A stretch of DNA of 64,000 bases from IMG/VR virus record IMGVR_UViG_3300025913_000018. One strand, 5' to 3'. This DNA is from a virus (lineage: Duplodnaviria > Heunggongvirae > Uroviricota > Caudoviricetes). The position numbers were made by a program, and so were the translations under genes. Shown here in pieces: positions 1 to 64,000 of the stretch. The notes beneath the pieces are model-generated. The model worked only from the letters and a program-made list of their open reading frames with translations, made no database searches and was not told where the DNA came from. Within the stretch, counting starts at the first letter, position 1; each line of letters begins with the position of its first letter.

Positions 1-191
1 CGCGCGCGGACCGCGAACGCGGCGTCGATCTCCGCCTGTTCTTCGCTGGAGACCTCCGGACACGGGGCCCCCGACCACCGATATCCCTCCTCCGAGCTTC
101 CACCGAGCGCCGCGTCCACTTCCCACCCGCTGAGAGGGGTCGCCTTCTTCTCGACGGCTTCGATCTCTTGAAGCTCGCGTTCGCTGATCAT
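1..191 (-). CDS. hypothetical protein, 5' part only (ATG at 189-191; 3' end lies beyond the window start)
   Basis: Minus-strand ORF reading MISERELQEIEAVEKK... from 191 down to base 1. Its start overlaps the stop of the upstream gene as ATGA. Confidence 0.4.
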   Translation of the reverse strand, partial: MISERELQEIEAVEKKATPLSGWEVDAALGGSSEEGYRWSGAPCPEVSSEEQAEIDAAFAVRA

Positions 192-746
192 GGCGTCTCT
201 CCGATCTCACAGTCCGAATAGAAGTCGTTCCACGTCTCGATCAGCTCGCCCACTCGCTTCGGTTCGAGGGGCGAAAGCTTCTTCATCGGTCGTTGGTACC
301 CCGGAGAGACTTCGCTGTCTGAATAGGGCTTTCCGACGATCATGATCGACCAGGAGGACTCGGGAGCGCGGACGTAGTGCCACGCGTGAGGGTCCGTCAT
401 CTCATATGTGATCGTCCCTCGAATCCTCTGGACGACGGCGCGCGGCGGAGGCTCTCCCGAACGAGTCCCGTCGTATCCGACGCCATGCTCGTAGATCCCC
501 TCGCTTCGGACGACCTTCACGATCGAAGGCCACGGGTGAGGGTGCCAGAGGGCTTCGCTCGAAGCGCATGGAAGGACGTGGTGAAGGAAGACGCGATGGT
601 GTGCGTCCAGCTGGAACCAGAGTCTCTCCACGAACGGAGGAGAATAGTCCACGAAGACGCTCTGGAAAGACCCCCGAGTCGCCTCGTGGAGACGGCGCGG
701 AAGTTCTTTCTCAACCCGATCGAGAAGCCCCCAGAGATTGGTCATG
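188..746 (-). CDS. cupin-like protein (two His-rich motifs, HPHPW...E and P.G..H)
   Basis: ORF 188..991 trimmed to the internal ATG at 744-746 (MTNLWGLL...), which overlaps the upstream stop as ATGA. The cupin call rests on weak motif resemblance. Confidence 0.45.
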
Positions 747-1038
747 ACGGAAACGGATCCTTCCCGCTCCACACTCGACGACGACCCTTCGCCGTGAGGA
801 AGTAGTCGAACCCTCGGTAGAACCTCGAAGGCTTTCGGTACATGAACTTCGCAGCCACGAGACGGCGAAGCGCCTTCCGAACCGAAGTCTCCTTCTGTCC
901 GCCGAAGTGGAGGTAGTACCCGACCTGGGTCCCGTTGCCGAAGGTTTTGAACGTCTGATCGAGGATTCGGAAGGGAAGGCGAAGAGCCCACTCTCGCCGG
1001 ATCTTCTTCAAACGCTCTTTCTCGGCCTTGGTCGTCAT
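742..1038 (-). CDS. hypothetical basic protein
   Basis: 98-aa ORF MTTKAEKERLKK...; its stop overlaps the next start as ATGA. Confidence 0.5.
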   Translation of the reverse strand: MTTKAEKERLKKIRREWALRLPFRILDQTFKTFGNGTQVGYYLHFGGQKETSVRKALRRLVAAKFMYRKPSRFYRGFDYFLTAKGRRRVWSGKDPFPS

Positions 1039-1053
1039 CCTCCCCTTACCCCC

Positions 1054-1380
1054 TCAACAGCCGTCGTCGTCTTCCCGCGAGAAGCGGTGTTGGGGAGAGA
1101 TCTCCTTTCGGATCTGCTCGTCGAGCGCCATTCGGATCAGACCGAACCTACGTCCGGCTCGACGCGTAGCACTCTGTTTGGCCTCTTCGTACCCCTTCCC
1201 CATCTGCTGGTGCTCGAAGCGAAGGGCTTCGTGGATGAATTCTCTTTCCGCCAGGGACAACCCCCGTCGAAGGGTACCCAGGAGTTCTTCCCGAGCTTCT
1301 TCCTTCGCTTGGAGACGGATCTGGTGTTCGTAGTTCTCGCCGATCTCGGACATGGTCTCTCCTACTTGTTGCACTCGCAC
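1054..1380 (-). CDS. hypothetical protein
   Basis: ORF track; charged helical-looking protein. Confidence 0.4.
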   Translation of the reverse strand: MRVQQVGETMSEIGENYEHQIRLQAKEEAREELLGTLRRGLSLAEREFIHEALRFEHQQMGKGYEEAKQSATRRAGRRFGLIRMALDEQIRKEISPQHRFSREDDDGC

Positions 1381-1783
1381 ATCGGGCCGCCGCCCTGCCA
1401 GGTACGGATCCCACAGTTCTCACACAGGGCGTTCGGCTGCTCGAAGTAGACCCTAGCCCGATTCGACTGGATCATTGACACGATAAGGTGCATCCCCTCG
1501 TCCGTTCCGAGGGCCTTACACTTCAAGGCCTCCTGAGCCAGGTACGAAGCCCACGCGGCCGGGGACATGTCTCCGAAGGTCCCTAGGTCGTCCGAGTCGC
1601 CCTCCGGGTCGGAGACGGCCGGGATCGTTCGAGCCAGTTCGTGGACGATTCGGATGTGCTTCCGTTGAGTCTTCCCGTTGATGTAGGCGAGGAACCAGGC
1701 GTTCACCGCGTCGTTGATCGGGACGAGAGCCGAGGCGTCGACCGGAGCGATCGTATCCTCGTCTTCAAGAACGACTTGGGTCA
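1362..1783 (-). CDS. hypothetical protein with C-terminal CxxC...CxC
   Basis: Start trimmed to ATG 1781-1783 (MTQVVLEDED), preceded by GGAGTAAGAG SD. Confidence 0.45.
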
Positions 1784-1791
1784 TGTAGCTC

Positions 1792-2100
1792 TTACTCCGA
1801 GAAGGCCACGCCGAAGGAGAGAAGGACGCGACGGCGGCGAACAGTAGCGACGGCATGGGGTGTGATGTCGGGGCGAAAGACGATCAGCCGTCCGAGTCGG
1901 AACGAAGCCTCTCCCTCGAAGTTGTCTTCGCCGAGAAGGCGAAAGTTGGCTCTCCAGTGTCGACGTCCCGGGACGGGGTCGGTATGGGTGGGGATCGACG
2001 TACCCACCGGGTAGTCGATCACGTAGAGGTCCCAGCTACGACCCGAGGCGAGCCTCAGTTTCCAGTAGCCAGTCCCCTGGCGTCCTCGTTCCCAGCGCAC
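1792..2100 (-). CDS. hypothetical protein
   Basis: ORF track, 102 aa. Confidence 0.4.
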   Translation of the reverse strand: MRWERGRQGTGYWKLRLASGRSWDLYVIDYPVGTSIPTHTDPVPGRRHWRANFRLLGEDNFEGEASFRLGRLIVFRPDITPHAVATVRRRRVLLSFGVAFSE

Positions 2101-2274
2101 TCAGGCTTCCGGAGTCGCGTCACGGAAGCGGGCGAGCGCGGAGATCGCGTCCTTCAGAGCTTCGCGCTGCTTCTCGGAGAGAACGCGAACGTGATCTGAG
2201 GCCAGCTCGATCAGGATGTTCGAGCACCAACGGACCCCTGCGGCGACGAGTGAGACTCGGGTTTCTTCTTTCAC
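2101..2274 (-). CDS. small hypothetical protein (~57 aa, GTG start)
   Basis: Unlisted small ORF VKEETRVSLVAAGVRW...TPEA filling the gap; GTG 4 nt after the upstream stop. Confidence 0.3.
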   Translation of the reverse strand: MKEETRVSLVAAGVRWCSNILIELASDHVRVLSEKQREALKDAISALARFRDATPEA

Positions 2275-2277
2275 GAC

Positions 2278-2742
2278 TCAGGCCGCCTTCGCGACGTCGG
2301 CCGCCCAATCGGGAAGGTGGGCGCCGTTCTCCGAGAGGAGCTTCAGGTACGCGGCGTGGATCGCGATCGCCTTCTCTCCGATCTTCGGATCGAAGGTGAG
2401 GTAGAGGGCGGAGCGACGGTCCGAGGTTCCCGCCATGACGCGGACCTTGAACCCGTTCGCCTTCAGAATCGACGCGAGGCGAAGGATCTCCGCCTCGTAG
2501 GCCGCACCGTAAAGCGAGCGATTGCCGATCTGGAAGGTCCGGCCCTTGTACTCCGTCGCGCTCTCCATCCAGAAGTTCGGAGAGATCCCCGCGAGGAACC
2601 TCCGCATCTCGTCCTCGGCGACGTTGTAGACGCGATTTGCCATGACCGAAGCCACCGGGGCATACCCGCCGAAGGCTTCGTGGCTGAACTTCACGTCGAA
2701 AGCGAGCCAGGCGGCCGAGAACGTAGCGAGTAGCGTTTCCAT
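2278..2742 (-). CDS. hypothetical protein
   Basis: 154-aa ORF METLLATFSAAW... with the 30-bp promoter motif 8 nt upstream of the ATG. Confidence 0.55.
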   Translation of the reverse strand: METLLATFSAAWLAFDVKFSHEAFGGYAPVASVMANRVYNVAEDEMRRFLAGISPNFWMESATEYKGRTFQIGNRSLYGAAYEAEILRLASILKANGFKVRVMAGTSDRRSALYLTFDPKIGEKAIAIHAAYLKLLSENGAHLPDWAADVAKAA

Positions 2743-2748
2743 ATCCTA

Positions 2749-2778
2749 GTAACGGACGGGAGGGAGGTTTCTACACTG
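2749..2778 (-). promoter_or_regulatory. conserved 30-bp promoter-like motif (mRNA sense GAGTGTAR-N11-TCGTTCGTTAC), instance a
   Basis: Plus strand gtaacggacgg-N11-ctacactg, ending 6-8 nt before the ATG of 2278..2742. Confidence 0.6.
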
Positions 2779-2800
2779 TCTCCGGAAGTTCCAGAAACAG

Positions 2801-3538
2801 CTAGAATTTCCCCTGTCTTTCGTCCTCTTCCTTCATCTTTCGCTGGAGAGCCGCGATCCGTCGAAAGCGCTCCACCCCGAGATCTCGGAGGTCTTCGAGG
2901 CTCTTGTATTTCGGAGGCGGGGAAGTGAGCCACGCGTCGAGGGACTCGACATCGCGGTCTTCCCCCACGTACACGAAGAGCGGGTTCAGAGGCGCCAGTT
3001 CGGAGACGAGCGCGCGGTTGTGGGTGACGATGTAGGCGGCCTGGAGAAGCTCGGGCTTCTTCTTCATGAAGGTCGCGATCTCCCGACCCATGCACGCCGC
3101 CCACCCATCGCTGAGACCGATGTCAGGTTCGTCCCAGAAGATCGCGTGAGGCTTCTCGCGCTTCTTCGAGGTACTGATCGCCCCGAGGACCGTGTTCGCC
3201 GGGTTCGCCCCGGTCGATTCTTGATCCTCACCCCCGTAGACCATGACCATGATCGGGTTGTAGGAGACGTTTCGGCGACCCTCCATGCTAATGTGGATCA
3301 ATTCGACGTCGAGTCGACGGTAGCCGATCGTGATGATCCTCCGAAGGAAGCTCTTCCCTCCGGCGTTCTCTCCGACGATCACGACGAGAGGCGGAACCTT
3401 CCCCCTCGGCGCCGTGTACTGGAGAGTGACCGGAGGGTACTCCTGGTCGGACTCCGCGCAGAAGTAGGTCAACCCCTGGCAGAAGTTGAGCAACTGAACG
3501 GAAGAGGGGCCCTTCGGTTTCAGTTCCTTGCCGCTCAT
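2801..3538 (-). CDS. AAA/ABC-type ATPase (Walker A VVIVGENAGGKSF, Walker B IFWDEPDIGLS)
   Basis: P-loop GxxxxGKS near the N-terminus, hhhhDEP Walker B; resembles AAA_21/AAA_15 ABC-like ATPases. Confidence 0.7.
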   Translation of the reverse strand: MSGKELKPKGPSSVQLLNFCQGLTYFCAESDQEYPPVTLQYTAPRGKVPPLVVIVGENAGGKSFLRRIITIGYRRLDVELIHISMEGRRNVSYNPIMVMVYGGEDQESTGANPANTVLGAISTSKKREKPHAIFWDEPDIGLSDGWAACMGREIATFMKKKPELLQAAYIVTHNRALVSELAPLNPLFVYVGEDRDVESLDAWLTSPPPKYKSLEDLRDLGVERFRRIAALQRKMKEEDERQGKF

Positions 3539-3831
3539 CGTCGAACCCTGTTCAGTCTCTTGATCGGTTCCTGGACGAGCGTCTTGTGGGCGAGTCCGAC
3601 CTGAGAATGCCCACCGTAGTCGCTGGCGGACACGAGGTACGAAGACCCTTCCTTCGGGAGGTCGTCCTCACCCGGAACGGAGTTGACGTACACGTAGAAG
3701 GCTGGGCCTCCTGCCTTCGTTCGTACCTGGAGCCCCGTTCCCTTCTTAATGGGAGGACCCTCGATCGAGGCGACCCAGGTACTGGTCACCTTCGCTTGGG
3801 AACGAAGGGAACGTCTTTCTTGATCTTCCAT
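3535..3831 (-). CDS. hypothetical protein
   Basis: Start chosen at MEDQERR (ATG 3829-3831), preceded by AGCGTAAGGAAGAA SD. Confidence 0.4.
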   Translation of the reverse strand: MEDQERRSLRSQAKVTSTWVASIEGPPIKKGTGLQVRTKAGGPAFYVYVNSVPGEDDLPKEGSSYLVSASDYGGHSQVGLAHKTLVQEPIKRLNRVRR

Positions 3832-3968
3832 TTCTTCCTTACGCTGGCCCATCCAAGAAGCTCTTCGATCAAGAAATAGAGGAGCCACAGGCTCACTCCG
3901 ACGACAACCTGGACCGCGACTCGAAACGATTCTTTCATGAACCTACGGTCGTTCGGACGACAGGTTCG

Positions 3969-4364
3969 TTACTTCTTTTCGAGGAGCTTGCAGTCGATGA
4001 TCTGGGACCCTTCCTGGAGGGTCTCTACGAGAACTCGGTTCCCCTCGAACAGAACCTCATCCCCGGGACGAAGTCCGATCCCCACCGAGGGACTCGTCTC
4101 GCAGAGACTCCCGTCGGTGAGGTACACGTTCGAGTAGTCCGAGAACGAGTGGACGCAGACCACCTTCCCCGACCTTCGCGTTCGCTCGGGGTGAGAGAAC
4201 GTTGCCCAACTCGTGTGGATGTGGGGTTCGTTCGGAGAAAACCCTCTCTTCGAGAGGAGCTTCCATCCGGGCGGGACCCAGATCTCGGGTTGGTTGTCGC
4301 GAGTGAACGAGGCGTCGTTCCGGATAGTCCACTCAATCTTCGGAGGCACTTCCCTCACCTTCAT
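3969..4364 (-). CDS. hypothetical protein
   Basis: ORF track, 131 aa. Confidence 0.45.
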   Translation of the reverse strand: MKVREVPPKIEWTIRNDASFTRDNQPEIWVPPGWKLLSKRGFSPNEPHIHTSWATFSHPERTRRSGKVVCVHSFSDYSNVYLTDGSLCETSPSVGIGLRPGDEVLFEGNRVLVETLQEGSQIIDCKLLEKK

Positions 4365-4725
4365 CCTTCAGGGACGAGTAGCGGATGTAGGTGTTGGTCG
4401 CGGGGTCCATGAACGAGCTGAGGCCCCGCGCTTCCTCTTCCGTGATGATCCGGTACACTGCCGCCTGGATGATGTGGACGTGACCGAGGTTACAGGTCGC
4501 CGTCTTCTCCTCGGAGATCAGGAGCGTCTTCAGGACGTCGTCGGTAAGGATCCCCTGACTGTCACAGTTCGTGTCGTCCACGACGTTCGTGAAGGCCGGC
4601 CGAGCCCCGCAGTTCGGACAAAGCGATCGCTTCTCTTCCTCGCCTCCGAAGTAGTAGGGGTCGTCCCAGTTCCCGTGGAGGTGTCCGTTCTCACAGAACA
4701 CCTGAGCGTAGCCTTCCCAAGACAT
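4333..4725 (-). CDS. zinc-finger-like protein (C..H, CPNCG, C..H)
   Basis: Trimmed to MSWEGYAQVFCENGHLHG... with ATG 4723-4725 and GGGAGTAAGG SD 6 nt upstream. Confidence 0.5.
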   Translation of the reverse strand: MSWEGYAQVFCENGHLHGNWDDPYYFGGEEEKRSLCPNCGARPAFTNVVDDTNCDSQGILTDDVLKTLLISEEKTATCNLGHVHIIQAAVYRIITEEEARGLSSFMDPATNTYIRYSSLKDEGEGSASED

Positions 4726-4733
4726 AGGAGACC

Positions 4734-5021
4734 TTACTCCCGAGCGGAGGATCGGTAGGGAGAGACCGGGCGAACAACTTCTTCGATTCGGTCTCCTGAG
4801 TTGTACACCCCGAGACGATCTTTGAATACGGACATTTTGCCTTTCGAGATCACAAAGATCCGAACGGCTCTGTACTGAAGCTCGCGAATCGGCATGGGAG
4901 TGATCCCAGGCTCGGGATCGAGGATGCTGGTCTTCATCGACCCGTCCGCGAACACGTAGATGAAGGTGATTCGATTCTTCCGATCTACGATCATGACCCC
5001 ACCTTCTCGAACTACGATCAT
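4734..5021 (-). CDS. hypothetical protein
   Basis: MIVVREGGVMIVDRKN...; ATGA overlap with the upstream stop. The N-terminus is encoded by a tandem ~24-nt imperfect repeat. Confidence 0.4.
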   Translation of the reverse strand: MIVVREGGVMIVDRKNRITFIYVFADGSMKTSILDPEPGITPMPIRELQYRAVRIFVISKGKMSVFKDRLGVYNSGDRIEEVVRPVSPYRSSARE

Positions 5022-5308
5022 GAGCCCGCCTTTCCGAACAGTTCGAGCAACAGTCCATTCACCTTCAAGATCGTCTCGGACCTCTCCGGCGTTCGGTCTT
5101 CCCCGTAGCAGTCCACCCACGGAGCCCCGTCGTTCTGATGGCCGTTGTACTTCAACTTCCCGCCGAAGCCGAGGGTCCCGCAGAACCGCCACTCCACGAA
5201 GCGATCTTCCACGCGAACGTAGTGGCCAAAGATCTCCCCGTCCTCCGGTCGGGCTCCCGCGTGCTCCACGAGAATCGCCCAGACCTTCTTCGCCTTCTCC
5301 TGATCCAC
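5018..5308 (-). CDS. hypothetical protein
   Basis: 96-aa ORF MDQEKAKKVWAILVEH... Confidence 0.5.
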   Translation of the reverse strand: MDQEKAKKVWAILVEHAGARPEDGEIFGHYVRVEDRFVEWRFCGTLGFGGKLKYNGHQNDGAPWVDCYGEDRTPERSETILKVNGLLLELFGKAGS

Positions 5309-5554
5309 TTACGCCCCCACTTCTTCGAGGCGCCACGTCGTAGCTCTCCGCGGCCCCCGACGAGGCGTCCACCGACTCGCGAACGTCATGCACTTCTCGT
5401 GACGCATCGGGTACCCAGTGAGGTACGTCTTCTCGTCGTTGAGTCGCTCTCCGGTCCGAGGGTGAACCTGAACGACCACGACGTGATAGAGGCGCTTTCC
5501 CTCAGCGCGGGCCGCCTCGCGTTCTTTCTCAGCGTCGATTTCGAGAGGACTCAT
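5309..5554 (-). CDS. hypothetical protein
   Basis: 81-aa ORF with GGAAGAG SD. Confidence 0.45.
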   Translation of the reverse strand: MSPLEIDAEKEREAARAEGKRLYHVVVVQVHPRTGERLNDEKTYLTGYPMRHEKCMTFASRWTPRRGPRRATTWRLEEVGA

Positions 5555-5563
5555 CGCTGAGGG

Positions 5564-5938
5564 TTACTCTTCCTGGCCCAAGAAGAAATTGAGCGCCTGG
5601 CGGTACTTTTCCGAGTAGAGGAAGCAGTCCTTCCGGTGCCTCTCCACGACGCCCCATTCGAGGTCGCACAAGCGACAGCGGAACGTAGTACGTCCGTTCG
5701 TTCGCTCGATTCGAAGGGGCGTCGCAAGAAGGTCCGCCACCTTCGTCAGGGTCTCCCGAGAGGCATGGGAGACCCCATTGTCGTCGCAATCCCTTCCCTG
5801 AGCGCACCCGTTCTCGTTGACGCGTTCGGGCTGGATCTCCCCCGAGACGACGGGGCAATCCTCGTAGCCGTACTTGCACCCTCCGTGACCCGGAAGAGGG
5901 CAACAATGGGAGGGGCAACAACGTCGATCGGCGTTCAC
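5564..5938 (-). CDS. Cys-rich hypothetical protein
   Basis: 124-aa ORF with many Cys (CCPSHCCPLPGHGGC...). Confidence 0.45.
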   Translation of the reverse strand: MNADRRCCPSHCCPLPGHGGCKYGYEDCPVVSGEIQPERVNENGCAQGRDCDDNGVSHASRETLTKVADLLATPLRIERTNGRTTFRCRLCDLEWGVVERHRKDCFLYSEKYRQALNFFLGQEE

Positions 5939-6237
5939 TTCTTCGGTCTCTCTTCGTCGGCGAGGATTTTCTTCATGGTCTCGTCCGAGAGGGGCCAGGG
6001 CTGACCTGCGTGGACGAAGGCTCGGATCCCGAGGCGCTCGCTTCGGTACGGGATCTCCTCGCCTGGAGCGAACAGCTCATCCGCAAGCTTCATGACGTCA
6101 CGAGCTGCGCTGTCGTAGGCGGCCCCTAGCCCATCGCTGAACTCGGTCTCGTCGGAAGCCAGTCGACTCGATTGAGCCTCCTTCCGGAGCTTCGCCGCGA
6201 GACGTTCGAGCTTTCGAGCGATTTCGAACTTGTCCAC
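5935..6237 (-). CDS. hypothetical protein
   Basis: 100-aa ORF with ATGA coupling at 5935-5938. Confidence 0.5.
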   Translation of the reverse strand: MDKFEIARKLERLAAKLRKEAQSSRLASDETEFSDGLGAAYDSAARDVMKLADELFAPGEEIPYRSERLGIRAFVHAGQPWPLSDETMKKILADEERPKK

Positions 6238-6765
6238 CTAGGCCTCTTCGATCTTCCCCGTGGGACGAAGGGGCGCGACGACTGCCTTACGCTTCGCCAT
6301 GAACTTGTTGAACGCGTCGTTCTCGGCCGTAGCGAAGGCCTCGGCCTCCACTACGATCTTCGAGAGCCGTTTGCGAAGCGCCTCGCATTGAGGGAGCGAG
6401 AGGAAGACACCCACCCGGAACGAGGGGAGCGTGTAGAAGCCCTTCCCCGCAACCCACTCCGGCTCTTTCTGGTCGCTTTGGGAGAGGATGTAGAGGTAGT
6501 CGCTGACGTCCTTCGCGGGGACGTGGATGGTGAGTCCGTCGATCGGTTCGAGTACGTAGATCTTCCGACGGGAAGAAGCCATCCCCCCGAGATCCAGATG
6601 GCCGTCGGTAGTCGGAGTCCGATCGGGCTCGTGGAACTCCACCCGATGCTTTTCGGTCGCGTCCTTCCTCCACAGCTCCACCAGGTTGTCCGCGATCGAG
6701 TCCTCGCACAAGGTTCGAGGCGGGCTGAGATCGGCGAAGCCCGGGAACAGGTACATCCAGGTCAT
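6238..6765 (-). CDS. hypothetical protein
   Basis: Trimmed to MTWMYLFPGF... (ATG 6763-6765), overlapping the upstream stop as ATGA. Confidence 0.45.
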   Translation of the reverse strand: MTWMYLFPGFADLSPPRTLCEDSIADNLVELWRKDATEKHRVEFHEPDRTPTTDGHLDLGGMASSRRKIYVLEPIDGLTIHVPAKDVSDYLYILSQSDQKEPEWVAGKGFYTLPSFRVGVFLSLPQCEALRKRLSKIVVEAEAFATAENDAFNKFMAKRKAVVAPLRPTGKIEEA

Positions 6766-7559
6766 GCCGGCCTCCGAACGAGAGCGGGGCGGACTTGGAG
6801 GAGGTAGAGGATGTCGTCGTGGATCGCCCACTCGATGTCCAGAACCTCGAAAGACGGGAACGCGTCGCGGCACTTCTCCGTCAGCTCGACGAGCGCGTCC
6901 AGCTCGTCAGTTCCGAGAAGGAGCTTCGAGTGAGTCTCCACCTCGACCTTCAGAGTCCCGATCACGGGGCTCGGCTGGAACATGACGGTCTGGTGACCGA
7001 GACGCGCTGGAGGGTCTACCGTCTCCCCCGTGAGCCGGTACTGGTCCGGGTCGACGATCCCCTGAACGATCGCCTCCCCGAGTCCTCGAACCGCCTCGAC
7101 GACATACTCGTCGGCACCCGTTGCGGGGTTCCGAGTGAAGAGGACCCCCGAGAGTTCGGCCGGGATGAAGGTCTGGATGCAGACGGCCATTTCCGGAGCC
7201 CCCGACACCCCTAGGCGCCTTCGGTACTCCTCCGCCCGCGGCGAGTAGGCCGAAGCCTCGACGCCCCGAATAGCCTCCTCTAGGAACTTCTTCGGGACGT
7301 TCAGGCTGGTGGAGTGGATCCCGGCGAAGGAAGCCTCCACCCCGTCCTCTTTCGGAGCCGAAGAGCGAACCGCGTACGGACCCTGAAGAAGCCCCTCGAC
7401 GAGGGTTCCGATCTCGTCCGGAAGGTCTGCCACCTCCGAGACCGAGAGGGCGAGCCCGTCCGGAACCGGAAGCCCGGCACGAAGGGCGATCGCGAGGGCC
7501 GCCGTCTTCCCGCCGTAGAGGCGAGAGTCGATCGCGTCCGCGAGCGAGGTGAGGGTCAT
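6762..7559 (-). CDS. PEP synthase / pyruvate-phosphate-dikinase N-terminal (PPDK_N, ATP-grasp-like) nucleotide-binding domain protein
   Basis: YGGKTAALAIALRAGLPVPDGLALS and SSAPKEDGVEASFAGIHSTSLNV resemble the GGKAANL...GxPVPxGF and SSA..ED...SFAGQ..T motifs of PEP synthase / rifampin phosphotransferase N-domains. ATGA-coupled to the upstream gene. Confidence 0.65.
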   Translation of the reverse strand: MTLTSLADAIDSRLYGGKTAALAIALRAGLPVPDGLALSVSEVADLPDEIGTLVEGLLQGPYAVRSSAPKEDGVEASFAGIHSTSLNVPKKFLEEAIRGVEASAYSPRAEEYRRRLGVSGAPEMAVCIQTFIPAELSGVLFTRNPATGADEYVVEAVRGLGEAIVQGIVDPDQYRLTGETVDPPARLGHQTVMFQPSPVIGTLKVEVETHSKLLLGTDELDALVELTEKCRDAFPSFEVLDIEWAIHDDILYLLQVRPALVRRPA

Positions 7560-8968
7560 TCGTCGTCTCCCGTGTCCTGGTACGGGGAGGGGTGGCTGAT
7601 GTAGCCGCGATCCGAGTCGAGGCGGAGCTTCATCCCCCTCGGGTAGCGCTTCACCGCGTCCTTCACGCGGAAGATCGGGATCCGCATCTCACGGGCGATG
7701 ATCGAGAGGTGGGAAAGCTCCCCGCCGTTCTCGGTGATGATTCCGCGCGCCTTCTCGATCGCTGCGTTGTTCTCGGGCGTGTTGCTGAGGTCCTTCAGGA
7801 CGAAGATGCAGCCGGGGGATTCCCCGACGTACCCCTCGCACTCCGGAGCCGACGCCAAAACGGTGCACTCGAAATTCCCGTATTTCGCCTGGACCTCGCC
7901 CATCTTCGCGAGAGCCGCTTCCATGACAGGGTTCCGAGAGAAGGAAGATCCTTCTTCGAAGGAGATCCCCGCCCCGAGCAACCAGTCGGTGTGGTAGGGG
8001 TCGTCCATCTGCATCTTCATCCCCGAGACCGAGACTTCCTTCCATTCCGGGGCGAGATGGCGAAGGGAGTGGGAACGACGAAGGGCCCAGTTCTCGAAGG
8101 GCGCGAGGGGGACCTGGAACGTTCGACCGTCCGACGTGACGAGATCGAAGAGGTTCCCATTGGCCTGCTTCAGGACGTCCTCTCGGATCTGAACGAGCTT
8201 CGCCTGGTAGGCGATCTCCCGCTTCATGTCCTCCTCTTCTTGGAACTCGGCTTCGCACTCGGCTTCCTCGCGAGCCTCACGCTCCCCGCGGTAGTCGCGG
8301 TGGTCTTCTTCCTCGTCCGGCGACCCCATCGCTCCGATCGCGCTGATCTTGTGGCCGGCGGCGACGTACTCGCGAATGGCGTCTTCGGGGAGGAGAAGCT
8401 CGTCGCGCCAGAAGGGGGCTTCTCCGACCGGCTCGAACAGGAAGAAGCGGCAGCGTCTGTGGTCGTAGTCGCTCTTCCGGTCGCGGGGGATCTCCACGCA
8501 GATCACGCCCTCGTGAGCGTAGTGGCGGGCCCGGTTCTTCCACCATTTACGGATCAGCGCCATGTGCTCGGGCGCCGTCCCGATATCCTCGTTGGGGTCG
8601 GGCAGGTCGAGCGAAGCGGAGATCGCGTCCTCGGGGCTGAAGGCCACGACCTCGGCGTACGGGCGATACCACGCGTTCTTGATCTTCACGCGACCGGCGT
8701 AGATGAACGCCAGGGTCTTCTGGTACTTCGCCGAAGAACGGTCCTTCGCGACTCGGATCCCCTTCGACGAATCGCCGGTGAACTTCTTCAGACCCTTCAG
8801 GACGTCGATCGCGACGCCCTGAAGCTCCCCCGGATTCCCTCCCGAGAGGGACGTCTGGATCATCCGCCACGCCTTCCCCGGAGCGTCGGAGAGGAGCAAG
8901 CCCCGAGCGTGCTCGGTGATGAAGGAACCCTCGATCAGGAAGTGGGCGACGCGTTCCGTACTGGTCAT
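7556..8968 (-). CDS. protein with C-terminal PEP-utilising (phospho-histidine swivel) domain; N-terminal ~380 aa unknown
   Basis: C-terminus ARGIITENGGELSHLSIIAREMRIPIF resembles the PEP-utilizers mobile domain GG.TSHAAI.ARE.GIP with its catalytic His. An acidic EEED-rich linker sits mid-protein. Confidence 0.65.
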   Translation of the reverse strand: MTSTERVAHFLIEGSFITEHARGLLLSDAPGKAWRMIQTSLSGGNPGELQGVAIDVLKGLKKFTGDSSKGIRVAKDRSSAKYQKTLAFIYAGRVKIKNAWYRPYAEVVAFSPEDAISASLDLPDPNEDIGTAPEHMALIRKWWKNRARHYAHEGVICVEIPRDRKSDYDHRRCRFFLFEPVGEAPFWRDELLLPEDAIREYVAAGHKISAIGAMGSPDEEEDHRDYRGEREAREEAECEAEFQEEEDMKREIAYQAKLVQIREDVLKQANGNLFDLVTSDGRTFQVPLAPFENWALRRSHSLRHLAPEWKEVSVSGMKMQMDDPYHTDWLLGAGISFEEGSSFSRNPVMEAALAKMGEVQAKYGNFECTVLASAPECEGYVGESPGCIFVLKDLSNTPENNAAIEKARGIITENGGELSHLSIIAREMRIPIFRVKDAVKRYPRGMKLRLDSDRGYISHPSPYQDTGDDE

Positions 8969-9162
8969 GACGCCTCCGAGATCTTCTTCCAGGTACCCTG
9001 GTAGACCTGGCCGGCCGCCGCTTTCGCGGTCATGTGGTGGACGAAGCGCTTCGCCTTCTTCGGGTCGAGGGTGTACCCGCCTTCGAGGCCTCGCCCGGCG
9101 ATCGCCTTCGAGAGGTTCACGAGGTAGGCCCCCTGGGACATCACGACGTAGTGAGCCTTCAT
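8965..9162 (-). CDS. small hypothetical protein
   Basis: MKAHYVVMSQGAYLVNL...; GGAGGAA SD; ATGA overlap at both ends. Confidence 0.45.
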   Translation of the reverse strand: MKAHYVVMSQGAYLVNLSKAIAGRGLEGGYTLDPKKAKRFVHHMTAKAAAGQVYQGTWKKISEAS

Positions 9163-9665
9163 TTCGGTTCCTCCGGATTGGCGAGGTCTTTCATCCATCG
9201 CTGAGCGTCCGCCTTCTGGACGAAGACCAGCCAGGGGCGATCGTCGCGGTGTAGGGAAGGGACGCTCAGCGTAGTGCCCGTATCGAGCGCCCACCAGGCG
9301 TCGTGCTTCGTAGCGAGTCGACGAAGAGTGGTCGTCGGTTCGACCAACGACTGTCGGATCCGAGAGACATCCTGGAGGCGGTGCTTCATCGGACCGAGCT
9401 GGTCCTTCACGAAGTCGGTCGCCTGGACGAGGTACCGCGGATCTCCGAGGAACCAGAGGGCCTTCGCCTCGGAGTGACCGTGTTCGAGCTTCAAGATCTG
9501 AAGGTCAACGAGATGCTCTCGCATCCGACGAGTCGCTTCCCCGAGGCGTCCGTACTCGAACTCCGCCGACCCCATGTAATCGAACGTGAAGTGTCGGTTG
9601 ATCCCCTTCATGTCCTCACGGACTCGATCTCGACGGTTCACGCGCTGGACGAGGTACGGGGTCAC
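9159..9665 (-). CDS. hypothetical protein
   Basis: 168-aa ORF. Confidence 0.5.
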   Translation of the reverse strand: MTPYLVQRVNRRDRVREDMKGINRHFTFDYMGSAEFEYGRLGEATRRMREHLVDLQILKLEHGHSEAKALWFLGDPRYLVQATDFVKDQLGPMKHRLQDVSRIRQSLVEPTTTLRRLATKHDAWWALDTGTTLSVPSLHRDDRPWLVFVQKADAQRWMKDLANPEEPK

Positions 9666-9856
9666 TTTCGGTCTCCCTTGAGGCAGAAGACCAGGCGAAG
9701 TCGACCGGTCACCGGGACTCCGTTCGTGGCGTCCCCCTGCCGGATCTTACGCGCGACCATGGCGATCGCCCGCCCTCGCTTCCGACCGTACGAAACCGTG
9801 TCGAAAGGAACGGGGTCCCCTTCGCTCTCGAATCGAATCCAGAAAGCACGTCTCAT
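9662..9856 (-). CDS. small hypothetical protein (64 aa)
   Basis: MRRAFWIRFESEGDPVPF...; ATG 6 nt downstream of promoter motif instance b. Confidence 0.45.
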   Translation of the reverse strand: MRRAFWIRFESEGDPVPFDTVSYGRKRGRAIAMVARKIRQGDATNGVPVTGRLRLVFCLKGDRK

Positions 9857-9862
9857 GCCAGA

Positions 9863-9892
9863 GTAACGAACGACCTCCGCCCCTTTACACTC
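9863..9892 (-). promoter_or_regulatory. conserved 30-bp promoter-like motif, instance b
   Basis: Plus strand gtaacgaacga-N11-ttacactc. Confidence 0.6.
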
Positions 9893-10391
9893 CCGGAGCG
9901 AAGCCCTGGCTCTCGACGAAGGACGCCAGGGTCTCGATGGCCGTTTCCAGCTCGATCTTCCGGATCGCCTCGTCCACGATCTTCCGGTGGTCGAAGCACC
10001 AGACGACGGAGTCCAGATCTCGAAGGGAGACCATCTTGAAGTCCTTCGCGTCGTCGCCCGCGACGGGGAGCTGGTTCGGATCTTTCGGAGACCCGAGGAA
10101 GGCGACCGAGACAACGTGCTGACGAGGATCTCGGGCCGGGTCCGAGTACACGCCGATGAGGCGCATCTTCTCGCCGTCGATGTCCAGGTTGGTCTCCTCC
10201 TTCGCCTCCCGAAGGGCAGCCGTCTCGACCGCCTCCCCGTAGTCCACGAAGCCCCCTGGAAGGGCGAGACCCAGGGGCGGGTTCCGACGCTCGATCACGA
10301 CGATCTTCGAGTCGAGGATCTCCGGAGCCCGGTAGAGGATCACGAGATCCACCGCGAGGGACGGGCACTTGTATTCGGCTTTGGAAGTCAT
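9885..10391 (-). CDS. NUDIX hydrolase
   Basis: Nudix box LPGGFVDYGEAVETAALREAKEETNL (GX5EX7REUXEEXGU). Start MTSKAEYK overlaps the upstream stop as ATGA. Confidence 0.8.
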   Translation of the reverse strand: MTSKAEYKCPSLAVDLVILYRAPEILDSKIVVIERRNPPLGLALPGGFVDYGEAVETAALREAKEETNLDIDGEKMRLIGVYSDPARDPRQHVVSVAFLGSPKDPNQLPVAGDDAKDFKMVSLRDLDSVVWCFDHRKIVDEAIRKIELETAIETLASFVESQGFAPGV

Positions 10392-10615
10392 GACGGCCAC
10401 TCGGCCCCTTCTTGGGTATCGGTCCAGTACAATCGAGTCGTGAAGGTGTCGTCGTCCCCGTCGAAACGAGGAGAGAACGCCGCGCACACCTTCACGCGAC
10501 GTCCGGTGTTCTTCTGGAAGTACTGACCGTACACCCCTGGCTCGTAGACCCACTCGCCTCCGTGGGTACGCCGAAGACGCTCGATCAGCCGATCTCGTTT
10601 TCGACGAGAGGTCAT
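10388..10615 (-). CDS. small hypothetical protein
   Basis: MTSRRKRDRLIERLRR...; ATGA overlap. Confidence 0.4.
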   Translation of the reverse strand: MTSRRKRDRLIERLRRTHGGEWVYEPGVYGQYFQKNTGRRVKVCAAFSPRFDGDDDTFTTRLYWTDTQEGAEWPS

Positions 10616-11097
10616 GTCCAGGTCGTGAGGTACGTAGAGCGACCGAGGCGGCCGATGTTCTTCATCCACTCGGCGACGCGCTGAAGAGCCACGATCTCCT
10701 CCCCGACAGGCAGGATGAACTTCCGACGGAGACCGTCCCACACGTACCAGGACGTCGGCTCTGTCCACCACCACCAGCTGTCCCAGAAACCCTCCTCAGA
10801 TCTCTCGGACACGAAGACCTTGAACGCGTTCACCTCATCGATCGGATTGGCGAACGCGATCGCCCCGAGCGAGACGAGATCGAGCTTCGGGTTGTAGTGA
10901 GATCCGGAGGGAAGACGAATCACCTCCTGGTCCCCGAACTTCTCGCGTTCCCACGCCCGAACGTCCACGAGTTCCTCGTTCTGGATCTTGAAGAACGAGT
11001 AGCCGACGAACTTCACGAAGGTGTCGATGTCCTCGTCGGTGAGGAAGCAACGCATGTCCTCCTTCTTGAAGTAGTAGTAACCGCCCTCAGCTCCCAT
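10612..11097 (-). CDS. hypothetical protein
   Basis: 161-aa ORF with GAGGAG SD. Confidence 0.5.
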   Translation of the reverse strand: MGAEGGYYYFKKEDMRCFLTDEDIDTFVKFVGYSFFKIQNEELVDVRAWEREKFGDQEVIRLPSGSHYNPKLDLVSLGAIAFANPIDEVNAFKVFVSERSEEGFWDSWWWWTEPTSWYVWDGLRRKFILPVGEEIVALQRVAEWMKNIGRLGRSTYLTTWT

Positions 11098-11422
11098 TTC
11101 TCAACTCCTCGAAGCGACGGATCAGCTCCATGACCCGGGAGTCCCCAAGGGAGCGAAAACACGTTCGCGAGGAAGCATAATGAGAGTCGGCGAACGATCG
11201 ACCCTCTTGATACTTCAGGACCCCATTCTCGTCATCGGAATCCTCGTATCCGTCGCACGCCCAGACCATGTCTCTGGAGTCCTGGAGGGAAAGATTCCTG
11301 CCGCACACTCGACACGGAGGTGGTTGCCGGACCTTGTACGTCTCCCGAACCACTTCGATCAGCTCATCGTGGGTGAGCTGATCGATCGGTCGCGTGAAGA
11401 GCATATCAGGAATCGTAGACAT
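11087..11422 (-). CDS. zinc-ribbon hypothetical protein
   Basis: CRVCGRNL...C motifs; 111 aa. Confidence 0.45.
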   Translation of the reverse strand: MSTIPDMLFTRPIDQLTHDELIEVVRETYKVRQPPPCRVCGRNLSLQDSRDMVWACDGYEDSDDENGVLKYQEGRSFADSHYASSRTCFRSLGDSRVMELIRRFEELRNGS

Positions 11423-11430
11423 GGGAAACC

Positions 11431-11964
11431 TCAGAACAGGGGAAGGTGGCCGAGTGAGATCACGTCTTCTCGTCGAGTTCCCTCGGTGAAGACTGCGAGA
11501 GTGGCGACGTGGGTCGCTCCGATCTTCGTCACCAACGCCTTCAACGCGTCGAGAGTTCCGCCCGACGACACGACATCGTCCACGAAGGCGACGCGCTTTC
11601 CTCGGAGGCGCTCCACGTCCTCTTCGGAGAGATAGAGTGTCTGGACCCGATCCGTAGTGATGCTCTTCACCTCGACCGAAACAGTCTCCCCCATGTATGG
11701 CTTCCGCTCCTTCCGAGCAACGAAGGTAGGGAGTCCGCTCTCACGTCCAAGAACGTGGAGAAGAGCTTGAGCCTTCCCGTCCGGCATGAGGAGCGCTTTC
11801 ACTCCAGACGGGAGCTTCGCTGCGAGAGCCTTACCGGCGGCCTCGGCTAGATTCCAGTCCCCGAGGATGTTGAACAGGGCCACTCGAACGCCTGGAGCTA
11901 CCTCGCGAATCGGCAGGAGCCGTATTGCGGGGCCGATCTCTATCTCGACGAATTCTTCGCCCAT
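11431..11964 (-). CDS. type I phosphoribosyltransferase (APRT/HGPRT-like)
   Basis: PRPP-binding motif VAFVDDVVSSGGTL; ~178 aa from MGEEFVEIEIG with GGGCGTAAGC SD. Confidence 0.7.
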   Translation of the reverse strand: MGEEFVEIEIGPAIRLLPIREVAPGVRVALFNILGDWNLAEAAGKALAAKLPSGVKALLMPDGKAQALLHVLGRESGLPTFVARKERKPYMGETVSVEVKSITTDRVQTLYLSEEDVERLRGKRVAFVDDVVSSGGTLDALKALVTKIGATHVATLAVFTEGTRREDVISLGHLPLF

Positions 11965-11972
11965 AGGTTTGC

Positions 11973-12248
11973 TTACGCCCTTCGATCCAAGTGCTCGCGC
12001 TTCGCCAATACGGCCTTCACGCGCGCTTCGTAGTCGAGGGCCTCCTTCCAACAGATCATGAAATCGGCCCGATCTTTCTCCGACATTCCAACGCACTGGG
12101 AGAAGTGTTCCCCGCAAGAGTCGCAGACGTTCCCGTTCGAAGCCCGCCGAGCAATCTTCAGAACTTGGAGGAGACGTTGAGTCGAGAGCTTCGCCAACTT
12201 CTCGTCGGGAAGGGGGTGGGGGGCCTTGAACCAACTCGCCCAAGTCAT
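11973..12248 (-). CDS. small hypothetical protein with CDSCGEH motif
   Basis: MTWASWFKAPHPLP...; ATGA coupling. Confidence 0.4.
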   Translation of the reverse strand: MTWASWFKAPHPLPDEKLAKLSTQRLLQVLKIARRASNGNVCDSCGEHFSQCVGMSEKDRADFMICWKEALDYEARVKAVLAKREHLDRRA

Positions 12249-12880
12249 GGCTCGTACCTCGATCGATCGAAACCTTCGGGAGGAGACCAACCCTCGGCGA
12301 GGGCCTCCTTCATCCACTCTCGGAGCGGAGGCTTTCGCCCGAGGAAGGTGTAGAGCCGGCACAGGTCGTCGTAGTCGTCCCGAAGGGCGAGAAGCAGTCC
12401 TTCGAGATCTTCGAGCTTCTTCGCCTCGTCGCCGTTCGTGGCGTACCAAACCGAACCTTCAGCGTCGACCGCCCACCACTCCGTGGGGTCCTCTCTCCCG
12501 GAGAAGATACCTCCCCCACCTCGAAGAGGCAGAGGCGGGAAACCCAGGAACTCCACCATCCATGGGAAGTTGTCTCGGTCCCTGACCTCGACCATGCAGC
12601 GGCCTTCGACGATCATCGGGTTCTGAGTCGCCACCCCCCAGAACACCGGCTGGTACCCTTCCGGAAACTTGCCGGCCTTCCTCGCCTCGAAGAGAACGTG
12701 ATCGAGGCGAGCCTTCTCCCGAGCGCGCTCGGCGTCGATCATGCGCATTCGGATCTCGTGAGCCTCGATGTTCTTCCGCTCGACCTCGATACGGGCCTCG
12801 AAGCCTGCGCGCTCCTTCTCCGTGAACGTGGCGAGACGTTCCTCGGGAGAAGCCTTCTTGTAGCGGTTGAACGCGGTCAT
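12245..12880 (-). CDS. hypothetical protein, paralogue family A member 1
   Basis: 211 aa, similar to 13682..14368: KAGKFPEGYQPVFW vs AEGKFPADERFIPTF; C-terminus LGRKPPLREWMKEALAEGWSPPEGF vs LGRKPPLPEWIRTALQKGWTPPSDF. Confidence 0.55.
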   Translation of the reverse strand: MTAFNRYKKASPEERLATFTEKERAGFEARIEVERKNIEAHEIRMRMIDAERAREKARLDHVLFEARKAGKFPEGYQPVFWGVATQNPMIVEGRCMVEVRDRDNFPWMVEFLGFPPLPLRGGGGIFSGREDPTEWWAVDAEGSVWYATNGDEAKKLEDLEGLLLALRDDYDDLCRLYTFLGRKPPLREWMKEALAEGWSPPEGFDRSRYEP

Positions 12881-13158
12881 AGGTTGTCTTGGTAGTAGGC
12901 TTCCGCCCTACTGCATTCGAGCCACTTCACGATGGATTGGCAGAAGTGGTAACCGCAGGAGAAGGCTAGGAAAGCGATCAGCCCTCGTTCCGGAACGCAG
13001 AACGCTGTCGCCACCCCGCTCACGAGAAACGTCGCGAAGGCGATGTACGTTTGTCGTCGGAAGCGGCGAACGTCGGAGAGGGAGTACGTCCGGGTGTACA
13101 TCCGCGGGGGAGCCGCGATCATCTGGGACTGAGAGTGAGGAGGACGACTCATGCTCAT
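12877..13158 (-). CDS. small membrane protein (2 predicted TM helices)
   Basis: Hydrophobic stretches IAFATFLVSGVATAFCV and LIAFLAFSCGY. Confidence 0.45.
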   Translation of the reverse strand: MSMSRPPHSQSQMIAAPPRMYTRTYSLSDVRRFRRQTYIAFATFLVSGVATAFCVPERGLIAFLAFSCGYHFCQSIVKWLECSRAEAYYQDNL

Positions 13159-13685
13159 GTTGAGGGACTTTCGTACTTGGCCTTCAGCCGTTCGTACTCC
13201 CTACGCTCTTTCGACTCGTCTTCCTGAGCCAAGCGCTCGATGTAAGAGTTCGTCTCACTGAGAAACAGTGAGATTCCTTCTTGCACTTTCTCCATGCGAG
13301 TCTCGTACTCCGCCAGGCGTTTCTCGTAGTCCTCGGTATGGACCTTCCGAACGGTCTCGATCTTCAGGCACGCGTCGTCGTGGTAGGGGACCGCAGTCAC
13401 CCGAGTCGACTCGAAGATCTTCTTCAGATCGAGGATGTCCTCAGCCCGGTGAGGGGTACGTTCCAGGACGAAGGCGATGATGTCGGAGAGAAGATTGCCG
13501 TGGTCGTACTCGTCCAGAAGGTTGACCTCTTCGTAGGTCTCTTCGGGCGGGGACGTGGACATCCCCGGAAGGACCGGGGCGCCGAATCGCCGAAGCTTCG
13601 GGATGGAGAGCCACACCCTCCGGGCCTCCTCCCAAGAGGCGCGGGTCTCCACCCCCAAGGCCAAGATCTCTTCCTTCGTCCTCAT
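13155..13685 (-). CDS. hypothetical protein
   Basis: Trimmed to MRTKEEILALGVE (ATG 13683-13685), overlapping the stop of 13682..14368 as ATGA. Confidence 0.45.
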   Translation of the reverse strand: MRTKEEILALGVETRASWEEARRVWLSIPKLRRFGAPVLPGMSTSPPEETYEEVNLLDEYDHGNLLSDIIAFVLERTPHRAEDILDLKKIFESTRVTAVPYHDDACLKIETVRKVHTEDYEKRLAEYETRMEKVQEGISLFLSETNSYIERLAQEDESKERREYERLKAKYESPST

Positions 13686-14368
13686 ACGGTCTCCTCGAAG
13701 TCTTCGCGCCGGAAGTCGGAAGGCGGGGTCCACCCCTTCTGAAGGGCTGTTCGAATCCACTCGGGAAGCGGCGGCTTCCTCCCGAGAAGTTCGTGGATGG
13801 TCTGGAGATCCGAGAGATCTTCCTTCGCCTCCGCGAGTAGCTGGTCGCTCGTGACTCGGCCGAGGCTACCACCATGGGCCGAGTCCATCCAGCAGACTCC
13901 GGCCGAATCGATCGCCCAACACGTCGGGATATCCCAACCGGTGTGCCAGACGGAACCCGTTCCGCGAAGCGGGAGCACCGGAAGGCCTTCCCACTCTTCT
14001 TCGATGTAGAACTCGGTGAGACGTTCTCGACTTCCCTTCGGACTCTCGATCCGAACGAGATGGTCGACCATGTAGGGGTCTCTCCCGTCCTTGTAGCGGA
14101 AGGTCGGGATGAAGCGCTCGTCCGCGGGAAACTTCCCCTCAGCGCGGGCCTTCGCGGTGATCTCGCTTTCTACCCGCGCGAGCCTCTCGTTCTCCCGAGC
14201 GAGGTTCTCATCGCTGAGGCGAGCGCGCCGCAAGCTGTCGTCGGCGCGACGCGTGGCGATGTCCTGGATCTCGGTCCTCAGCTCCGGGGAAGCCTTCTGA
14301 CGCTCCTCGTAGGAGAGGGAGATGAACGCGTCGAGCTTCTCGATTTCTTCTTCGGTGGGGGCGCTCAT
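13682..14368 (-). CDS. hypothetical protein, paralogue family A member 2
   Basis: 228 aa; see 12245..12880. Confidence 0.55.
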   Translation of the reverse strand: MSAPTEEEIEKLDAFISLSYEERQKASPELRTEIQDIATRRADDSLRRARLSDENLARENERLARVESEITAKARAEGKFPADERFIPTFRYKDGRDPYMVDHLVRIESPKGSRERLTEFYIEEEWEGLPVLPLRGTGSVWHTGWDIPTCWAIDSAGVCWMDSAHGGSLGRVTSDQLLAEAKEDLSDLQTIHELLGRKPPLPEWIRTALQKGWTPPSDFRREDFEETV

Positions 14369-14370
14369 GA

Positions 14371-14577
14371 TCAGATGCTCTGGATGAAGTCGAGGATGGA
14401 GTTCCTCTCGTCTTGGGTCGGGCTTGGACTGTTACTCGCTCGGCGCGCGTAGAACGTCGCCCAAGCGCCCGGCATGTCCCCCGAGCAAGCGAGACGAACG
14501 AAGAGACGTCGATCCTCACCGTTCGGGAGGAAGACTCGAAGGAGCTGATGCCCGGGGTGAAGCTTCAGATCGTTCAC
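14371..14577 (-). CDS. small hypothetical protein
   Basis: 68-aa ORF. Confidence 0.35.
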   Translation of the reverse strand: MNDLKLHPGHQLLRVFLPNGEDRRLFVRLACSGDMPGAWATFYARRASNSPSPTQDERNSILDFIQSI

Positions 14578-14855
14578 GAGACCACTTCCACTTCGTAGCT
14601 CGCGAGATCGAACTGCTTTCCGTCCGGGGCCCGGACGGAGTAGATCACGAGGGCTTCCTCGGGAAGGCCCGTCCCGGGCTTCACATCGTGATCCACATCG
14701 TCGTCGTTCTCCACGGTGTTCGAGACGACGACACCGGTGAACCCGAGGTCTTCCTTCTGAGGATGGGGATCGCGACCCAAGAGGCCGTACTGGTCGATCT
14801 CGACGAGACGAACACGAGCGCCGAAGGGGAGGATCACGGTGGGGTCGTAGGACAT
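14574..14855 (-). CDS. hypothetical acidic protein
   Basis: MSYDPTVILPFGARV...; ATG 14853-14855 one nt from the upstream stop. Confidence 0.45.
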   Translation of the reverse strand: MSYDPTVILPFGARVRLVEIDQYGLLGRDPHPQKEDLGFTGVVVSNTVENDDDVDHDVKPGTGLPEEALVIYSVRAPDGKQFDLASYEVEVVS

Positions 14856-14856
14856 G

Positions 14857-15357
14857 TCACGGCTCCATGGGGCAGGGGAGTTTCTCTTCGCTTCGCGCCG
14901 TCCCCCACGCGTACCAGGGCGCGCGAGGATCTCCGCAGGTCGTCTCGGTCTCGCGGATCGCGAGCATCGCCTCTCGATGGGAGGCGTAGGGACCACGAAC
15001 GATCCGGGTCTTCCCCTTCTCGTTCCGAACGCTGACGTAGTAGTTCCCCGGACGCGGGTCGACGGGACCGAAGCGGATCGTCGGGTCGTAGGGAGCGGGA
15101 TTCTCGCGAACCCACCGCTCGATCTTCCGGTAGCGCCAGCGGCACTCCCCGCCCCGATACTCGCGTTCGAGGGCGCGGCCCCCGTCCCAGATCTGGACGA
15201 TGAACGCTTCGATCGTCTCGGGGGCGAGGGGCGCGAGAAGGCCAGCGTGGGAGAGGGCCTCGATCACGTCGCTCTCGAAGAGGCGCTCGTTCTCGATCGT
15301 CGCGCGGAACGCGAGACCGTAGATGATCCCGTTGAGGGCCGAGTCGACGTGGTTCAT
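14857..15357 (-). CDS. hypothetical protein
   Basis: 166-aa ORF. Confidence 0.5.
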   Translation of the reverse strand: MNHVDSALNGIIYGLAFRATIENERLFESDVIEALSHAGLLAPLAPETIEAFIVQIWDGGRALEREYRGGECRWRYRKIERWVRENPAPYDPTIRFGPVDPRPGNYYVSVRNEKGKTRIVRGPYASHREAMLAIRETETTCGDPRAPWYAWGTARSEEKLPCPMEP

Positions 15358-15602
15358 GAGCCCCCTCCTTCGAATTGGACCTCAACTAGACCGTCTTCGA
15401 AGTCCTCGTTGGTCAGGTCGAACCACTTGTTCCGCGAGTCGCACTCCTCGCAACAGTACTGAGCGGCCGTGAGGGTCTCCCAGGGCTTGTTCGTCCAGCA
15501 GATCACCCCTCCGAGCCCTCCGTCCCACTTGGTGGCGTTCGGCTTCCCGCAGAACTTGCAGATCCTCTGAGCGGGATCTCGAACCGGCTTGAAGTTGTTC
15601 AT
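15354..15602 (-). CDS. zinc-ribbon protein (CKFCG...CCEEC)
   Basis: 82 aa with ATGA overlap at both ends. Confidence 0.5.
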   Translation of the reverse strand: MNNFKPVRDPAQRICKFCGKPNATKWDGGLGGVICWTNKPWETLTAAQYCCEECDSRNKWFDLTNEDFEDGLVEVQFEGGGS

Positions 15603-15775
15603 GACTTCTTCTCCCGATATTGACGGATGTGACCGAGAATCTCCTTCCGACGGCGAAGACGCCAGTGCCAGTCGGTCTTCACTTCGGCCCGACTCTTGAA
15701 GAGTCGGAAGGCCAAGATCTTGTGAATCTCGGCCTCTCGTTCGGGCGTGATCACGACCCCCACGGGCGCTTCCAT
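15599..15775 (-). CDS. small hypothetical protein
   Basis: MEAPVGVVITPEREAEIHKILAF... Confidence 0.35.
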   Translation of the reverse strand: MEAPVGVVITPEREAEIHKILAFRLFKSRAEVKTDWHWRLRRRKEILGHIRQYREKKS

Positions 15776-16056
15776 CCCGAGTACTGGATCGCCGAAGCGT
15801 CGCGCCAGAGGTCGACGGCGAACTTCCCGACGTTCGCCCACTCTTGATCCGAACCGTTCTCCTCGTCCACGACGTTCTGAGCCGCGACCGCTGCGAGGAG
15901 GTTCGAGCAAACGAGACCCCAACGGATCTCGTTCGAGACGTGCTTCCAACCCTCCCCGAGGGTGTTCTTCGCGTTCTCGACCGCCGACCAGGCGATCTTC
16001 TGCGAACGGGTCGCCTCGGACTTCGTCTTCGGGCGATTCGTCGTTTCCGTGTTCAT
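15751..16056 (-). CDS. hypothetical protein
   Basis: MNTETTNRPKTKSEATRSQKIAW...; lies ~100 nt downstream of motif instance c. A 28-aa hydrophobic micro-ORF may occupy the leader. Confidence 0.45.
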   Translation of the reverse strand: MNTETTNRPKTKSEATRSQKIAWSAVENAKNTLGEGWKHVSNEIRWGLVCSNLLAAVAAQNVVDEENGSDQEWANVGKFAVDLWRDASAIQYSGWKRPWGS

Positions 16057-16155
16057 GACATCACCGCGAGGAGAGCGATCGCCGCGGACCAACCCGCGAG
16101 CCAAAGGAAGACACCGTTTCGTTCGAGAAAGTCCACTTCGTTACCCTCCGCCTCT

Positions 16156-16185
16156 GTAACGAAGGGGAACCAATTCCTTACACTC
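16156..16185 (-). promoter_or_regulatory. conserved 30-bp promoter-like motif, instance c (variant CCCTTCGTTAC)
   Basis: Plus strand gtaacgaaggg-N11-ttacactc. Confidence 0.5.
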
Positions 16186-16203
16186 TCCCGATCAAGAAAC
16201 TGG

Positions 16204-16557
16204 TTACTGTTGATTCTCTTGAGTTTTCGGCGGAAGCCCCAGGCGTCGCCTGTCTTCCCCCGTCGGAATTCCGAAGGAGAAGGCCGCGCTCTGGGCCTCG
16301 GACCAGTTCCCGATCTTGCTCTCGTAGTCCTTCCCGACGCCCATCATCCGGGCCACCCCGGAGACCCTCCCCGCCCCGATGAACAGGTGGATCGAGTAGT
16401 AGGTCAGGAACTCCGCTCGGACCAGGTAGAGCGTGAACCGGGGCTGCTTCTTGAAGAAGCTCTTTTCCCGGGACTCGAACCGCTCGACTTTCCAGCCGCG
16501 ATCCTCCGCGTACTTGATCAATGCGAGGGATTTCACCTGCGTAATCGTGGGCTTCAC
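16204..16557 (-). CDS. hypothetical protein (GTG start, GTGA-coupled)
   Basis: VKPTITQVKSLALIKYAEDRGWKVERF... Confidence 0.4.
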   Translation of the reverse strand: MKPTITQVKSLALIKYAEDRGWKVERFESREKSFFKKQPRFTLYLVRAEFLTYYSIHLFIGAGRVSGVARMMGVGKDYESKIGNWSEAQSAAFSFGIPTGEDRRRLGLPPKTQENQQ

Positions 16558-16766
16558 GGCTCGACCTCGTGGAAGAGGATCTCGAAGTTCCCACGGATCA
16601 TGTCCCGTGTCTCTTCCGTGTCGGCCCATACCATCTCGTTCCGATGGAACAAGGAAGGCCGATACTCGACTCGACGCATGGAGACGAGGCCTCCCGTGAA
16701 GGAGGTAACGCGCCACCGAACCCGAGAGGAGTCGGTAACCATCATCCCTACCGAGAGTTTCATCAT
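16554..16766 (-). CDS. small hypothetical protein
   Basis: MMKLSVGMMVTDSS...; ATGA overlap. Confidence 0.4.
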   Translation of the reverse strand: MMKLSVGMMVTDSSRVRWRVTSFTGGLVSMRRVEYRPSLFHRNEMVWADTEETRDMIRGNFEILFHEVEP

Positions 16767-16999
16767 GAGGCCCACTCCGGGACGAAGACCATCGCATCCG
16801 GACCCTTCGCGAGGGTTCCGGTCCCCGGAAGGATCCGGCGAATCTGGAGGCGGTACTGGGCGGTCCCTTCCCGCTCTTCCGCTCGAACGCGAGCGATGAG
16901 CTCATCGAGCGAAAGCCCGAGCGCGTTCGCGATCGTACGGATCGGGACGGGGTTTCCCTCGTAGAAGCAGCCCACGGTCTCGCTAATCTCGGTCGCCAT
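16763..16999 (-). CDS. small helix-turn-helix DNA-binding protein
   Basis: IRTIANALGLSLDELIARV looks like an HTH. Preceded by promoter-motif variant d and a short inverted repeat. Confidence 0.5.
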   Translation of the reverse strand: MATEISETVGCFYEGNPVPIRTIANALGLSLDELIARVRAEEREGTAQYRLQIRRILPGTGTLAKGPDAMVFVPEWAS

Positions 17000-17016
17000 A
17001 GTCGGTTCCTGGACCT

Positions 17017-17046
17017 CTAACGGTCGAGGACCGACTCTTTACACTC
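17017..17046 (-). promoter_or_regulatory. conserved promoter-like motif, instance d (variant TCGACCGTTAG)
   Basis: Plus strand ctaacggtcgaggaccgactctttacactc. Confidence 0.45.
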
Positions 17047-17263
17047 GCGGAACCGGGGAAGCGAGCGGAGGCGCGACGGCTTCCGGGGGGATCGTAGGCG
17101 TGTCGGAGCAGATCTCGACGGGGAGATACTCCCCCGGTCCTTCGCACGGGGAGTCGGGGAGGAATCCGGACTCCGTCATCCACCCGAGAACCACCGGATC
17201 TCGATAGAAGTTCGGGACGAAAGCCATGCGACGGGCGGTGCTCTTCTTCACTGTATCACTCAC
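17039..17263 (-). CDS. hypothetical protein
   Basis: 74-aa ORF (GTG start). Confidence 0.35.
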   Translation of the reverse strand: MSDTVKKSTARRMAFVPNFYRDPVVLGWMTESGFLPDSPCEGPGEYLPVEICSDTPTIPPEAVAPPLASPVPRV

Positions 17264-17634
17264 TTCGTGATGTATTTCAGAGACTTCAGCTCAGAGAGGC
17301 GCTTTTCCAGGACGTCCAGATCGAACCGAAGGAGGGAGGAAAGATCGAGGGCAGAAACGGTGTCCCCACGAGCGAGGATCTCTTCCGCCTCCTCTACGTT
17401 CCGATAGAGATTTTCCGCGACGACGCGAATCGCGGTCACGATCTCGACGCCGTTCTCGGAGGAAGATGGGTCCTCGGTCCCGACGACCTCGTGGATGATC
17501 TGGAGCAATACCTTGTGCTCCCAGGACCCCTCGGCTGGGACGTCCTCGTCCTCCACCACTCCGCCCGCGTCCTTGAATCCCTGGTTGTACGCGCGGTTGG
17601 CGATCTTCATCGCTTCTTCGAGGGAAATCTTCAT
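17260..17634 (-). CDS. hypothetical acidic helical protein
   Basis: MKISLEEAMKIANRAYNQGF... Confidence 0.45.
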   Translation of the reverse strand: MKISLEEAMKIANRAYNQGFKDAGGVVEDEDVPAEGSWEHKVLLQIIHEVVGTEDPSSSENGVEIVTAIRVVAENLYRNVEEAEEILARGDTVSALDLSSLLRFDLDVLEKRLSELKSLKYITK

Positions 17635-17639
17635 CTGAT

Positions 17640-17945
17640 TCACCACTTGCAAGGGAGAAGCGCCGAGACGTCGAGGGTTCGCTCGACCTTCGGGAGTCCG
17701 CCGTTCTCGACGACGACACTGTCTCCGGTCCGAGAGACCACGTAGACGCGATCGTAACGGCCGATCTCGATCGCCTTCGAACCCGCGACAAGAGCGTCTC
17801 TCGAAGGGTTCCGGCACGGGCAGATGGGCTGGCAGGAAGAGCAGATCTTCCGGCGACATCCGTTCTTACAGTTACGGCGCGGGTCCCGAGTGCTGGGGGT
17901 ACGACACACCTCGCAACTCGTCCGCTGGTTGCTTCCGAGACGCAT
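17640..17945 (-). CDS. Cys-rich zinc-binding protein
   Basis: CEVCRT...CKNGC..KICSSCQPICPC. Confidence 0.45.
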   Translation of the reverse strand: MRLGSNQRTSCEVCRTPSTRDPRRNCKNGCRRKICSSCQPICPCRNPSRDALVAGSKAIEIGRYDRVYVVSRTGDSVVVENGGLPKVERTLDVSALLPCKW

Positions 17946-18298
17946 CAGTCCGCCTCTTCCTCGGGGCCGCCCCACGCTTCGACCGCCGCTGCGTTGAACT
18001 GCTCGTCGTGAGCGTCGGCCCAGCGCTCGAAGGCTTCGCGCTCCTCCCTAAAGGCTTCGCGCTCCGACCCGTCGTCGGCCCGTACGCGGACCCCGAGGAT
18101 GTCCTCGACGCCCGGGGGCTGACCGTAGTAGTCGATATCCGAGGCGGCCGTGTACAGGCCCCCACTTCCCGGGAAACCCGGATCGATCGAGACGTCCACG
18201 ACGAACGTGATCCCTAGGAATCGGAGGTCTTCCCCTTGAAGGTCCGAACCTTCATGGAGGGTGATCTCGACGGTCGCGTCTGCTTCGGTGTCGCTCAT
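17945..18298 (-). CDS. highly acidic hypothetical protein
   Basis: 117 aa; promoter motif e ends ~8 nt upstream of the ATG. Confidence 0.55.
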   Translation of the reverse strand: MSDTEADATVEITLHEGSDLQGEDLRFLGITFVVDVSIDPGFPGSGGLYTAASDIDYYGQPPGVEDILGVRVRADDGSEREAFREEREAFERWADAHDEQFNAAAVEAWGGPEEEAD

Positions 18299-18304
18299 GG
18301 TCTT

Positions 18305-18334
18305 GTAACGAACGGGGGGAGCTTCCCTACACTC
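18305..18334 (-). promoter_or_regulatory. conserved 30-bp promoter-like motif, instance e
   Basis: Plus strand gtaacgaacgg-N11-ctacactc. Confidence 0.6.
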
Positions 18335-18773
18335 GAACCTTCATCTTGGTGACGGCGACGAGGGCGAGGATCTTCTTGTACCGAAGCTCGGCCGGAAGTA
18401 TCGGCCTTTCGACCGAAGGGAAGAAGGGGATCTGGAAGTCCTTCATATCCTTCACGTAGTCCCTCGTGAAGGAGTCGAGAGTGAGGAAGGGGATCGCCTC
18501 GGGGGAGATCATCCGCCGAGCCCTCTCTCGACTCGTGATGTCTGAGAAGGCTTCGAGAACGATCGACGACTCCCTCAAGGTTTCTTGGAGGATCTCGCGT
18601 TCGAAATCCATAGCGTCATCGATCAGGATCGCCGTCACCGGATGCCCGCGGAGGAGAGGGATTCCGTACGGGATGATGTCGGGCGCGTTCCCGTAGATGG
18701 TCTCCAGATCTACCACCGCGATCTTCGAGGGTCGCTTCGGAGATCGTTTCGACTTTCGCGAACCTCGACTCAT
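18327..18773 (-). CDS. hypothetical protein; possible RNase-H-fold/DEDD-like nuclease (VVDLETIYG)
   Basis: DxE(T) motif near the N-terminus; weak evidence. Confidence 0.4.
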   Translation of the reverse strand: MSRGSRKSKRSPKRPSKIAVVDLETIYGNAPDIIPYGIPLLRGHPVTAILIDDAMDFEREILQETLRESSIVLEAFSDITSRERARRMISPEAIPFLTLDSFTRDYVKDMKDFQIPFFPSVERPILPAELRYKKILALVAVTKMKVRV

Positions 18774-18780
18774 GGAACCG

Positions 18781-19566
18781 TTACTCCCCCGCGTTCGAGG
18801 CCAGGAGCGAACCCGTTCCCGAAGCGAACACCCGAGCCAGCGTCTTCTGAAGATCGGCGCCGAGCAGCGAATCGAGCTTCGAGAGAAGTGTCTCCATCGC
18901 CTCGACGATCGCGAGGAGCGCAGCGCGGTTCTCGGTCGTATCGGGAACCATCCCGACCACCGACTGGAGGGAAGAGTCCGGAGATCCGTACCGTCCCTTC
19001 GCGAAGATCTCGCCGACCTCCGGCCACCCGTCCTGGATCAGGTTCCGACCGCGCTGGGGAAGGGTGTAGTAGCGCCACTTCTTCTCGCCCAGGATCGTCG
19101 TCGTCTCGACCGCTTCGACCTTGAGTCCGACCCTCTTGTAGACGTCCAGGTGGGCCGTGGGGTATCCGAAGAGCGAGCGCTCGCTGACCTTCGTCCCGTA
19201 CGAGACGCCACCGTTGGGTCCGAACGGGTAGTGAGGCGCTTCCGGATCGTACCATCCCCCCTTCCCGTCGGGACGACGAGTCCCGTCCACGGTGACGAGC
19301 AGCATCCGCGACCAAGTCACGACCGCGCGCTCCTGGATCTCCTTCATCGCGAGCGCCGTGATGGCGTTGAGGTCGGTCCCTTCGTGGCGGATGTCGAAGT
19401 CGTTGTTGATCACGACGAACAAGGTCGAGCCGATGGGCATCGACCTCTGCTTGAAGCCCTCCTCCCTCGTCTTGGTCATGTAGACGTCGATCTCAAAGAC
19501 CTTTCCCTCGACCATGACGGTCTCGACGTCGATCTTCTTCCCACCGGTGACGGGTCGCTTCGCCAT
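18781..19566 (-). CDS. hypothetical protein
   Basis: 261-aa ORF. Confidence 0.55.
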   Translation of the reverse strand: MAKRPVTGGKKIDVETVMVEGKVFEIDVYMTKTREEGFKQRSMPIGSTLFVVINNDFDIRHEGTDLNAITALAMKEIQERAVVTWSRMLLVTVDGTRRPDGKGGWYDPEAPHYPFGPNGGVSYGTKVSERSLFGYPTAHLDVYKRVGLKVEAVETTTILGEKKWRYYTLPQRGRNLIQDGWPEVGEIFAKGRYGSPDSSLQSVVGMVPDTTENRAALLAIVEAMETLLSKLDSLLGADLQKTLARVFASGTGSLLASNAGE

Positions 19567-19569
19567 GAT

Positions 19570-19875
19570 CTACTCCCACTCCAACAAGAGCCAGACGCCT
19601 CGATCCGGGATCGTCCCCGACGAGTACGAGAGGGTGGCCTCAGAAGGACCCACGGAGACCTTCCAGTCGTGAGGGAAGTCCTCCAGAAAGGCCCCTTGAA
19701 GGTGGACCGGCGAGTAGGGGAGCGTCGGGGAAACGCTCTCCGAACGAAACCTCGGAAGGGTCCAGACCGCCTCGGGGCGCTGCCTCTTCAGAGGCGCGAA
19801 CGAGATGCGGACGGTCCCCTTCCCGGGAGGTACCCACAGCAACTGTTGAAGCTTCGACACGGTTCCTTCTCTCAC
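19570..19875 (-). CDS. hypothetical protein
   Basis: 101 aa; promoter motif f immediately upstream. Confidence 0.45.
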   Translation of the reverse strand: MREGTVSKLQQLLWVPPGKGTVRISFAPLKRQRPEAVWTLPRFRSESVSPTLPYSPVHLQGAFLEDFPHDWKVSVGPSEATLSYSSGTIPDRGVWLLLEWE

Positions 19876-19877
19876 TC

Positions 19878-19907
19878 GTAACGAACGAGCGCGGAACCTT
19901 TACACTC
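19878..19907 (-). promoter_or_regulatory. conserved 30-bp promoter-like motif, instance f
   Basis: Plus strand gtaacgaacga-N11-ttacactc. Confidence 0.6.
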
Positions 19908-19910
19908 CGA

Positions 19911-20141
19911 TCAGGTACCGCCGACGCAGGGCATGTCCCCGCACCACGCCGGGGCGTCTACGTTCGCGTCTCCCGAGCCCGAGTCAAGCCCGACGTCCGC
20001 CTGACCTACGTCGAATCCGGAGTCGGCGTCGTCGCTCGCGTCGAGAAGCGGAGCCGAGTCCGCGTAGCCCGAATCGGAGACCGGATTCGTGGAACACGAA
20101 CATCCAGAGAGAACCGAGAGAACCAGAAAAAAACGCATCAT
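19911..20141 (-). CDS. small Asp/Ser/Gly-rich lipoprotein
   Basis: MMRFFLVLSVLSGC lipobox signal peptide; GAAGGA SD. Confidence 0.55.
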   Translation of the reverse strand: MMRFFLVLSVLSGCSCSTNPVSDSGYADSAPLLDASDDADSGFDVGQADVGLDSGSGDANVDAPAWCGDMPCVGGT

Positions 20142-20368
20142 TCCTTCTTCTGAGGCTCCTTCAAGCCCCCTCCGTTCATGTAGTGAGCACCGCACTTCGA
20201 GCACCAGGTATTCGTCGTTGCCGACATCTGGTGAGATCCTCCCGGGCCGTAGACCCGGTGCATGGGGTCCCCTCGGTACTCGTGGGTCGTGTGAGAAACC
20301 AGGGCGCCTCCGCAACCGGAACAGAACGTTCCAGTCTCGGCGGGCCCTGGTTTGATCTCTCGCTTCAC
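20138..20368 (-). CDS. zinc-ribbon protein
   Basis: CSGCGG...CSKCG. Confidence 0.45.
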   Translation of the reverse strand: MKREIKPGPAETGTFCSGCGGALVSHTTHEYRGDPMHRVYGPGGSHQMSATTNTWCSKCGAHYMNGGGLKEPQKKE

Positions 20369-20371
20369 CGA

Positions 20372-20770
20372 TCAGCGACCGCGATCGCCCCGACGGCCGC
20401 GCGAGTCGTCACCCCGATCGTCTCGACGACCACCCCCGCCTCCGCCGCCGAAGTCGTCACGACGACCTCCACCGAAGCTCGTGGGACGGCCGCCTCCCCC
20501 TCCTCCGCCACCGGCCGAGCGCTCCAGGGCCTCGTTCACGTTGATGGTGCGGGGCGGGTTGCCCATGACGCTTCCATCCATCGCCTTGATCGCCTTCGCG
20601 GCCTGATCGTCGGTCGCGTACGTGACGAACCCGAACCCGCGCGAACGACCCGTCTCCCGATCGGAGATCACCTTGGCATCGCGGACGTCGCCGAAGGAGA
20701 CAAACGCCTCCTTCAGATCCTCGTCGTTGACGCCCCACGGAAGACCACCCACGAACAGCTTCTTTCCCAT
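20372..20770 (-). CDS. glycine-rich RNA-binding protein with RRM domain
   Basis: RNP-2 KLFVGGLPW and RNP-1 RGFGFVTY, followed by GGGGGGGG / RGG-like tail. Confidence 0.8.
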   Translation of the reverse strand: MGKKLFVGGLPWGVNDEDLKEAFVSFGDVRDAKVISDRETGRSRGFGFVTYATDDQAAKAIKAMDGSVMGNPPRTINVNEALERSAGGGGGGGGRPTSFGGGRRDDFGGGGGGGRRDDRGDDSRGRRGDRGR

Positions 20771-20846
20771 CTCACGACTCCCTTGAGTTCAGAACCAGGC
20801 ACCAGAGAAGCAACCTTACGCTCCAATCAGAGCGGATTCGACCGGG

Positions 20847-21437
20847 TCAATCCTCTTCTTCGGGCTCGGGAGGGAAGACCTTCGAAAGCTCGCGGACTCC
20901 CTGAGCGAAGTTCTTCAGTACCTTCTCGACCTTCCGAAGACTGTCCAATTCGTCGGCGATGCAGTAGGCTTCTTGGATCGTGATCTGAAGGGAGCGTCCC
21001 TTGCTCTCGAAGGCGTAGTCTTTCAGCTTCCGGGTGTCGATGATGTTGGGCTCGTTCCACTCCCCCTTCGCGAAGAAACCGTCGCTGGGTCTCGGGTTCG
21101 GAGCAGGGTCCGGAATGTCTCTCGGAGGTCCTTCGGCCCGTTCACCGTCTTTGAACCCTGGGAGGAACTTCACTCCCACCGTATGGGGGACGGCGATCCG
21201 GAAGCTCAACCCACAGTTCTGACACGAATGGGTGTGGTGAGGTTTCGTCGCGAAAGCTCCCTCGTCGATGTGGCGGGTATGACACATCGGACACTGAAGG
21301 ATCATCGGGATCGGAGCGAGGAGCTTCGCGACCTCGTGGACGATAACCCCCTCAGTAAGATCCACGTTCTTCGGGAGTCGATCGTCGAGGAGCGCGCGCA
21401 GCATGTCGTAGAGGGTCGGCTTTCCGGACTCAATCAT
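20847..21437 (-). CDS. zinc-binding hypothetical protein
   Basis: CPMCH...H.H.C.NC; 196 aa. Confidence 0.5.
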   Translation of the reverse strand: MIESGKPTLYDMLRALLDDRLPKNVDLTEGVIVHEVAKLLAPIPMILQCPMCHTRHIDEGAFATKPHHTHSCQNCGLSFRIAVPHTVGVKFLPGFKDGERAEGPPRDIPDPAPNPRPSDGFFAKGEWNEPNIIDTRKLKDYAFESKGRSLQITIQEAYCIADELDSLRKVEKVLKNFAQGVRELSKVFPPEPEEED

Positions 21438-21727
21438 GAGAACACCTCTTTCACGACAGACGGGGGGAGGGCCGGGATCTCCCTACAGGAGCACCGGTCA
21501 CATCGATCCGTTCGAAGACCTTCGGGGATCGGACCTTCCGGCTCGACCCAGATACGGATGTCGGTCGAGGCTTCCGTCGTCGGAGCGTCGCCGCGAACGT
21601 GACGGACGACTCCCGTGAGAACGAACTTCTTCGCGGTGAACTTCAGCTGAGCCCCGGCGAGAGAGCCCGGTGGGTCGTCTGCTTGGAGGATCTCGACCCG
21701 AACTCGGTCGCCCTTGTTGAGGTACAT
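21434..21727 (-). CDS. hypothetical protein
   Basis: 97 aa with ATGA overlap. Confidence 0.45.
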   Translation of the reverse strand: MYLNKGDRVRVEILQADDPPGSLAGAQLKFTAKKFVLTGVVRHVRGDAPTTEASTDIRIWVEPEGPIPEGLRTDRCDRCSCREIPALPPSVVKEVFS

Positions 21728-21750
21728 CCAGCCCTTACCCCCCTAGGAAC

Positions 21751-22371
21751 TTACGGGATACGACAAAGACCTCTTACCCAACTCCACCATTGTTGGTAGG
21801 TGCGTTCCACCTGACGATAGAAATTGGCGTCCGAAGAGTACCCGTCTCGGTACGACTCAACCTGTTCCAATCCCCCAGGAGACGCCGGGTCGCATCGACT
21901 CGTACTGATACGGTGGATGTTTCCGCTCAGTTCCATCGAAGCCTGTTCCGAAGGAACTGAGAATTGCTGTCCTCCAACTGGTCGTCTGAGTAGCTCCAAC
22001 ACGACCCTCAAGGGACGGATCTCGTACCCTCGGGCGGACGGATCCTCCATCTGAAGCGCCGAATTGATCTCGACCTCACATTGCCTTACGCTCGCTCGGC
22101 AAGCCTCGTCGTAGAACGAGTACACGGTCGGATCCGAGGACGGACGACAGATCGCGGTGACGTTCAGGAGCGCTCCGGACGCCTGCTGAAGAGCGGCTAT
22201 CGTTGGACCGAGAAGCGTCGTCGGGTAGTCGGGCGTCTGGGCCACCGTGCTGCACTCGGACGGGACACGACCATGGGCCCCGTGAGGCGGTTGGGCTCTC
22301 GCGCCCGCCCCCGCATACCCTAGGACTGCTGTCGCCGCGAGTATGGAAATCGAAACACAGATCTTCTTCAT
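21751..22371 (-). CDS. secreted hypothetical protein
   Basis: N-terminal signal peptide MKKICVSISILAATAVLGYAGAGARA; GGAGGGA SD. Confidence 0.55.
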   Translation of the reverse strand: MKKICVSISILAATAVLGYAGAGARAQPPHGAHGRVPSECSTVAQTPDYPTTLLGPTIAALQQASGALLNVTAICRPSSDPTVYSFYDEACRASVRQCEVEINSALQMEDPSARGYEIRPLRVVLELLRRPVGGQQFSVPSEQASMELSGNIHRISTSRCDPASPGGLEQVESYRDGYSSDANFYRQVERTYQQWWSWVRGLCRIP

Positions 22372-22400
22372 CTAATCCCTCCGAATGCGTTTAGGGAATC

Positions 22401-22604
22401 TCACTCCGCTTCGGTAAAGCGGATCGTGATCCTCTGGCCCGACTCGACGATCTCACCCTGGGCGACCCAGGAGCGCTTTCCTCGGACGCGCTTCGCGCTG
22501 GTCGAGTGGACGAGGAAGTGACCGGTGAGGTCCGCTCCCGTGACGTCGAGGGAGTAGACCTTCCCGGGCTGAACTTCGAAGGTGACGGGGCGAGTGGTGG
22601 CCAT
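22401..22604 (-). CDS. small hypothetical protein
   Basis: 67 aa; promoter motif g 10 nt upstream. Confidence 0.45.
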   Translation of the reverse strand: MATTRPVTFEVQPGKVYSLDVTGADLTGHFLVHSTSAKRVRGKRSWVAQGEIVESGQRITIRFTEAE

Positions 22605-22614
22605 AGGTATCTCG

Positions 22615-22644
22615 GTAACGACCGAGCGCCGCTAGGTTACACTC
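22615..22644 (-). promoter_or_regulatory. conserved 30-bp promoter-like motif, instance g
   Basis: Plus strand gtaacgaccga-N11-ttacactc. Confidence 0.55.
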
Positions 22645-23059
22645 ACTCCAGTTCGAGCGAGACGATCTGCTCCGGAACGACCTTCAGGTCCTCGCTACCG
22701 CAGTAGCATTCGGCCAGGTAGAAGATGACGTTTCGGTGAACCTGATCGTCGCGGGACTGCTCGATCCGCCGATGCGCTCGGGCGAGGAGCCGAGCCCGCT
22801 GTTCTTCGATCGGGGAAGCCTTCTCCGGATCTCCGAAGCGATGGTAGCGGAAGAGCCCGCCCCACCCGTGCATCCCGACCTTCCGGAAGACGCGACCGTC
22901 GGTGAGCGTCAGCTTGAAGATCCCGTACTCCCCGCACCGCCCTTCCCCGCCCGAGTCTCGAATGCTCTGGGCGTGTGCGGCGATCTCCGCGAGCGCGGTC
23001 TTCTCTCGAACGTCGTTGAAGAACGAAACCCCTACCGGACTCTTCAATGGAACCCCCAT
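22643..23059 (-). CDS. hypothetical protein
   Basis: 138-aa ORF. Confidence 0.5.
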   Translation of the reverse strand: MGVPLKSPVGVSFFNDVREKTALAEIAAHAQSIRDSGGEGRCGEYGIFKLTLTDGRVFRKVGMHGWGGLFRYHRFGDPEKASPIEEQRARLLARAHRRIEQSRDDQVHRNVIFYLAECYCGSEDLKVVPEQIVSLELE

Positions 23060-23247
23060 CGAGCGGCCTCTTGGATGAAGAGGCGAAGTAGATCAGGACC
23101 TGTCGTTTCCAGAGCGCCCCACGTGAAGACCTTCTTCACCTTCATGAGGCGTCCGCAGGCGTCCGCGCAGACGGGCCGGTTGTCGAACATCAAGGCCTTC
23201 CGACCTCGAAGGTTCTCTCGACACGCTGCGCAGAACATCCCCTTCAC
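23044..23247 (-). CDS. small zinc-binding protein
   Basis: CAACREN...CADACG. Confidence 0.4.
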   Translation of the reverse strand: MKGMFCAACRENLRGRKALMFDNRPVCADACGRLMKVKKVFTWGALETTGPDLLRLFIQEAARWGFH

Positions 23248-23256
23248 GGGAAGACC

Positions 23257-23583
23257 TCAGCCGCGGAGCTTGTAGACGGCGCTGCGCGAAATCCCGAGCC
23301 GACGCGCGGCCTCCGAGACGTTCCCGCCCGAAGCCGAGAGCGTCTCGTGAACGAGCGCGGTCGTGATCTTCCGCTCCTCCGTCTGCTCCTTCGGAGCGTC
23401 CATCGCCCCCGCCATCTTCCGGGTCCGCTTCCGAGCCGCTCGCGGGGGCTGGAAGGTCGTACCCATCTGGAGCTTCGCGATGGCGTCCAGGGCGACCTGC
23501 CGAGCCGAAGCCTGGATCAGGTCGGAGAGGTCCTTCGTGAAGGTGTCGATTGCGTTCTGGATCTGTGTGCTCATGTTCTTCAT
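23257..23583 (-). CDS. Fis-type HTH DNA-binding protein
   Basis: C-terminus GNVSEAARRLGISRSAVYKLRG matches the Fis/NtrC-family HTH. Confidence 0.65.
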   Translation of the reverse strand: MKNMSTQIQNAIDTFTKDLSDLIQASARQVALDAIAKLQMGTTFQPPRAARKRTRKMAGAMDAPKEQTEERKITTALVHETLSASGGNVSEAARRLGISRSAVYKLRG

Positions 23584-23644
23584 CTCTTACTCTCCGGGGA
23601 GTATCCCCCTCTCAGACTCTACCAGTACGGATGGCTTGAAAGCC

Positions 23645-23988
23645 CTACGGACGGAACTCGTTCGGAACCTTCAGGAGGTCCAATTCTTCGGCGGAGAGGC
23701 CCGCCTCGCGAAGCTTCTTGGCGAGGGCCAGCTTCCGCGTCTCTTCTTCGGTCGGGGCCGAGACCTTCACGGCTTCGCCCATAACGATGCGAAGGTCTCG
23801 ATTCTTGTCGGCGATGACCTGGATCTTCACGACCTTCGCCCCAGGGCGATCGCGAACGAGAAGAGCAGCGGAATCCTCCGACCAGTAGAAGAGATCCGTC
23901 GACCCTTCCTTTTCGCCCTCCACGGCGAAGACGGTGTAGATCTTGCCTGGAAGGATGGCGGGAATCTTGAACGGTTTCGGATTCTTCA
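23645..23988 (-). CDS. hypothetical protein
   Basis: MKNPKPFKIPAILPGKIYTVF...; ATGA overlap. Confidence 0.45.
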
Positions 23989-24477
23989 TGACGACTTTAC
24001 TCCCTGTAGGACTTGCTTCTCTTCTGAGTCGGAGAGCGTCCACAACCCCATCATACCCTTCGCCGGAACGGGTATGGAGAGGGGTCGGACGTCCTCCAAA
24101 AGCCACCCTACCGGCCCGAGCCACCACGGATCTGAGTCGAGGGTGAGAAGCCGCGCTCGAAGCGCCTCGTTCGGGTCCGAGTCGCTGAAGAGGTCGAGGA
24201 TCCCCCGGTCCCCCGCCATACGAATCTCCCGCCTCCCGTCCCGAAGGTCCAACGCGCCAACGACGATTGCCGTAGCCACGACGGCCGACCTCGGGAGGGG
24301 TTCGGGTATCTCGACGCCAGGAGGGAGCTTCCAGGCGTCCTTACGGGCCGCCCCCGCGTGGATAGCGAACCTCTCTCCAAGAAGGTTCTCCGGAGGGAGC
24401 CAGGTCCGGTTCTCCACGAACTTTCCGTAGAGGGCTACGCCGCTCGCGTAGGGCTGCCAAAGGGTGAGGGCTCTCAT
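23986..24477 (-). CDS. ASCH domain protein
   Basis: MRALTLWQPYASGVALYGKFVENRTW matches the ASCH/PUA-like N-terminal signature. Confidence 0.65.
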   Translation of the reverse strand: MRALTLWQPYASGVALYGKFVENRTWLPPENLLGERFAIHAGAARKDAWKLPPGVEIPEPLPRSAVVATAIVVGALDLRDGRREIRMAGDRGILDLFSDSDPNEALRARLLTLDSDPWWLGPVGWLLEDVRPLSIPVPAKGMMGLWTLSDSEEKQVLQGVKSS

Positions 24478-24715
24478 TGTCGGACGATCTTGTGGAGGCG
24501 GCCGTCGCTGTCGTAGATGAACGTTTCAAGGAGAGGGACGACCAAGTCTTGGGGCGCGCGACGGTGAGCCTTTCGGTAGTCCTCGATCGGCCACACCTTC
24601 TCGACGTTGTGGTGTCCGCCGTAGATCTCGTAGACCACGACCTCCGAGTCCCCCTTTCCGTAGATGTACGTACAGGTCGGCTTCCCGGGGAAACGGTAGG
24701 GGTGGCCGCTCACGC
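24474..24715 (-). CDS. small hypothetical protein (GTG start)
   Basis: VSGHPYRFPGKPTCTYIYGKG...; GTGA coupling. Confidence 0.35.
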
Positions 24716-25006
24716 GGGGAAAGCCGCGACGCTCGCCTTCAGGTCGTCCTCTCGACGACGAAGCTCCGAGAACGCGTCGAGGACGGCCCCATCGGGAGTC
24801 GAACTGATTCGACCGAACTCTCCGGAGAGACCCTCGACCGTACATGTCCAGTTGTCCCGACGGACGGTGGTAGAGATCCTCTCCGTCCACTTCTCCAGAA
24901 GGAGCTTCGTGTGGGATGTCAACGACACGCGCCACACCCTCGGCTTCTCGCAGGTGAACCGGAGGCCTCGAACGATCATGTCCTTCGACTCGGAGGGGTC
25001 AGTCAT
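24710..25006 (-). CDS. hypothetical protein
   Basis: 98-aa ORF. Confidence 0.45.
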   Translation of the reverse strand: MTDPSESKDMIVRGLRFTCEKPRVWRVSLTSHTKLLLEKWTERISTTVRRDNWTCTVEGLSGEFGRISSTPDGAVLDAFSELRRREDDLKASVAAFPA

Positions 25007-25984
25007 GGTTCTCCTCGCTCGAACAGAGCGCTTTCGCCATCGCCGGGGTGATGAACGAGAGGTCGATCGGATTGTCCAATCTCTCGTTGATCACTTCCGC
25101 TACTTCCTTCGGGGAAAGGCTGCTGCCTCTCTCCCGATTCGATCCGCCGATGATGTCCGAGCCTCCCCACGGGGCGTCATCCTCGGCGCTGAGGGCTCCG
25201 TACAGGTCCTGGACCGGGAAGTCGACGTACCGCGAACGCCGACCGATCGTATAGACGTTCCGACCGTCGGGGCGCCGAGCGACGAGGCTCACGTACCCGT
25301 CGAGCTTCCCTTCCGCGAAGAGAGCGAATCGGGCGTCATTCCCTCCCGTCTCTTCGATCACCTTGAAACGAGGCGACTCGTAGAGGACGTGGTGTCGAGT
25401 GTCCAGGTTTCGGAGACCGGCCGAACCCATGAACGCTTGGGTGAGGTTGTTCATCACCGACTGGATACAGTTTCGGATTACCGACTCGTTCGCAGCCGCG
25501 AGCGCGCCCGACTTTCGGAGGTCCGAGTACGGGCTAAAGACCCAGGTGTGCTGCTGGAGAACCCGTTCATCGAGGCTCATCGGATAGGCGCCGCCGGTGA
25601 TGTCGAGGCGATCGCTCAGTTCGAGGAAGCGGTTGATGATGGGGTGGCTCTGGACGCCGGTGAAGCTCTTCCACCGCGAGATCAACCAGACCGCGAAGGA
25701 GGTGTCCTGGTCCGGATCATTCACGTAGATCGTCGCGTTCCCGTCGAACCGCTCCATGAGGCCGCCCTTGATCGCGAACATGACCTGCTTCGCGGTGCTC
25801 ATGGTCGCTTCTCGGATGCACGAGTCGTGGTGGTCGAAGTTGACGTGGAGCGTACGCTCGTTCCAGTTCGGACCTCCGGTCACGATCCCGTCGAGCGCGA
25901 TCGAACACTTCGGCGCAGAGGCCACGAAGGCCTCCCAGGTCATGACGTGACGCGGGAGGACGACGAGATTGATGTTGTCGTTCA
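24999..25984 (-). CDS. hypothetical protein (328 aa)
   Basis: MNDNINLVVLPRHVMTWEAF...; contains VNFDHHD. No confident family. Confidence 0.5.
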
Positions 25985-26353
25985 TTCGTGGGCTTTGATG
26001 GAGCTCATGAGGTCGATCGCGAGCTTGTAGCTCTCGCACTCCGGGTTTACGCCCGAGACAATCGTGTACGAGCCTTCGCCGAAGAGAAGGTGGAGGTGCC
26101 ACCCCTCATTCTCCTCAGTCGCCCCGTCGTCTCTCCAGGAAGCCTCCGACTCTGGGTCCCGGTACACGAGCCACTCCGAAGGGATCTTCACGTCCCGATC
26201 GAAGTGACGAAGAGGCTCGGTGTCCTCTTCCGAGTCCACTCCCGCGATCTCCGCCTCGGGCCAGGTCAAGGAGATCAGCTTCAGGAGAAAGCGCGCCTTC
26301 GAGGGCGTCGGCTTCGATTCCAGGATGTGGTCGTGTCCTCCGATCTCCATCAC
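25982..26353 (-). CDS. acidic hypothetical protein
   Basis: 123 aa. Confidence 0.5.
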   Translation of the reverse strand: MMEIGGHDHILESKPTPSKARFLLKLISLTWPEAEIAGVDSEEDTEPLRHFDRDVKIPSEWLVYRDPESEASWRDDGATEENEGWHLHLLFGEGSYTIVSGVNPECESYKLAIDLMSSIKAHE

Positions 26354-26655
26354 TTCTCTCCTCGGTAGAGCCTCTGGGCGGCTGCCAGGCCCTTCTCTCG
26401 AAGCTCCTTCTCGAACTCATCGAGAAGGCGCCAGGAGCTTAGGGCGCAGAAGGCGCGAGCCAGCCACTCGGGCAACCCACACCATCTCCCTTCCTCGTCC
26501 ACGAACCCCTCGCGAACATAGTGGGCCGCGAGGAAAAGCGAATGGGTGTCGTTCTTTTCCGGCTGCAGATTCGGCCAGTCGACGAATCGAGGATCCCACG
26601 TCGCCGGGTCTTCTCCGAGGAGATGAGTCCAGTTCGCTCGGCGCGCTTCGGTCAC
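26350..26655 (-). CDS. hypothetical protein
   Basis: 101 aa with ATGA overlaps. Confidence 0.5.
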   Translation of the reverse strand: MTEARRANWTHLLGEDPATWDPRFVDWPNLQPEKNDTHSLFLAAHYVREGFVDEEGRWCGLPEWLARAFCALSSWRLLDEFEKELREKGLAAAQRLYRGEK

Positions 26656-27587
26656 GCGTTCTTCCCTTCGTATCGCTCACCGGTGTCGGTGAACACGATG
26701 CCGTCTTCGAGAGTCACTCGAACCGGACGAGTCTCGAAGCGCTCGCGGCTCGTCTTCTTGTCGCGCCGTTCCTCGTGGAGAGCGTCATTCTCGTCCCACC
26801 GATCGAAGATCTCCTCGACCTCGGCCTTCGTCTCGTAGATGCAGTACCCGAGCAGGTTGGAGACGATCGCCTTCGGACCGCCTTCCTTTTCCAGAATCGC
26901 GAAGCCCTCCACCGGACCGAAGTAGAGATCGGTCGCCAGCTCGTTGACCGTCTTGAACGCCGGGAGGAATCGAGCGACGAGCAGGGCCCGATCGACCTTC
27001 TGCGCGGCCGAGATCGGAAGGGGGTTCCCGTTGTCGTCCTTCCGGTTGAGGAGCCGACTCCACGAGATCGCCGTACAGGAAGCGCTCACGATCGTGAGAG
27101 CCTTCTCCAGCGGGGAGACGTGGTCCTTCATCGACCGAGGGACCTCGTCTCGGTGGTGGTCCTTCACGAGATGCCAGATCGCGGCAAGGACCGCCCACGG
27201 ATCTTCGATCCCCTTCTCGATCGAGTCGAGAAGGTCCGGGAAGGTCGCGAACAGAGACTCCGACCCATCGTGGGATTCCTGGAGGAAGGCGAGGCGCGAG
27301 AGGTCCTGGGGCTTCGCCCATTCCTCAGCGAACCGGAACCACCCGTCCACGAGGTCCTGACAGGCGCTCGAATTCGCGCAGCAACCTCCGATGTAGAACT
27401 CACCGTCGTTTCGCGCGATCTTCACCCACGTCTCGGCCGAGAACGGGATCGACACGGACGAGAAGCGAGGGAGGTCGAAGCGCTTTCGATCGACCCCAGG
27501 CTCTCCTCGGTACTCGTAGTCGAACCCGTACTCGCACCCGAGCTTCGTGAGGGCAGCCTTCGCGGTTTCGAAGTCGATTTTGCTCAT
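26652..27587 (-). CDS. hypothetical protein (311 aa)
   Basis: Long ORF with codon-like composition. Confidence 0.55.
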   Translation of the reverse strand: MSKIDFETAKAALTKLGCEYGFDYEYRGEPGVDRKRFDLPRFSSVSIPFSAETWVKIARNDGEFYIGGCCANSSACQDLVDGWFRFAEEWAKPQDLSRLAFLQESHDGSESLFATFPDLLDSIEKGIEDPWAVLAAIWHLVKDHHRDEVPRSMKDHVSPLEKALTIVSASCTAISWSRLLNRKDDNGNPLPISAAQKVDRALLVARFLPAFKTVNELATDLYFGPVEGFAILEKEGGPKAIVSNLLGYCIYETKAEVEEIFDRWDENDALHEERRDKKTSRERFETRPVRVTLEDGIVFTDTGERYEGKNA

Positions 27588-27802
27588 GTCTTGGGCTTAC
27601 GCTTCTTCGGCTTCGACATCGCCAGGAGGATTCGAAGAAGACGCTCTCGCTCCTGGAACTTCTCCTCCGTGGAGAGCCTACCGAAAGCGTCGTAGTCCCC
27701 TTCAGGAGGGTCCTTACCCATCTCCGCGCGATAGTCCTGGCGATAGCGCTCCTCACATCCCGCATCGAGCTGGGCGAACGTGAAGGGGGCCGACAACTTC
27801 AT
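27584..27802 (-). CDS. small hypothetical protein
   Basis: MKLSAPFTFAQLDAGCEERYRQDY... Confidence 0.4.
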   Translation of the reverse strand: MKLSAPFTFAQLDAGCEERYRQDYRAEMGKDPPEGDYDAFGRLSTEEKFQERERLLRILLAMSKPKKRKPKT

Positions 27803-28068
27803 CGCTGGACGATCCCCTTCTCCTCGTCGGTCATCTCCCGAGGCGTGAAGGGAACGCTGGGGATGTCCGTAGCCACCCCGCACACGGGGCAGATGAAGGT
27901 GTTGTAGTATTCCGAAGATCCGTCGTGGCTGTGGTGGGCAGTCCGGAACACGTCCTTCTGCTCGACGAGGAGCAGAGAGCTGCACCCACCCCCACCGTTC
28001 CCGTCTCCGGTACAGGTGTGCTTCCTCGCCCAACCCTTCTGAGGGTTGCCTTTCACCAAAACTCTCAC
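27799..28068 (-). CDS. zinc-ribbon protein (GTG start)
   Basis: CTGDGNGGGGC...CPVCG; GTGA coupling. Confidence 0.4.
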   Translation of the reverse strand: MRVLVKGNPQKGWARKHTCTGDGNGGGGCSSLLLVEQKDVFRTAHHSHDGSSEYYNTFICPVCGVATDIPSVPFTPREMTDEEKGIVQR

Positions 28069-28445
28069 GGTGTCCTTTCCGGAGCCCCGCCAAGATCTTG
28101 GGGCGCCGACGGATCCGTTACGCCCGGTCTCTGAAGTCGCTCTGGGTGAGGATCCCGGTACCGCTCCCCGCCCGGCTTTCGAAGCCACTCGTCCACCTCG
28201 TGGTTGAGGATGCGCTTCAGAGAGTCGAGGACCGCGCGTTCTTCCGGCATGTAATCCGGGTAGAAACACTCTGTGGTTACGGGTCCGAGGCATCCCGTAT
28301 CTACGTCGGGCGCCCAGAAGGTGATCTTCACCTTGTATTCGCCTCGGCGCTGGTGATCGTTGAATGGGAAAAACTCATGGGGGTTGCGATCGATCTCGAT
28401 CTTCGCGTCCTGGATCCTGAACTTCCCCAGGGACCACTCGCTCAT
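28065..28445 (-). CDS. hypothetical protein
   Basis: 126 aa. Confidence 0.5.
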   Translation of the reverse strand: MSEWSLGKFRIQDAKIEIDRNPHEFFPFNDHQRRGEYKVKITFWAPDVDTGCLGPVTTECFYPDYMPEERAVLDSLKRILNHEVDEWLRKPGGERYRDPHPERLQRPGVTDPSAPQDLGGAPERTP

Positions 28446-28672
28446 CGCGCGTTCTTCTCTTCGGTGAGGAACTCCTCAATCGCCGGCTTCACCCAACAGC
28501 TACAGACGTCGTAGCTGTCCTCGTCGGTAAGCGAGGCGTAGCCTCCAGCCGCCGGGAAGTGAGAACCGTCGGAGGTAGTGTGGGCTTTCTTCGGGCCGTG
28601 AGGACATCCCAACTCGTGACGAATCAGGGAGCCTTGGAGGAGGGTACGAGCGGCCTTCGCTAGCGTTGACAT
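28442..28672 (-). CDS. small hypothetical protein
   Basis: 76 aa. Confidence 0.4.
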   Translation of the reverse strand: MSTLAKAARTLLQGSLIRHELGCPHGPKKAHTTSDGSHFPAAGGYASLTDEDSYDVCSCWVKPAIEEFLTEEKNAR

Positions 28673-28673
28673 C

Positions 28674-29044
28674 CTACTTCTTTCCGCACACGATACAGGT
28701 CCCGAAGCTGAAGTCGGAGACGCCCGTAGGGGTCTCGTCTCCCAGCTCCTTCCCGCACGAGTAGCACTTCTCAGGGTTCACCGGTGGGATCACGAGGCTG
28801 AGCCGAAGCTCAGAGATCTCTTTCTCAGTCGAGGCTCCGCGATCGAGGGCTTCGAGGAACTGGCGGATCCTCTCCCGATCTCTCTTCAACCGATCGACGA
28901 GAGTCGACACAATCGGATAGCTCCCCTCGTGAAGACGAGCGCGAGCTTCCTCTTCGGTCGAAGGGAAGAGCATCGCCATGAGGAGACTCTCCGAGAACCG
29001 AATCGGATCCGAGTCCAAGGCCGCTTTCTCGGAGCGCTTCATCG
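28674..29044 (-). CDS. hypothetical protein with C-terminal CYSCG...CIVCG zinc ribbon
   Basis: MKRSEKAALDSDPIRF... Confidence 0.45.
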
Positions 29045-29548
29045 TCGACTCTTCCTCGTCTCGGGGTCCCAGCGTCTCTCGTTTTCCGGGACCCATCGGT
29101 ACTTCGGGAAGAGGTCCACCGCGTTGTACCGCCCCTCTTCGAGACCGAGAAGTCCGTCAGAAGCGGAGACGGACTCCCCGTTCCTGAAGTGGAAGCGAAG
29201 CTCCAGCACCCCCAACATCCCGAGCGCGAGCCACATCAGGACGTCGTGTACGTCGCCCATCTCCAAGTCTGGGACCAACCTCTTCACCTCGGAGGCATAG
29301 AAGTGAGTCTCAGGGGCCAGCCCCTGATCGAACTTCGCTTCGAGGAGAGCGTTGTAGAGGCGCTCGTGCTTCGAGGCTTCGCCCCAAACCTCTCGAATGA
29401 ACTTCAAGGGAGGGCTCACCGGAGCCGGAGGCAGGGAAAGAGAGCGAGCTTCCGGAGAGCCAGAGTACCTCTCTTGAACGCAGTACCAACACGCACGAGT
29501 TCGTATGTGTAGGTGATTGTGTTTCTTGCAGAGTTTCCTACTGGCCAT
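29039..29548 (-). CDS. hypothetical protein
   Basis: MASRKLCKKHNHLHIRTRACWYCVQE... Confidence 0.45.
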   Translation of the reverse strand: MASRKLCKKHNHLHIRTRACWYCVQERYSGSPEARSLSLPPAPVSPPLKFIREVWGEASKHERLYNALLEAKFDQGLAPETHFYASEVKRLVPDLEMGDVHDVLMWLALGMLGVLELRFHFRNGESVSASDGLLGLEEGRYNAVDLFPKYRWVPENERRWDPETRKSRR

Positions 29549-30039
29549 CAGGGTACCTGATTTGACCTCTCGACGAGAATCTCTTCGCGGACCCTCATGA
29601 GAAGCTTTCCAAGATGGTTCTCTCCGATCCCTCCGGCGTTCTCGTCCACGCCCCAGAACCGATCTCCCCAAGTAGTTCCCTCGATCAACTCCGCGTCTCC
29701 CGTGGAGATGAGTAGGGCTCGAAGGGTCGGGTACTTGAACTTCTGGACGAGGAGGGCGTACATGACCTTCACTCGAATGTCGTCCCAGTCGTCGCGTCGC
29801 GGAACCCGGCGACCGGCCTTCTTCGACTCGGAAGCGGTCATGGTCTGGAACGACTCGGTGAGCTGAACGCGATTCGGGATCTTCGAGTCGATCTTTGCCG
29901 CTTGGAAGGCGTTCTCGACCGAGGGCATCTTGAAGGACATCTTCTCCCCGTCGTGGGTGAAGCTGAGTACGACGGGGATCTGATAGAAGTTCGACAGGAA
30001 GCGATAGCTCCCTGAGAAACGACGGATGACCTCAGCCAT
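29548..30039 (-). CDS. NADAR / YbiA-like (DUF1768) N-glycosidase-family protein
   Basis: Signature RFLSNFY...E..FQA.K...GTTWGDRFWG; 163 aa. Confidence 0.75.
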   Translation of the reverse strand: MAEVIRRFSGSYRFLSNFYQIPVVLSFTHDGEKMSFKMPSVENAFQAAKIDSKIPNRVQLTESFQTMTASESKKAGRRVPRRDDWDDIRVKVMYALLVQKFKYPTLRALLISTGDAELIEGTTWGDRFWGVDENAGGIGENHLGKLLMRVREEILVERSNQVP

Positions 30040-30054
30040 CCCCTCGTTACTCCC

Positions 30055-30540
30055 TCAGTGATTCGAAGTGAGCCAGATCTGGTCGGTCGGCTTCAGCTCG
30101 TAGGAACTCGACACGAGCGGGACGGAGGGGTCGACGTTGAACGAAGAGGTCGACGCGAGATCAGACGTCACGAGCGTCGTTCCAGGGAACGAATCGCCGA
30201 CGTGGATGCCGGCCGATCCGTACTGAGGAGCGGAGTACCAGAACGGCTGAGTCCACGGCTCCACGACCGGGAAGGCAGGCTGGTACGGAACCGTGTAGGG
30301 AACGTACGGGACCGCGTAGGGGATGAAGATGGGGGTGTTGTACCAGAACGTCGTCTGAGGGAGTCCGCGGAAGACTTCCTCGACCGCCTTCTGGAAGGCC
30401 TCTCGAAGGGCCCTACGGCTCTCCTCGGAGACCTCGACGGGCTTCGACGGGGAAAGGGCCAGGGCGAACGCCGAGCACTCCTCGGGGGTTCCCTCGACCT
30501 CGGCGATCGAACCGTCCGGACGCGTGAACTTCATCTTCAT
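30055..30540 (-). CDS. hypothetical protein (Pro/Tyr-rich)
   Basis: 161 aa. Confidence 0.5.
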   Translation of the reverse strand: MKMKFTRPDGSIAEVEGTPEECSAFALALSPSKPVEVSEESRRALREAFQKAVEEVFRGLPQTTFWYNTPIFIPYAVPYVPYTVPYQPAFPVVEPWTQPFWYSAPQYGSAGIHVGDSFPGTTLVTSDLASTSSFNVDPSVPLVSSSYELKPTDQIWLTSNH

Positions 30541-30584
30541 GGGTAGGGCTCCTCCCTGAGGGACCGTACCCGAAGATCACCGGC

Positions 30585-30789
30585 TCACTCGTCCTTCAGG
30601 TCTTCGATCTCCCCGAGCGGACGACCGAACATGCTCTTCTCCAGGTCGTGTAGCGCCAGGGCCGCCTCCGAGGCGCGACGTTCCCCACGCCGATAGCCGC
30701 GCCGGTATCCGGCCATGTAGCCCACCCCGGCCCCCGAGAGCATCATCACCCAGACGAAAATGTAGTACCCGATGGTCATTCTTCGGACT
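30585..30789 (-). CDS. small membrane protein
   Basis: MTIGYYIFVWVMMLSGAGVGYMAGY TM helix. Confidence 0.4.
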
Positions 30790-31279
30790 TGATGTTGTAG
30801 AGGCGAAGTAGGGTGGAGGCGGTTCGACGAAGGAGGTACCGCCGAACGGGCTGCCTCATCGCTGGGTGAGGGGCTGCGGCTCCCGAAGCCCACCTCTTCA
30901 CGGTCGGACTACTTACCGAGAGGGCGTTCCCCAACTCTCCCGGCACCATGTCCATGACTTCGAGCGCGCATCGAACAACCCCCGAGAACTGAGCGTCGTC
31001 GGAGAGATCGGACTTCATCACTAGGTCTCGAAGATCCATGAGCCTCTGAGCCTTCGGTTCCGCCTTCAACCAAGCGGTCTTCTGAGGTTCGAGAGCCGCT
31101 TCGATCTCCTCGACCTTTGCCCGATCCATCGCGTGGTTGTCACACTCCAGGTTCGAGCAGCGAAGGACTTCGATGGTCTCGGGAACCGTCGTCGGAACCC
31201 CGGGAATCGCCTCCCATGGGATCCCCTTCGCGCTTCTCATCGAAAACTCGGAACCGCACACGCTACATCGAAGGGTCAT
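30776..31279 (-). CDS. zinc-ribbon + XRE-like HTH protein
   Basis: N-terminal CSVCG...C; C-terminal LSVSSPTVKRWASGAAAPHP HTH, paralogous to the next gene. Confidence 0.5.
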   Translation of the reverse strand: MTLRCSVCGSEFSMRSAKGIPWEAIPGVPTTVPETIEVLRCSNLECDNHAMDRAKVEEIEAALEPQKTAWLKAEPKAQRLMDLRDLVMKSDLSDDAQFSGVVRCALEVMDMVPGELGNALSVSSPTVKRWASGAAAPHPAMRQPVRRYLLRRTASTLLRLYNIKSEE

Positions 31280-31533
31280 AGAACGACCTCGATCTTCTTC
31301 AGGAGGAACCTTCGGAGCCCCTCTCTCATCCCAGGGGCAGGAGAGGTTACCCCGTTCTTCCACCGAGCTGCGGTGGGTCGACTGATCCTCATCCCTGAGG
31401 CGAAGTCCCCCTCCGACATCCCCAGAACGTCGCAAGCTCGTCGGATGGTTTCCGCGAACGAGGCGTCGTTTTGGAGGTCAACGTTCCGGACGTAGGAGCG
31501 AAACGTCTCCAGATCGGAAGGGGACGAGACCAC
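31276..31533 (-). CDS. small XRE-like HTH protein
   Basis: MRISRPTAARWKNGVTSPAPGMREGLRRFLL. Confidence 0.5.
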   Translation of the reverse strand: MVSSPSDLETFRSYVRNVDLQNDASFAETIRRACDVLGMSEGDFASGMRISRPTAARWKNGVTSPAPGMREGLRRFLLKKIEVVL

Positions 31534-31534
31534 G

Positions 31535-32461
31535 TCAGTGATCGCTCATCATGACGCCGAACCCGCTGTTCGGCACGAACATCGTCCGAGTCCCGGTGCT
31601 CTGGAGGACCGAGCTGAGCGCTTCGATCCGACGATACTCCAAGACCGACGGGGTCATCGAGGCGGAGATCGTCTGGTTCGCGTAAGCGGTCGCGTCCGCT
31701 TCGGCACGTGTCGTGTAGGCGGCCGTGTCCGCGACGATTCTCTGGGCCGTGGCGTGACCGTTCGCCTCGGTCTGAACTCGGTTCGCTTCAGCCTGAGCCG
31801 TGAGAAGAGCCTGCTGAGCGCGAACGGTCTCCTGACGTTGGTTCTGGACGGCTGCGATCGCGGCGTCGAGAGAGTCCGGAAGATCCGTCCCCTGTAGGAG
31901 GATGTTCTCCACGACGACCGCATTCGTCGGAACGTTTCGACTCGACAGAGCCTCTTCGAGACGAGAGTGGACGAGGTTCTCCATCATCGTCTGGAGCCGT
32001 GGGCGCTCGTCCACCAGCTCGATCGCTGTGAAGGTCGAGGCGGCGTCTCGGATCGCAGTGCGGACGATCGGATGTACGATCGTGTCCGCGTACGACTCTC
32101 CGTAGTACCGGTAGATCTGAGGCGCCGTCGTCGCGTTGAGATGGAACTGGACCGTCGCGCTGAGGATCACTTCCAGCTGGTCGTGGGAGAGGACGTGGAT
32201 CGCGTCTCCGCGGGCGATCGTGCTCTCCGGGGCTCCATCCTGAGAAGTGGTCGTTCCGCTCGTCCCCATCTCGTAGGCCTGGGTCCGAGTCGACATGTGG
32301 ATGACGTTCATCCACATGCTCGTGAAGTGGTAGCCCTCGGGATAGATCCACGGCTGGGTCTCGCCCCAATCGACCCCGACCCCGACCTCGCCGGGATTGA
32401 TAGTCTCGGAACACCCGATCGAGAACGCCGACGCCAACAGGAACATCAGAACACGAGTCAT
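31535..32461 (-). CDS. SPFH/band-7 (prohibitin/HflKC-like) lipoprotein
   Basis: Lipobox MTRVLMFLLASAFSIGC; SPFH-like core and Ala/Gln-rich coiled-coil tail. Confidence 0.65.
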   Translation of the reverse strand: MTRVLMFLLASAFSIGCSETINPGEVGVGVDWGETQPWIYPEGYHFTSMWMNVIHMSTRTQAYEMGTSGTTTSQDGAPESTIARGDAIHVLSHDQLEVILSATVQFHLNATTAPQIYRYYGESYADTIVHPIVRTAIRDAASTFTAIELVDERPRLQTMMENLVHSRLEEALSSRNVPTNAVVVENILLQGTDLPDSLDAAIAAVQNQRQETVRAQQALLTAQAEANRVQTEANGHATAQRIVADTAAYTTRAEADATAYANQTISASMTPSVLEYRRIEALSSVLQSTGTRTMFVPNSGFGVMMSDH

Positions 32462-32658
32462 CGCTCACCCTCCTAGATACAGAAACTACTCTTCTCGCTC
32501 TTCCAATTCGTGACGGCCGTCTTTCGACGTCGGCCACGCACCGCACAATAGGCACTGTCCAGTCTCCTCAGAGACCTTCCCTCGACAGGCCAGTATCACC
32601 ATCACGAGCCGGTCTCGGGAGATGATCTTCACCTCCTCGACGGTCTCGTCTTTCGGAA

Positions 32659-32844
32659 TCACTTCTTCCGGTCAGGGACGCCGAAGCCGTTGTCGTCCAC
32701 ATGCTGATCGGCGTGAGGCGCTCGTCCCGGAACCGGAGGTCCCCACGGGGATCGTCGATCGATGAAGGGGATGTAATCTCCCTCCGAGGTGTAGTTGCTG
32801 CGTTCGTGGTGAGGAATCGTAGCCGGGTCTCGCTTCTCAGTCAT
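32659..32844 (-). CDS. small hypothetical protein
   Basis: 61 aa. Confidence 0.3.
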   Translation of the reverse strand: MTEKRDPATIPHHERSNYTSEGDYIPFIDRRSPWGPPVPGRAPHADQHVDDNGFGVPDRKK

Positions 32845-33065
32845 CGCCCCTCGTTTCGAAGATCACGCTTCGACAGTTCGACCAACAACTCATCCGTCCC
32901 CGCCGACTTCAAACCCTCGACGGTCCGAAGCTCTTCCTCAACCCGAACCTTCACGATCCGCTCGTCCCTCCACGCGAGGTACCGACGAGTGAGGTAGGAC
33001 AGGAACACCCCGCTCGGGACGCCGAGAAGGAATCCGAAGAGGATGAAGATTTCAAGGCGAACCAT
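32841..33065 (-). CDS. small membrane protein
   Basis: N-terminal TM MVRLEIFILFGFLLGVPSGVFL; GGCGTAAGG SD. Confidence 0.5.
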   Translation of the reverse strand: MVRLEIFILFGFLLGVPSGVFLSYLTRRYLAWRDERIVKVRVEEELRTVEGLKSAGTDELLVELSKRDLRNEGR

Positions 33066-33074
33066 TTCTTGACC

Positions 33075-33572
33075 TTACGCCCGGTTCTTCGTCAAGAGCA
33101 ACGCGCGCTCAGTTCCGACGCGCGTCCCCAGGAGGATGATGGCCTTCTCGACGAAGGCGCCTCGGAATCGGAGACGCCATCGAAGGGGCCACGTCTCGCT
33201 CAGGATGTCGAGTAGGACAGGCGTAGGGAGACGGCTGGCGTCGATCTGGAGAAGCATCCCGTCGATCACCTGGACTTCGTCCGGAGAATGATCGTCGATC
33301 CAACAGATAGCAGAGATCCCCGCTTCCTCGGCGGCGTCGCCTTCCTTGTCGTACCAGGCCGCCCAGGTGGCCTGACGGTACGGGTCGGCCCGCCCTTCGT
33401 TCGGATACGCGCAAGGCGTCCTAGGGGCGATACAGGGCTTCGTAACACCATCCTCGGGCGGGCCCTCAGCGCATACGCACGCGGGGTTCGAGGCCATGCA
33501 GGCTTCGCCCGGATCTTCGATCCCGCAGTCGAGGCACCAGGCCCCCGGCCACCCACTCCACCGATGGGTCAT
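33075..33572 (-). CDS. Cys-rich hypothetical protein
   Basis: 165 aa. Confidence 0.5.
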   Translation of the reverse strand: MTHRWSGWPGAWCLDCGIEDPGEACMASNPACVCAEGPPEDGVTKPCIAPRTPCAYPNEGRADPYRQATWAAWYDKEGDAAEEAGISAICWIDDHSPDEVQVIDGMLLQIDASRLPTPVLLDILSETWPLRWRLRFRGAFVEKAIILLGTRVGTERALLLTKNRA

Positions 33573-33850
33573 TCTCCCCGGTAGCCCGCGTAGTGACCCG
33601 AGGGCGCCCAGAAGTTCCGACCGAGAACCGGAAGGCGAATCACCCTCCCGCCGAGCAGAGGCTGGAACCGACCCGCCTCCTCTTCCCCGATCGCCTGGGT
33701 GAGGCGGTCCATGTCGATCGAGTAGAGTTCGGGCAGGTCCGTACCCCGAACGTGTTCGAGAGGACCGATCGCCCCGTCCCAGATGAAGACGGCGTTGTGT
33801 TCCCTCGCGAGAGCGAAGAGGGCGCGGAGATCGGGGTCGACGTAGGTCAT
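33569..33850 (-). CDS. hypothetical protein
   Basis: 93 aa with GGGCGTAAGG SD. Confidence 0.5.
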   Translation of the reverse strand: MTYVDPDLRALFALAREHNAVFIWDGAIGPLEHVRGTDLPELYSIDMDRLTQAIGEEEAGRFQPLLGGRVIRLPVLGRNFWAPSGHYAGYRGE

Positions 33851-33869
33851 AGGACCCTTACGCCCAAGT

Positions 33870-34763
33870 TCACGGAAACTTTCTCGTCGGGGCTCTCGAT
33901 AGGCCCGGCGGACGGATCAACTCGTCCGTGAGCTTCGAGGGGAGATCGTTCGTCTTCCCGAGGAGCGACCCGAGCCCCAAACAGAGCGCCGCGAGGGTGT
34001 CTACGTCGCCTCCGAGGGCGACCGCCTGTACGAGAAGCTCGTGGAGGGTCTCGTGCCGTAGGAGGAGCCCGAAGGCGGCCTCAACGATCATCCTCCCGCT
34101 CGTAGAACCGACCCTCCATTGGACCGGATCCCAGAACCGAGGGTCGGCCCATCCGAGGTGGGACATTGTGGTCGTGAGACCGGTACGAGTCCCGTTGTAG
34201 GCCGCCAGCGCCACGGCCACCGCCGCGTCGATCGAGTCCGGATGGTGGTGGGTAGCGCGAGCCTGAGCTATCGCCGCCGTCATGACGTGATACCCGGCGA
34301 ACTTCTTCTCACCGGTGAATGGGCTGATCAAGCCGACCGGAATCGCTCGCATCGCCGCCCCGCACGTGTCCTTCAGGTTCGTCTCGATTCCTTCGCGGCA
34401 TCTCGCCATGAGGTCGAGGCCTGGTGTCACGCTTCGAGCGGCCTCGGGGAGAACGGCTCTCATCCGGCCGCCATAGCCGGGGGCGGGGTCGAACTTGTAC
34501 TCGGCGACGAACTCGTCCGCGAAGTCCACCGACCTCCACCAGAACTCCGTCTTCATGACCGCGAGCGTCATCTGGGTGTCGTCGGTCGTTCCTCCCGGTC
34601 GATGGTTCCGATCGAGCCCGTGGACTCGGTAGGTGAGCCCGTCGTTGTTCTCCTTCACGAAGGAGAGAGGACGCATCTCGAACCCGGCCCCGTAAGCGTC
34701 GCCCACCATGAAGGCGAGAAGCCACTCGGAAACGGTCTCGACCTCGGGATAGTGCTCAGACAT
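33870..34763 (-). CDS. ADP-ribosylglycohydrolase (ARH/DraG family)
   Basis: N-terminal GDAYGAGFE, GGTTDDTQMTLAV, C-terminal GGDVDTLAALCLGLGSLLG; 297 aa. Confidence 0.8.
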   Translation of the reverse strand: MSEHYPEVETVSEWLLAFMVGDAYGAGFEMRPLSFVKENNDGLTYRVHGLDRNHRPGGTTDDTQMTLAVMKTEFWWRSVDFADEFVAEYKFDPAPGYGGRMRAVLPEAARSVTPGLDLMARCREGIETNLKDTCGAAMRAIPVGLISPFTGEKKFAGYHVMTAAIAQARATHHHPDSIDAAVAVALAAYNGTRTGLTTTMSHLGWADPRFWDPVQWRVGSTSGRMIVEAAFGLLLRHETLHELLVQAVALGGDVDTLAALCLGLGSLLGKTNDLPSKLTDELIRPPGLSRAPTRKFP

Positions 34764-34766
34764 CGT

Positions 34767-35117
34767 CTACTCCTGGCGCGGATCGGTACCGAAGATCTGA
34801 GGGTCGAAAGGAAAGACCTTCTTGAAGTCGGGCTTGTTCACGACCCCCCAGAGAATCGTCTCGTCCTTCGAGAGCCACGAAAGCCCGCTGGGCTCTTCGT
34901 TCCCCGAGTACCAGACGAGGAGGTCCTGGTCCAGGTACACCACCGTCGGTTCGCGGTCCCCGAGCTTCATCCAGTAGTATCCGGGCTGGGTGGGGACGAA
35001 ACGAACCTTCAGCGCCTCGCACCTCGGGCACTCGCTTTCCAGAAAGCGGTTCTCTGAAAGCGGAAGACCCCTCGCCATACAGAGAAAGCAAACCTTCGGG
35101 TCGGCCGTGAACTCCAT
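34767..35117 (-). CDS. hypothetical protein
   Basis: 116 aa. Confidence 0.5.
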   Translation of the reverse strand: MEFTADPKVCFLCMARGLPLSENRFLESECPRCEALKVRFVPTQPGYYWMKLGDREPTVVYLDQDLLVWYSGNEEPSGLSWLSKDETILWGVVNKPDFKKVFPFDPQIFGTDPRQE

Positions 35118-35118
35118 C

Positions 35119-35322
35119 TCAAGCGCCGAGCTTCGCGATCGCCCGCTTCAGCTCCGTCTGGTAGCTTGACAGAATCGCGCCCGCGACCATCGGGTTGTGA
35201 TGACGTGTCGACTCTCGCTTGAAGGTCTCTCCGTTCGGGAGCTTCACGACGAGGCGCGCTCTCCAACCTTCCTGATCGTTGAGGTACTTGATGGAGCCCT
35301 TCGAGCCACGGAGCTTGTTCAT
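35119..35322 (-). CDS. small hypothetical protein
   Basis: 67 aa. Confidence 0.4.
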   Translation of the reverse strand: MNKLRGSKGSIKYLNDQEGWRARLVVKLPNGETFKRESTRHHNPMVAGAILSSYQTELKRAIAKLGA

Positions 35323-35969
35323 TTTTTCTTGAACCCCAGGGTGTAGTCGTCGGCGTAGAGGAGGTCGAGGATCGCGATCTGGTTTTCCGGATCGTACGAA
35401 GCCTGGATAGTCGGAGGGAGGTCCGGGATCGTACCGTCGAACGGCTGAGGGGGCTCCGGAGCCTTCGGCCCTAGCCGAAGCAGGAGCATCTCCCGAAGGC
35501 GATGGGATTCGACGACGATCCGATCGGGGGAGATCCGAATCGAGACATAGGCGTAGTCTCGGTCCCCCTCCATGAGATGGGTCTTCCCGTCCCCCGAATC
35601 GCAGGTGTTGAACCCGAGAGATCGAAGCCAGTAGACGGTCTCGACGATTCCGGGGTTGAGGTCGGGGATCTCTCGAACCTCATCCGCAATCTTCATCTCT
35701 CTCTTCAAGACGTACGTCTTCCCGTACTCGTTCTGGAAAGCGATCAGAGACCCCTCAGAGGAGTACGCGGGGATTCGAAGTTCGTCGACTCTCTCCTTGA
35801 GGACGTCCGCGAAGACGATGCGGTCTCGATCAGAATCGTCCCGCTTATCGATGTGGAGCTTCTGGCGAAATCGTTCGAGCTGTTCGCGTTCGGTCGCGCA
35901 GGAGTAGATTATCCCCTCGTGGAGGTACCACCAGAACTGGAGTCGAAACGCGACGTTCACCTCACTCAT
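35319..35969 (-). CDS. hypothetical protein
   Basis: Trimmed to MSEVNVAFRLQFWW... Confidence 0.5.
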   Translation of the reverse strand: MSEVNVAFRLQFWWYLHEGIIYSCATEREQLERFRQKLHIDKRDDSDRDRIVFADVLKERVDELRIPAYSSEGSLIAFQNEYGKTYVLKREMKIADEVREIPDLNPGIVETVYWLRSLGFNTCDSGDGKTHLMEGDRDYAYVSIRISPDRIVVESHRLREMLLLRLGPKAPEPPQPFDGTIPDLPPTIQASYDPENQIAILDLLYADDYTLGFKKK

Positions 35970-35977
35970 GGGATACC

Positions 35978-36175
35978 TCAGAGAGACCGACTGATACGGT
36001 CCAGATCGAAGGGAGCCGCGCACTCCTTACAGAGGAACCGCGGAAGACGAACGCGAACGCCCCCTACACGGAGCGCCTGGCCTCGAAGAGAAGCGGGGAT
36101 CTGGCCCTCGAAGATCGCGACGTCCACCGCATCGCGAATGTAATGCTCAAACTGGAAGTGAGTGAGGAGCATCGG
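35978..36175 (-). CDS. small hypothetical protein
   Basis: MLLTHFQFEHYIRD...CKEC. Confidence 0.35.
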   Translation of the reverse strand, partial: PMLLTHFQFEHYIRDAVDVAIFEGQIPASLRGQALRVGGVRVRLPRFLCKECAAPFDLDRISRSL

Positions 36176-36209
36176 CACGTCCCATCGTCGAAGGACGCGC
36201 TCGAACACT

Positions 36210-36548
36210 TCAGCGTCGGTCACTGAGGTCCCTTCGTTCCGGGATCCACCCGCAGTGATCGAGTTCGTCCGGGGACCAGTTCTCTCCGTCCGACATGAGC
36301 AGAAGTACCTCCCCCGGAGGTACATGGAGAGAGTCCTCGAAGACCTTCACCACCTTCATCGGTCCGAAGAGCTTCGGCTCCGTGACCCCCTTCGGATGCG
36401 TCCACTCGGCCCCCACGTACTCCCCAGCCCTCTCGTCGGAGGCGGGGTGGGTGTCGCAAAGGACACGGATCGCCTCGGTCGTCTCCGCAGAGAACTCGTT
36501 CCCCAGGAATCGACTCCGGAGGTACTTGAGAGCCTCGCGCGGGGTCAT
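36210..36548 (-). CDS. hypothetical protein
   Basis: MTPREALKYLRSRF...; GGCGTAAGG SD. Confidence 0.5.
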   Translation of the reverse strand: MTPREALKYLRSRFLGNEFSAETTEAIRVLCDTHPASDERAGEYVGAEWTHPKGVTEPKLFGPMKVVKVFEDSLHVPPGEVLLLMSDGENWSPDELDHCGWIPERRDLSDRR

Positions 36549-36753
36549 GGAAACCTTACGCCTTCGAAGGCCTAGTGCCAGCCCTTTTCGATCTCGACGT
36601 CGTGGAGGGCGAGGGCGATGTCGGCGCGCGGATACGAGCGATCCAGGAGGTAGATCATCATGTGAACCTCCAAGTTCTCTTTCGTCGCGCACCGACGAAA
36701 GTCCCTCACCATCTCGTCGTACTTGGCCTGATCCTGAGGTTGTTGAGCCACTT

Positions 36754-37113
36754 CTACCTCAGACCGAGAAGGAATGACGCGAAGCGAGGATGGGCGAGGG
36801 CGTTGGAGACGTTGCGGTTGAGCGACACGAGGTCGTCGCAATCGATCGTCACCGAGAGGTGGGGGATCGCCAGGGTCATCGGCCACCCGGTTCGAAGAGG
36901 CCAGACCTGGAACATCTGAGCCGACCCTTTCGAACCGGAGGCATGAAAGAGGAAGCGATTGTCCACGTACTCGACGGTGACCCTCAGAGAACCGTCGCCG
37001 AAATGAACCTTGAACGCGTGGTTCAGCTTTCGAGCGAGTTCGCTCATGTCGTGAGAGCAAGCGTCGGAGGTCGCCCCCTTCAACCCCACTTTCAGAGCCG
37101 TCGCGAAGTCCAT
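36754..37113 (-). CDS. hypothetical protein
   Basis: MDFATALKVGLKG...; coupled to the upstream micro-ORF via TAATG. Confidence 0.45.
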   Translation of the reverse strand: MDFATALKVGLKGATSDACSHDMSELARKLNHAFKVHFGDGSLRVTVEYVDNRFLFHASGSKGSAQMFQVWPLRTGWPMTLAIPHLSVTIDCDDLVSLNRNVSNALAHPRFASFLLGLR

Positions 37114-37196
37114 TACGCCCTGCACCCGAGGCACGGACCGTAGCCCTTACGGCAGTTGGAGCACCAGAGGAGCTTCTTGATTCGGAGGTAGCCCAT
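37113..37196 (-). CDS. 27-aa Cys-rich micro-protein (MGYLRIKKLLWCSNCRKGYGPCLGCRA)
   Basis: Perfect GGGCGTAAGG SD 7 nt upstream; CxxC...CxxC; stop overlaps the next start. Confidence 0.35.
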   Translation of the reverse strand: MGYLRIKKLLWCSNCRKGYGPCLGCRA

Positions 37197-37212
37197 GAGG
37201 AGACCTTACGCC

Positions 37213-37539
37213 CTACGACTTGTCGAGCTTCTGGACCCACCCGTACGCAGAATCCATCATGCGTACGGCGCGTTGCTCTTCAGCTTCCGATCCGCACTCT
37301 CGCTTCTGGGCGATCTCGCGGTACCCATACCACCGCGCGTGATCCGCGATCATACGAAGTCCGCCCCGAGCCGGCTTCGACAAGCGCGCTTCGCGGCGTC
37401 CCTCTTCTCGCGCCGCCTCTACGATCTCGGCGAGTAGACCTCCGAGCCATCCCGTACGTCCGCGATACCCATCACCATCGCGTTGAATGGCTTCGGGTAC
37501 TTTCGAGAGGAGCTGGTTGACCTTACTGCGTCTCGTCAT
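37213..37539 (-). CDS. hypothetical protein
   Basis: MTRRSKVNQLLSKVPEAIQRDG... Confidence 0.45.
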   Translation of the reverse strand: MTRRSKVNQLLSKVPEAIQRDGDGYRGRTGWLGGLLAEIVEAAREEGRREARLSKPARGGLRMIADHARWYGYREIAQKRECGSEAEEQRAVRMMDSAYGWVQKLDKS

Positions 37540-38117
37540 TCCGACTTCGTCTTCTCGATCTCGGCGAGAGCGTCCACATCCCGAACGAGCATATCCAGCT
37601 CGCCGGAGACCCGGTTCTTGTCCTTCGTTCCGCGGAGGAGGGTGCTTCGATCCGCCATGACCTTCGCGGCCATGTGAAGACCCGAGGCTCGACCCCGAGC
37701 GGTGAGCTGACCGATCGTGATCTTCCCGAGCTTCGCCGCCTCGGCCGTGGCCAACCGGTTCTCTGCCAGTTCGGCGCGCTCCCGAGCCTCGTCGCGCTGT
37801 TCCCGGATCTTCCGCCCGGCCTCGGCCTCGTCTCGCCAGAGAGACTCGTAGTAGCCCTCTTTCCGAGTCGAGAAGCTCGAACTCACGGCGACTGAGGACG
37901 GTTCGGTTTCGAGCAGACCCAGGTTCTTCTGAAGTTCGTCTCCGAAGAGACCGACCTGAGCGAAGATCTCCCCGAGGGGTCCGGAGGCCTTCGAAGAGAT
38001 CTCCGAGAACGGAATCATCGAGATCTTCTTGGAGATCTCGATGAGGTCCTTCTTCACCCCGCGGACGATCTGTTCCTGTAGGTCCTTCGGGATCTCGTCC
38101 CACTTCTGATCAGTCAT
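37536..38117 (-). CDS. hypothetical coiled-coil protein
   Basis: 193 aa. Confidence 0.55.
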   Translation of the reverse strand: MTDQKWDEIPKDLQEQIVRGVKKDLIEISKKISMIPFSEISSKASGPLGEIFAQVGLFGDELQKNLGLLETEPSSVAVSSSFSTRKEGYYESLWRDEAEAGRKIREQRDEARERAELAENRLATAEAAKLGKITIGQLTARGRASGLHMAAKVMADRSTLLRGTKDKNRVSGELDMLVRDVDALAEIEKTKSE

Positions 38118-38478
38118 GGCGACTCTCCTCGACCTTGTCCTGGTGCCCGCCGTAGAAGTAGTCCTCCTCAGGGATCGCCTTCACGGCTTCGTCGATCTGC
38201 TTCTCGATCTCCTCGATCGAAAGACCCGCGAAGGTCCCGAGCATGTACGCGATGAGGTACATGTACTTCGCCCGCGAAGCCTGGAGCCATTGGTAGCCCT
38301 TCGTCACGCAGTCTCGTTCGGCATACCAGATGAAGGTGTTCTCGTCCGCGAGAGCCTCGCGATGGAACCGATCGAAGACGCTCTCTCGTTCGAGGAACTT
38401 GACGTACTTGTTCAAGTCCCGACGGCTCTTTCCGCACCGGGCTGCCAGACGATCGTGCTCCTCGATGTGAGAGTTCAC
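38110..38478 (-). CDS. hypothetical protein
   Basis: 122 aa. Confidence 0.5.
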   Translation of the reverse strand: MNSHIEEHDRLAARCGKSRRDLNKYVKFLERESVFDRFHREALADENTFIWYAERDCVTKGYQWLQASRAKYMYLIAYMLGTFAGLSIEEIEKQIDEAVKAIPEEDYFYGGHQDKVEESRHD

Positions 38479-38481
38479 GGC

Positions 38482-38790
38482 CTACCCCTCGTCTTCGACG
38501 GAAGCTCCGAGGAGATCGAGGGCGAGACGGGCGCTGACCGCTCGGACCCTGGCGTTCTCCAGCATGGAAGCGACCCGGACGAGATTCCCCGGAGTCCCAG
38601 CCCCGTCCGCCACGCGCTCTTCGGAAGTGGCCTCGCGACGGAGACTCTCCGCATAGATCTTGATGTTCGTCAGGGCGGTCTTTCGCTCGTGACGGAGACG
38701 ATAGACGACGGACTCCCGATCCTTTCGCTCTTGCTCCAGAGCCTTCTTGAAAAGCTCGGCGTCGGTTTCGGTTTCGATCTTCTTGACCAT
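38482..38790 (-). CDS. hypothetical protein
   Basis: 102 aa. Confidence 0.5.
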   Translation of the reverse strand: MVKKIETETDAELFKKALEQERKDRESVVYRLRHERKTALTNIKIYAESLRREATSEERVADGAGTPGNLVRVASMLENARVRAVSARLALDLLGASVEDEG

Positions 38791-38797
38791 GGAGTCC

Positions 38798-39346
38798 TTA
38801 CACCTTCCCGGTCTTCTTGACCGAACGGATCGCAGCCTCGACCTGACGGATATCCGTCGTCGCGAACATCTCGACGAGGGACCGAACGACGTCCCAGCCG
38901 TCCACCTTCTCGGCGACCGCGCGAGCGATCAGAGTCGAAAGGGGGTCTTCGATCGGGATGAGCGAGTTCACCACGTCGTGAGAGAAGTCCGTGGACGGAG
39001 AAACCGACAGGGAGGTCTTCTTCCCCTCGTCCGTCATCCTCGACGTCTTCATGATGTCGATGCGGGTGAACTCGAAGGGCGTTCCGCGCTGACCCTGGAG
39101 CGAGATGTCGGTCACGGCGATCTTCAGACCGCCGACGTCGTCTTCCTTCGTGAAGACGGAGGCCTTGAAGACCGTGTCGACCGGGATCCGATCGATCCCT
39201 CGATGGTCGCTCGACGGAAGCCGGCAACGCCGGTCGTGGTTGAAGTTCGTGACTGTACGATCGAGCCGGTAGGACTTCCCGTCCTCATACTCGAAGTCCT
39301 TCTCGGACAGCTTCACGGTCGAACGTTCTCGGGTCTTCGCAGTCAT
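38798..39346 (-). CDS. hypothetical protein
   Basis: 182 aa; promoter motif h upstream. Confidence 0.55.
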   Translation of the reverse strand: MTAKTRERSTVKLSEKDFEYEDGKSYRLDRTVTNFNHDRRCRLPSSDHRGIDRIPVDTVFKASVFTKEDDVGGLKIAVTDISLQGQRGTPFEFTRIDIMKTSRMTDEGKKTSLSVSPSTDFSHDVVNSLIPIEDPLSTLIARAVAEKVDGWDVVRSLVEMFATTDIRQVEAAIRSVKKTGKV

Positions 39347-39363
39347 CTCTGTCTCCTGTAGTC

Positions 39364-39393
39364 GTAACGAACGAGGTTCGCCGGACTACACCT
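39364..39393 (-). promoter_or_regulatory. conserved 30-bp promoter-like motif, instance h
   Basis: Plus strand gtaacgaacga-N11-ctacacct. Confidence 0.55.
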
Positions 39394-39580
39394 TCGTCTT
39401 CTGACGGTCGGCTTCGCGCTTCCAGAACCGGTCGCGACACTTCATCGCGTGCCTTCGGCTCGGATGGAGATGACCGAGGCCGCACGCGTAGCGGACCGGA
39501 CAAGGGATACTCACCCCTCGGTTCTTCGGCATACGGACCGGTTCGATCGGTCCGAGCGAGGTTCGAGTCGGTTCGGTCAC
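39386..39580 (-). CDS. small basic protein (GTG start)
   Basis: GGAGGG SD 8 nt upstream of the GTG. Confidence 0.4.
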   Translation of the reverse strand: MTEPTRTSLGPIEPVRMPKNRGVSIPCPVRYACGLGHLHPSRRHAMKCRDRFWKREADRQKTKV

Positions 39581-39583
39581 GGC

Positions 39584-39744
39584 TCAGCCCTCCGAGGCGA
39601 GCGCGCGATCGAGTCGACGGCGCGCGCGAGTGATGCGGCGCTTCGCGACGCGACGAAGGACCGAAGAGCGGTGGCTGCTGTTGCGACGCGCGTCTGCGAG
39701 GAGGTAGTCGCGATCCGTGAGGAGCTTCGGGAGGTTCTTGGTCA
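39584..39744 (-). CDS. small basic protein
   Basis: MTKNLPKLLTDRDYLLADARRN... Confidence 0.3.
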
Positions 39745-39990
39745 TGACGGAGTCTCCTTCATCGCTTCCGAGAGGACCTCGATCGCCGCTCGACGCGAGG
39801 AAGCGCCAGCCGTAACGAGACGACCTCGGAGGGACGCGGTCCAGACGAGTTCGGGGGTGGGGTTGTGAAGGTTGCCGTTCCGAGCGTACTTGAACCCGAC
39901 GCAGATCGACTGGACCTCGCCGCCCGCATCGCGAAGGTGCTTCGCGATCTTCGAGACGCGGCGGTCTCCTCGGGTACGGGTCTCGGTCAT
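39742..39990 (-). CDS. hypothetical protein
   Basis: MTETRTRGDRRVSKIAKHLRDAGGE... Confidence 0.45.
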   Translation of the reverse strand: MTETRTRGDRRVSKIAKHLRDAGGEVQSICVGFKYARNGNLHNPTPELVWTASLRGRLVTAGASSRRAAIEVLSEAMKETPS

Positions 39991-40103
39991 CGTCGTTCTC
40001 CTGAGTACCGGGTAGGGGGTCGAACCCACAGTTTCCTGCTCGAATCACCTTGGAAGGCTCTCCCTAGCCCGGGAGACTTTCTGTTCGAGTTACCGGCACC
40101 TAT
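39991..40103 (-). ncRNA. structured ~110-nt 5' leader / candidate cis-regulatory RNA between promoter motif p and the 39742..39990 gene
   Basis: Contains a perfect hairpin UCUCCC-GGGCUA-GGGAGA, CUCGAA/UUCGAG pairing and a GGGUUCGACCC element. No ORF with an SD. Confidence 0.3.
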
Positions 40104-40133
40104 GTAACGGACGACTCTCCCGATCCTACACTC
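40104..40133 (-). promoter_or_regulatory. conserved 30-bp promoter-like motif, instance p
   Basis: Plus strand gtaacggacga-N11-ctacactc. Confidence 0.55.
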
Positions 40134-40533
40134 TTTCGGACGTATCTTCTCCGATACTGGATGGGAAGATCGTGACCAGAGGAGCGTCGACTCGGGCGGA
40201 ATGGGCGTTGTAGGACCCCTCCCGAGTGAGAACGGGGACCCCGAGCTTCGTGGCGACGGCCTGATCCAGCTCGGGCCACGGGCCCACGTAGTCCGGGAGC
40301 CGGACGTGGAGTTTCCCGTTCACGAGCGCGTACCCGCGGATCTCCCCCTTCGCGGGCTTCGACATGACATGGACCCACCGGAGCGGAAGCGTCAGCTTCC
40401 CTTCGACGAGGGAAGGCTTCGCCTCGTCCCGTCCGAGGAAGTTCGAAGTGAAGACACTCGTCCCTTCGCTGATGCGATCGTCGAGAACGACCGAGAGCCG
40501 ACCGTCCGAGAAAGCTGTCTCGATCTCGTTCAC
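40126..40533 (-). CDS. hypothetical protein (GTG start)
   Basis: GGGAGG SD; GTGA coupling to the upstream micro-ORF. Confidence 0.4.
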   Translation of the reverse strand: MNEIETAFSDGRLSVVLDDRISEGTSVFTSNFLGRDEAKPSLVEGKLTLPLRWVHVMSKPAKGEIRGYALVNGKLHVRLPDYVGPWPELDQAVATKLGVPVLTREGSYNAHSARVDAPLVTIFPSSIGEDTSERV

Positions 40534-40682
40534 AGGGACCTCCCGAGAAAGAATGCGAGCGTGAGAAGGGCGAAGAGAACGAGAGCGTGCTTCCAGTAGT
40601 GGCGAACGTAGATCTCGACGTGAACGAGACCGTAAGTGAGAACGAACGCCCCGCCGATGAGAAACCCCAGGATGCGCTCCAT
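40530..40682 (-). CDS. 50-aa two-TM membrane micro-protein (MERILGFLIGGAFVLTYGLVHVEIYVRHYWKHALVLFALLTLAFFLGRSL)
   Basis: Unlisted small ORF filling the gap; overlaps its neighbours' stop and start. Confidence 0.4.
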   Translation of the reverse strand: MERILGFLIGGAFVLTYGLVHVEIYVRHYWKHALVLFALLTLAFFLGRSL

Positions 40683-41089
40683 CAGACTTCTCCGTACGCG
40701 CGAGGTTCGGGCTCGATCCGCTCGGCCATCTTCTCAACGGCGCGGATCTCGGCTTCGTAGTCGGAGATCACCGCGTCGATCATGCGACCGACGATCGCTT
40801 TCGCGAAGTTCATCCCCGGCCAGGGCTTGTTCCAGTCGCGAATGTGGTCCGCCCTCATCTTCCTCATGCTCTCGATCTCCGGCTCGACCCGAGCCCGGAC
40901 CCGAACGATGCGCGCGGCGTTCTCGTCACACTGCCCGCATGAGAGAGACGAGAAGGTGGGGAGATGGTTCTTCCCGGCGGTGCAGTGGTAGAGGATGTCT
41001 CCGAGGGGCGCGCAGGTGCGACAGATCCGGAGCGCGAGAGGTCCCGGCATCGGATCTTCGCACCACAGGCAACGGAGACCCGTCTTCAT
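40682..41089 (-). CDS. zinc-finger protein
   Basis: CLWCED...CRTC...C..C..C. Confidence 0.5.
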   Translation of the reverse strand: MKTGLRCLWCEDPMPGPLALRICRTCAPLGDILYHCTAGKNHLPTFSSLSCGQCDENAARIVRVRARVEPEIESMRKMRADHIRDWNKPWPGMNFAKAIVGRMIDAVISDYEAEIRAVEKMAERIEPEPRAYGEV

Positions 41090-41586
41090 CGCTTCGGCTC
41101 CTCTCGACCGTAGACTGACGCGACGCGACCCTTCGGGATTCCCCCGATGCTGGTACGCTTCGCTCCCGACTCGACCGGAACGAGGGCTTCACCCTTCTCC
41201 GGGGTGAGAAGCTTTTTCGCCGCGAGGACGATGCGTAGGAACTCTTTCGCCGCGAGATGGAACTGAAACTCTCCGCACGTGAAGCGAGACTTGTAGCTCC
41301 CGTCGGTCGAGTCGTTGGTGGAAGGACGCTCCAGCTCCTTCTGGTCGTCCCACGTCCAGATGAAGAACTGATCCGAGCCGCGGACTTCACCGAAGAAGAT
41401 GCGCACCGTGTTTCGCTCGAAGCCGTAGTTGATCGAAGCGCAGTAGCCGCGCTCGCGACCGTTCCGAAGCTCCGTGAAAGAGATTCTCCACAGAACATCC
41501 TCGTCGAAATTTGCCACGTCCAGGATATGGATGGCGATCGGACGGAAGGCCTGGGCCTGGAGATTCAATTCGTCTGCGAGTCTCAT
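41086..41586 (-). CDS. hypothetical protein
   Basis: 166 aa; promoter motif i upstream. Confidence 0.55.
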   Translation of the reverse strand: MRLADELNLQAQAFRPIAIHILDVANFDEDVLWRISFTELRNGRERGYCASINYGFERNTVRIFFGEVRGSDQFFIWTWDDQKELERPSTNDSTDGSYKSRFTCGEFQFHLAAKEFLRIVLAAKKLLTPEKGEALVPVESGAKRTSIGGIPKGRVASVYGREEPKR

Positions 41587-41602
41587 TTTCGGTTTCCTTC
41601 GT

Positions 41603-41797
41603 TCAGGTAACGATCGACTCGGGGGAGTTTACACTCCTCTCGATCCTACATCCGAGGCATCGGGCGAGACCTTCGGCGTCTCGTGTCGCGTCCTTCTCGT
41701 TGTTCGTGTATCGAACCGTGAGGACGCCCCCGGGGCCATGGAGGTACACGTACCAGTGGTGGTTCCCGAGGGTTCGGATCTCAACGAACGGAAGCAT
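41603..41797 (-). CDS. small hypothetical protein
   Basis: MLPFVEIRTLGNHHWYVYLHG... Confidence 0.4.
   Translation of the reverse strand: MLPFVEIRTLGNHHWYVYLHGPGGVLTVRYTNNEKDATRDAEGLARCLGCRIERSVNSPESIVT
41607..41636 (-). promoter_or_regulatory. conserved 30-bp promoter-like motif, instance i (inside the 3' end of the upstream CDS)
   Basis: Plus strand gtaacgatcga-N11-ttacactc. Confidence 0.55.
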
Positions 41798-41966
41798 CCT
41801 CGCCCCTCTCCTCTCCACCGGGGCAGTCGATCGGAAGGCCGGACGACTCCACGATCCGGAGCTTCACCTGCTTCTTGCATCGGAAGAGGGGGTGCTTCGG
41901 GTCGACCGCCATCGACGTGACCGGCCCGAAGTGAACGCATTTCCGGCACTCTGTTGGCTGGCTCAC
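41781..41966 (-). CDS. small zinc-ribbon protein
   Basis: CRKC...C..C. Confidence 0.4.
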   Translation of the reverse strand: MSQPTECRKCVHFGPVTSMAVDPKHPLFRCKKQVKLRIVESSGLPIDCPGGEERGEDASVR

Positions 41967-42322
41967 GGGTTCTCCCGTTCGTAGAGACGGGCCTCGACGT
42001 CGCGAACGTCCTGCTGAAGGGACTCGACCTTGTCGAGGAGGTCTCGAACGGCCTCAACCGGATCTCCGCCCGGCTTCAGAAGCCCTTCGGTCGCGAGGAA
42101 GGCGAGGACACGAAGACCCTCGTGAGTCATGATGCGGCCGACGTTCCTCATGTAGCCGGCCTGCTCCAGGACGTTCTGGAAGGGCTCCTCGGGCGGCATC
42201 CACTTCAGGATCGCCTTCATGTTCCGGTCCGAGAGGTGAAGACCTCCGATCCGCGAACCCTCGTCCTTCGTCGGCTCGTCGCCGTCGACCCAGCCCTTCG
42301 GCTCGTAGCTACCCTTCGTCAT
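41963..42322 (-). CDS. hypothetical protein
   Basis: MTKGSYEPKGWVDGDEPTKDEG... Confidence 0.5.
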   Translation of the reverse strand: MTKGSYEPKGWVDGDEPTKDEGSRIGGLHLSDRNMKAILKWMPPEEPFQNVLEQAGYMRNVGRIMTHEGLRVLAFLATEGLLKPGGDPVEAVRDLLDKVESLQQDVRDVEARLYERENP

Positions 42323-42524
42323 CGTCTTCTCCTCGCACCATGGTTCCGTCGGCCATGAGGCAGACGGTCGTGTTCTTTGCACTACGCCAGTTGGCTCGAT
42401 CTCCGGAGAGAATCGTCGCGGGCCCCTGGAAGCCTTGAGCCTTCATATGCTCGCAGGCGTGCTCTCGATCTTCCTTCTTCTCGACGAGAATGAGGTTGCC
42501 GTAGACGTTGACGAAGAGAGACAT
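42309..42524 (-). CDS. small hypothetical protein
   Basis: 71 aa. Confidence 0.4.
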   Translation of the reverse strand: MSLFVNVYGNLILVEKKEDREHACEHMKAQGFQGPATILSGDRANWRSAKNTTVCLMADGTMVRGEDDDEG

Positions 42525-42531
42525 GAGACCC

Positions 42532-42828
42532 TCAGAGCGAAGTGTAGAGACCGGTGTGATGCTCGATCACGGTCCGGAGCTGGTCGTTGTAAACGAACGA
42601 GGCCGAAGAGACCTCCTTCACCGTAACACCACGAGCGCGGAGGAAGGTGAGCGAGTAGGTGTCGCTCGGGTCGAGGGTCACCACCACGTGGGTAACGCTC
42701 CTCGCGTTCTTCCCGATCCGGAAGTGGACCGACTTCTCGTCACCGACCATCTGCTTCGCGCCGATCATGACGAGGGCGCGGCGGCCGATCTGATCGAGGA
42801 TGGTGTTCGCTACGGTCATGTCGCTCAT
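42532..42828 (-). CDS. hypothetical protein
   Basis: MSDMTVANTILDQIGRRALVMIGAK...; promoter motif j upstream. Confidence 0.5.
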   Translation of the reverse strand: MSDMTVANTILDQIGRRALVMIGAKQMVGDEKSVHFRIGKNARSVTHVVVTLDPSDTYSLTFLRARGVTVKEVSSASFVYNDQLRTVIEHHTGLYTSL

Positions 42829-42847
42829 GTTCGTCGTCTCCGCCTCT

Positions 42848-42877
42848 GTAACGAACGACCCCGCGACCCCTACACTC
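42848..42877 (-). promoter_or_regulatory. conserved 30-bp promoter-like motif, instance j
   Basis: Plus strand gtaacgaacga-N11-ctacactc. Confidence 0.6.
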
Positions 42878-42880
42878 GGT

Positions 42881-43512
42881 TCAGGCGTTTTTCCACTTTC
42901 CGACTTCGCGGTAACTATCGCCCCAAACCTCCAGCATTTCGTGGTTGAAGTCGAGGCGAACGACGAGGTTCTGGCGCAGATCCTTGAAGCCATACTCCCG
43001 GGTCAGGTACGAGAGAAGAGCCTCCGATCGGAGGGAGACGTTGAACGGGCGCTTCGCCCCCTTCAACTCGTCGAGCCGCGAGAGGAACGAAGGCGGGACC
43101 TTGAAGTCCTCCTCGTTCGGGGCCCCGTAGGCTCCTCCGAACACCCAGTAGACGGCCACGAACTTCCGACCGTCCTGCCCGAAGGCCATCTGGTAGACGT
43201 GGCCCGAGCGGCGGCAGATCGCGAGAACCCACCCCGGTGCGTTGTCGTAGGGGAGACCCCCGAACATCCGGGCCTCCATCTCCGCGTCGAAGCTCTCGTT
43301 TCCATACGGGTCGAGAACGAGGAAGGTCTCCGCGCCCACCTTCAAGTCGAAGTTGAAGAGTCGACTCGGGCCCGGAGCGCGCGTCCCACTGCTGTGAGAT
43401 GACCACAACCCCTCGGTGCAGTAGACCTTCGAGATGACCTTTCCCTCGACGGCGGTGTACTGGACCGGTCGATAGGCGTCGGAAGGGAGATCGAGGCGAG
43501 GCTTCTTCATGA
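42881..43512 (-). CDS. hypothetical protein (210 aa)
   Basis: MKKPRLDLPSDAYRPVQYTAVEGK...; motif k 6 nt upstream. Confidence 0.55.
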
Positions 43513-43515
43513 TGT

Positions 43516-43545
43516 GGTAACGAACGAGAGGCGAAGCTCTACACT
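43516..43545 (-). promoter_or_regulatory. conserved 30-bp promoter-like motif, instance k
   Basis: Plus strand gtaacgaacga-N11-ctacactc. Confidence 0.6.
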
Positions 43546-43889
43546 CAGAAAGGCGGGCGATGGAATCCGAGAAGAGCCAGCTCATCGTCGGTGAGGCCGG
43601 AGGCTTCAAGCTTCTTCATGACGCGACTCCGATCGTCGTCATTCACGTCTGCGAAGACTGGCGACAACTCCCCGACCCAGAAGTGACCGTCCTTGTCCAC
43701 GACCGCGGAGAACTTGGAGACCTTCGCCGAGGTCCCGCTCGGACCCTTGTTGCTTCCGTAGATCTGAGCGTGACGCTTGTCGAAGAAGTAACGCGTGACC
43801 TTGTTCGGCCCTCGTCCTTCGCAGTCGGTCGCCTCTTCGGCTCCGTAGACTTCGAGGATGTCGCCCGGGACGTACTTGGGAAGGTCCAT
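43545..43889 (-). CDS. hypothetical protein
   Basis: 114 aa. Confidence 0.5.
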   Translation of the reverse strand: MDLPKYVPGDILEVYGAEEATDCEGRGPNKVTRYFFDKRHAQIYGSNKGPSGTSAKVSKFSAVVDKDGHFWVGELSPVFADVNDDDRSRVMKKLEASGLTDDELALLGFHRPPF

Positions 43890-43896
43890 CCCTCCC

Positions 43897-44322
43897 TTAC
43901 TCCGGGCGCTCGTCGGTCTCTCCTGCGAGGTACTCCTTCAGGTCGACCCGTCCGCTGAAGGAGACGGGGATGAAGACTCGTCCCAGCGCTCGATGAGCGA
44001 AGTACCGGTGCCATCCGTCGATCAAGATCGGCTCGGGGTAGACGTGGCCGCGATCGCACTTGCAATCCAAGACGATCGGTTCTTCGAGGTCCTTCTCCGA
44101 CGTCGTCAGGAAGAGGATTCGGCCGGCGTGCTTTTCCGCCGACCACGAACCCTTCCCCCCCGAGTCCACGGTCTCCGAGTAGCTCTCGTCGATCAGAGGA
44201 AGACCCTCGACCTCCAGGAGGTCCTGGTTGAACCCCGAGCCCCACGGGTCGTATGTGTCGCCGAAGAACTCCTCCAGTCTCTCGACGAGGAGCATGTCGA
44301 TGATGTCTTCAGATTGGTCCAC
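43897..44322 (-). CDS. ParB-like nuclease domain (ParBc) protein
   Basis: PILIDGWHRYFAHRALG matches the ParB/Srx GxHR motif. Confidence 0.55.
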   Translation of the reverse strand: MDQSEDIIDMLLVERLEEFFGDTYDPWGSGFNQDLLEVEGLPLIDESYSETVDSGGKGSWSAEKHAGRILFLTTSEKDLEEPIVLDCKCDRGHVYPEPILIDGWHRYFAHRALGRVFIPVSFSGRVDLKEYLAGETDERPE

Positions 44323-44342
44323 AAGAAGCTTACGCTCTGCGC

Positions 44343-44784
44343 TTAGAGAGCGATCGTCTTTGTCGATCCGTCCGAGAAGACGGCGCGGAAGGTCTTCGGG
44401 GCGAGGTCGGTAACTGGAACCAGCGGGATGTACGAGATCTCGGCAGAACGCCGGTACGGACTCTTCGTTTGATCTGTCGAAGGGACCTGAGCGACGAGGG
44501 CCGCGATCGTCTCTGTTGAGGCCTCGATCTTCACCACGAGGGGACCGATCCTCTTCAACTCCGCGATCGTCTTCTCCATCCCCCTGAGCGCTTCTCCGAG
44601 GTCGTAGTCGTGAGGAGCGCGGATCAGGTACCGGCCCTCGAACACTTCAACCGTCTTCCCGCGGGCATCGAACACCTCGCGAGCGCGTTCTCGACGTTCG
44701 GGCGCGCACTCAGGACAGAAGTGGATGCCAGCGTCCACGCCTGGAGGAGGGGCCCAAGGCCGACCGCAGAAACGACAGGTCAAT
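44343..44784 (-). CDS. zinc-ribbon hypothetical protein (TTG start, TTGA-coupled)
   Basis: LTCRFCGRPW...FCPECAPE; no ATG or GTG available in frame. Confidence 0.4.
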
Positions 44785-45178
44785 CGAACCGAGCGAAGTC
44801 GCCCCTCGCCGCAGGAGTGAACACGAACACCGTCGCGTCCCGGCCGTCCGGATCGGTGACGAGAGGGTTCCCGCCTCGGAACCCTACCACACGCTGGAAC
44901 CGTGGGATCCCGCTCGGATCCGGCTCGCCCGTTGAGCAGTCGACGAGCTGGATGAACTCCTCGATCTCTCGATACCGAAGCCCGGTAGGACCGTCGTCGG
45001 TAGCGACCTCGATCGTCGGGTTGTCGGAGCACTCGGTCGCGTCTCCGCACCCATGGGTCGACTCGTAGATCACGAGCGTGTCCCCGCCTTCGCCCATGTT
45101 CTGAGCGACGCCCAGGACGAAGTAGATCCCACCATTGTAGTGGACGTAGAAGCCCTTCTTCACTCGATGCTCAGTCAT
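44780..45178 (-). CDS. DUF1653-like protein
   Basis: GFYVHYNGGIYFVLGVAQN...TLVIYES resembles the DUF1653 core. Confidence 0.5.
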   Translation of the reverse strand: MTEHRVKKGFYVHYNGGIYFVLGVAQNMGEGGDTLVIYESTHGCGDATECSDNPTIEVATDDGPTGLRYREIEEFIQLVDCSTGEPDPSGIPRFQRVVGFRGGNPLVTDPDGRDATVFVFTPAARGDFARFD

Positions 45179-45759
45179 GGCTTCTGCTTACCCTCGGGGA
45201 TGAGATGGGTCAGGGCACTCATGACCTGCTCCATCGCCAGGCGCGTCGAAAAATCGAAGTCCGGGTCTTCGTAGTGGCTCGCGAACTTCACCCAGGAGTG
45301 AAGGTTACTCGTGGCCACGAAGACGGGAGGATGACTGCTCCCCTTCTGGACGACGGGCCACGACATCAGGAATCGAGTGTCTCGCGCGAAGGCCCACTCG
45401 ACCTCAGTCGGAAACCGGGCGAAGAGGAGGCTCAGAGTGGTCCACCTCAAGGCCCAGTCGTGATCCTTCGTGAGGCAGAGATCTCCCAGCTCATCCGTCG
45501 TGAGCTGGTTTCGGTTCATGTACGTGAGAACGGCCGAGAGCCCGAGCGCCTTTCGAACTTCCCCTGCGATGTCGTCGGTCGACCCTCCGCACCATCGGTA
45601 GCGAAGTCTCTCCGCCGTCTCGTCCAGAGTGATCGGGAAGCCTCCCACGGCGACGACGTGAACTCCTTCATGACGACGAGCGAACTCTTCCGCTCGTTCG
45701 AGAACGGTCCCCTTCGGAAGCGCTCCTACGGCGCGGTGTAAGTCGAGGAAGGAGATCAT
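45175..45759 (-). CDS. hypothetical protein
   Basis: MISFLDLHRAVGALPKGTVLERAEE... Confidence 0.5.
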   Translation of the reverse strand: MISFLDLHRAVGALPKGTVLERAEEFARRHEGVHVVAVGGFPITLDETAERLRYRWCGGSTDDIAGEVRKALGLSAVLTYMNRNQLTTDELGDLCLTKDHDWALRWTTLSLLFARFPTEVEWAFARDTRFLMSWPVVQKGSSHPPVFVATSNLHSWVKFASHYEDPDFDFSTRLAMEQVMSALTHLIPEGKQKP

Positions 45760-46613
45760 GACGCAGACGTTCGGGGAGAAGGTGGTCCGAACATCGGAAC
45801 GTACTCGTTCCATCCTTCGGGGAGCTTCGTGTGGGAGCGTCTCTCTCGATTGAACGCGATGAGCTTCGCATCCATGACGGGATCCGTATCGAGGAGGTGG
45901 TAGAAGTCCTCGATCATCCACATCGTCAGCTCCAGGCCGTCGAGGTTCGGGTTGTATCGCGCGTTCGGAAGACCGATCGGGTACCACCCCGTCTTCTTCA
46001 TGAGGTTCCAGTTGTGGTCGATGAGGCATCGATCCGCTTCGAGCATCGGCACGTAGTCGTCCACGAACCTCGTGGCCATGTCCGACTCTCGAACCCAGCG
46101 GGGCCGACTCTTCTTGTGGAGGAGATCGTCGAGACGAGCCGCGATCTGAGGGATCGAACGTCCCCGGAGAGGTCCTTCGAGAAGCCCGATAGCGTTCCGT
46201 GTTTCGAGGAATGGCTTCAGGGACGGGAAGTTCGCGGCGATCGATCCCGCGAGGGCGAACTCGGTGAGGGTGAGGACCGCTACCTCTCCGCACATCTGAG
46301 CGCGCTTGTAGAGGAAGAAGTCGTCCTCGGTCATGTGAGGGCTCGGGATCGGAAGACCCCAGAGCTGGTGGAGGCAGTCGTGAGCCCGGTAGAAACACGA
46401 CTTCACCGCCGTCTCCAACTGGTCCTTCCCCGTTCGAACCGTCGGAGAGATCGGAGTCCATCGCGGGGCCCACGGTACGGGCTCCTTGGACATCGTAGCC
46501 CCAGATTCCAGAATGCGGGCGGCGACTGCGTCCCACTCTCGCGGAAAGACGAGGTGCATGAACGTCGAGAGGTCTCGCGTGTCGAACGCCTTCAGGAAGT
46601 TCATCTCGTTCAT
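45756..46613 (-). CDS. hypothetical protein (285 aa)
   Basis: MNEMNFLKAFDTRDLSTFMHLVFPREWD... Confidence 0.55.
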   Translation of the reverse strand: MNEMNFLKAFDTRDLSTFMHLVFPREWDAVAARILESGATMSKEPVPWAPRWTPISPTVRTGKDQLETAVKSCFYRAHDCLHQLWGLPIPSPHMTEDDFFLYKRAQMCGEVAVLTLTEFALAGSIAANFPSLKPFLETRNAIGLLEGPLRGRSIPQIAARLDDLLHKKSRPRWVRESDMATRFVDDYVPMLEADRCLIDHNWNLMKKTGWYPIGLPNARYNPNLDGLELTMWMIEDFYHLLDTDPVMDAKLIAFNRERRSHTKLPEGWNEYVPMFGPPSPRTSAS

Positions 46614-47107
46614 CGGTCGAACCCTCTCCGAACGATCAGGTGGTTCCCCTTACTCTCTGGAGAGAAGGCGGTCCCCGGAAGCGTTGCCTCGACCGTGAAG
46701 GTCGAGAACAGCTCGTCTCGAAGCTTCTCCGGGATCAACAAGAGCACGTCCTCGATCTCGTTCGCGTAGATCCACGCGAGAAGGAACGGAAGAAGCTCGT
46801 AGGGCGGATTGCTGATTACGCAGACCTTGGACTTGGACTGGACCTCCTCGCCCGGATAGACCCCGCTGTAAGCGATCCGCGTCCCTCTGAAATCCATCTC
46901 CCTCAAAAGGAGATACGGGTGGGTCAGCTTACACAACCCGGGCTCGATCTCCCAGGCAGTGACGATCGGGCCCCGATCGAGGATCAGCTTCGTGAGGACC
47001 CCGGTCCCCGCTCCGATCTCGAATACGTGGCGCCCCTTCAAGTCCAATCGGGAGAGGACGCGTTCGTGGTACGAGGTATCCCGGAGCATATGCTGTTCGA
47101 GGTTCAC
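46610..47107 (-). CDS. small SAM-dependent methyltransferase with NPPY motif (N6-adenine / N4-cytosine DNA MTase-like or HemK-like)
   Basis: Motif I VFEIGAGTGVLT, then motif IV VISNPPYE. Confidence 0.65.
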   Translation of the reverse strand: MNLEQHMLRDTSYHERVLSRLDLKGRHVFEIGAGTGVLTKLILDRGPIVTAWEIEPGLCKLTHPYLLLREMDFRGTRIAYSGVYPGEEVQSKSKVCVISNPPYELLPFLLAWIYANEIEDVLLLIPEKLRDELFSTFTVEATLPGTAFSPESKGNHLIVRRGFDR

Positions 47108-47409
47108 AGTCTCCGCTTACCCTTTATTCCGGGGAGGAAACCGAAGTCCACGGAGTCCTGCCTCAACCGTTCGAACCCAGCGAGTAGCTCGGGCTTCTCA
47201 AGCCCCATCGCTCGAAGTTCCTCGACCCGACGACCGTGAGCGGCGTTGAAACGCTTCACGTACTTGATTCGAGCGATGTGGATCCCCTCGTAGTCACCGT
47301 CGCTGTCTCCGCAACGAAGCGTTCTCACCTTGTGAGCGTTGCACCAGGTAACCGGACAGTAGACAGGGTGGTCCTTCACCCAACCGTCCTCGTCGGTATC
47401 CAGATCCAT
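47104..47409 (-). CDS. hypothetical protein
   Basis: MDLDTDEDGWVKDHPVYCPVTWCNAHK... Confidence 0.45.
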   Translation of the reverse strand: MDLDTDEDGWVKDHPVYCPVTWCNAHKVRTLRCGDSDGDYEGIHIARIKYVKRFNAAHGRRVEELRAMGLEKPELLAGFERLRQDSVDFGFLPGIKGKRRL

Positions 47410-47423
47410 TTTGAGATCTGAGT

Positions 47424-48044
47424 TCACTTTCGGTTCTGTTCCACGAGGGCCTGAGAGAACCGGGGCTCCGCGAGTCCGGTTCCGTACGCCCACTTCAGCG
47501 ACGTCGAGATGGCGTCGTAGGGACCGGGAACCGATCGAACGCCGTAGGAGCCGACCTCGATCCCGCCCACGTACAGGTCGTTTCCGTTCTGAGTGATGAC
47601 GCGCTTCATAGAGGCGCCTTCCTCATGGAAGAACTCAGCCGCATCCGCAATGAGCTTCGAGAAGCCCTCCTGAGGATCCGGGTTCGGAACGAACAGCTCC
47701 ACCTTCATGAAGGTCTTCTGGTGAATGGCGGAACGAGGGTCGCCCCGGAAGCACGGGCTGACCCCGACGATCGGCGTGACGGGATCTATCGCCATGCGTC
47801 TCAACAGCCAGAGGAAGGACTGCTCGGCCGAACCCACCAGCTCCCCGAACGCCCGATCGCCGACGGAGATCTGGTAAGGGGTTGCCCCCGGTGGGAGAGT
47901 CTCGCGGACGATTTCCGCGGGGACCACCCAAGGCGCCTCGGCGTACGCGTAGCCCAGGCTCCGGTAGAACTCGACCGCCCGACCGATCCGAGACCAGTCG
48001 ATCGGGACGTTGTCAAGGAATTCGAGGGGTTCGGGTTCCGTCAC
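47424..48044 (-). CDS. class II aminoacyl-tRNA-synthetase-like catalytic core (AsnA/PoxA-like), truncated
   Basis: Motif-2-like SPCFRGDPRSAIHQKTFMKVELF. Only ~206 aa; no anticodon-binding domain. GTG start with AAGGAGG SD. Confidence 0.45.
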   Translation of the reverse strand: MTEPEPLEFLDNVPIDWSRIGRAVEFYRSLGYAYAEAPWVVPAEIVRETLPPGATPYQISVGDRAFGELVGSAEQSFLWLLRRMAIDPVTPIVGVSPCFRGDPRSAIHQKTFMKVELFVPNPDPQEGFSKLIADAAEFFHEEGASMKRVITQNGNDLYVGGIEVGSYGVRSVPGPYDAISTSLKWAYGTGLAEPRFSQALVEQNRK

Positions 48045-48267
48045 GGAAGACCTCCTTCGTCCGCTCGTTCATCTGCCTCAGATCATCCATCGAGACGCCG
48101 AGCTTCTCCGCGTACCCCTCGATCGCCCCGTAGAGGTCGGCCAGCTCGCAGAGTTCCATGATGAAGATGCCCTGCTCGTTCGAGTCCTCCAGCTCCTCAA
48201 GTTCCTCTCGAATCTTGGAGATCTCCCCGTAGACTCCCGGCGCGATTTCTCGTTTGTGGTACCCCAC
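48013..48267 (-). CDS. MazG-like nucleotide pyrophosphohydrolase domain protein (small)
   Basis: IREELEELEDSNEQGIFIMELCELADLYGAIEGYAEKLG resembles the MazG EExxE...D helix pair; GTG start after GGGCGTAAAGAGG. Confidence 0.45.
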   Translation of the reverse strand: MGYHKREIAPGVYGEISKIREELEELEDSNEQGIFIMELCELADLYGAIEGYAEKLGVSMDDLRQMNERTKEVFRDGTRTPRIP

Positions 48268-48308
48268 GTCCTCTTTACGCCCCTCGCCTCTCTCGGTAAG
48301 GTTCGAAC

Positions 48309-48542
48309 ATGAGCACCGCCAATTGGAAAGTCCCCTTCCGCCAGGTCTACACGAACTCGTTCCGCGAGTGGGTGAAGTGGAGCATCTGGTGTCACTTCGT
48401 GATCCGGGTCTTCCCGGGCGCGCGAGACCTGAAGTCCGACGCTCTTCAGGACTACTACCGTGAGAACCCGGCGGAGATGTACAACCAGTACCGCTACGTT
48501 TGGGGCCACGGCGAGGACACGCGTCCGGACGCCGTAGCCTGA
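48309..48542 (+). CDS. hypothetical Trp-rich protein (plus strand)
   Basis: GGTAAGG SD then ATG; strand switch. Confidence 0.5.
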   Translation: MSTANWKVPFRQVYTNSFREWVKWSIWCHFVIRVFPGARDLKSDALQDYYRENPAEMYNQYRYVWGHGEDTRPDAVA

Positions 48543-48550
48543 GTCTCCGG

Positions 48551-48831
48551 TGGGACCTAGGAAAGCGACGGTAGGGCCGGGGTCTACCCGCCATCTCGTG
48601 AAGGACCGTTACGGGGTCTTTCACGAACCTCATCCGCTTATGTTCTCCTCGGAACGCATCTCTCGGATCCGAAAACGCCTCCTGGTTCTCCTAGCAGACA
48701 ACGCCGAGGCTGTGGAGACGGCGGGTCGCGTGTACTACAACGAAACCCGGGATCAACTGGAATTCGAGGGCAACCCTCCCAGCGACAATCCTCCCGGCCT
48801 TACCCTTCTGTGGGAAAAGCCGCCCGCCTAA
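48551..48831 (+). CDS. hypothetical protein (plus strand)
   Basis: 93 aa, immediately after the previous gene. Confidence 0.45.
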
Positions 48832-50108
48832 GGCAGGTACGAGACCATCGCCCGGAACGCCCCTTCCAACCCTCCTCCGAAGAGAGAGTCGAGGGTGACG
48901 GGGTGTTGGTCTTTCCGTCGTCGAGGCGTCGGGAACTTCGGCTCGTTCGGAGCGATCAACACGAGCAAGTAGTGGAGGGACGTAGGCCTCACCGAGAAGC
49001 CGTCGTCGCGAAGACGATCGATGATCCTCGCGAGCGCGGAGATCGTCGCTCTCGTCGGATAGAAAGCGGATCGACCTTCGAGGGGTCTCTCGTATTTCGA
49101 GGTCGTCGCCTCCAGCACCGAGAGAGGGATCGGAGGTCGGACTCCAGGTCCCGCCTTAGCCCTGTTCATGAGGTAGTTTCGGTCGTTCGTCCAATCCTTC
49201 GTTCTTTGGTCGGCGGAGATCTTCTGACGCTTGCCCAGCTCCAACCTAGCGCGGTAGGAGTCGAGAGATCGATGCGTTTGTCGGAGATTGTCCGGAGAGG
49301 GACCCACCTCGAAAGTGCGACGGTATGGGTAGCCCTCCGGCGGTTTGTCTAGCCAGTGACGCGGATCTCCGAGCGCTAGCTCGTTCATGAACTCGATCTC
49401 GTCGTGGACGACGAACTTCGCGAATCCGTTCGTCAAGCTTCCGTCGGCGAGAGTCTCCACCGACTCGAACAGAAGTCGGATTCCCTCCTCAGTGTTAGAG
49501 CGGTCGATCGGCCAAGGGTGATCGATGTTACCTCCGCTGGCCCTCGCCTGACAGGTGGCGCAGACGTGGTCACCTACCTTCGGTTTCTTTTCCCAAGCGT
49601 CGGAGATCGCAAAGCGACACAGCGTCATCTTCCCGTCGTAGGAGGCGTGGTCTCGGGTAACCGTCGATCTCGTGCTGTGAGTGTTCGTTCCTCGCCTTCG
49701 GAACCAGAGCAAATTGGGTGGGGGGCGAACTGGTTGCTCTGGGTGAGCGATCTCCTCGGCGATTGCTTCGGGAGAGTCACCCACCGTCTCTCCGATGTCG
49801 ACCAAGTAGGCGAGACCCTCGGACTCGCCCCAGATCCACGATCCCACCTTCACTCCCGGATACAAAGTCCGGTGCCAGGCCGGTCCCTTGTACATGGGGA
49901 GCCTCGCCACGGACAGGACCGAGAGGAGCTTCGCCTCTTCGACTCCGAAGCGAACGCGGAGGCGGCGACCACGCTGAAGAGAATGGAGACCGACGAGAAG
50001 CGACTTCACGTCAGAAGCAATCGGAGTGGACGACTCTGGACGATCCGTCGGATGGGCGACCCTGAACCCCTGGATTCTCTGAGTGGTGGCTACTAGCTCA
50101 TTCGGCAA
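48828..50108 (-). CDS. hypothetical protein (426 aa)
   Basis: Long ORF, no recognisable motif; convergent with the plus-strand pair. Confidence 0.55.
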   Translation of the reverse strand: MPNELVATTQRIQGFRVAHPTDRPESSTPIASDVKSLLVGLHSLQRGRRLRVRFGVEEAKLLSVLSVARLPMYKGPAWHRTLYPGVKVGSWIWGESEGLAYLVDIGETVGDSPEAIAEEIAHPEQPVRPPPNLLWFRRRGTNTHSTRSTVTRDHASYDGKMTLCRFAISDAWEKKPKVGDHVCATCQARASGGNIDHPWPIDRSNTEEGIRLLFESVETLADGSLTNGFAKFVVHDEIEFMNELALGDPRHWLDKPPEGYPYRRTFEVGPSPDNLRQTHRSLDSYRARLELGKRQKISADQRTKDWTNDRNYLMNRAKAGPGVRPPIPLSVLEATTSKYERPLEGRSAFYPTRATISALARIIDRLRDDGFSVRPTSLHYLLVLIAPNEPKFPTPRRRKDQHPVTLDSLFGGGLEGAFRAMVSYLP

Positions 50109-50175
50109 GAGAAGATCCTAGAACTTTCTACGAGGTCTCTACCTTCACCCGAACGATCGGGCGAGGCGACGGCTC

Positions 50176-50601
50176 CTACACGTTGTACTTGCCGTCGCGG
50201 ACGTCCTTCACGAATTGGGCGACCTTCTGGCGAGCTTCTTTCACGCTCTCCAACTCGCGTAGAGCCGCCTTACGGATCGCCTCGATCAGAGCGGGGATCT
50301 GCTGAGCCGCCGCGATCCGATCAGCCCGAGAAGCACTCGTGACTGGCACTTCGTCGTTCTGTTGAGCCACGTAGAGACCCCACTCCCGTCCCTTCTTCTT
50401 GAAGGTCAGGATGGCCCCCGGTCGAAGGTCGACCTCGGCCCACACCCCGTACCGCATCTCTTCGATGACCTGTTCGGCTTGCCTCAGGGCCATGTTGAGA
50501 GCGTCGGTCTCCTCTTGAAGGAGGTCGCCGGTGACTTCTCCCGAGATCTCGGGCTTCGAGGTCTCGGGATCCTTGGGCTTCTGGCGTCGAACGACGGTCA
50601 T
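50176..50601 (-). CDS. hypothetical protein
   Basis: 141 aa. Confidence 0.55.
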   Translation of the reverse strand: MTVVRRQKPKDPETSKPEISGEVTGDLLQEETDALNMALRQAEQVIEEMRYGVWAEVDLRPGAILTFKKKGREWGLYVAQQNDEVPVTSASRADRIAAAQQIPALIEAIRKAALRELESVKEARQKVAQFVKDVRDGKYNV

Positions 50602-50741
50602 GTCAACCTCAGCATCTTCACGTTGTTACGCTGCGGGCTCAAGGATTGGCCTAAGAGACCCGAGGCGGGACTCGGACGACCGTAGACCCGGTCCCGATCG
50701 AAACGGCTCCTAGGGGCGCGTAGGAGGGGGGTAACACCTGT

Positions 50742-51113
50742 ATGGATCAAGACCAACCCCTCGTCCCCGTCGACCTCGATTCCCTCCCTCGACCGAGCGG
50801 TTACTCGGACTGGCCGATCGACCGAACGGTCCCCCCGATCGCGATCGGACAGAAGATCTACCTTCGGACGTCCTGTTCGATCGGTCACGGAGAGACCGAC
50901 GTCCGAGGAGGCCTGGCCACCGTGAAGAGGGTCTCGCTGGGAGGAAGCGCCGGAAAGCTTCAGCCCTTCATCGAAACGAAGGAAGTCCCTGGTCACGGGT
51001 ACAACTGGGCTTCTCTCGCGGAGCAACAGGAGGAACTGAAGAAGCGATTCGGAGACTCCGCCGCCCTTCCGGATCCTGACTACCGCCCCGAGTTCAATAC
51101 GGGACGACTCTAG
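50742..51113 (+). CDS. hypothetical protein (plus strand)
   Basis: GGAGGGGGG SD; divergent from 50176..50601. Confidence 0.5.
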   Translation: MDQDQPLVPVDLDSLPRPSGYSDWPIDRTVPPIAIGQKIYLRTSCSIGHGETDVRGGLATVKRVSLGGSAGKLQPFIETKEVPGHGYNWASLAEQQEELKKRFGDSAALPDPDYRPEFNTGRL

Positions 51114-51114
51114 C

Positions 51115-51387
51115 ATGAGGTCCGCTGACGGGGAAGAGTGCGAGAGGCTGGAGAAGCTCTTGCTTTCGAAAGAGCAGCTTCGTGTCGTCAACAACGAAGG
51201 GTACGAACGCGAAAAGGGAGAGCGAAGCCCTCGGTGGGACCTCGACCCTCCCCAACGCGAGAACTACGAGTCCCCGATCCGGTACATCCTCGCCCTTCGA
51301 GACTACGCGAATCGCGTCTTGGCGAGCGAGCCTAGACCTTCACCCGGAAGGTCTTCACGATCAGGTCGCGAACCGAAGCCGACCTGA
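51115..51387 (+). CDS. hypothetical protein (plus strand)
   Basis: Overlaps the previous stop as TAGCATG. Confidence 0.4.
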   Translation: MRSADGEECERLEKLLLSKEQLRVVNNEGYEREKGERSPRWDLDPPQRENYESPIRYILALRDYANRVLASEPRPSPGRSSRSGREPKPT

Positions 51388-51613
51388 ACTTCAGGTCGTC
51401 CATCGCACCTCGGTACGGGGCGAACCCTCGGACCCCACCCTCTTCGAGACCGGCGAGGAACCCCGCGTTGTGGCGGTACGCGCCCCAGCGAAGAAGAGCG
51501 TCCCCGAGGTTCCCCTTCTTCGCAGCGGCTTCCGCCTCATCGAGCGCCTTCTTTGCATCTTCGAAGGTGGCGCGGATGAGGGGGTTGGTCGGGGTCGTTG
51601 CTGTGGACGTCAT
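51332..51613 (-). CDS. hypothetical protein
   Basis: 93 aa. Confidence 0.45.
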   Translation of the reverse strand: MTSTATTPTNPLIRATFEDAKKALDEAEAAAKKGNLGDALLRWGAYRHNAGFLAGLEEGGVRGFAPYRGAMDDLKFRSASVRDLIVKTFRVKV

Positions 51614-52146
51614 TCCTCGCCTCCGTTCATGATCTGCAGACGACTCGGGTCGTTGGACTGCCCCGCGCGCGGCTCACGGGACTTCGATTCGGTGAGGGCC
51701 GGGTAGCGAACCGCCGTCAGCTTGTGCCAGGCCTCGTGAGCCGCACGCGCCTCGGCTCGACAATCCGTGAGGTCGTCCAGGTTCATAGCGACGCTCCTCA
51801 TGTAGACGAGGGTCGAGGCGACGCGCGACATCGAGTTCCCCGCGCTGACGGCGCGCGCGATGTCGAAGTGTTCGGTTCGATCGAAGCGAGGCGTCACCCA
51901 CGCCTTCGTCGGAGGTTCCTCCCAGACATTCCAGACCAGGACCCCCTGGACGAGTTTGTTCTCGGACGAGAGGATGAAGGAGAACCCCGAGGGTCCCACT
52001 CGAATGTCGTCGAGGATGATGTTCTTCGTCCCCACGATGTAGTGCTCGTGGATCTGAGCGAGGGCGCTCAGGACGCGATTCGACGGGAGGCTTCGGAACT
52101 CCCGGCTGGCGAAGATGATCGAGAGTTGCTGAGAATCGAAGCTCAT
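51610..52146 (-). CDS. hypothetical protein
   Basis: MSFDSQQLSIIFASREFRSLPSN... Confidence 0.5.
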   Translation of the reverse strand: MSFDSQQLSIIFASREFRSLPSNRVLSALAQIHEHYIVGTKNIILDDIRVGPSGFSFILSSENKLVQGVLVWNVWEEPPTKAWVTPRFDRTEHFDIARAVSAGNSMSRVASTLVYMRSVAMNLDDLTDCRAEARAAHEAWHKLTAVRYPALTESKSREPRAGQSNDPSRLQIMNGGEE

Positions 52147-52499
52147 GAGGAGATCTCCGCGGACGAGGTTGAGGTTGACGTTTCGTTCTTCGAGGGGGCG
52201 ACCACCGCCAGAGCGACGCTGATCAGCTCGTCGATGTCCTTCTGGGGGAAGCTCTTCGCGCTGACGTTCTTCTCGACGTAGCGCGGGCCGGACCCGAGAC
52301 ACTCCCCCGGAATCGAATGGACGTCCCTCCACTGGCCGCCGTCCCACCGTTCGATCCGGCCGTAGCTCTGATCGACGTAGGCGTTGAAGCGGAACTTCAT
52401 CCGGAACCGATGGTTCCCAGAAGCGAAGATCCGCTCCAGGAACCACGACTGCTCGCCGTTCCAGACGCGCTCGTACAGAACCTTCATCTTCTTCGTCAT
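52143..52499 (-). CDS. hypothetical protein
   Basis: MTKKMKVLYERVWNGEQSWFLERIF... Confidence 0.5.
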   Translation of the reverse strand: MTKKMKVLYERVWNGEQSWFLERIFASGNHRFRMKFRFNAYVDQSYGRIERWDGGQWRDVHSIPGECLGSGPRYVEKNVSAKSFPQKDIDELISVALAVVAPSKNETSTSTSSAEISS

Positions 52500-52750
52500 G
52501 CCGCCACCTTCTCCTCGTCGAGCGAAGCGAGTCCGATGTCGATCGCGGCCTGGCGATCCTTCCGCCACGCGAGTGTGATCGGGGACTCCGAGACCTCCGT
52601 CGTGGCGATCTGCCACGAGTAACCCGAAGGAGTCACGCCCGAAGCCTTCTCGGCCCAGTAGCGACGTACGAGAAGGAACTTCCCGACGGCCTCCCACGAC
52701 GTGTGGGCGGTTCCGCTCTCCGGGTTCGTGGTCCAGTTTCCAGTTTCCAT
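52496..52750 (-). CDS. hypothetical protein
   Basis: METGNWTTNPESGTAHTSWEAVGKF...; GGCGGAGGACGAGACG SD. Confidence 0.45.
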   Translation of the reverse strand: METGNWTTNPESGTAHTSWEAVGKFLLVRRYWAEKASGVTPSGYSWQIATTEVSESPITLAWRKDRQAAIDIGLASLDEEKVAA

Positions 52751-52769
52751 CGTCTCGTCCTCCGCCCCT

Positions 52770-52799
52770 GTAACGAACCAGTCGCGGTTCGTTACACTC
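52770..52799 (-). promoter_or_regulatory. conserved 30-bp motif, instance l - perfectly palindromic variant (GTAACGAACC-AGTCGC-GGTTCGTTAC)
   Basis: The 10-6-10 inverted repeat suggests a dimeric DNA-binding protein half-site GTAACGAAC. Confidence 0.55.
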
Positions 52800-53056
52800 A
52801 CTTTTTCTTGGCGTAGTAGACGATCGTGCAGCGATTCCCGCGGGTGACTGCGACGTACTGAGCGAAGATGTTCTTGCGCTGATCGCTCACGTCGTCGAAG
52901 GCGCCCGGATCCTTGAGGGCCTTCTCCACGAGTTTCAAGGCGCGAGTGACCGCGCCCTTGCTGTTCGGGTCAGCTACCTCGTGGTAGTTCCCTGAGCAGC
53001 CGCAGCAGCACTTGTTGGCCTTCCCGAAGTAGACCCTCTCGACCACCAGATTCATG
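52798..53056 (-). CDS. Cys-rich hypothetical protein
   Basis: MNLVVERVYFGKANKCCCGCSGNYHE... Confidence 0.45.
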
Positions 53057-53080
53057 GATTCCACTGTAGCCTCCGCTCAT

Positions 53081-53110
53081 GTAACGAACGAGGACGGAGC
53101 TTCTACACTC
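53081..53110 (-). promoter_or_regulatory. conserved 30-bp promoter-like motif, instance m
   Basis: Plus strand gtaacgaacga-N11-ctacactc. Confidence 0.6.
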
Positions 53111-53639
53111 ACGTGTCGATCAAGGCCCGGGTCGACCAGTAGACGATCGACTTCGCGAACTGCTCGGCCGTGAAATCCCCTTTCGTTCCGCCAGGAAGCT
53201 CCAGGAAGTTCCGGGCCATCGTCATCGGGTCCATCGGCTCTTCCTCCTCGGTCTCCCGAGCGTTGATCGAGACGATCTCCCAAACCGCGTCGGTCGTTGC
53301 CTCCGCGCCCAAGACGGTCTTCGAGTAGAGAACCACGAAGACGAACTTCGCTGGGGCCTTCCCGCCCTTCGCTCGGACGCTGAGGAACTTCGCTTCCCCT
53401 TCGCGACGCGCTTGGAAGATCGCCCGAAGCTCGGTCTCGGAGGTCACCGGTACCGTGCTGCTCCAGAATCCTTCCGGAGGAACAGGGACGAGGGCGACTC
53501 CCTTCTTGTAGCCCTCCTTCGCCCTGAAGAAGTTCGCCTCCACGAGAGCGACGAGATCCTCCCACGTCCCTTCGTAGTGGGAGTAGGGAGCCTCGGGCGT
53601 TTGCCGGAGGACGAACTTGTTCACGCCGATCTTGGTCAT
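53109..53639 (-). CDS. hypothetical protein
   Basis: MTKIGVNKFVLRQTPEAPYSHYEG... Confidence 0.5.
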   Translation of the reverse strand: MTKIGVNKFVLRQTPEAPYSHYEGTWEDLVALVEANFFRAKEGYKKGVALVPVPPEGFWSSTVPVTSETELRAIFQARREGEAKFLSVRAKGGKAPAKFVFVVLYSKTVLGAEATTDAVWEIVSINARETEEEEPMDPMTMARNFLELPGGTKGDFTAEQFAKSIVYWSTRALIDT

Positions 53640-54133
53640 GGGACTGTTACTCCGAAGGCGCCCAAGATCTTGGAGGTGAAGTCCTTCGGGAGGCTCGGGA
53701 AGCGTTCCGCGAAGGCCGAAACCTTGTCGAGAGGATCTCTCTCCAACCCCAGGTAATCGGCGACGGTCTCGCCCCCTTCCTTCCCCCAGAAGTAGACGGC
53801 GAGGCTCCAGTGAAGCTCGCAGACCCGATCCTCTTCCCATTGAGCGTCCTCGCCCGAGACGACTCTAGGAGCCGCGGAAGGGTTCGCCGGGTCCGGGCCG
53901 AGCCCGAACTCGGGAAGGTGCCTACGGGCTGGCGAGGAGAGGAGAACGTGGGCGACGTCGTGGAGGGAGAGGATGATATCGCTCTCCGAGGTTCGAAGCA
54001 GTCCCGAACCGTCCCAGGTGTATCGAGTGAAGGGGGAGACCTTCCACCGGATCCGATACGAGGGATCGATCGACCGAACGAGCCGAAGCGCGAGCTTTCG
54101 GACCCTTCGAACGTCGCTCGGGAGAATGATCAT
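53636..54133 (-). CDS. hypothetical protein
   Basis: 165 aa. Confidence 0.5.
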   Translation of the reverse strand: MIILPSDVRRVRKLALRLVRSIDPSYRIRWKVSPFTRYTWDGSGLLRTSESDIILSLHDVAHVLLSSPARRHLPEFGLGPDPANPSAAPRVVSGEDAQWEEDRVCELHWSLAVYFWGKEGGETVADYLGLERDPLDKVSAFAERFPSLPKDFTSKILGAFGVTVP

Positions 54134-54492
54134 GGGGCCGACCGGCGGAAGATCATCCCACCCGAACGGGCAAGAAGAAGGGTGAGGTGACCGACGGCAC
54201 GGCTGATCTCTTCGGGCGTCGTCGGAGCCCCCTGGAGCGAAGCCTCGGGCCCGCCGTCCGAGAATCGAAAGCGAGGCTCACCTTCGATGATGTCCACGCG
54301 GACGGAGACCGTCCCGAAGATGCGGCTCCCCGAGAGGTGCTGCTCGGCGGCCACGAAGATCTCCTCGGTCGGGCTTCCTTCCCGCCCTGCGGCGAGGGAG
54401 TGGAGACCGACGGCGATCGCCGCCGACCCACAGAAGCCATCGTCGTATCCGAGGCCAGGGACGTCGGAGCGAGGGAACAGGAGGGTGGTCAT
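54130..54492 (-). CDS. hypothetical protein
   Basis: MTTLLFPRSDVPGLGYDDGFCG...; motif n 6 nt upstream. Confidence 0.5.
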   Translation of the reverse strand: MTTLLFPRSDVPGLGYDDGFCGSAAIAVGLHSLAAGREGSPTEEIFVAAEQHLSGSRIFGTVSVRVDIIEGEPRFRFSDGGPEASLQGAPTTPEEISRAVGHLTLLLARSGGMIFRRSAP

Positions 54493-54498
54493 GCCTAC

Positions 54499-54528
54499 GT
54501 AACGAACGAGAGCGCGACCTCTACACTC
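54499..54528 (-). promoter_or_regulatory. conserved 30-bp promoter-like motif, instance n
   Basis: Plus strand gtaacgaacga-N11-ctacactc; overlaps the stop of the upstream gene. Confidence 0.6.
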
Positions 54529-54994
54529 AGAGGAGACGAAGATGGGCCGCGAGGTTGCGGAGAATGTACTGGCGGTCTTCCGCCCCTTCGCCCGTGTTGT
54601 GGGAGATCGAGACCTCGCACATCTGAGCCGCCTTCTCATAGGCAGCCTTCTCTACGTCGATCAAGGACTTCTGGAACGCGAGCGACTCCCGACCGTGGTA
54701 GGCGCACTCTCCGGATTGATACTCGGAAGGACGACCGCACCAGCACCGAGGGCCATCCGGAGCGTCCATCTGACAAGCCCCCGCGAGGGCGAGGCTCCAC
54801 CCGAGCTTCACAGCAGCTTCGAGGGTGCAGTCGACCAGCGTCTCTGCCCTCGCGATTTCGGTGCCCATGCACTTCGCGACCCAACGCTGGTCGGGCCACC
54901 GAGATCCTCGGGCCGGCTTCTCGAAGGAGACTCCTCCGTGATAATCCAGGTAGGCGCTCGCGCTCTGGTACTGGACCGCTCGGAAGTCGTTCAT
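54527..54994 (-). CDS. Cys-rich hypothetical protein
   Basis: 155 aa; GAAGGAG SD. Confidence 0.55.
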   Translation of the reverse strand: MNDFRAVQYQSASAYLDYHGGVSFEKPARGSRWPDQRWVAKCMGTEIARAETLVDCTLEAAVKLGWSLALAGACQMDAPDGPRCWCGRPSEYQSGECAYHGRESLAFQKSLIDVEKAAYEKAAQMCEVSISHNTGEGAEDRQYILRNLAAHLRLL

Positions 54995-55000
54995 GGAGCG

Positions 55001-55195
55001 TTACTCCTTCACCAGAATGTGGCCCGCTTCCTTCACCCACTTCTCGGCCGAGGTCCTCGAACTGAAGTGAAGGACGGGTCGGATCGACTTCCAGATCTTC
55101 CGCTTCGAACTCGGCTTCGAGGTCGAGGTGAAGACGCGGAAAGCTGAAGAGCCGTCCTCCTCGGTCCGGAGATTCACCTTCGCGTAGGTCGTCAC
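55001..55195 (-). CDS. small basic protein
   Basis: 64 aa. Confidence 0.4.
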   Translation of the reverse strand: MTTYAKVNLRTEEDGSSAFRVFTSTSKPSSKRKIWKSIRPVLHFSSRTSAEKWVKEAGHILVKE

Positions 55196-55201
55196 GGTTA
55201 G

Positions 55202-55426
55202 TTACTCCCGCTCTCGTTCGAGATTCGCCACGAGCACATGGTTCCGACGGGCGATGATTGACCCAGCCGTCTCGCTGATCTCGATCGAGTCGAAGGGGAT
55301 GACGTGCTTCTGGCGGTGGGCGAGCTTCAAGGTGAGGCTCGTCGCTCCGACCTCGACCCAAGCCTTCTCTTCGCCGATGTCAGGGTGGCGAATCAGCCAC
55401 CGTAGATGCGAGTACGAGTTCCTCAT
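55202..55426 (-). CDS. hypothetical protein
   Basis: MRNSYSHLRWLIRHPDIGEEKAWVEV... Confidence 0.4.
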   Translation of the reverse strand: MRNSYSHLRWLIRHPDIGEEKAWVEVGATSLTLKLAHRQKHVIPFDSIEISETAGSIIARRNHVLVANLERERE

Positions 55427-55689
55427 CGCTTCGTCCCGTAGTCGACGATCTGAACCGCAAGAGGAGGCGCGTTGTCGATCCGCCTCTTCATCTCGGCCTG
55501 AATGTACTCCAGGATGTACTCGCACCCCGGAGCGCGGGTCAGCGGATCTCGCGACCACTTCAGCAGGGTGGTGTTGCTCGCGCGACCCACTTCCCTGGTC
55601 CAAGCCTGGTTCCCCGTGACGCCTCCCCCCATCATCGAACTGACCACATCCTTCACGGCTTGGCTCAGCGTCTTTTCGACGGGAATCAA
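55423..55689 (-). CDS. hypothetical protein
   Basis: 88 aa. Confidence 0.45.
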   Translation of the reverse strand: MIPVEKTLSQAVKDVVSSMMGGGVTGNQAWTREVGRASNTTLLKWSRDPLTRAPGCEYILEYIQAEMKRRIDNAPPLAVQIVDYGTKR

Positions 55690-55970
55690 TTCGGCCGCTC
55701 GTTTTCCGACGCGGGCGGAGGCGTCACCAGGGGCTTCGTCTCGGGAGGAGTCGCGGGCGTGTACGTGTGGGTGATCTTCACCGAGTAGTTCTTCGTCATG
55801 AAGCTGTCCCTCACGAAGGCGTCGGTGAGCTTCTCGACCGCGGACTTTCGGATCCGACGGCGAGGTCTCTCCGCCTCGGGAGTTCCGCGAGGAACGAACA
55901 TCAGGATCAGGAAGAACCCGAGAAACCCCAGGACCCCGAATCCAACGGCGACAGCTTCAGGCCAGTTCAT
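55686..55970 (-). CDS. membrane protein (N-terminal TM helix, Pro/Thr-rich tail)
   Basis: MNWPEAVAVGFGVLGFLGFFLILMFV; GGCGTAAGG SD. Confidence 0.5.
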   Translation of the reverse strand: MNWPEAVAVGFGVLGFLGFFLILMFVPRGTPEAERPRRRIRKSAVEKLTDAFVRDSFMTKNYSVKITHTYTPATPPETKPLVTPPPASENERPN

Positions 55971-55979
55971 ACTTGAACC

Positions 55980-56312
55980 TTACGCCTCGGGTTCGACGTC
56001 CCCAAACCGATGCGCGCACCACTGGCACTCCACCCTCTGCTCCTTCGAGGCGTCGACCCGAAGGACGAGGATGTCCAGGAACCAGGTCTTCTCGCCCTCC
56101 TTCGTCCAGTAGACGCTCCGCATCCTCCTCTTCGGAAGATGGTCGCAGTGAGGACATCTCAACGCGTTCACGTTGACGAGGGTCTCCGAGAACAACGGCA
56201 TCTCTAGCTGAAGACGTGAGTGGAGCGGGAGACGAGGCTCCACGGGTAGCTCTTCCCTCACTCGAAACGCTCCGACGTACTCGGGTTCAGAGGTGACGTA
56301 GACCGGCTTCAC
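55980..56312 (-). CDS. zinc-binding hypothetical protein (GTG start)
   Basis: VKPVYVTSEPEY...CPHCDH...CQWC. Confidence 0.4.
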   Translation of the reverse strand: MKPVYVTSEPEYVGAFRVREELPVEPRLPLHSRLQLEMPLFSETLVNVNALRCPHCDHLPKRRMRSVYWTKEGEKTWFLDILVLRVDASKEQRVECQWCAHRFGDVEPEA

Positions 56313-56941
56313 TCGTCGTCTCGCGGTACGGGTCCGTGGGTCGGACAATCGCTCGAAGGGACCCCTTCGTGATAGTCGCCCGGACCACAGGCACAGGTGG
56401 GCAGGAACGTTGAGCAAGGCCCGGAGTGTCCGTTCCTGAGAAAACAAGAGAGTCCCGAAACCACTTTCCCGCAGAACGCGAGCGGTTGTCGATCGGGTTC
56501 CCCCGCATAGACCGTCTCGTGAGGCTTCCATGCAGCCAGGCGTTGGTACTTCTCCTCGGTGGAGTGACCGTCGTACTTTCCTGCATAGGCTGGGAACCCC
56601 GAAGAGGACTTTCGGTCCTCCGCCGTCATGTGCCACGAGACCTGACCCGTGGGGAGGTCGATGTAGAGGATCGGCCACGCCATCGCGTCTTCCGGATCCA
56701 TCGAGAGATCGAGACCCCATCCGACGCGATGACCAAGGCGAGAGGCCGAACGAGCGAGCGAGAGAACCACCTTCGAACGCTCGGCGTAGACCTCGTTGAG
56801 GTTCTGGTTGGCCTTTTCGAGAGCGCCCATGGCCTTCTTCGCCAGTTCCAGGAGTTCGTTGGAGGAGGCCTCGGCCCGCTCCGAACGGCCCTCATGGAGC
56901 TTCAGGAGCTTCTCGTAGGTCTTCAGCAGTTCGTCGATCAT
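56309..56941 (-). CDS. hypothetical protein
   Basis: 210 aa. Confidence 0.55.
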   Translation of the reverse strand: MIDELLKTYEKLLKLHEGRSERAEASSNELLELAKKAMGALEKANQNLNEVYAERSKVVLSLARSASRLGHRVGWGLDLSMDPEDAMAWPILYIDLPTGQVSWHMTAEDRKSSSGFPAYAGKYDGHSTEEKYQRLAAWKPHETVYAGEPDRQPLAFCGKVVSGLSCFLRNGHSGPCSTFLPTCACGPGDYHEGVPSSDCPTHGPVPRDDE

Positions 56942-57231
56942 TTCCCCACCTTCAACCGATCGATCTCATCGTGGGCTTCCACGAGGTACGAGCAGAGGTC
57001 GGGAATGTCCGCGATCGCCGCGTCCCGAGCTTCGCGCTCCATGATGAGCTGTTTGATCACCGATTGGAGAAGGGCAATCGAGTCCTCGATCTGCTTTCCT
57101 TCTCGGATCCGAGTGAATGCGCCCTTGATCGTTAGGACCGAACCGTCCACCGGAACGGGTTGAGGGGCGAGGGCTGCCGTTCGACGGACCTCGATCGCGG
57201 CGAGCTTCTTCTCCAGAATGTCTCTGGTCAT
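56938..57231 (-). CDS. hypothetical protein
   Basis: 97 aa. Confidence 0.5.
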   Translation of the reverse strand: MTRDILEKKLAAIEVRRTAALAPQPVPVDGSVLTIKGAFTRIREGKQIEDSIALLQSVIKQLIMEREARDAAIADIPDLCSYLVEAHDEIDRLKVGK

Positions 57232-57440
57232 TCGTTCTCCTTCGGCCTCGGTTTTCCTCCCCAGAAGGTCGAACTCACCCCGGTCCGACGCTCCTTCCGG
57301 GAGGCCTCGCGCTTACGCTTCTTCCGAGCGCGAGCGACGGAAGGAGCGTCGCAATCGCGCTTCTTGTTTTCGCCCTTCCAGTGAGGTCCGTGCTCGGAAC
57401 GTTTCTTCTCGTCCCGGCGAGCGTTGTCGTGATTGCTCAT
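57228..57440 (-). CDS. small highly basic protein
   Basis: Lys/Arg-rich, 70 aa. Confidence 0.4.
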   Translation of the reverse strand: MSNHDNARRDEKKRSEHGPHWKGENKKRDCDAPSVARARKKRKREASRKERRTGVSSTFWGGKPRPKENE

Positions 57441-57444
57441 GGGG

Positions 57445-58014
57445 TTACATGTCCGTGAGGTCGATCTCTTCGCCCGTGATCGCTTCCGTACACGTCACGA
57501 TCGTCCCGATCGAAGTGTGAGTGATCTTCCAGGTGTACCCGCCGCCAATCGCTCCGTAGTAGGGGCCGCCACCGGTCATCCTCTTCATCCTCTCACCGGT
57601 GTTCTGCTTCGCGACGGCTTTCGCTCGAACCTCTTCGGTCCATCGCAACCAGCGCTCGTACTGGAGCCGATCGAGCGTAATCCCGACGGTCATCTCCAGC
57701 TCCCACACCATCGGACGTCTCATCGTCATCTGGAACTCGTGGTCGAGCCCGTGATTGTAGAGGGCGATGACCTTCGTCGTCCAGTACGAATCCTCGTTCT
57801 TGTAGAAGAGACCGTGGATCTCCCGCGGGTCCTCGCCCTTCTTCACACCTAACGTGTACTCCGTCCCGTCCGTGACGGCTATCACGAAGAGATGGGTGTC
57901 CCCGGCTTCCTTACTGGCGGAGAGCCATCCGCGAAGCTTCTCGCGGTCGACCACTCGATCGCTGAGGTCTCCGTACGCCTTCAACTCTTCTGGGGTGGGT
58001 TCGCGAACGGTCAT
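57445..58014 (-). CDS. hypothetical protein
   Basis: 189 aa; GAAGGA SD. Confidence 0.55.
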   Translation of the reverse strand: MTVREPTPEELKAYGDLSDRVVDREKLRGWLSASKEAGDTHLFVIAVTDGTEYTLGVKKGEDPREIHGLFYKNEDSYWTTKVIALYNHGLDHEFQMTMRRPMVWELEMTVGITLDRLQYERWLRWTEEVRAKAVAKQNTGERMKRMTGGGPYYGAIGGGYTWKITHTSIGTIVTCTEAITGEEIDLTDM

Positions 58015-58196
58015 GGGGAATCCTTCTCGAAACTGGGAGACCTACAGTCCGCCCCGTCCTCGGAGAGATGGGGACGAAAAGCCGAGGCGGGGTCGCTGAA
58101 GATCCGACCGCATCGCTTACAGGTACACGAACGCTCTTCGTCGGTAACGAACCGACCCAGAACTCGGTTCTCGAAGGGTGATTCCTTCTCTATCAT
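58011..58196 (-). CDS. small zinc-ribbon protein
   Basis: CTCKRCG...C. Confidence 0.4.
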   Translation of the reverse strand: MIEKESPFENRVLGRFVTDEERSCTCKRCGRIFSDPASAFRPHLSEDGADCRSPSFEKDSP

Positions 58197-58492
58197 TCTT
58201 CGGGCTTGGGCTTGTAGTACGCGTCCTCGTGTACGTCAGAGAGATGGATGAGAGCGAGATGGGAAAGCGCGAGCGAGTTGATCACCACGTCCGCAGCCCC
58301 GAGAGCGTCTTGAAGAAGTTGTTTCCTCGCCCCTCTCTTCCCTCGAAGACTCTCTGCGATCTCGGCGCGAACACCCCTGTAGAATAAGACCTGGGTCTTG
58401 ATCTGGTCGATGTGATCGCAGAGGGGGATCTCCCCCGGGCAGAAACGGTCCCCGTCGAAAATGACGAGATGGTTTCGCTTCGTCTTCTTCAT
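58193..58492 (-). CDS. hypothetical protein; possible NYN/PIN-like domain (HLVIFDGD)
   Basis: Weak resemblance of the N-terminal hhhFhDG.N motif to NYN-domain nucleases. Confidence 0.4.
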   Translation of the reverse strand: MKKTKRNHLVIFDGDRFCPGEIPLCDHIDQIKTQVLFYRGVRAEIAESLRGKRGARKQLLQDALGAADVVINSLALSHLALIHLSDVHEDAYYKPKPEE

Positions 58493-58794
58493 GACTCCTC
58501 TTCCTCTTCCGTTTTCTCGATGGAGTTGGCGTAGATGCGCTCGACCTCTTTGTATCCGAGATGGGCGTCGAGGGCGCAGAGACGAGCTTCTTGGAGGCGA
58601 GCCCTCTTCGTCAGTCTCTGGTTGAGGAGAATCTGACGAGAGCTGATCATGTCAGCGACGTAGTACAACCCGACGCCAACGAAGAGCCAGACCGAAGCGA
58701 TCATACTCCGTGTTCCGAACCCAGAGATCCAGGCGGAAAGAAAACCGCCTGAAAGCATTCCGAGGAACGGGACGAATCGAGGAAGGATCTTCAT
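58489..58794 (-). CDS. membrane protein (two TM helices; holin-like topology)
   Basis: Hydrophobic segments FVPFLGMLSGGFLSAWISGF and IASVWLFVGVGLYYVA. Confidence 0.45.
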   Translation of the reverse strand: MKILPRFVPFLGMLSGGFLSAWISGFGTRSMIASVWLFVGVGLYYVADMISSRQILLNQRLTKRARLQEARLCALDAHLGYKEVERIYANSIEKTEEEEES

Positions 58795-58804
58795 CGACCC
58801 TCCA

Positions 58805-59533
58805 TTACTCGGTAGAGATTCTGGGCTTCAGGTCGACGATGATCGGAGGGTTCTTCGGCTTCCCGTCCGCGTTGAAGAGCGCCGCGTTCAGACAGAGCGT
58901 TCCGAACTCCGTGACGTAGAGACCTCGACGAGGATGGATGTGTCCGAAGGCGTGGATACGGGGCTTCACCCTCTCGATCGCCCGACGGAGCGCGGGCGAG
59001 CCCGTGAAGTCGTAGTACCCATCCTTCCGGATCATGAGATCCAGAATCCCCTTCGGAGGACTGTGGGTGACGAGAACGTCGATCGGACCCCGAATGTGGT
59101 TGAAGGCCCGCTCGTCTTCGCCTGGGGTAGTCGTCTGGAAGGCGAAGTCTCCGCAGTACCCGACCCAGGGCGCCCCGTAGAACACCAGCCCCTCGACCGT
59201 AGCCGCCCCGTCCTGCAGGTAGATGACCCCGGCCCGGCGGAAGCGGTCTCGTGCCATGGCGGGGCCTTCCGGCCACCCCTTACGGGTGAGGGGACAGGTC
59301 TCGTCCAAGATCTCGTCATGGTTCCCCGCGACGACCACGATGTGCTTCACGTACCCCTTCTTGAGGAGCATCGCGCACCAATCAGCGAACGTCCCCAGCT
59401 CCCCAAGCGTGCCGTGGTACTCGCAGAAGTCCCCGCAGTGGACGAGGATGTCGATCCCCGCCTTCTTCGTCAGGAACTGAGTGACCTTCGTGTGATGAAG
59501 GTGGGTGTCGCTGATGAAGGCGAGGCGGGTCAT
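58805..59533 (-). CDS. calcineurin-like metallophosphoesterase
   Basis: Motifs ISDTHLHH, GDF, GNHD, THSPP, GHIH. Confidence 0.75.
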   Translation of the reverse strand: MTRLAFISDTHLHHTKVTQFLTKKAGIDILVHCGDFCEYHGTLGELGTFADWCAMLLKKGYVKHIVVVAGNHDEILDETCPLTRKGWPEGPAMARDRFRRAGVIYLQDGAATVEGLVFYGAPWVGYCGDFAFQTTTPGEDERAFNHIRGPIDVLVTHSPPKGILDLMIRKDGYYDFTGSPALRRAIERVKPRIHAFGHIHPRRGLYVTEFGTLCLNAALFNADGKPKNPPIIVDLKPRISTE

Positions 59534-59745
59534 ACGCGAGAGAGCGGGATACGGAAGCGTTCCCCCGAATCTGTCTTCACGTGGATGTGGTCATCGGCCC
59601 CGACCCAGAAAGCGACGAACCCGACCGGAGGCGGCTCTGGCTCGTAACCCGGAGGTCTCTTCTGAGCGAGGTACGTGATCCCGGGCTCTATGAACTTCAG
59701 GGGTTGAAAGGTCTCCGCAACCTTGGTGATGGTATCATCGCTCAT
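59530..59745 (-). CDS. small hypothetical protein
   Basis: 71 aa; GAAGGGGG SD. Confidence 0.45.
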   Translation of the reverse strand: MSDDTITKVAETFQPLKFIEPGITYLAQKRPPGYEPEPPPVGFVAFWVGADDHIHVKTDSGERFRIPLSRV

Positions 59746-59767
59746 GACGGGACGTTACCCCCTTCAC

Positions 59768-60280
59768 TCAAAAGACGGGGTTCTGTCCGTTTTTGAGTTC
59801 GTCGCAGAACTGATCCCAATCCTCTTCCGGAGGCTCCGAAGAGACGAAGCGCTGGCAGGCCTCCTCTGGAGAGAGCGGGGGTCCGAGATCGATCGAACCC
59901 ATACTGAGCCCGAGGTCTCGAACGAACTCACGAGCGCACGAAGGGGAACAGAACATCGTCCCATCGTACACGTAGTCCCTACAGGTAGCGCACGGACCCG
60001 TGGGCAACGGGCGATGAGGCTTCTTCGGGTCGACCTCTTCGTACGAGGGGACGATCCCGTCGAACTGAGCGACGGTCGGATCAACGACCGAACCGTCCGG
60101 AGCGACGCACCACCAGTGGGTATCTTCGCCCCACAGGCAGAAGACAAACCCGCACGCTCTTCGAAGCTCGGGGAACTCCGCGACCATCTCTCGCGTCGCC
60201 TCTCCGCACCGCCCCCGGACGAAGTTCTTGTGACGAGCGACGAAAGCCGCTGTCCACGCCTCGTAACGAGGATCGCTCAC
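59768..60280 (-). CDS. Cys-rich hypothetical protein (GTG start)
   Basis: GTGA coupling. Confidence 0.45.
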   Translation of the reverse strand: MSDPRYEAWTAAFVARHKNFVRGRCGEATREMVAEFPELRRACGFVFCLWGEDTHWWCVAPDGSVVDPTVAQFDGIVPSYEEVDPKKPHRPLPTGPCATCRDYVYDGTMFCSPSCAREFVRDLGLSMGSIDLGPPLSPEEACQRFVSSEPPEEDWDQFCDELKNGQNPVF

Positions 60281-60675
60281 AGGGCGCAACACTCGGTGTG
60301 AGCCTTCGACGAACCCTTCTGGTGGTAGGTCTTCGAGGCTTCGATCGGTTGCTTGCAGAAGCAGCACGGGTCTTTGTGGGTCGTCTTCGCCGTCTTCAAC
60401 GGTCTCTCTCGAAGGAGTTCCTTCCAGCGGACACGAGCAGCTTCTCGGTGGGCCGCTTCCTGTTCCGCGTCTCGCTTCTCCAACGCCTCCATGAAGGCGT
60501 CCGACATCAGATACCCCTTCTGAGCGAGGTAGTAGACGATCGCGTTACGGTAGGGACCAGGGGCAGTCCGAGTGACCTTCGCCTCGGCTTCCTCCTGGGA
60601 GAAGATGTGGTCCGCCGAAACTTGGGCCATGAAGTTGTTCGCCGCGGGTCCGCGGAGGGTCACTGTACGCATCAC
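60277..60675 (-). CDS. hypothetical protein
   Basis: 132 aa; C-terminal CCFCK...HTECC. Confidence 0.5.
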   Translation of the reverse strand: MMRTVTLRGPAANNFMAQVSADHIFSQEEAEAKVTRTAPGPYRNAIVYYLAQKGYLMSDAFMEALEKRDAEQEAAHREAARVRWKELLRERPLKTAKTTHKDPCCFCKQPIEASKTYHQKGSSKAHTECCAL

Positions 60676-60962
60676 TCGCTCCTCGTTACGAACTCGAACA
60701 TCTCGATGTCGACCAACGTAGTCTCCAAGACGCAGTCCTCGCTCATGAAGAGGATCGGACGAAAGAACATCCGGATTCGATCGTTCGGAGCCGGGAGGGA
60801 CTCCTTCGGACCCAAGAACAGGCCACGCTTCGAAGCCTCCGAGGCGATCCCGAGGATGGAAAGGAAGCCCCCCTCCTCCGACTTCAGGAAGAGCTTCAGG
60901 CGAAGGGCTTCGACCCGAGCGTCTTCGAAGGAGTAGTGCTTGATCTGTACGGGTTGGCCCAC
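60672..60962 (-). CDS. hypothetical protein (GTG start)
   Basis: GGCGTAAGG SD. Confidence 0.45.
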   Translation of the reverse strand: MGQPVQIKHYSFEDARVEALRLKLFLKSEEGGFLSILGIASEASKRGLFLGPKESLPAPNDRIRMFFRPILFMSEDCVLETTLVDIEMFEFVTRSE

Positions 60963-60975
60963 GTATCCCTTACGC

Positions 60976-62328
60976 CTACCAGAGCTTGTCCCCCGCCCGA
61001 GGCCCGAAAGACTGAACAGCCACCGGGATATCCAGCTCCTGTTCGAGCTTCCTCACGTAGTCCCCCACGTCGTCGTTTCGAACGGTCTGATAGATCGGCC
61101 TACACCCGAGAAGGTCTCGGGTGAGCTGGCTCTGATAGTCGAGGTCCCCAGGCGCGCGAGGACGAAGGGAACTAGCCCGACCCCCTTCCATGAAGAAGCG
61201 TTCCTCGCTCCCCGGAGGAACCTCGTACGCCTCGCACATCGACCACTGAGGGAAATAGCGAAGTCGATCCAGACACGTCACCGCGAGTTCGGTGATGTCG
61301 GGGCACAGACTGAGCGCGTAGCGAGCGAGGGGGAGATCGAACCACCCCACTCGGAAAGATCCTTGCCATCCTGCGTCATGGTTGGCGGCGTCCCGGAGCG
61401 CCTTAGTGAGCGCCTCGTTCTCGGTCGGGAACGGTCCCTGACCGTGACGGGTCGAGTAGGCGCGGAGAACGCCGATACGACGGACCGGACCTTCGCGCCC
61501 CGATTCCTTGATCAGGTCGTCGGCGTTCTTCGTCGTGGTCGTACTCCACGTCGTGTGTGGATGGAACCCGTGCCACTCATCCAAGAGGACTCCCTGAGCC
61601 CCTTCGAAGATGACGTGTTCGGTTCCAGAGATCTGAGCCTCGACCTGATACGGAGCCGCGATGTGGACCATCTCTCCCACATCGAAGTAGAGGAGAAGGG
61701 CCATCTCCTCCAGCATTCCGATCTTGCGGAAGACTCGAAGGTCCTCCGAAGCGCTTTCCATTCCCTGGAGCTTCGGGAGAAGAGGTTCGATCTGAGCCAA
61801 CTTCAACTCCCGAAGCTGGTTCATCTTGCTCAGGAGGATCTTCGAGTCCCGAAGGTCCCCAGCTCGAAGGACGAGATCCGGATGGTCGAGGGAGTCCCCT
61901 ACCGTCTCCCCGACACCCAACCCACACGTACCGTGACGACCTTCTCCCCTCGCCATCTCCCGAAGGCGGTTGGCTGCTTGCTGGTAGGGGGAGATCACGA
62001 GCGCCCTCTCGTCGACCACGAGTCGAGAAAGAGCGTCACTCACCCCGATGGAGATGAGATGGTTGTTCTCAGCGAGGAGACCGGAAGGGTGGAAGACGAA
62101 GTGCTTCGAGAGAAGCGTTCGAGACCCGGGAACGAATGTAGCCGCCCCGAACTGAGAGAACACATGCTCTCTTCCGTCCGGGGCGACAACACGATGACCA
62201 GCTTGGGCGCCGCCATTGTGCCTCACTACGAGAGGCGGCGACGAACAGCGACGCGCGATAGCGTCGACCATCGTGCCCTTACCCGCGTCACCGAAACCGA
62301 GATCTACGACGACGTGGGTAGAGGGCAC
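60976..62328 (-). CDS. adenylosuccinate synthetase family protein (PurA/PurZ-like), divergent
   Basis: VVVDLGFGDAGKGTMVD (PurA P-loop GDEGKGK), RHNGGAQAGHRVV (QGGHNAGHT), HVIFEGAQGVLLDEWHG, AYSTRHGQGPFPTE. The Asp-binding loop reads GWQGSFRV instead of TTGRRRR, and CLD replaces the GTP-specificity KLD. Confidence 0.75.
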   Translation of the reverse strand: MPSTHVVVDLGFGDAGKGTMVDAIARRCSSPPLVVRHNGGAQAGHRVVAPDGREHVFSQFGAATFVPGSRTLLSKHFVFHPSGLLAENNHLISIGVSDALSRLVVDERALVISPYQQAANRLREMARGEGRHGTCGLGVGETVGDSLDHPDLVLRAGDLRDSKILLSKMNQLRELKLAQIEPLLPKLQGMESASEDLRVFRKIGMLEEMALLLYFDVGEMVHIAAPYQVEAQISGTEHVIFEGAQGVLLDEWHGFHPHTTWSTTTTKNADDLIKESGREGPVRRIGVLRAYSTRHGQGPFPTENEALTKALRDAANHDAGWQGSFRVGWFDLPLARYALSLCPDITELAVTCLDRLRYFPQWSMCEAYEVPPGSEERFFMEGGRASSLRPRAPGDLDYQSQLTRDLLGCRPIYQTVRNDDVGDYVRKLEQELDIPVAVQSFGPRAGDKLW

Positions 62329-62337
62329 GGCAGGACC

Positions 62338-63315
62338 TCAGATACGAACGGTGCCGCCGGTCGAGTCACCCGAGTCGGGGAGCTTCCCGACGAGGGAACC
62401 CGGCGTCGCGCGAGCGAGGGCATCCTTCAGCGGAACGATCGCCGCTCCGACCGACTTCACGGTTCCGGCGCTCGCGCCCGAGTCGCGAAGCACCCCGTTC
62501 ACCGCATCGATGGAGTGGCCCTCGCAGAGACCGATCGTCGCCGCGATCAGCTCGCAGATGCTTCCCGGATCGTCGAGCTTCAGCGCACGCTCTCCGAGCA
62601 GCTCCTTCCACCCGGCGAGGATCGAGGGATGATTGCCCGTGGGCGTCCCCACGACGATGTGGAAGACGTTGTAGCGGCTCTGACACGCGCGGATCAGATC
62701 CTTCACCTGGACGTCGGCCTCGTTCGAGTCACCGAAGATCCGCAACGCCTCGTCGCGCTTGATCGTCGGCCAGACCAGCTCGTCGCCGATCGTGAAGAGG
62801 TAGCCCGGCTTCCCGCGCTTCTCCCAGCAATCGATGCTGGTGTGATTCGCGAAGAAGTAGTGGGCGAGCCCGTACGACTCCATGTTCTGACCACCACCGT
62901 TCCCCTCGATGTAGATGTCGGTCAGGCACTGGTCGATCTCCAGGCCCGACTCGAACTGACCGACCTGGAACGGGGTCGTGTCCGAGTACGAGTCGCCCAC
63001 AGCCCCGAAGAGAACCTGGGGGTGGGGGATCACGCTCTTCTCGACGAGCATCCGCATCAGCCCACCCAGCTTGTGCTGGGCGAACTCGAAGGGCGTGTGG
63101 CCCATCGATCCCGTGACGTCGAAGATCACGCCGATCGCGTTCGACTCCGGGTGATCCGCCGAATCGCGCGACTCGCGAACCTTCACCCCCTTCGGGTCGA
63201 GACTCGGCTTGAGCTTCGTCGAGAAGACCTTCGCCTTCGCCGTTCCGTAGTCCATCGTTGCACGGGGTGCGCTGATGTTCTTGTACGCATCATCCGACCA
63301 ACTGGAGTAACCCAT
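62338..63315 (-). CDS. von Willebrand factor type A (vWA) domain protein
   Basis: MIDAS motif IGVIFDVTGSMGH (DxSGS). Confidence 0.65.
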   Translation of the reverse strand: MGYSSWSDDAYKNISAPRATMDYGTAKAKVFSTKLKPSLDPKGVKVRESRDSADHPESNAIGVIFDVTGSMGHTPFEFAQHKLGGLMRMLVEKSVIPHPQVLFGAVGDSYSDTTPFQVGQFESGLEIDQCLTDIYIEGNGGGQNMESYGLAHYFFANHTSIDCWEKRGKPGYLFTIGDELVWPTIKRDEALRIFGDSNEADVQVKDLIRACQSRYNVFHIVVGTPTGNHPSILAGWKELLGERALKLDDPGSICELIAATIGLCEGHSIDAVNGVLRDSGASAGTVKSVGAAIVPLKDALARATPGSLVGKLPDSGDSTGGTVRI

Positions 63316-63332
63316 CTTCGACCTTCTTTCGT

Positions 63333-64000
63333 TCAGACTCGCGGAGGCATCGTAAACGCACGATACTTCCTCTTCCCGAAGTTCTTCTCCAGAACTTCAT
63401 CGTAGACCCGGTAGGCGTCCCACCCGTTCTTGATGCCGCCGGAGCGACACACGGTGAAGAACGCATCCACGTTCGCGGGAACGTCCGAGCGGACCTTCCC
63501 CTTTCGATCCGAGACGAGGAGCGCCGCGCACTCCCCGATGAGCTGGACGTCCAGCACCGAGGTCGCCGGAGCCTTCTTCAGTACCGAGGCAGGGTACATG
63601 TCCTTCCGCGAGGCGCTGATGGCGGTGAGCCGCTGGCCGCTCTGAACCGCGTACGACCAGCCGACGATCCGAGCCCCGTGACCCACGGGATCGACCAGGA
63701 CGTGCTCCGGAAGAACAGCTCCGTGAACGAGGTTGTGGCTGTGGATCCAGCCGAGTCCCTCGAAGGCGCGACGAATCATCCACGCCGCATCCCGCACGTC
63801 GAGCCCGTCCGGGTACGCCGTCCGAACCTCCGCGAGACTGAAGTAGCCCTCGGCTACGTCGAGAACATTCACCCTTCGGTGCTTCCCGCCCTCGATCATC
63901 GGGAAGCTGTCCAGGAGCTTCGGGAAATACTTCTGGAAGACGGGCGCCTTCGCATCGTCCTTTCCGTGGATGTTCGCGAGGAAACGCGCCTCGTTGTCGA
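63333..64000 (-). CDS. protein-kinase-like fold protein with degenerate catalytic motifs (probable pseudokinase); N-terminus beyond window end
   Basis: LGWIHSHNLVHGAVLPEHVLVD...ARIVGWSYA aligns to kinase subdomains VIb-VII (HRDLKPENILL...DFG) with HRD to HGA, N to H and DFG to GWS. The reading frame continues to base 64000. Confidence 0.45.
   Translation of the reverse strand, partial: DNEARFLANIHGKDDAKAPVFQKYFPKLLDSFPMIEGGKHRRVNVLDVAEGYFSLAEVRTAYPDGLDVRDAAWMIRRAFEGLGWIHSHNLVHGAVLPEHVLVDPVGHGARIVGWSYAVQSGQRLTAISASRKDMYPASVLKKAPATSVLDVQLIGECAALLVSDRKGKVRSDVPANVDAFFTVCRSGGIKNGWDAYRVYDEVLEKNFGKRKYRAFTMPPRV

What the first reader, a model, noticed from the sequence alone, without database searches (positions are those of the whole stretch)
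9885..34763. ADP-ribose / NAD-derived signal processing toolkit: NADAR, ADP-ribosylglycohydrolase, NUDIX and phosphoribosyltransferase
Four dispersed genes act on ADP-ribose-type bonds:
- NADAR/YbiA-like protein, 29548..30039; this family reverses guanine ADP-ribosylation of DNA by DarT-type toxins.
- ARH/DraG-family glycohydrolase, 33870..34763.
- NUDIX hydrolase, 9885..10391.
- Type-I phosphoribosyltransferase, 11431..11964.

In a phage-like context this combination is most simply read as counter-defence. The genes could remove ADP-ribose marks from DNA or protein, degrade ADPR-derived immune signals (Thoeris/DSR-type), or rebuild nucleotide pools after NAD depletion.
Basis: partly seen in the sequence, partly recalled or inferred. 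Interest (0 to 1): 0.7.

Follow-up and report, generated by a model that had tools for sequence, protein, structure and literature searches.

The report
ADP-ribose-processing genes in a giant soil phage
An uncultivated soil phage with a genome of about 473 kb carries four intact genes, three that remove or break down ADP-ribose and one that salvages adenine; this gene set is already known from large phages, so the case is real but largely ordinary.

Summary
**Observation: confirmed.** All four genes are real, at the stated coordinates, and keep their catalytic motifs.
- **NADAR** (29548-30039): Glu-type, core domain only, 46% identical to the NADAR of a T5-like coliphage.
- **ARH** (33870-34763): two-metal ARH fold, AlphaFold2 pLDDT 92.9.
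- **Nudix** (9885-10391): stand-alone, on the NadM/NrtR branch whose members bind or cleave ADP-ribose.
- **PRT** (11431-11964): an adenine phosphoribosyltransferase, 55% identical to Thermus APRT. This is purine salvage and does not act on ADP-ribose bonds.

**Context.** The window is a one-directional arm of about 134 small ORFs, mostly without known relatives. It comes from a probable jumbo phage; identical proteins lie on a 472,929-bp soil-metagenome contig.

**Interpretation: partly supported.**
- In the window the genes are dispersed, with about 48 ORFs between the first and the last.
- No NAD+ reconstitution (NARP), Macro, RyR or ADP-ribosyltransferase (ART) genes were found in the window.
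- In a second jumbo-phage lineage, the ARH orthologue sits between NadM (NMNAT-Nudix) and NadV (NAMPT). In one contig a NADAR follows.
- In the closest relative, ARH lies 0.6 kb from the same PRT.
- So a functional neighbourhood exists: ADP-ribose removal, then ADP-ribose recycling, then NAD+/AMP resynthesis.

**Novelty.** The concept is published: Iyer et al. 2022, the anti-DarT NADAR AdfN (2025), and NARP1-3. This is a new member of a known kind. ARH is the rare and functionally open piece.

The parts
29548..30039 (-). NADAR (YbiA-like) ADP-ribosyl N-glycosidase, 163 aa. Core domain only, with Glu at the subfamily-defining position.
   Evidence: Family hits: Pfam PF08719 2.6e-25; PHROG 1017 1.7e-38; E. 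coli YbiA 2b3w 5e-14. Homologues occur in 491 phage records. It is 46% identical to the Tequintavirus NADAR. Residues E42, K49, R82, W85, E120, D126 and W129 are invariant in that alignment. I mapped them by eye onto the P. nicotianae NADAR residues E43, K50, R79, W89, E125, D130 and W133 of PMC11543638.
33870..34763 (-). ARH/DraG-superfamily ADP-ribosyl glycohydrolase, 297 aa, with a two-metal active site.
   Evidence: Pfam PF03747 3.9e-28. The motifs GDAYGAGFE, TDDTQM, GAAMR, THHHP and GGDVDT are conserved against DraG and ARH3 and across 66 homologues. AlphaFold2 pLDDT is 92.9; Foldseek gives probability 1.0 to ARH3 and DraG with TM 0.65-0.72. Orthologues at 48-54% identity were found only on large, phage-like metagenome contigs.
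9885..10391 (-). Stand-alone Nudix hydrolase, 168 aa, on the NadM-Nudix/NrtR (ADP-ribose-binding) branch. Predicted ADP-ribose pyrophosphatase.
   Evidence: Pfam PF00293 3.5e-20. The Nudix box reads G47-x5-E53-x7-R61-E62-A-K-E65-E66-T-N-L, read from the sequence. The best NCBIfam hits are NadM bifunctional NMNAT/Nudix models and the ADPR-responsive repressor NtrR. PDB hits: 2yyh at 50% identity, plus NadM structures 2qjt and 2qjo. The identical protein lies on a 472,929-bp contig.
11431..11964 (-). Type-I phosphoribosyltransferase of the adenine-PRT subfamily, 177 aa. Purine salvage.
   Evidence: NCBIfam PRK07322 scores 189 bits against a cut-off of 143. It is 55% identical over 170 aa to Thermus APRT 6fsp/5zgo, 2e-49. 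The PRPP motif VAFVDDVVSSGGT is present. Homologues at 64-84% identity occur, some on other large, mostly ORFan contigs, and at 62-65% identity in Myxococcales and Methylomirabilis.
10388..11422 (-). Three small ORFs of 75, 161 and 111 aa that fill the space between PRT and NUDIX. The stop and start codons within the NUDIX-to-111-aa run overlap by 4, 4 and 11 nt; 8 nt separate the 111-aa ORF from the PRT.
   Evidence: JGI gene calls on L011 mapped to the window; my own ORF list. No family hits. Co-transcription is inferred only weakly, because the whole arm is packed this tightly.

Best explanation
**Setting.** The window is part of the long, one-directional accessory-gene arm of an uncultivated soil jumbo phage of about 473 kb. 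It holds three independent enzymes that act on ADP-ribose, plus one purine-salvage enzyme.

**Proposed mechanism.**
1. The NADAR is a core-only, Glu-type N-glycosidase. It most likely strips ADP-ribose from guanine bases that host DarT1-like or YarT-like transferases place on phage DNA or RNA. That would make it an orphan-antitoxin counter-defence of the AdfN kind.
2. The ARH is a two-metal glycohydrolase. It most likely removes ADP-ribose from a different linkage: protein Arg/Ser, nucleic-acid phosphate ends, or ribose-ribose O-glycosidic bonds.
3. Both reactions release free ADP-ribose.
4. The NadM-type Nudix hydrolyses ADP-ribose to AMP and ribose-5-phosphate. This detoxifies it and feeds PRPP and adenylate pools.
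5. The adenine PRT converts adenine and PRPP to AMP. It belongs to nucleotide-pool maintenance, together with the divergent PurA at 60976-62328, and not to ADP-ribose chemistry.

**Shown versus inferred.**
- Shown: family membership, intact active sites, gene order here and in relatives.
- Inferred: substrates, order of action, and the counter-defence role.
For: **Family membership and intact motifs.**

**NADAR.**
- Phage NADARs of several clades, including one from Markadamsvirinae, are experimentally anti-DarTG1 (PMC11825919).
- The window NADAR is 46% identical to a Markadamsvirinae NADAR.
- All NADAR subtypes tested so far cleave guanine-ADPr in vitro (PMC11125620).

**ARH context in relatives.**
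- Five or so contigs of one jumbo-phage lineage (60-80% identical to each other) keep ARH between a NadM-like NMNAT+Nudix and a NadV/NAMPT. The NAMPT scores 613 bits in NCBIfam.
- The block order is Mtase, cREC, RNA ligase, NadM, ARH, (His_Phos), NAMPT, (NADAR).
- In the closest relative, L018 (15 shared proteins), ARH lies 0.6 kb from the orthologous PRT, which is 78% identical.

**Published precedent.** Co-occurrence of NADAR and Nudix in large phages has been described, with the proposal that ARG (ARH) domains target macromolecular adducts (PMC9503650).
Against: - In the window the genes are separated by about 48 ORFs and show no operon-like link.
- PRT neighbours differ in two other PRT-bearing large contigs: there is no ARH or Nudix within 10 kb.
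- NADAR is absent from the syntenic spot in L018.
- T4 NADAR and YbiA cleave G-ADPr in vitro but did not protect cells from DarT1 (PMC11125620), so the fold does not guarantee counter-defence.
- YbiA-type NADARs also act on riboflavin intermediates.
- The Nudix substrate rests on subfamily resemblance only. Database names for its homologues are generic ('8-oxo-dGTP diphosphatase', 'YjhB').
- The host and its defence repertoire are unknown.
Confidence: 0.55

Rival explanations
1. The four genes are unrelated auxiliary or housekeeping genes that accumulate in any very large phage. Under this reading NADAR is a YbiA-like N-glycosidase that clears reactive riboflavin intermediates, Nudix is a nucleotide-pool sanitiser or RNA-decapping enzyme, PRT (with PurA) does purine salvage, and ARH regulates some phage or host protein. 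There is no common theme.
For: - The genes are dispersed over 25 kb.
- Base rates of NADAR and Nudix in jumbo phages are high (PMC9503650).
- The NADAR's best NCBIfam hit is the riboflavin-intermediate N-glycosidase model, at 67.9 bits against a cut-off of 73.7.
- Nudix homologues carry only generic names.
- PRT neighbours vary between relatives.
Against: - ARH orthologues are repeatedly embedded in NAD+ salvage blocks and lie beside the same PRT in the closest relative.
- The Nudix groups with the ADP-ribose-binding NadM/NrtR branch.
- Divergent phage NADARs tested so far all cleave guanine-ADPr (PMC11825919, PMC11125620).
Confidence: 0.25
2. [quoted passage not shown] That would make it a second, unrelated enzyme family doing what RyDEP does.
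For: - From established knowledge, ARH3 hydrolyses 1''-2' ribose-ribose bonds of poly(ADP-ribose). The window ARH matches ARH3 structures as well as it matches DraG.
- Its orthologues sit inside NadM-NadV modules. This parallels RyDEP, which sits next to the NARP1 operon (PMC13232231).
- That preprint states that no other enzyme is known to cleave these signals.
Against: - There is no direct evidence.
- Fold and sequence do not discriminate ARH3-like from DraG-like specificity.
- The window itself has no NAMPT or NMNAT near ARH.
- Iyer et al. argue from phyletic patterns that phage ARG (ARH) domains prefer macromolecular adducts (PMC9503650).
Confidence: 0.12
3. The ADPr enzymes serve RNA repair. 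ARH (and NADAR) would remove ADP-ribose from RNA ends or bases, or process ADPr by-products of NAD-dependent RNA repair, so that a phage RNA ligase can reseal host-cleaved tRNAs.
For: - In the second lineage, ARH lies 1-3 kb downstream of an Rnl2-type RNA ligase and a cREC-like gene. L016 also has an RNA ligase within 10 kb.
- Iyer et al. describe phage RNA-repair neighbourhoods with Nudix and cREC (PMC9503650).
Against: - No RNA ligase, Tpt1/KptA, 2H or cREC was detected in the window.
- The association was seen essentially in one phage lineage plus L016.
Confidence: 0.08

Closest known systems
AdfN, the phage orphan NADAR that counters DarTG1 (T4 gp30.3, AdfN-Bas32, AdfN-Bas60; PMC11825919)
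   Same: Both are stand-alone phage NADAR domains with the conserved catalytic and ADPr-binding residues. The window protein is 46% identical to a Tequintavirus (Markadamsvirinae) NADAR, the subfamily that contains AdfN-Bas32.
   Different: - I did not verify that the Tequintavirus hit is the same protein as AdfN-Bas32.
- The window protein has Glu at the PnNADAR-E125 position. T4-type phage NADARs have His there and DarG1 has Asp.
- It lacks the N-terminal extension of DarG1.
- Host, target toxin and activity are unknown.
DraG, ARH3 and Tri1 (ARH superfamily, PF03747)
   Same: Same fold and the same two-metal acidic motifs plus the catalytic Glu.
   Different: - Only about 20% identical to the solved members.
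- Far below the NCBIfam equivalog cut-offs for DraG (42 against 337) and Tri1 (17 against 490).
- It forms its own clade, found only on large, phage-like metagenome contigs.
- No partner ART was found next to it.
NadM-type Nudix ADP-ribose pyrophosphatase domain (Synechocystis slr0787, Francisella NadM; also phage NadM/NatV) and T4 NudE
   Same: Intact Nudix box. The best family and structure matches include NadM Nudix domains and NrtR/NtrR.
   Different: It stands alone at 168 aa with no NMNAT domain. Its nearest homologues are uncharacterised small Nudix proteins of about 140-160 aa from diverse bacteria and archaea.
Thermus thermophilus adenine PRT (PDB 6FSP/5ZGO; NCBIfam PRK07322)
   Same: 55% identity over the full length, and above the family cut-off.
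   Different: It is phage-encoded. The family also contains an adenine phosphopsicosyltransferase (7F06, 1.3e-34), so the sugar-phosphate donor is not certain.
NARP2 (Nampt + Nmnat NAD+ reconstitution; 10.1101/2024.02.11.579819) and RyDEP next to NARP1 (PMC13232231)
   Same: Contigs of a second jumbo-phage lineage carry NadV plus a NadM-like gene, with the ARH orthologue between them. This resembles a signal- or adduct-cleaving enzyme placed beside a NAD+ rebuilding operon.
   Different: The window itself contains no Nampt, Nmnat, Adps, Namat, NadR, PnuC or RyR domain. ARH has not been described as part of NARP2 in the papers I read.

Membership tests
NADAR superfamily (PF08719) | Profile match above the curated cut-off | tested here: met
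   90 bits against a cut-off of 35.1; PHROG 1017 at 133 bits.
NADAR superfamily (PF08719) | Catalytic and ADPr-binding residues (PnNADAR E43, K50, W89, R93, E125, D130, W133; PMC11543638) | tested here: met
   E42, K49, W85, E120, D126 and W129 are invariant in the alignment with the T5-like and L019 NADARs. R89 is shared with the L019 NADAR but is Lys in the T5-like protein. The mapping to P. nicotianae numbering was done by eye.
DarG1-type antitoxin NADAR | N-terminal fold extension, Asp at the E125-equivalent position, and an adjacent darT1 | tested here: not met
   The protein is 163 aa with the core only, and has Glu in 'LIEGT'. The downstream ORF is an ORFan predicted to be helical, not an ART. 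No DarT hit appeared in the Pfam scans of the window, and PADLOC found none among ten proteins that included the ORFs on either side of NADAR.
AdfN (anti-DarT factor NADAR) | Removes ADPr from DNA during infection and rescues the phage from DarTG1 | not testable with these tools
   Homology only: 46% identity to a Markadamsvirinae NADAR.
ARH / ADP-ribosylglycohydrolase (PF03747) | Profile match; binuclear-metal Asp/Thr motifs and the catalytic Glu | tested here: met
   99 bits against a cut-off of 26.2. D61, D62, D253, D255 and T256 are invariant in the 14-sequence alignment; all but T256 (nearly invariant) remain so across 66 homologues. E29 is nearly invariant in both.
ARH / ADP-ribosylglycohydrolase (PF03747) | All-alpha ARH fold | tested here: met
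   AlphaFold2 pLDDT 92.9, pTM 0.91. Foldseek probability 1.0 to ARH3 and DraG, TM 0.65-0.72.
DraG or Tri1 orthologue | Equivalog-level score, and a partner transferase (DraT or Tre1) | tested here: not met
   TIGR02662 scores 42 against 337; NF041672 scores 17 against 490. No ART was detected in the window.
Nudix hydrolase, ADP-ribose pyrophosphatase (NadM-Nudix branch) | Nudix box GX5EX7REUXEEXGU | tested here: met
   G47...E53...R61 E62 A K E65 E66 T N L, read from the sequence. The only deviation is Asn in place of the penultimate Gly. Pfam scores 73 bits.
Nudix hydrolase, ADP-ribose pyrophosphatase (NadM-Nudix branch) | Specific relationship to characterised ADPR-binding or ADPR-cleaving Nudix domains | tested here: inconclusive
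   The top NCBIfam hits are NadM models and NtrR, but at 34-48 bits, far below the full-length cut-offs. The best structure, 2yyh, is uncharacterised.
Adenine phosphoribosyltransferase (PRK07322 subfamily) | Score above the curated cut-off, a PRPP-binding loop, and full-length similarity to a solved APRT | tested here: met
   189 bits against 143. 55% identity to 6fsp/5zgo. The motif VAFVDDVVSSGGT is present.
NAD+ reconstitution pathways NARP1, NARP2 and NARP3 | Adps+Namat, or Nampt+Nmnat, or NadR+PnuC encoded together | tested here: not met
   None of these families hit any of the ~134 window ORFs. The remaining ~410 kb of the genome could not be examined.
A conserved 'ADPr toolkit' cassette | Physical clustering of the genes, conserved across relatives | tested here: inconclusive
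   Not clustered in the window. In relatives, ARH sits with NadM and NAMPT (and NADAR in one contig) within one lineage, and ARH sits with PRT in L018. PRT lies elsewhere in L029 and L030.

The most novel reading that the evidence does not exclude
The phage-restricted ARH clade is placed between NadM and NadV in one jumbo-phage lineage and beside an adenine PRT in the window's lineage. [quoted passage not shown] Its ADP-ribose product would feed phage NAD+/adenylate resynthesis. That would make ARH a third, signal-destroying component of NARP2-like modules.
Probability: 0.12. Interest if true: 0.75.

Novelty: new member of a known kind. Interest (0 to 1): 0.4.

Why it matters
**If the main reading holds.**
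- A soil phage of about 473 kb from an unsampled lineage carries two different ADP-ribose erasers plus an ADP-ribose-degrading Nudix.
- This adds an environmental example to the growing evidence that ADP-ribosylation and NAD+ chemistry are a central battlefield between bacteria and phages.

**The useful new lead is comparative.**
- A phage-specific ARH clade is conserved inside NadM-NadV NAD+ salvage blocks.
- That gives a concrete, testable candidate for the still unknown role of ARH enzymes in phages.
- Possible roles include cleavage of cyclic ADPR immune signals, for which only one enzyme family (RyDEP) is so far reported.
- The cellular-type adenine PRT, shared by several large, probably phage contigs, hints at adenine recycling during infection. 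This has not been examined as a counter-measure to ATP- or adenine-nucleotide-degrading defences.

Tried and rejected
1. **Close relatives among sequenced phages.**
   - Megablast of 25 kb found nothing.
   - The best GenBank phage, Virus Rctr197k, shares only 2 of ~134 proteins.
   - The contig is not in the IMG/VR collection: an exact 44-mer search found nothing.
   - Single-protein scans of viral contigs found nothing.
2. **NADAR as antitoxin of a phage-borne YarT-like ART** (the YbiA-YarT architecture of PMC11125620).
   - The ORF whose start overlaps the NADAR stop (29039-29548) is an ORFan, with 4 hits in 1.84 billion proteins.
   - Its low-confidence model (pLDDT 49.7) is mainly helical.
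   - This gives no support; I rejected the idea.
3. **PRT-NUDIX as a discrete operon.**
   - No sigma-70-like promoter or intrinsic terminator was found.
   - The apparent 280-nt gap upstream of the PRT contains another plausible small ORF.
   - There is no basis for calling this stretch a separate unit.
4. **An 'AMP-centred' module linking the PPDK_N/swivel-His pair to Nudix and APRT.**
   - The pair resembles split rifampicin-phosphotransferase/PigC-type enzymes, not PPDK, and has no PEP/pyruvate domain.
   - I dropped it as a link and record it only as a side observation.
5. **PurA as a PurZ (2-aminoadenine pathway).**
   - The PurZ model scores 38 bits against a cut-off of 300, while the PurA models score 177 bits, and the nearest structures are true PurA.
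   - Not supported.
6. **PADLOC scan.** It gave only weak generic hits.
7. **Discriminating ARH3-like from DraG-like specificity by fold.** Both match equally well.
8. **Walking to phage structural genes.** The 10-kb flanks on both sides are again small ORFans, and one look-up failed.

Full report
**1. Setting**

The window has 61% G+C. By my ORF calling it holds about 134 tightly packed ORFs, 128 of them on the minus strand. It has no tRNA genes.

Only about 15 ORFs hit any Pfam family. PHROG hits are few in the 6-37 kb stretch that I scanned.

Proteins identical to those of the window occur on soil and rhizosphere metagenome contigs:
- JGI Ga0105240_10000233, 110 kb.
- Logan SRR6056503_83821, 101 kb.
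- For the PRT and the NUDIX, a contig of 472,929 bp.

The 10-kb flanks on either side of the window are more of the same small ORFans.

Megablast found no sequenced phage similar to the region. The nearest GenBank phage, Virus Rctr197k, shares 2 proteins.

I therefore read the window as part of the accessory-gene arm of a novel jumbo phage of about 473 kb. This is probable, not proven. The evidence is the gene density, the ORFan content, the phage-family hits, and relatives that carry phage-type genes. No structural gene was seen.

**2.

All four ORFs are at the stated coordinates. The independent JGI gene calls agree in length. Pfam scores exceed the gathering cut-offs.

*NADAR (29548-30039)*
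- It aligns to E. coli YbiA, 5e-14.
- It is 46% identical to the NADAR of Escherichia phage vB_EcoS_MM-2, a Tequintavirus of the Markadamsvirinae.
- E42, K49, R82, W85, E120, D126 and W129 are invariant in that alignment. I mapped them by eye onto the ADPr-binding and catalytic residues reported for the P. nicotianae NADAR (PMC11543638).
- The subfamily-defining position carries Glu. T4-type phage NADARs have His there and DarG1 has Asp. The protein also lacks the DarG1 N-terminal extension.

*ARH (33870-34763)*
- It keeps GDAYGAGFE, TDDTQM, GAAMR, THHHP and GGDVDT, the metal-binding and catalytic motifs of DraG and ARH3. These are conserved across 66 homologues.
- The AlphaFold2 model is confident (pLDDT 92.9). 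It matches ARH3 and DraG equally well, TM 0.65-0.72. The fold is certain; the substrate class is not.
- It is no orthologue of DraG or Tri1.

*NUDIX (9885-10391)*
- The Nudix box is intact.
- Its best family matches are NadM bifunctional NMNAT/ADP-ribose pyrophosphatases and the ADPR-sensing repressor NtrR. Its best structure is the uncharacterised Aquifex 2yyh at 50% identity.
- Its nearest homologues are stand-alone proteins of about 140-160 aa with generic names.
- ADP-ribose is the best guess for the substrate. It is not demonstrated.

*PRT (11431-11964)*
- It passes the NCBIfam cut-off for the PRK07322 adenine-PRT subfamily.
- It is 55% identical to Thermus APRT structures.
- Cellular homologues at 62-65% identity occur in Myxococcales and Methylomirabilis.
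- It is a purine-salvage enzyme, not an enzyme of ADP-ribose bonds.

**3. Are the genes linked?**

*In the window: hardly.*
- NUDIX and PRT are 1 kb apart, with three small ORFs between them; most of the stop and start codons in this run overlap, and 8 nt separate the last ORF from the PRT. The whole arm is packed this way, and I found no promoter or terminator signals.
- 37 ORFs separate PRT from NADAR, and 9 separate NADAR from ARH.
- No Macro, SLOG, RyR, ART, TIR, Sir2, Nampt, Nmnat, Adps, NadR or PnuC family hit any window ORF. A PADLOC scan of ten selected proteins gave only weak generic hits.

*In relatives: more so.*
- The ARH has a tight clade of homologues at 48-54% identity, found only on large, phage-like metagenome contigs of 28-298 kb. 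The next tier is bacterial, at 35-42% identity.
- In one lineage the ARH orthologue always lies between two NAD+ salvage genes. The contigs are L014 (298 kb), L017 (107 kb), L019, L020/L022/L023 (259 kb) and L024. They are 60-80% identical to each other.
  - On one side is a 304-319-aa protein whose two halves match NadM NMNAT and Nudix models.
  - On the other is a NadV/NAMPT, 613 bits in NCBIfam.
  - The block order is Mtase, cREC, Rnl2-like RNA ligase, NadM, ARH, (histidine phosphatase), NAMPT. In L019 a NADAR follows.
- In L018 (15 shared proteins; PRT 78% identical), the PRT lies 0.6 kb upstream of ARH. NADAR is missing from its syntenic place.
- In L016, ARH is next to a calcineurin-like phosphoesterase and a large VWA protein.
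- Against a fixed module: two other large contigs carry the PRT (80% and 64% identical) without ARH or Nudix within 10 kb.

The lineage with the NadM-ARH-NadV block counts as one evolutionary observation, not five.

**4. How it most likely works**

I commit to the following, with confidence about 0.55.
- NADAR and ARH are two independent erasers of ADP-ribose adducts that host transferases place on phage or host macromolecules. NADAR acts on guanine bases. ARH acts on a different linkage.
- Both liberate free ADP-ribose.
- The Nudix cleaves that to AMP and ribose-5-phosphate.
- The adenine PRT, with the divergent PurA at 60976-62328, maintains adenylate pools.

Family membership, intact active sites and gene order are shown. 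Substrates and the defence context are inferred from characterised relatives:
- AdfN phage NADARs defeat DarTG1 (PMC11825919).
- All tested NADAR subtypes cleave guanine-ADPr (PMC11125620, PMC11833690).
- Iyer et al. (PMC9503650) proposed roles for ARG (ARH) and Nudix domains in phages.

The rival readings are:
- Unrelated housekeeping genes (0.25).
- ARH as a cADPR-signal glycosidase (0.12).
- An RNA-repair role (0.08).

I tested and rejected the idea that NADAR is the antitoxin of an adjacent YarT-like toxin.

**5. Comparison with what is known, and novelty**

The idea that large phages carry NADAR, Nudix, Macro, SLOG and, rarely, ARG domains to counter NAD+/ADPr-based immunity is published. 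So are the frequencies that make NADAR plus Nudix unremarkable in a jumbo phage: about 48% and 45%. ARG is at about 5% (PMC9503650).

Phage NADAR counter-defence (2025), NARP1-3, and RyDEP (2026 preprint) are also known.

The present locus is therefore a new member of a known kind, in an unsampled phage lineage.

Two details are less ordinary.
- **ARH is rare in viruses.** tblastn found 1 hit among 50,697 phage records, and BFVD holds only 14 ARH-fold proteins, mostly from giant eukaryotic viruses. Its phage-specific clade is embedded in NadM-NadV modules. I did not see that arrangement described in the papers I read. It parallels RyDEP sitting beside NARP1.
- **The cellular-type adenine PRT recurs.** It is shared among several large, probably phage contigs, and had no convincing counterpart in the phage collection.

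**6. Verdict**

- Observation: confirmed.
- Interpretation: partly supported. It is right for NADAR, ARH and Nudix as ADPr-directed enzymes and plausible counter-defence. It is wrong for the PRT's chemistry. It is overstated as a 'toolkit' in this window. It was already anticipated in the literature.
- Interest: 0.4.
- The most novel reading not excluded, ARH as a second family of cADPR-signal glycosidases feeding NAD+ salvage, has a probability of about 0.12. It would be of high interest if true.

Noticed in passing
window 6762-7559 (-) and 7556-8968 (-): A split enzyme of the PEP-synthase/rifampicin-phosphotransferase/PigC type. One gene is a 265-aa PPDK_N ATP-grasp protein. It is followed, with overlapping stop and start codons, by a 470-aa protein. 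That protein's C-terminus is a PEP-utiliser swivel domain with the catalytic His ('GGELSHLSIIARE'); its N-terminal ~380 aa match nothing. Homologues of the second protein occur in Virus Rctr197k (37% identity), Caulobacter phages Seuss and phiCbK-like, and Vibrio phages, all annotated as hypothetical (PHROG 11532). The substrate is unknown.
   Followed up: partly
window 60976-62328 (-): A divergent adenylosuccinate synthetase: Pfam 8e-65, NCBIfam PurA 177 bits against a cut-off of 402. Its P-loop reads GDAGKG where PurA has GDEGKG, and the guanine-specificity motif reads TCLD where PurA has TKLD. The PurZ model scores only 38 bits against 300, so there is no support for a 2-aminoadenine pathway. 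Nucleotide specificity may nevertheless differ from PurA.
   Followed up: partly
L014 13812-15578, L016 3499-4746, L018 12416-13720: IS605-type OrfB/TnpB (Cas12f-like) genes lie within 1.5-5 kb of the ARH orthologue in three different phage lineages. In L014 there is also a Y1 transposase. This suggests a mobile or recombination-prone hotspot around ARH.
   Followed up: no
window 20372-20770 (-): An RRM_1 RNA-binding protein (1e-21) with a long Gly/Arg/Asp-rich tail. This is an unusual gene for a phage.
   Followed up: no
window 58805-59533 (-) and 62338-63315 (-); L016 6304-9537: The window's calcineurin-like phosphoesterase is 35% identical to one that sits two genes upstream of the ARH orthologue in L016, next to an 827-aa VWA protein. 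The bacterial 'ARG-centric systems' of Iyer et al. 2022 also combine ARG with calcineurin-like phosphatases and vWA chaperones. By eye, the window ORF at 62338-63315 looks VWA-like, but it has no Pfam hit.
   Followed up: no
window 24999-26102 (-), 23986-24477 (-), 43897-44322 (-): These ORFs have no Pfam hit (23986-24477 matches PHROG 3193, function unknown), but they are well conserved (55-68% identity) in the related contig L018. They are core genes of this phage group with unknown function.
   Followed up: no
window 46610-47107 (-), 47424-48044 (-), 48013-48270 (-): An rRNA adenine dimethylase-like methyltransferase (Pfam 8e-7). By eye only, it is followed by a fragment resembling a class-II aminoacyl-tRNA-synthetase core and by a small MazG-like ORF. 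Neither of the last two has a family hit.
   Followed up: no
window 31535-32461 (-): An SPFH/Band-7 membrane-scaffold protein (Pfam 2.5e-23; PHROG 200 'lipoprotein') lies between NADAR and ARH.
   Followed up: no
L032 (Sinorhizobium phage Phosso, PV764938, 469 kb): This is the only record in the phage collection with a tblastn hit to the window ARH (30% identity). It is a soil jumbo phage of almost the same size as the window's source contig. I did not test whether the two phages are related.
   Followed up: no

Follow-up and report, generated by a model that had tools for sequence, protein, structure and literature searches.

A glycine-rich single-RRM protein with a conserved tail in a putative huge phage genome

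RRM proteins of cells and viruses

Eukaryotes rely on RRM proteins as their main RNA binders, and in some bacteria such proteins have only recently been recognized as global RNA chaperones. The bacterial RRM-1 proteins, which include RbpA/B/C of Bacteroides, the cyanobacterial Rbp proteins, and homologues from Myxococcota and Planctomycetota, consist of an N-terminal RRM of ~80 amino acids that carries the RNP-1 and RNP-2 motifs, followed by a short Gly/Arg-rich tail. Those of Bacteroides are redundant noncanonical cold-shock RNA-binding proteins (PMC13370968). The same two-part architecture is found in the eukaryotic glycine-rich RNA-binding proteins, namely, NtGR-RBP1, HvGR-RBP1, the Arabidopsis GRP7 class, and mammalian CIRBP and RBM3. 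Proteins of the NtGR-RBP1 type are documented RNA chaperones in cold adaptation, and the Gly-rich tail of the plant glycine-rich RRM proteins contributes to chaperone function (PMC4117745, PMC1802614).

Large phages likewise carry RNA-handling proteins, such as ChmC of the nucleus-forming jumbo phages and the GoF/LSm-like and RegA proteins of T4, which serve mRNA stability, export, or translation (PMC11077065, PMC12152347, PMC7824862). However, the folds and ancestry of these proteins are unrelated to those of the protein described here, and none of them is a Pfam RRM_1 protein. In a survey that compared 224 jumbo phages, the RRM fold comes up only in connection with polymerase palm domains and RegA, and our full-text literature search turned up no account of a phage with a glycine-rich protein of the Pfam RRM_1 family. 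Virus-encoded proteins with an RRM fold are also present in giant eukaryotic viruses (pithovirus, mimivirus relatives, and marseillevirus) and baculoviruses, and these gave the only significant matches to our protein in the BFVD viral structure library. However, they are larger, multidomain proteins with 12 to 26% identity to it, and the element that carries our gene, unlike these viruses, has bacterial-type translation signals and proteins matching phage families.

Here, we describe a 132-amino-acid protein encoded in the window, the whole 64-kb stretch of DNA that was analyzed. It shares the architecture and RNP motifs of the bacterial RRM-1 proteins, and by analogy the same general RNA-chaperone or cold-shock-like role may be expected (PMC13370968, PMC11697453). 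In contrast to those cell-encoded proteins, it is the product of a huge phage-like element, its tail contains Asp-rich RRDD/RGD units and a conserved end, it has neither a terminal Trp nor a long 5′ untranslated region, and it scores below the cutoff for Rbp_regulator. The eukaryotic glycine-rich proteins are its best structural matches, yet it is less identical to them than to its bacterial homologues, and their tails consist of RGG and Tyr repeats. It has the plant class IVa/CIRBP architecture of a single N-terminal RRM with a Gly-rich disordered C terminus but is missing the RGG boxes or Gly-Tyr repeats of that class, and there is no specific relationship beyond the common class.

Domain, tail, and translation signals of the RRM gene

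The ATG at 20770 is supported as the start codon by homologues that likewise open with MGKKLFVGGL. The protein matches Pfam RRM_1 (PF00076) over residues 5 to 71 with 82.2 bits (E = 2.4e-23); this clears the gathering threshold of 20.7 bits and is far beyond chance. Both RNP motifs that an earlier note on this DNA had named are present (Table 1). Their residues are invariant in alignments of the phage-borne subfamily, including the aromatics that stack against RNA bases (F6, F46, and F48). The AlphaFold2 model of the domain (E4-8, H16-24, E29-36, E43-51, H54-64, and E77-80; pLDDT 90 to 95) predicts a canonical β-α-β-β-α-β RRM, with pLDDT above 90. Its best PDB matches are glycine-rich RNA chaperones, namely, tobacco NtGR-RBP1 (4c7q; 49% identity, TM 0.87), CIRBP (5tbx; 43%), HvGR-RBP1 (2mpu; 48%), and RBM3 (7eb1). 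There were 783 PDB matches at E ≤ 0.001, and all 50 of the matches listed are RRM-fold chains. The NCBIfam model NF058537 (Rbp_regulator, a bacterial RNA-binding regulator; equivalog domain) gave 85.3 bits (E = 2.6e-24) against a cutoff of 100 bits, so that the protein is related to this equivalog yet not filed under it. By its domain and predicted fold, the protein is a single-RRM glycine-rich RNA-binding protein.

TABLE 1 Features of the RRM gene and its surroundings (positions in the window)
Feature	Position	Strand	Description and basis
67-aa gene	23044..23247	(-)	In L174-syntenic block; 52% identity over 66 aa to L174 1844-2041
Upstream CPxC...CxxC zinc-ribbon gene, 196 aa	20847..21437	(-)	62% identity over 55 aa to L174:2067-2603
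Intergenic spacer, 76 nt	20771..20846	(-)	Between upstream zinc-ribbon gene (stop 20847-20849) and RRM gene
Distal GGAGCGTAAGG	20814..20824	(-)	Single occurrence in window; 44-54 nt from ATG
Shine-Dalgarno AAGGGAG	20778..20784	(-)	7 nt before ATG; sequence and pattern search
RRM gene	20372..20770	(-)	132-aa single-RRM glycine-rich RNA-binding protein; ORF list, sequence, and Pfam
RRM domain, residues 1-84	20519..20770	(-)	AlphaFold2 model and PDB matches
RNP-2 LFVGGL, residues 5-10	20741..20758	(-)	Read from translation
RNP-1 RGFGFVTY, residues 44-51	20618..20641	(-)	Read from translation
Gly/Arg/Asp-rich tail, residues 85-132	20375..20518	(-)	Composition and pLDDT
Conserved C-terminal motif GRRDDRGDDSRGRRGDRG	20378..20431	(-)	Signature of phage-borne subfamily
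RRM gene stop TGA	20372-20374	(-)	
Downstream four-Cys zinc-ribbon gene, 76 aa	20138..20368	(-)	48% identity over 64 aa to L174:3761-4000, both CxxC pairs
101-aa gene	19570..19875	(-)	In L174-syntenic block; 43% identity over 99 aa to L174 4040-4321

The Gly/Arg-rich tail reported in the earlier note was borne out by composition, with 22 Gly (46%), 11 Arg, and also 7 Asp among its 48 residues, and it is disordered in the model (pLDDT 42 to 56). Two units of a G-run plus RRDD are followed by a terminal mixed-charge motif; in place of RGG triplets and Tyr, both of which are absent, the tail SAGGGGGGGGRPTSFGGGRRDDFGGGGGGGRRDDRGDDSRGRRGDRGR has G-runs and RRDD/RGD units. The terminal motif, GRRDDRGDDxRGRRGDRG, is common to members of the phage-borne subfamily (our protein, P0001, and P0003 to P0009) at 64 to 78% identity and is described by the pattern R[RHS][DG]DRGD..RGRRGDRG downstream of two G-runs, which our protein carries. 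Among the best 120 protein matches, the shorter pattern RG.RRGDR occurred only in these proteins and the full motif was not found in cellular homologues; among 80 metagenome loci, it was confined to the closest relatives. P0010 and P0011, relatives by RRM domain and context, are missing the full motif. Three loci (L003, L006, and L008) encode the same motif amino acids with different synonymous codons, and between the window and L008, 17 of the 18 residues are identical while 13 codons differ synonymously. This codon pattern indicates that the motif is kept under purifying selection.

A terminal Trp is present in 87 of 120 homologues and missing from our protein. Because relatives end in Trp where our gene has a nearby TGA, we considered read-through or recoding of this codon, which would make one fusion protein of the RRM and the zinc-ribbon ORF lying in frame with it. 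We rejected this idea as unsupported: TGA is the stop codon of 78 of 104 genes in the window, the near-identical variant P0001 has the same protein end, and in the related locus L174 the RRM gene and the following zinc-ribbon gene are 76 nt apart.

The region upstream of the gene had been described as an untranslated leader of ~75 nt with a distal element, and a role with leaderless transcripts had been suggested. The gap and the element GGAGCGTAAGG are both there, but the element is not conserved when the upstream regions of five orthologous loci are aligned, and it lies too far from the ATG to serve as a Shine-Dalgarno (SD) sequence. The 100-nt region around the start has no excess structure (-27.1 kcal/mol versus a shuffle mean of -28.1; z = +0.31), an Rfam scan of the whole window gave no family at the gathering score, and no promoter- or terminator-like sites were found near the RRM gene; a special leader or regulatory RNA was rejected on these grounds. 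The canonical SD sequence AAGGGAG had been overlooked in the earlier note. Upstream of the orthologues, conservation is seen mainly in an AGGAG/GGGAG-like element at the SD position, and across the window, 45% of the genes have an SD-like motif before them versus 16% of random positions. Because of this ordinary proximal SD sequence and the window-wide enrichment, nothing points to leaderless transcripts, and leaderless translation of the RRM gene was rejected.

The element, its gene order, and its relatives

The window contains an array of some 100 small genes that has phage-family matches and runs almost entirely in one direction. One hundred of 122 candidate genes lie on the strand of the RRM gene, and 22 PHROG family matches (including phrog_1211, 2971, and 11532) were obtained among 79 window proteins. 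The RRM gene is in the middle of the array, with phage-family genes on both sides. An identical RRM protein is encoded on a 472,929-bp contig, and three independent assemblies carry the identical protein. For the RRM domain, GC3 is 0.85, the window mean being 0.785 (standard deviation, 0.053), and the base composition of the gene has adjusted to the element. The window and about 16 kb of its flanks yielded no major capsid, terminase, portal, or tail gene, except for one weak portal-family match (E = 1.2e-4); phage identity of this contig is therefore inferred, and the carrier appears to be a huge bacteriophage-like genome. Indirect support comes from the PHROG matches, from genes at related RRM loci (the L175 tail-sheath gene and the integrase and GP88 of the P0003 locus, described below), and from a 367-amino-acid protein (24999..26102), which has a 37% match in the 485-kb GenBank "uncultured phage" LR745208.1 and a 60% match in a 392-kb IMG/VR contig. 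A genome-level relationship to either was ruled out, since no other window protein matches in the regions fetched around these homologues (41 kb and 21 kb).

The gene order around the RRM gene is conserved in L174, where the counterpart of the 67-amino-acid gene is followed by a zinc-ribbon gene, the RRM gene, a second zinc-ribbon gene, the counterpart of the 101-amino-acid gene, and then PEP-utilizers/PPDK_N. Of the full-length proteins shared with this locus, none is as well conserved as the RRM protein (62% versus 38 to 52%). The downstream zinc-ribbon gene is probably translationally coupled to the RRM gene, because its GTG start lies 3 nt past the RRM stop. The JGI annotation covers just the last 41 amino acids of this ORF. 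The product of the upstream zinc-ribbon gene gave only weak zinc-ribbon-type matches in Pfam. At the P0004, P0005, and P0008 loci, an AAA ATPase or other genes follow the RRM gene and there are no zinc-ribbon neighbors.

The closest relatives of the RRM protein (62 to 78% identity), L174 among them, all appear to be on phage-like contigs. Related elements that carry the gene include those of P0003, P0004, P0005, P0008, and P0011, and all six relatives whose contigs were read (these five and P0078) are in phage-like contexts. The P0003 locus carries an integrase and GP88, the P0004 contig is 259 kb (258,975-bp Ga0265318_10000009), and in P0078, from the next-nearest tree group, the RRM gene adjoins a tail-sheath gene (L175). 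The earlier placement of the gene in a phage-like array thus stands: with orthologues in related phage-like contigs and conserved gene order in L174, the RRM gene belongs to the element and is not stray host DNA.

A neighbor-joining tree of the 84-residue RRM domain, built without cyanobacterial sequences, recovered the phage-borne clade with a bootstrap of only 24%. The earlier note had termed the protein "Eukaryote/cyanobacteria-type." That label holds only for the class; among the best 80 genome loci, the cellular relatives closest to the protein (61 to 64% identity) are Myxococcota, Planctomycetota, and "Deltaproteobacteria," including Sandaracinus, Polyangiales, and Planctomycetaceae. None of these 80 loci is cyanobacterial, and the only cyanophage match in GenBank phage records was Microcystis phage MaAM05 (35% identity). 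The tree gives no clear host; Myxococcota are nominally best (64%), but Planctomycetota and Oligoflexia reach 62 to 63% and tree support is low.

Cellular homologues are abundant, with at least 7,658 matches at E ≤ 1e-5 among 8,000 scored. In reference phages, no PHROG family matches the RRM protein and only 3 weak matches were found in 50,697 GenBank phage records. In contrast, RRM relatives are present on at least 89 IMG/VR viral contigs, many of them of 100 to 500 kb, and 20 of the 80 listed are at least 100 kb. An exact-peptide-pattern search of IMG/VR found no close relatives, and a profile search returned only more distant viral RRMs (≤61% identity). Viral RRM genes of IMG/VR form no single clade, and this polyphyly implies repeated captures. 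RRM genes are thus truly rare in reference phages, as had been claimed for mobile elements in general, yet recurrent in IMG/VR contigs. Ours is a real, moderately unusual borrowed gene of a small, apparently phage-only subfamily and not a new kind of system; the family is missing from the reference phage databases (PHROGs and GenBank phages) and would otherwise be mistaken for host contamination.

Possible roles of the RRM protein

With moderate confidence, we read the protein as a functional RRM protein of a huge phage-like genome that descends from bacterial Rbp proteins and acts as a general RNA chaperone or stabilizer for phage transcripts. A bacterial Rbp-type RRM protein would have been the ancestor, captured long ago by a forebear of the phage lineage and inherited vertically within it since then. 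The protein would be made from an ordinary SD-led cistron in a long codirectional, operon-like array. Its β-sheet surface with the RNP-1 and RNP-2 aromatics would bind single-stranded RNA with little preference for sequence, and the disordered tail may add RNA contacts or self-association. Surface and tail would jointly prevent phage transcripts from folding and keep them stable and available for translation, as cellular RRM-1 and cold-shock-type chaperones do. A chaperone of its own would make the phage independent of host supply after host shutoff or at low soil temperature. Chaperone activity, target RNAs, and the timing of expression are what we infer here. Several findings speak against this reading: the 76-nt spacer has no long regulatory 5′ untranslated region like those of cold-regulated cellular rbp/csp genes (PMC13370968), and the Rbp_regulator score is below the cutoff. 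The tail, too, is unlike those of proven chaperones in being Asp-rich, having no RGG box, and ending in a subfamily-specific motif, and these differences may indicate that its partner or function is more specific. The RRM gene reveals no new molecular mechanism. It does suggest that a huge-phage lineage has long kept an RRM protein with its own constrained tail and that phage-encoded control of RNA folding and stability may belong to the lifestyle of large-genome phages, for which a protein of 132 amino acids offers a small, easily expressed test case.

The protein might instead be a host-takeover factor, a mimic of host Rbp-type proteins that competes for mRNAs, small RNAs, or partners and so shuts down or redirects translation or RNA decay, although we consider this rather unlikely. 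The RNA-binding surface is essentially that of the cellular homologues (61 to 64% identity and identical RNP motifs), and the tail has diverged to a phage-specific conserved motif, as expected of a mimic with altered partner binding. Candidate genes for host manipulation (NADAR, ADP-ribosylglycohydrolase, NUDIX, and Band_7) also abound in the region. However, the sequence gives nothing to separate a mimic from a simple chaperone, and the usual effect of general RRM chaperones is to raise expression, not to block it.

The low-complexity tail, disordered and with alternating charges yet conserved in sequence, is what an organizer of phage ribonucleoprotein bodies or a single-stranded nucleic acid coat might need. 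Such a protein would form condensate-like assemblies with phage RNA (or single-stranded DNA), possibly together with the flanking zinc-ribbon proteins, whose two genes are kept in L174 and one of which is apparently translationally coupled. By analogy, this role would parallel that of ChmC, the nucleus-associated RNA-binding protein of chimalliviruses; it is known that mRNA handling in very large phages takes dedicated proteins (PMC11077065), and NtGR-RBP1 binds both RNA and single-stranded DNA (PMC4117745). No chimallin or other compartment genes were detected in the window, however, and three of the related loci (P0004, P0005, and P0008) do without the zinc-ribbon neighbors, which leaves this role doubtful. 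A further proposal, which we regard as a long shot, is that huge soil phages keep a dedicated, vertically inherited RRM protein whose terminal tail motif serves as a docking or self-assembly peptide and which, with the zinc-ribbon proteins, packages or routes phage mRNAs. If true, it would be a phage counterpart of eukaryotic hnRNP-type mRNP organization and not a generic chaperone of host origin.

It is highly improbable that the protein acts as an antidefense RNA decoy or sponge that binds and neutralizes a host immune RNA (of, e.g., a retron, toxin-antitoxin, CRISPR, or abortive-infection system). In favor of a decoy there is only the context: the 64-kb array also carries NADAR and ADP-ribosylglycohydrolase genes, a kind potentially capable of undoing defensive ADP-ribosylation, although they lie ~9 to 13 kb from the RRM gene and are not immediate neighbors. 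A search of the PADLOC defense and candidate families with the RRM protein and nine neighbors was empty, and we rejected a defense or antidefense assignment; moreover, generic RRM surfaces that lack extra elements are poor at recognizing specific RNAs. Finally, abundant cellular homologues and repeated captures among IMG/VR viral RRM genes would suit a passenger, either a recently captured host rbp gene or misassembled host DNA with no phage-specific role, but this is barely credible and is largely refuted by the mid-array position between phage-family genes, the identical protein in three independent assemblies, the orthologues and synteny in divergent phage-like contigs, the adjusted base composition, and the purifying selection on the tail.

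An intact RRM domain with a constrained tail

The minus-strand open reading frame that the earlier note had read as a glycine-rich RNA-binding protein gene is real: the ORF list and the sequence both give a protein of 132 amino acids, and translation and composition agree with the RNP motifs and Gly/Arg tail described there. The protein begins MGKKLFVGGL, with RNP-2 at residues 5 to 10, RNP-1 (RGFGFVTY) occupies residues 44 to 51, and the 48 C-terminal residues include 22 Gly, 11 Arg, and 7 Asp. The profile search that the note had proposed (PF00076) gave a Pfam RRM_1 match over residues 5 to 71 (E = 2.4e-23; 82.2 bits, cutoff 20.7), far beyond chance. An AlphaFold2 model, with 16 homologues as input, predicted a strand (residues 4 to 8), a helix (16 to 24), two strands (29 to 36 and 43 to 51), a second helix (54 to 64), and a final strand (77 to 80), with a pLDDT of 90 to 95 in strands and helices and 42 to 56 in the disordered tail; this predicted order is that of a canonical RRM. 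The top solved structures matching the model were RRM domains of glycine-rich RNA chaperones, namely, tobacco GR-RBP1 (4c7q; 49% identity, TM 0.87), CIRBP (5tbx), and barley GR-RBP1 (2mpu), and PDB matches were also seen at the sequence level. The RRM is intact and canonical, and every RNA-stacking aromatic residue is present. Profile, motifs, and predicted fold place the protein in Pfam RRM_1, and its architecture is that of the glycine-rich RNA-binding proteins, although its tail lacks RGG or Tyr repeats. The score against the NCBIfam Rbp_regulator equivalog (85.3 bits) falls under the curated cutoff of 100 bits, and the protein was not filed there; the hit lists do not suggest a specific tie to cyanobacterial Rbp proteins.

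Among the 120 best hits, the tail motif RG.RRGDR occurred only in the query, its 99% variant P0001, and the relatives P0003 to P0009, and among 80 metagenome loci it was again confined to the closest relatives, all in DNA of 63 to 65% G+C. In contrast, cellular homologues have plain Gly/Arg tails. In the 18-residue C-terminal end, GRRDDRGDDSRGRRGDRG, 17 positions are identical between the window and the related locus L008 despite synonymous differences in 13 of those codons, which clearly points to purifying selection. The tail is thus more than low-complexity drift: it is disordered yet sequence constrained, with mixed charge. A terminal Trp, present in 87 of the 120 best hits, is absent from the window protein and P0011.

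In a neighbor-joining tree of the 84-residue domain, the query and P0003 to P0011 formed one clade (bootstrap only 24%), with two IMG/VR sequences as sisters, nested among sequences of Myxococcota, Planctomycetota, and "Deltaproteobacteria." The best species-representative genomes (Sandaracinus and Polyangiales, 64%; Myxococcota, 62%; Planctomycetaceae, 62 to 63%) fix no single donor or host phylum. What is modestly novel is vertical inheritance in a huge-phage lineage together with a conserved, phage-specific C-terminal motif.

Place of the RRM gene in the element

The RRM gene belongs to the element and not to flanking host DNA, as the earlier note had held. The most telling evidence is L174, the locus of the relative P0011, which keeps the window's gene order (see the table) and in which no other full-length protein of the shared block is as well conserved as the RRM protein (62%, versus 38 to 52% for the others). 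The GC3 of the RRM domain (0.85) is close to the window gene mean (0.785; standard deviation, 0.053).

Features of the window
Feature	Coordinates	Strand	Order kept in L174	Observation
Gene	4333..5058		yes	
PPDK_N (ATP-grasp) and PEP-utilizers (swivel) split pair	6762..7559 and 7556..8968	-	yes	4-nt overlap; 41-45% identity to L174
Gene	9159..9665		yes	
NUDIX hydrolase	9885..10553	-		family match
Gene	19570..19875		yes	
Downstream zinc ribbon	20138..20368	-	yes	four Cys; GTG start 3 nt after RRM TGA stop, same frame
RRM gene	20372..20770	-	yes	132 aa
Spacer	20771..20846			76 nt
AAGGGAG	20778..20784			7 nt 5' of RRM ATG
GGAGCGTAAGG	20814..20824			single occurrence in window
Upstream zinc ribbon	20847..21437		yes	conserved
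Gene	23044..23247		yes	
Fis-type helix-turn-helix	23257..23583	-		108 aa; C-terminal HTH_8, E=1.2e-8
367-aa protein	24999..26102	-		no Pfam or PHROG family
NADAR	29548..30039	-		family match
Band_7/SPFH	31535..32461	-		family match
ADP-ribosylglycohydrolase	33870..34763	-		family match
Metallophosphoesterase	58805..59533	-		family match; 53% identity to P0004 and P0005 phage-like loci
PurA/PurZ-type adenylosuccinate synthetase	60976..62328	-		450 aa; phrog_1211, E=4e-75

Of 8,000 candidates scored in the database search, 7,658 were homologous at E <= 1e-5. The closest relatives were P0003 (76% identity over the domain), P0008 (71%), P0004 (68%), P0005 (66%), and P0011 (64%), and all of their contigs that were read are phage-like arrays of small ORFan genes, so that related elements do carry the gene. 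The 259-kb contig that encodes P0004 also carries genes for a metallophosphoesterase, a 2OG-Fe(II) oxygenase, an AAA ATPase, and a phage-type RNA ligase, and the P0004 locus is syntenic with that of P0008. P0003 adjoins a phage integrase and a GP88 protein, and P0078, from the next-nearest tree group, adjoins a tail-sheath gene. The metallophosphoesterase and the 367-aa protein (59 to 64%) are common to the window and related loci.

Gene calling based on GC3 gave 122 candidates, of which 100 lie on the minus strand and most encode fewer than 250 aa, in DNA of 61% G+C. TGA is the stop codon in 78 of 104 genes, and thus the standard code applies. Among 79 proteins scanned, 22 PHROG families were matched versus 14 Pfam families. 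JGI contig Ga0105240_10000233 (110 kb) and a Logan contig (101 kb) match the window, and an identical RRM protein is recorded on a contig of 472,929 bp. Neither the window nor about 16 kb of flanking sequence yielded a capsid, terminase, or portal gene, and "huge phage" is therefore a well-supported inference short of demonstration, supported indirectly by the PHROG matches, the 367-aa protein homologues, and the phage character of related loci.

Both CxxC pairs of the downstream zinc ribbon are conserved in its L174 homologue, indicating that the gene is genuine in its longer form; the JGI call covers only the last 41 aa.

Several other genes drew attention. Conserved homologues of the 367-aa protein occur on several huge viral contigs: identity is 59 to 64% in loci L003, L008, and L173, 60% for a 392-kb IMG/VR contig, and 37% for the GenBank "uncultured phage" LR745208.1 (485 kb); the protein's invariant HxNxDHHD/DPDQD-type motif suggests a metal-dependent enzyme. 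The adenylosuccinate synthetase homologue matches a family holding PurZ-type enzymes and scores far under the cutoff for NCBIfam PurA (176 bits; cutoff, 402) and only 37.9 bits for PurZ (cutoff, 300). The split pair resembles PEP synthase or rifamycin phosphotransferase. The NADAR protein and the ADP-ribosylglycohydrolase, encoded less than 5 kb apart, could reverse ADP-ribosylation used by host defense. One of a small number of candidate regulators in the array is the Fis-type protein, whose gene lies some 2.5 kb upstream of that for the RRM protein. Many huge phages carry tRNA clusters. The absence of tRNA genes, and of Rfam families at gathering score, from 64 kb of a contig reaching 473 kb is unusual by comparison; such clusters may sit outside the window.

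An ordinary Shine-Dalgarno-led cistron

The earlier note had described an untranslated leader of about 75 nt with a distal GGAGCGTAAGG and had named chaperoning of leaderless transcripts as a possible role. The gap and the single GGAGCGTAAGG exist. However, an alignment of five orthologous upstream regions shared only a Shine-Dalgarno-like element and a short proximal stretch and not GGAGCGTAAGG, and a 100-nt stretch spanning the start folds no better than shuffled sequences (-27.1 versus -28.1 +/- 3.3 kcal/mol; z = +0.31). No promoter- or terminator-like site was found near the gene, and no Rfam family reached gathering score in the whole window. The canonical Shine-Dalgarno sequence AAGGGAG had been overlooked, and SD-like tetramers at -16 to -4 precede 45% of window genes versus 16% of random positions. 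A special leader and leaderless transcripts are therefore both unsupported, and the RRM gene is an ordinary Shine-Dalgarno-led cistron inside a co-directional array.

Proposed role and occurrence in phages

Bacteroides RRM-1 proteins are redundant, noncanonical cold shock RNA-binding proteins (PMC13370968), and plant glycine-rich RRM proteins rescue cold-sensitive Escherichia coli, using the tail in chaperoning (PMC1802614, PMC4117745). Most likely, the phage protein acts as its cellular relatives do, binding single-stranded RNA with low specificity as a chaperone. With a private chaperone supply, a very large soil phage would keep its many transcripts translatable in the cold or once the host has been shut off, an explanation to which we give roughly even odds. 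It is unlikely that the protein instead mimics a host Rbp and redirects host RNA metabolism. Less probable still, by analogy with ChmC (PMC11077065), it might organize phage ribonucleoprotein assemblies together with its zinc-ribbon neighbors. An anti-defense RNA decoy, for which PADLOC gives no support, is improbable, and a functionless passenger, contradicted by both synteny and selection, is very improbable.

The rarity claimed in the earlier note held for catalogued phages: the protein matched none of 38,880 PHROG families and only 3 of 50,697 GenBank phage records (Microcystis jumbo phage MaAM05 and two "Acinetobacter phage MD-2021a" records; 35 to 37% identity). Searching the BFVD viral structure library gave significant matches only to RRM proteins of giant eukaryotic viruses (12 to 26% identity). 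Full-text literature searching turned up no account of phages encoding glycine-rich Pfam RRM_1 proteins, and in a survey of 224 jumbo phages the only mentions of an RRM fold concern polymerase palm domains and RegA. However, a profile scan of IMG/VR found RRM relatives on at least 89 viral contigs, which may include giant viruses or misclassified contigs; among the 80 listed, 20 are at least 100 kb and 9 at least 200 kb, and no hallmark gene was found in the two sampled. These sequences are diverse and scattered across the tree, which implies repeated captures. The core reading, a glycine-rich RRM protein in a phage-like element and uncommon in phages, was right.

Many near-identical RRM proteins of 93 to 94 aa (MGVRLFVGNLSFSLGDGDLREAF...) occur on 5- to 14-kb IMG/VR contigs from many samples (L031 to L075). 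They form a lineage of their own, apparently widespread and associated with viruses or prophages, that lacks a Gly-rich tail. In the closest IMG/VR relative (L013, a 298-kb contig), the RRM gene (10001..10300) is directly followed by a transposase-family gene (10565..11815, plus strand; phrog_506, annotated "transposase," E = 8e-100); RRM genes may have spread from one genome to another with the aid of a mobile element.
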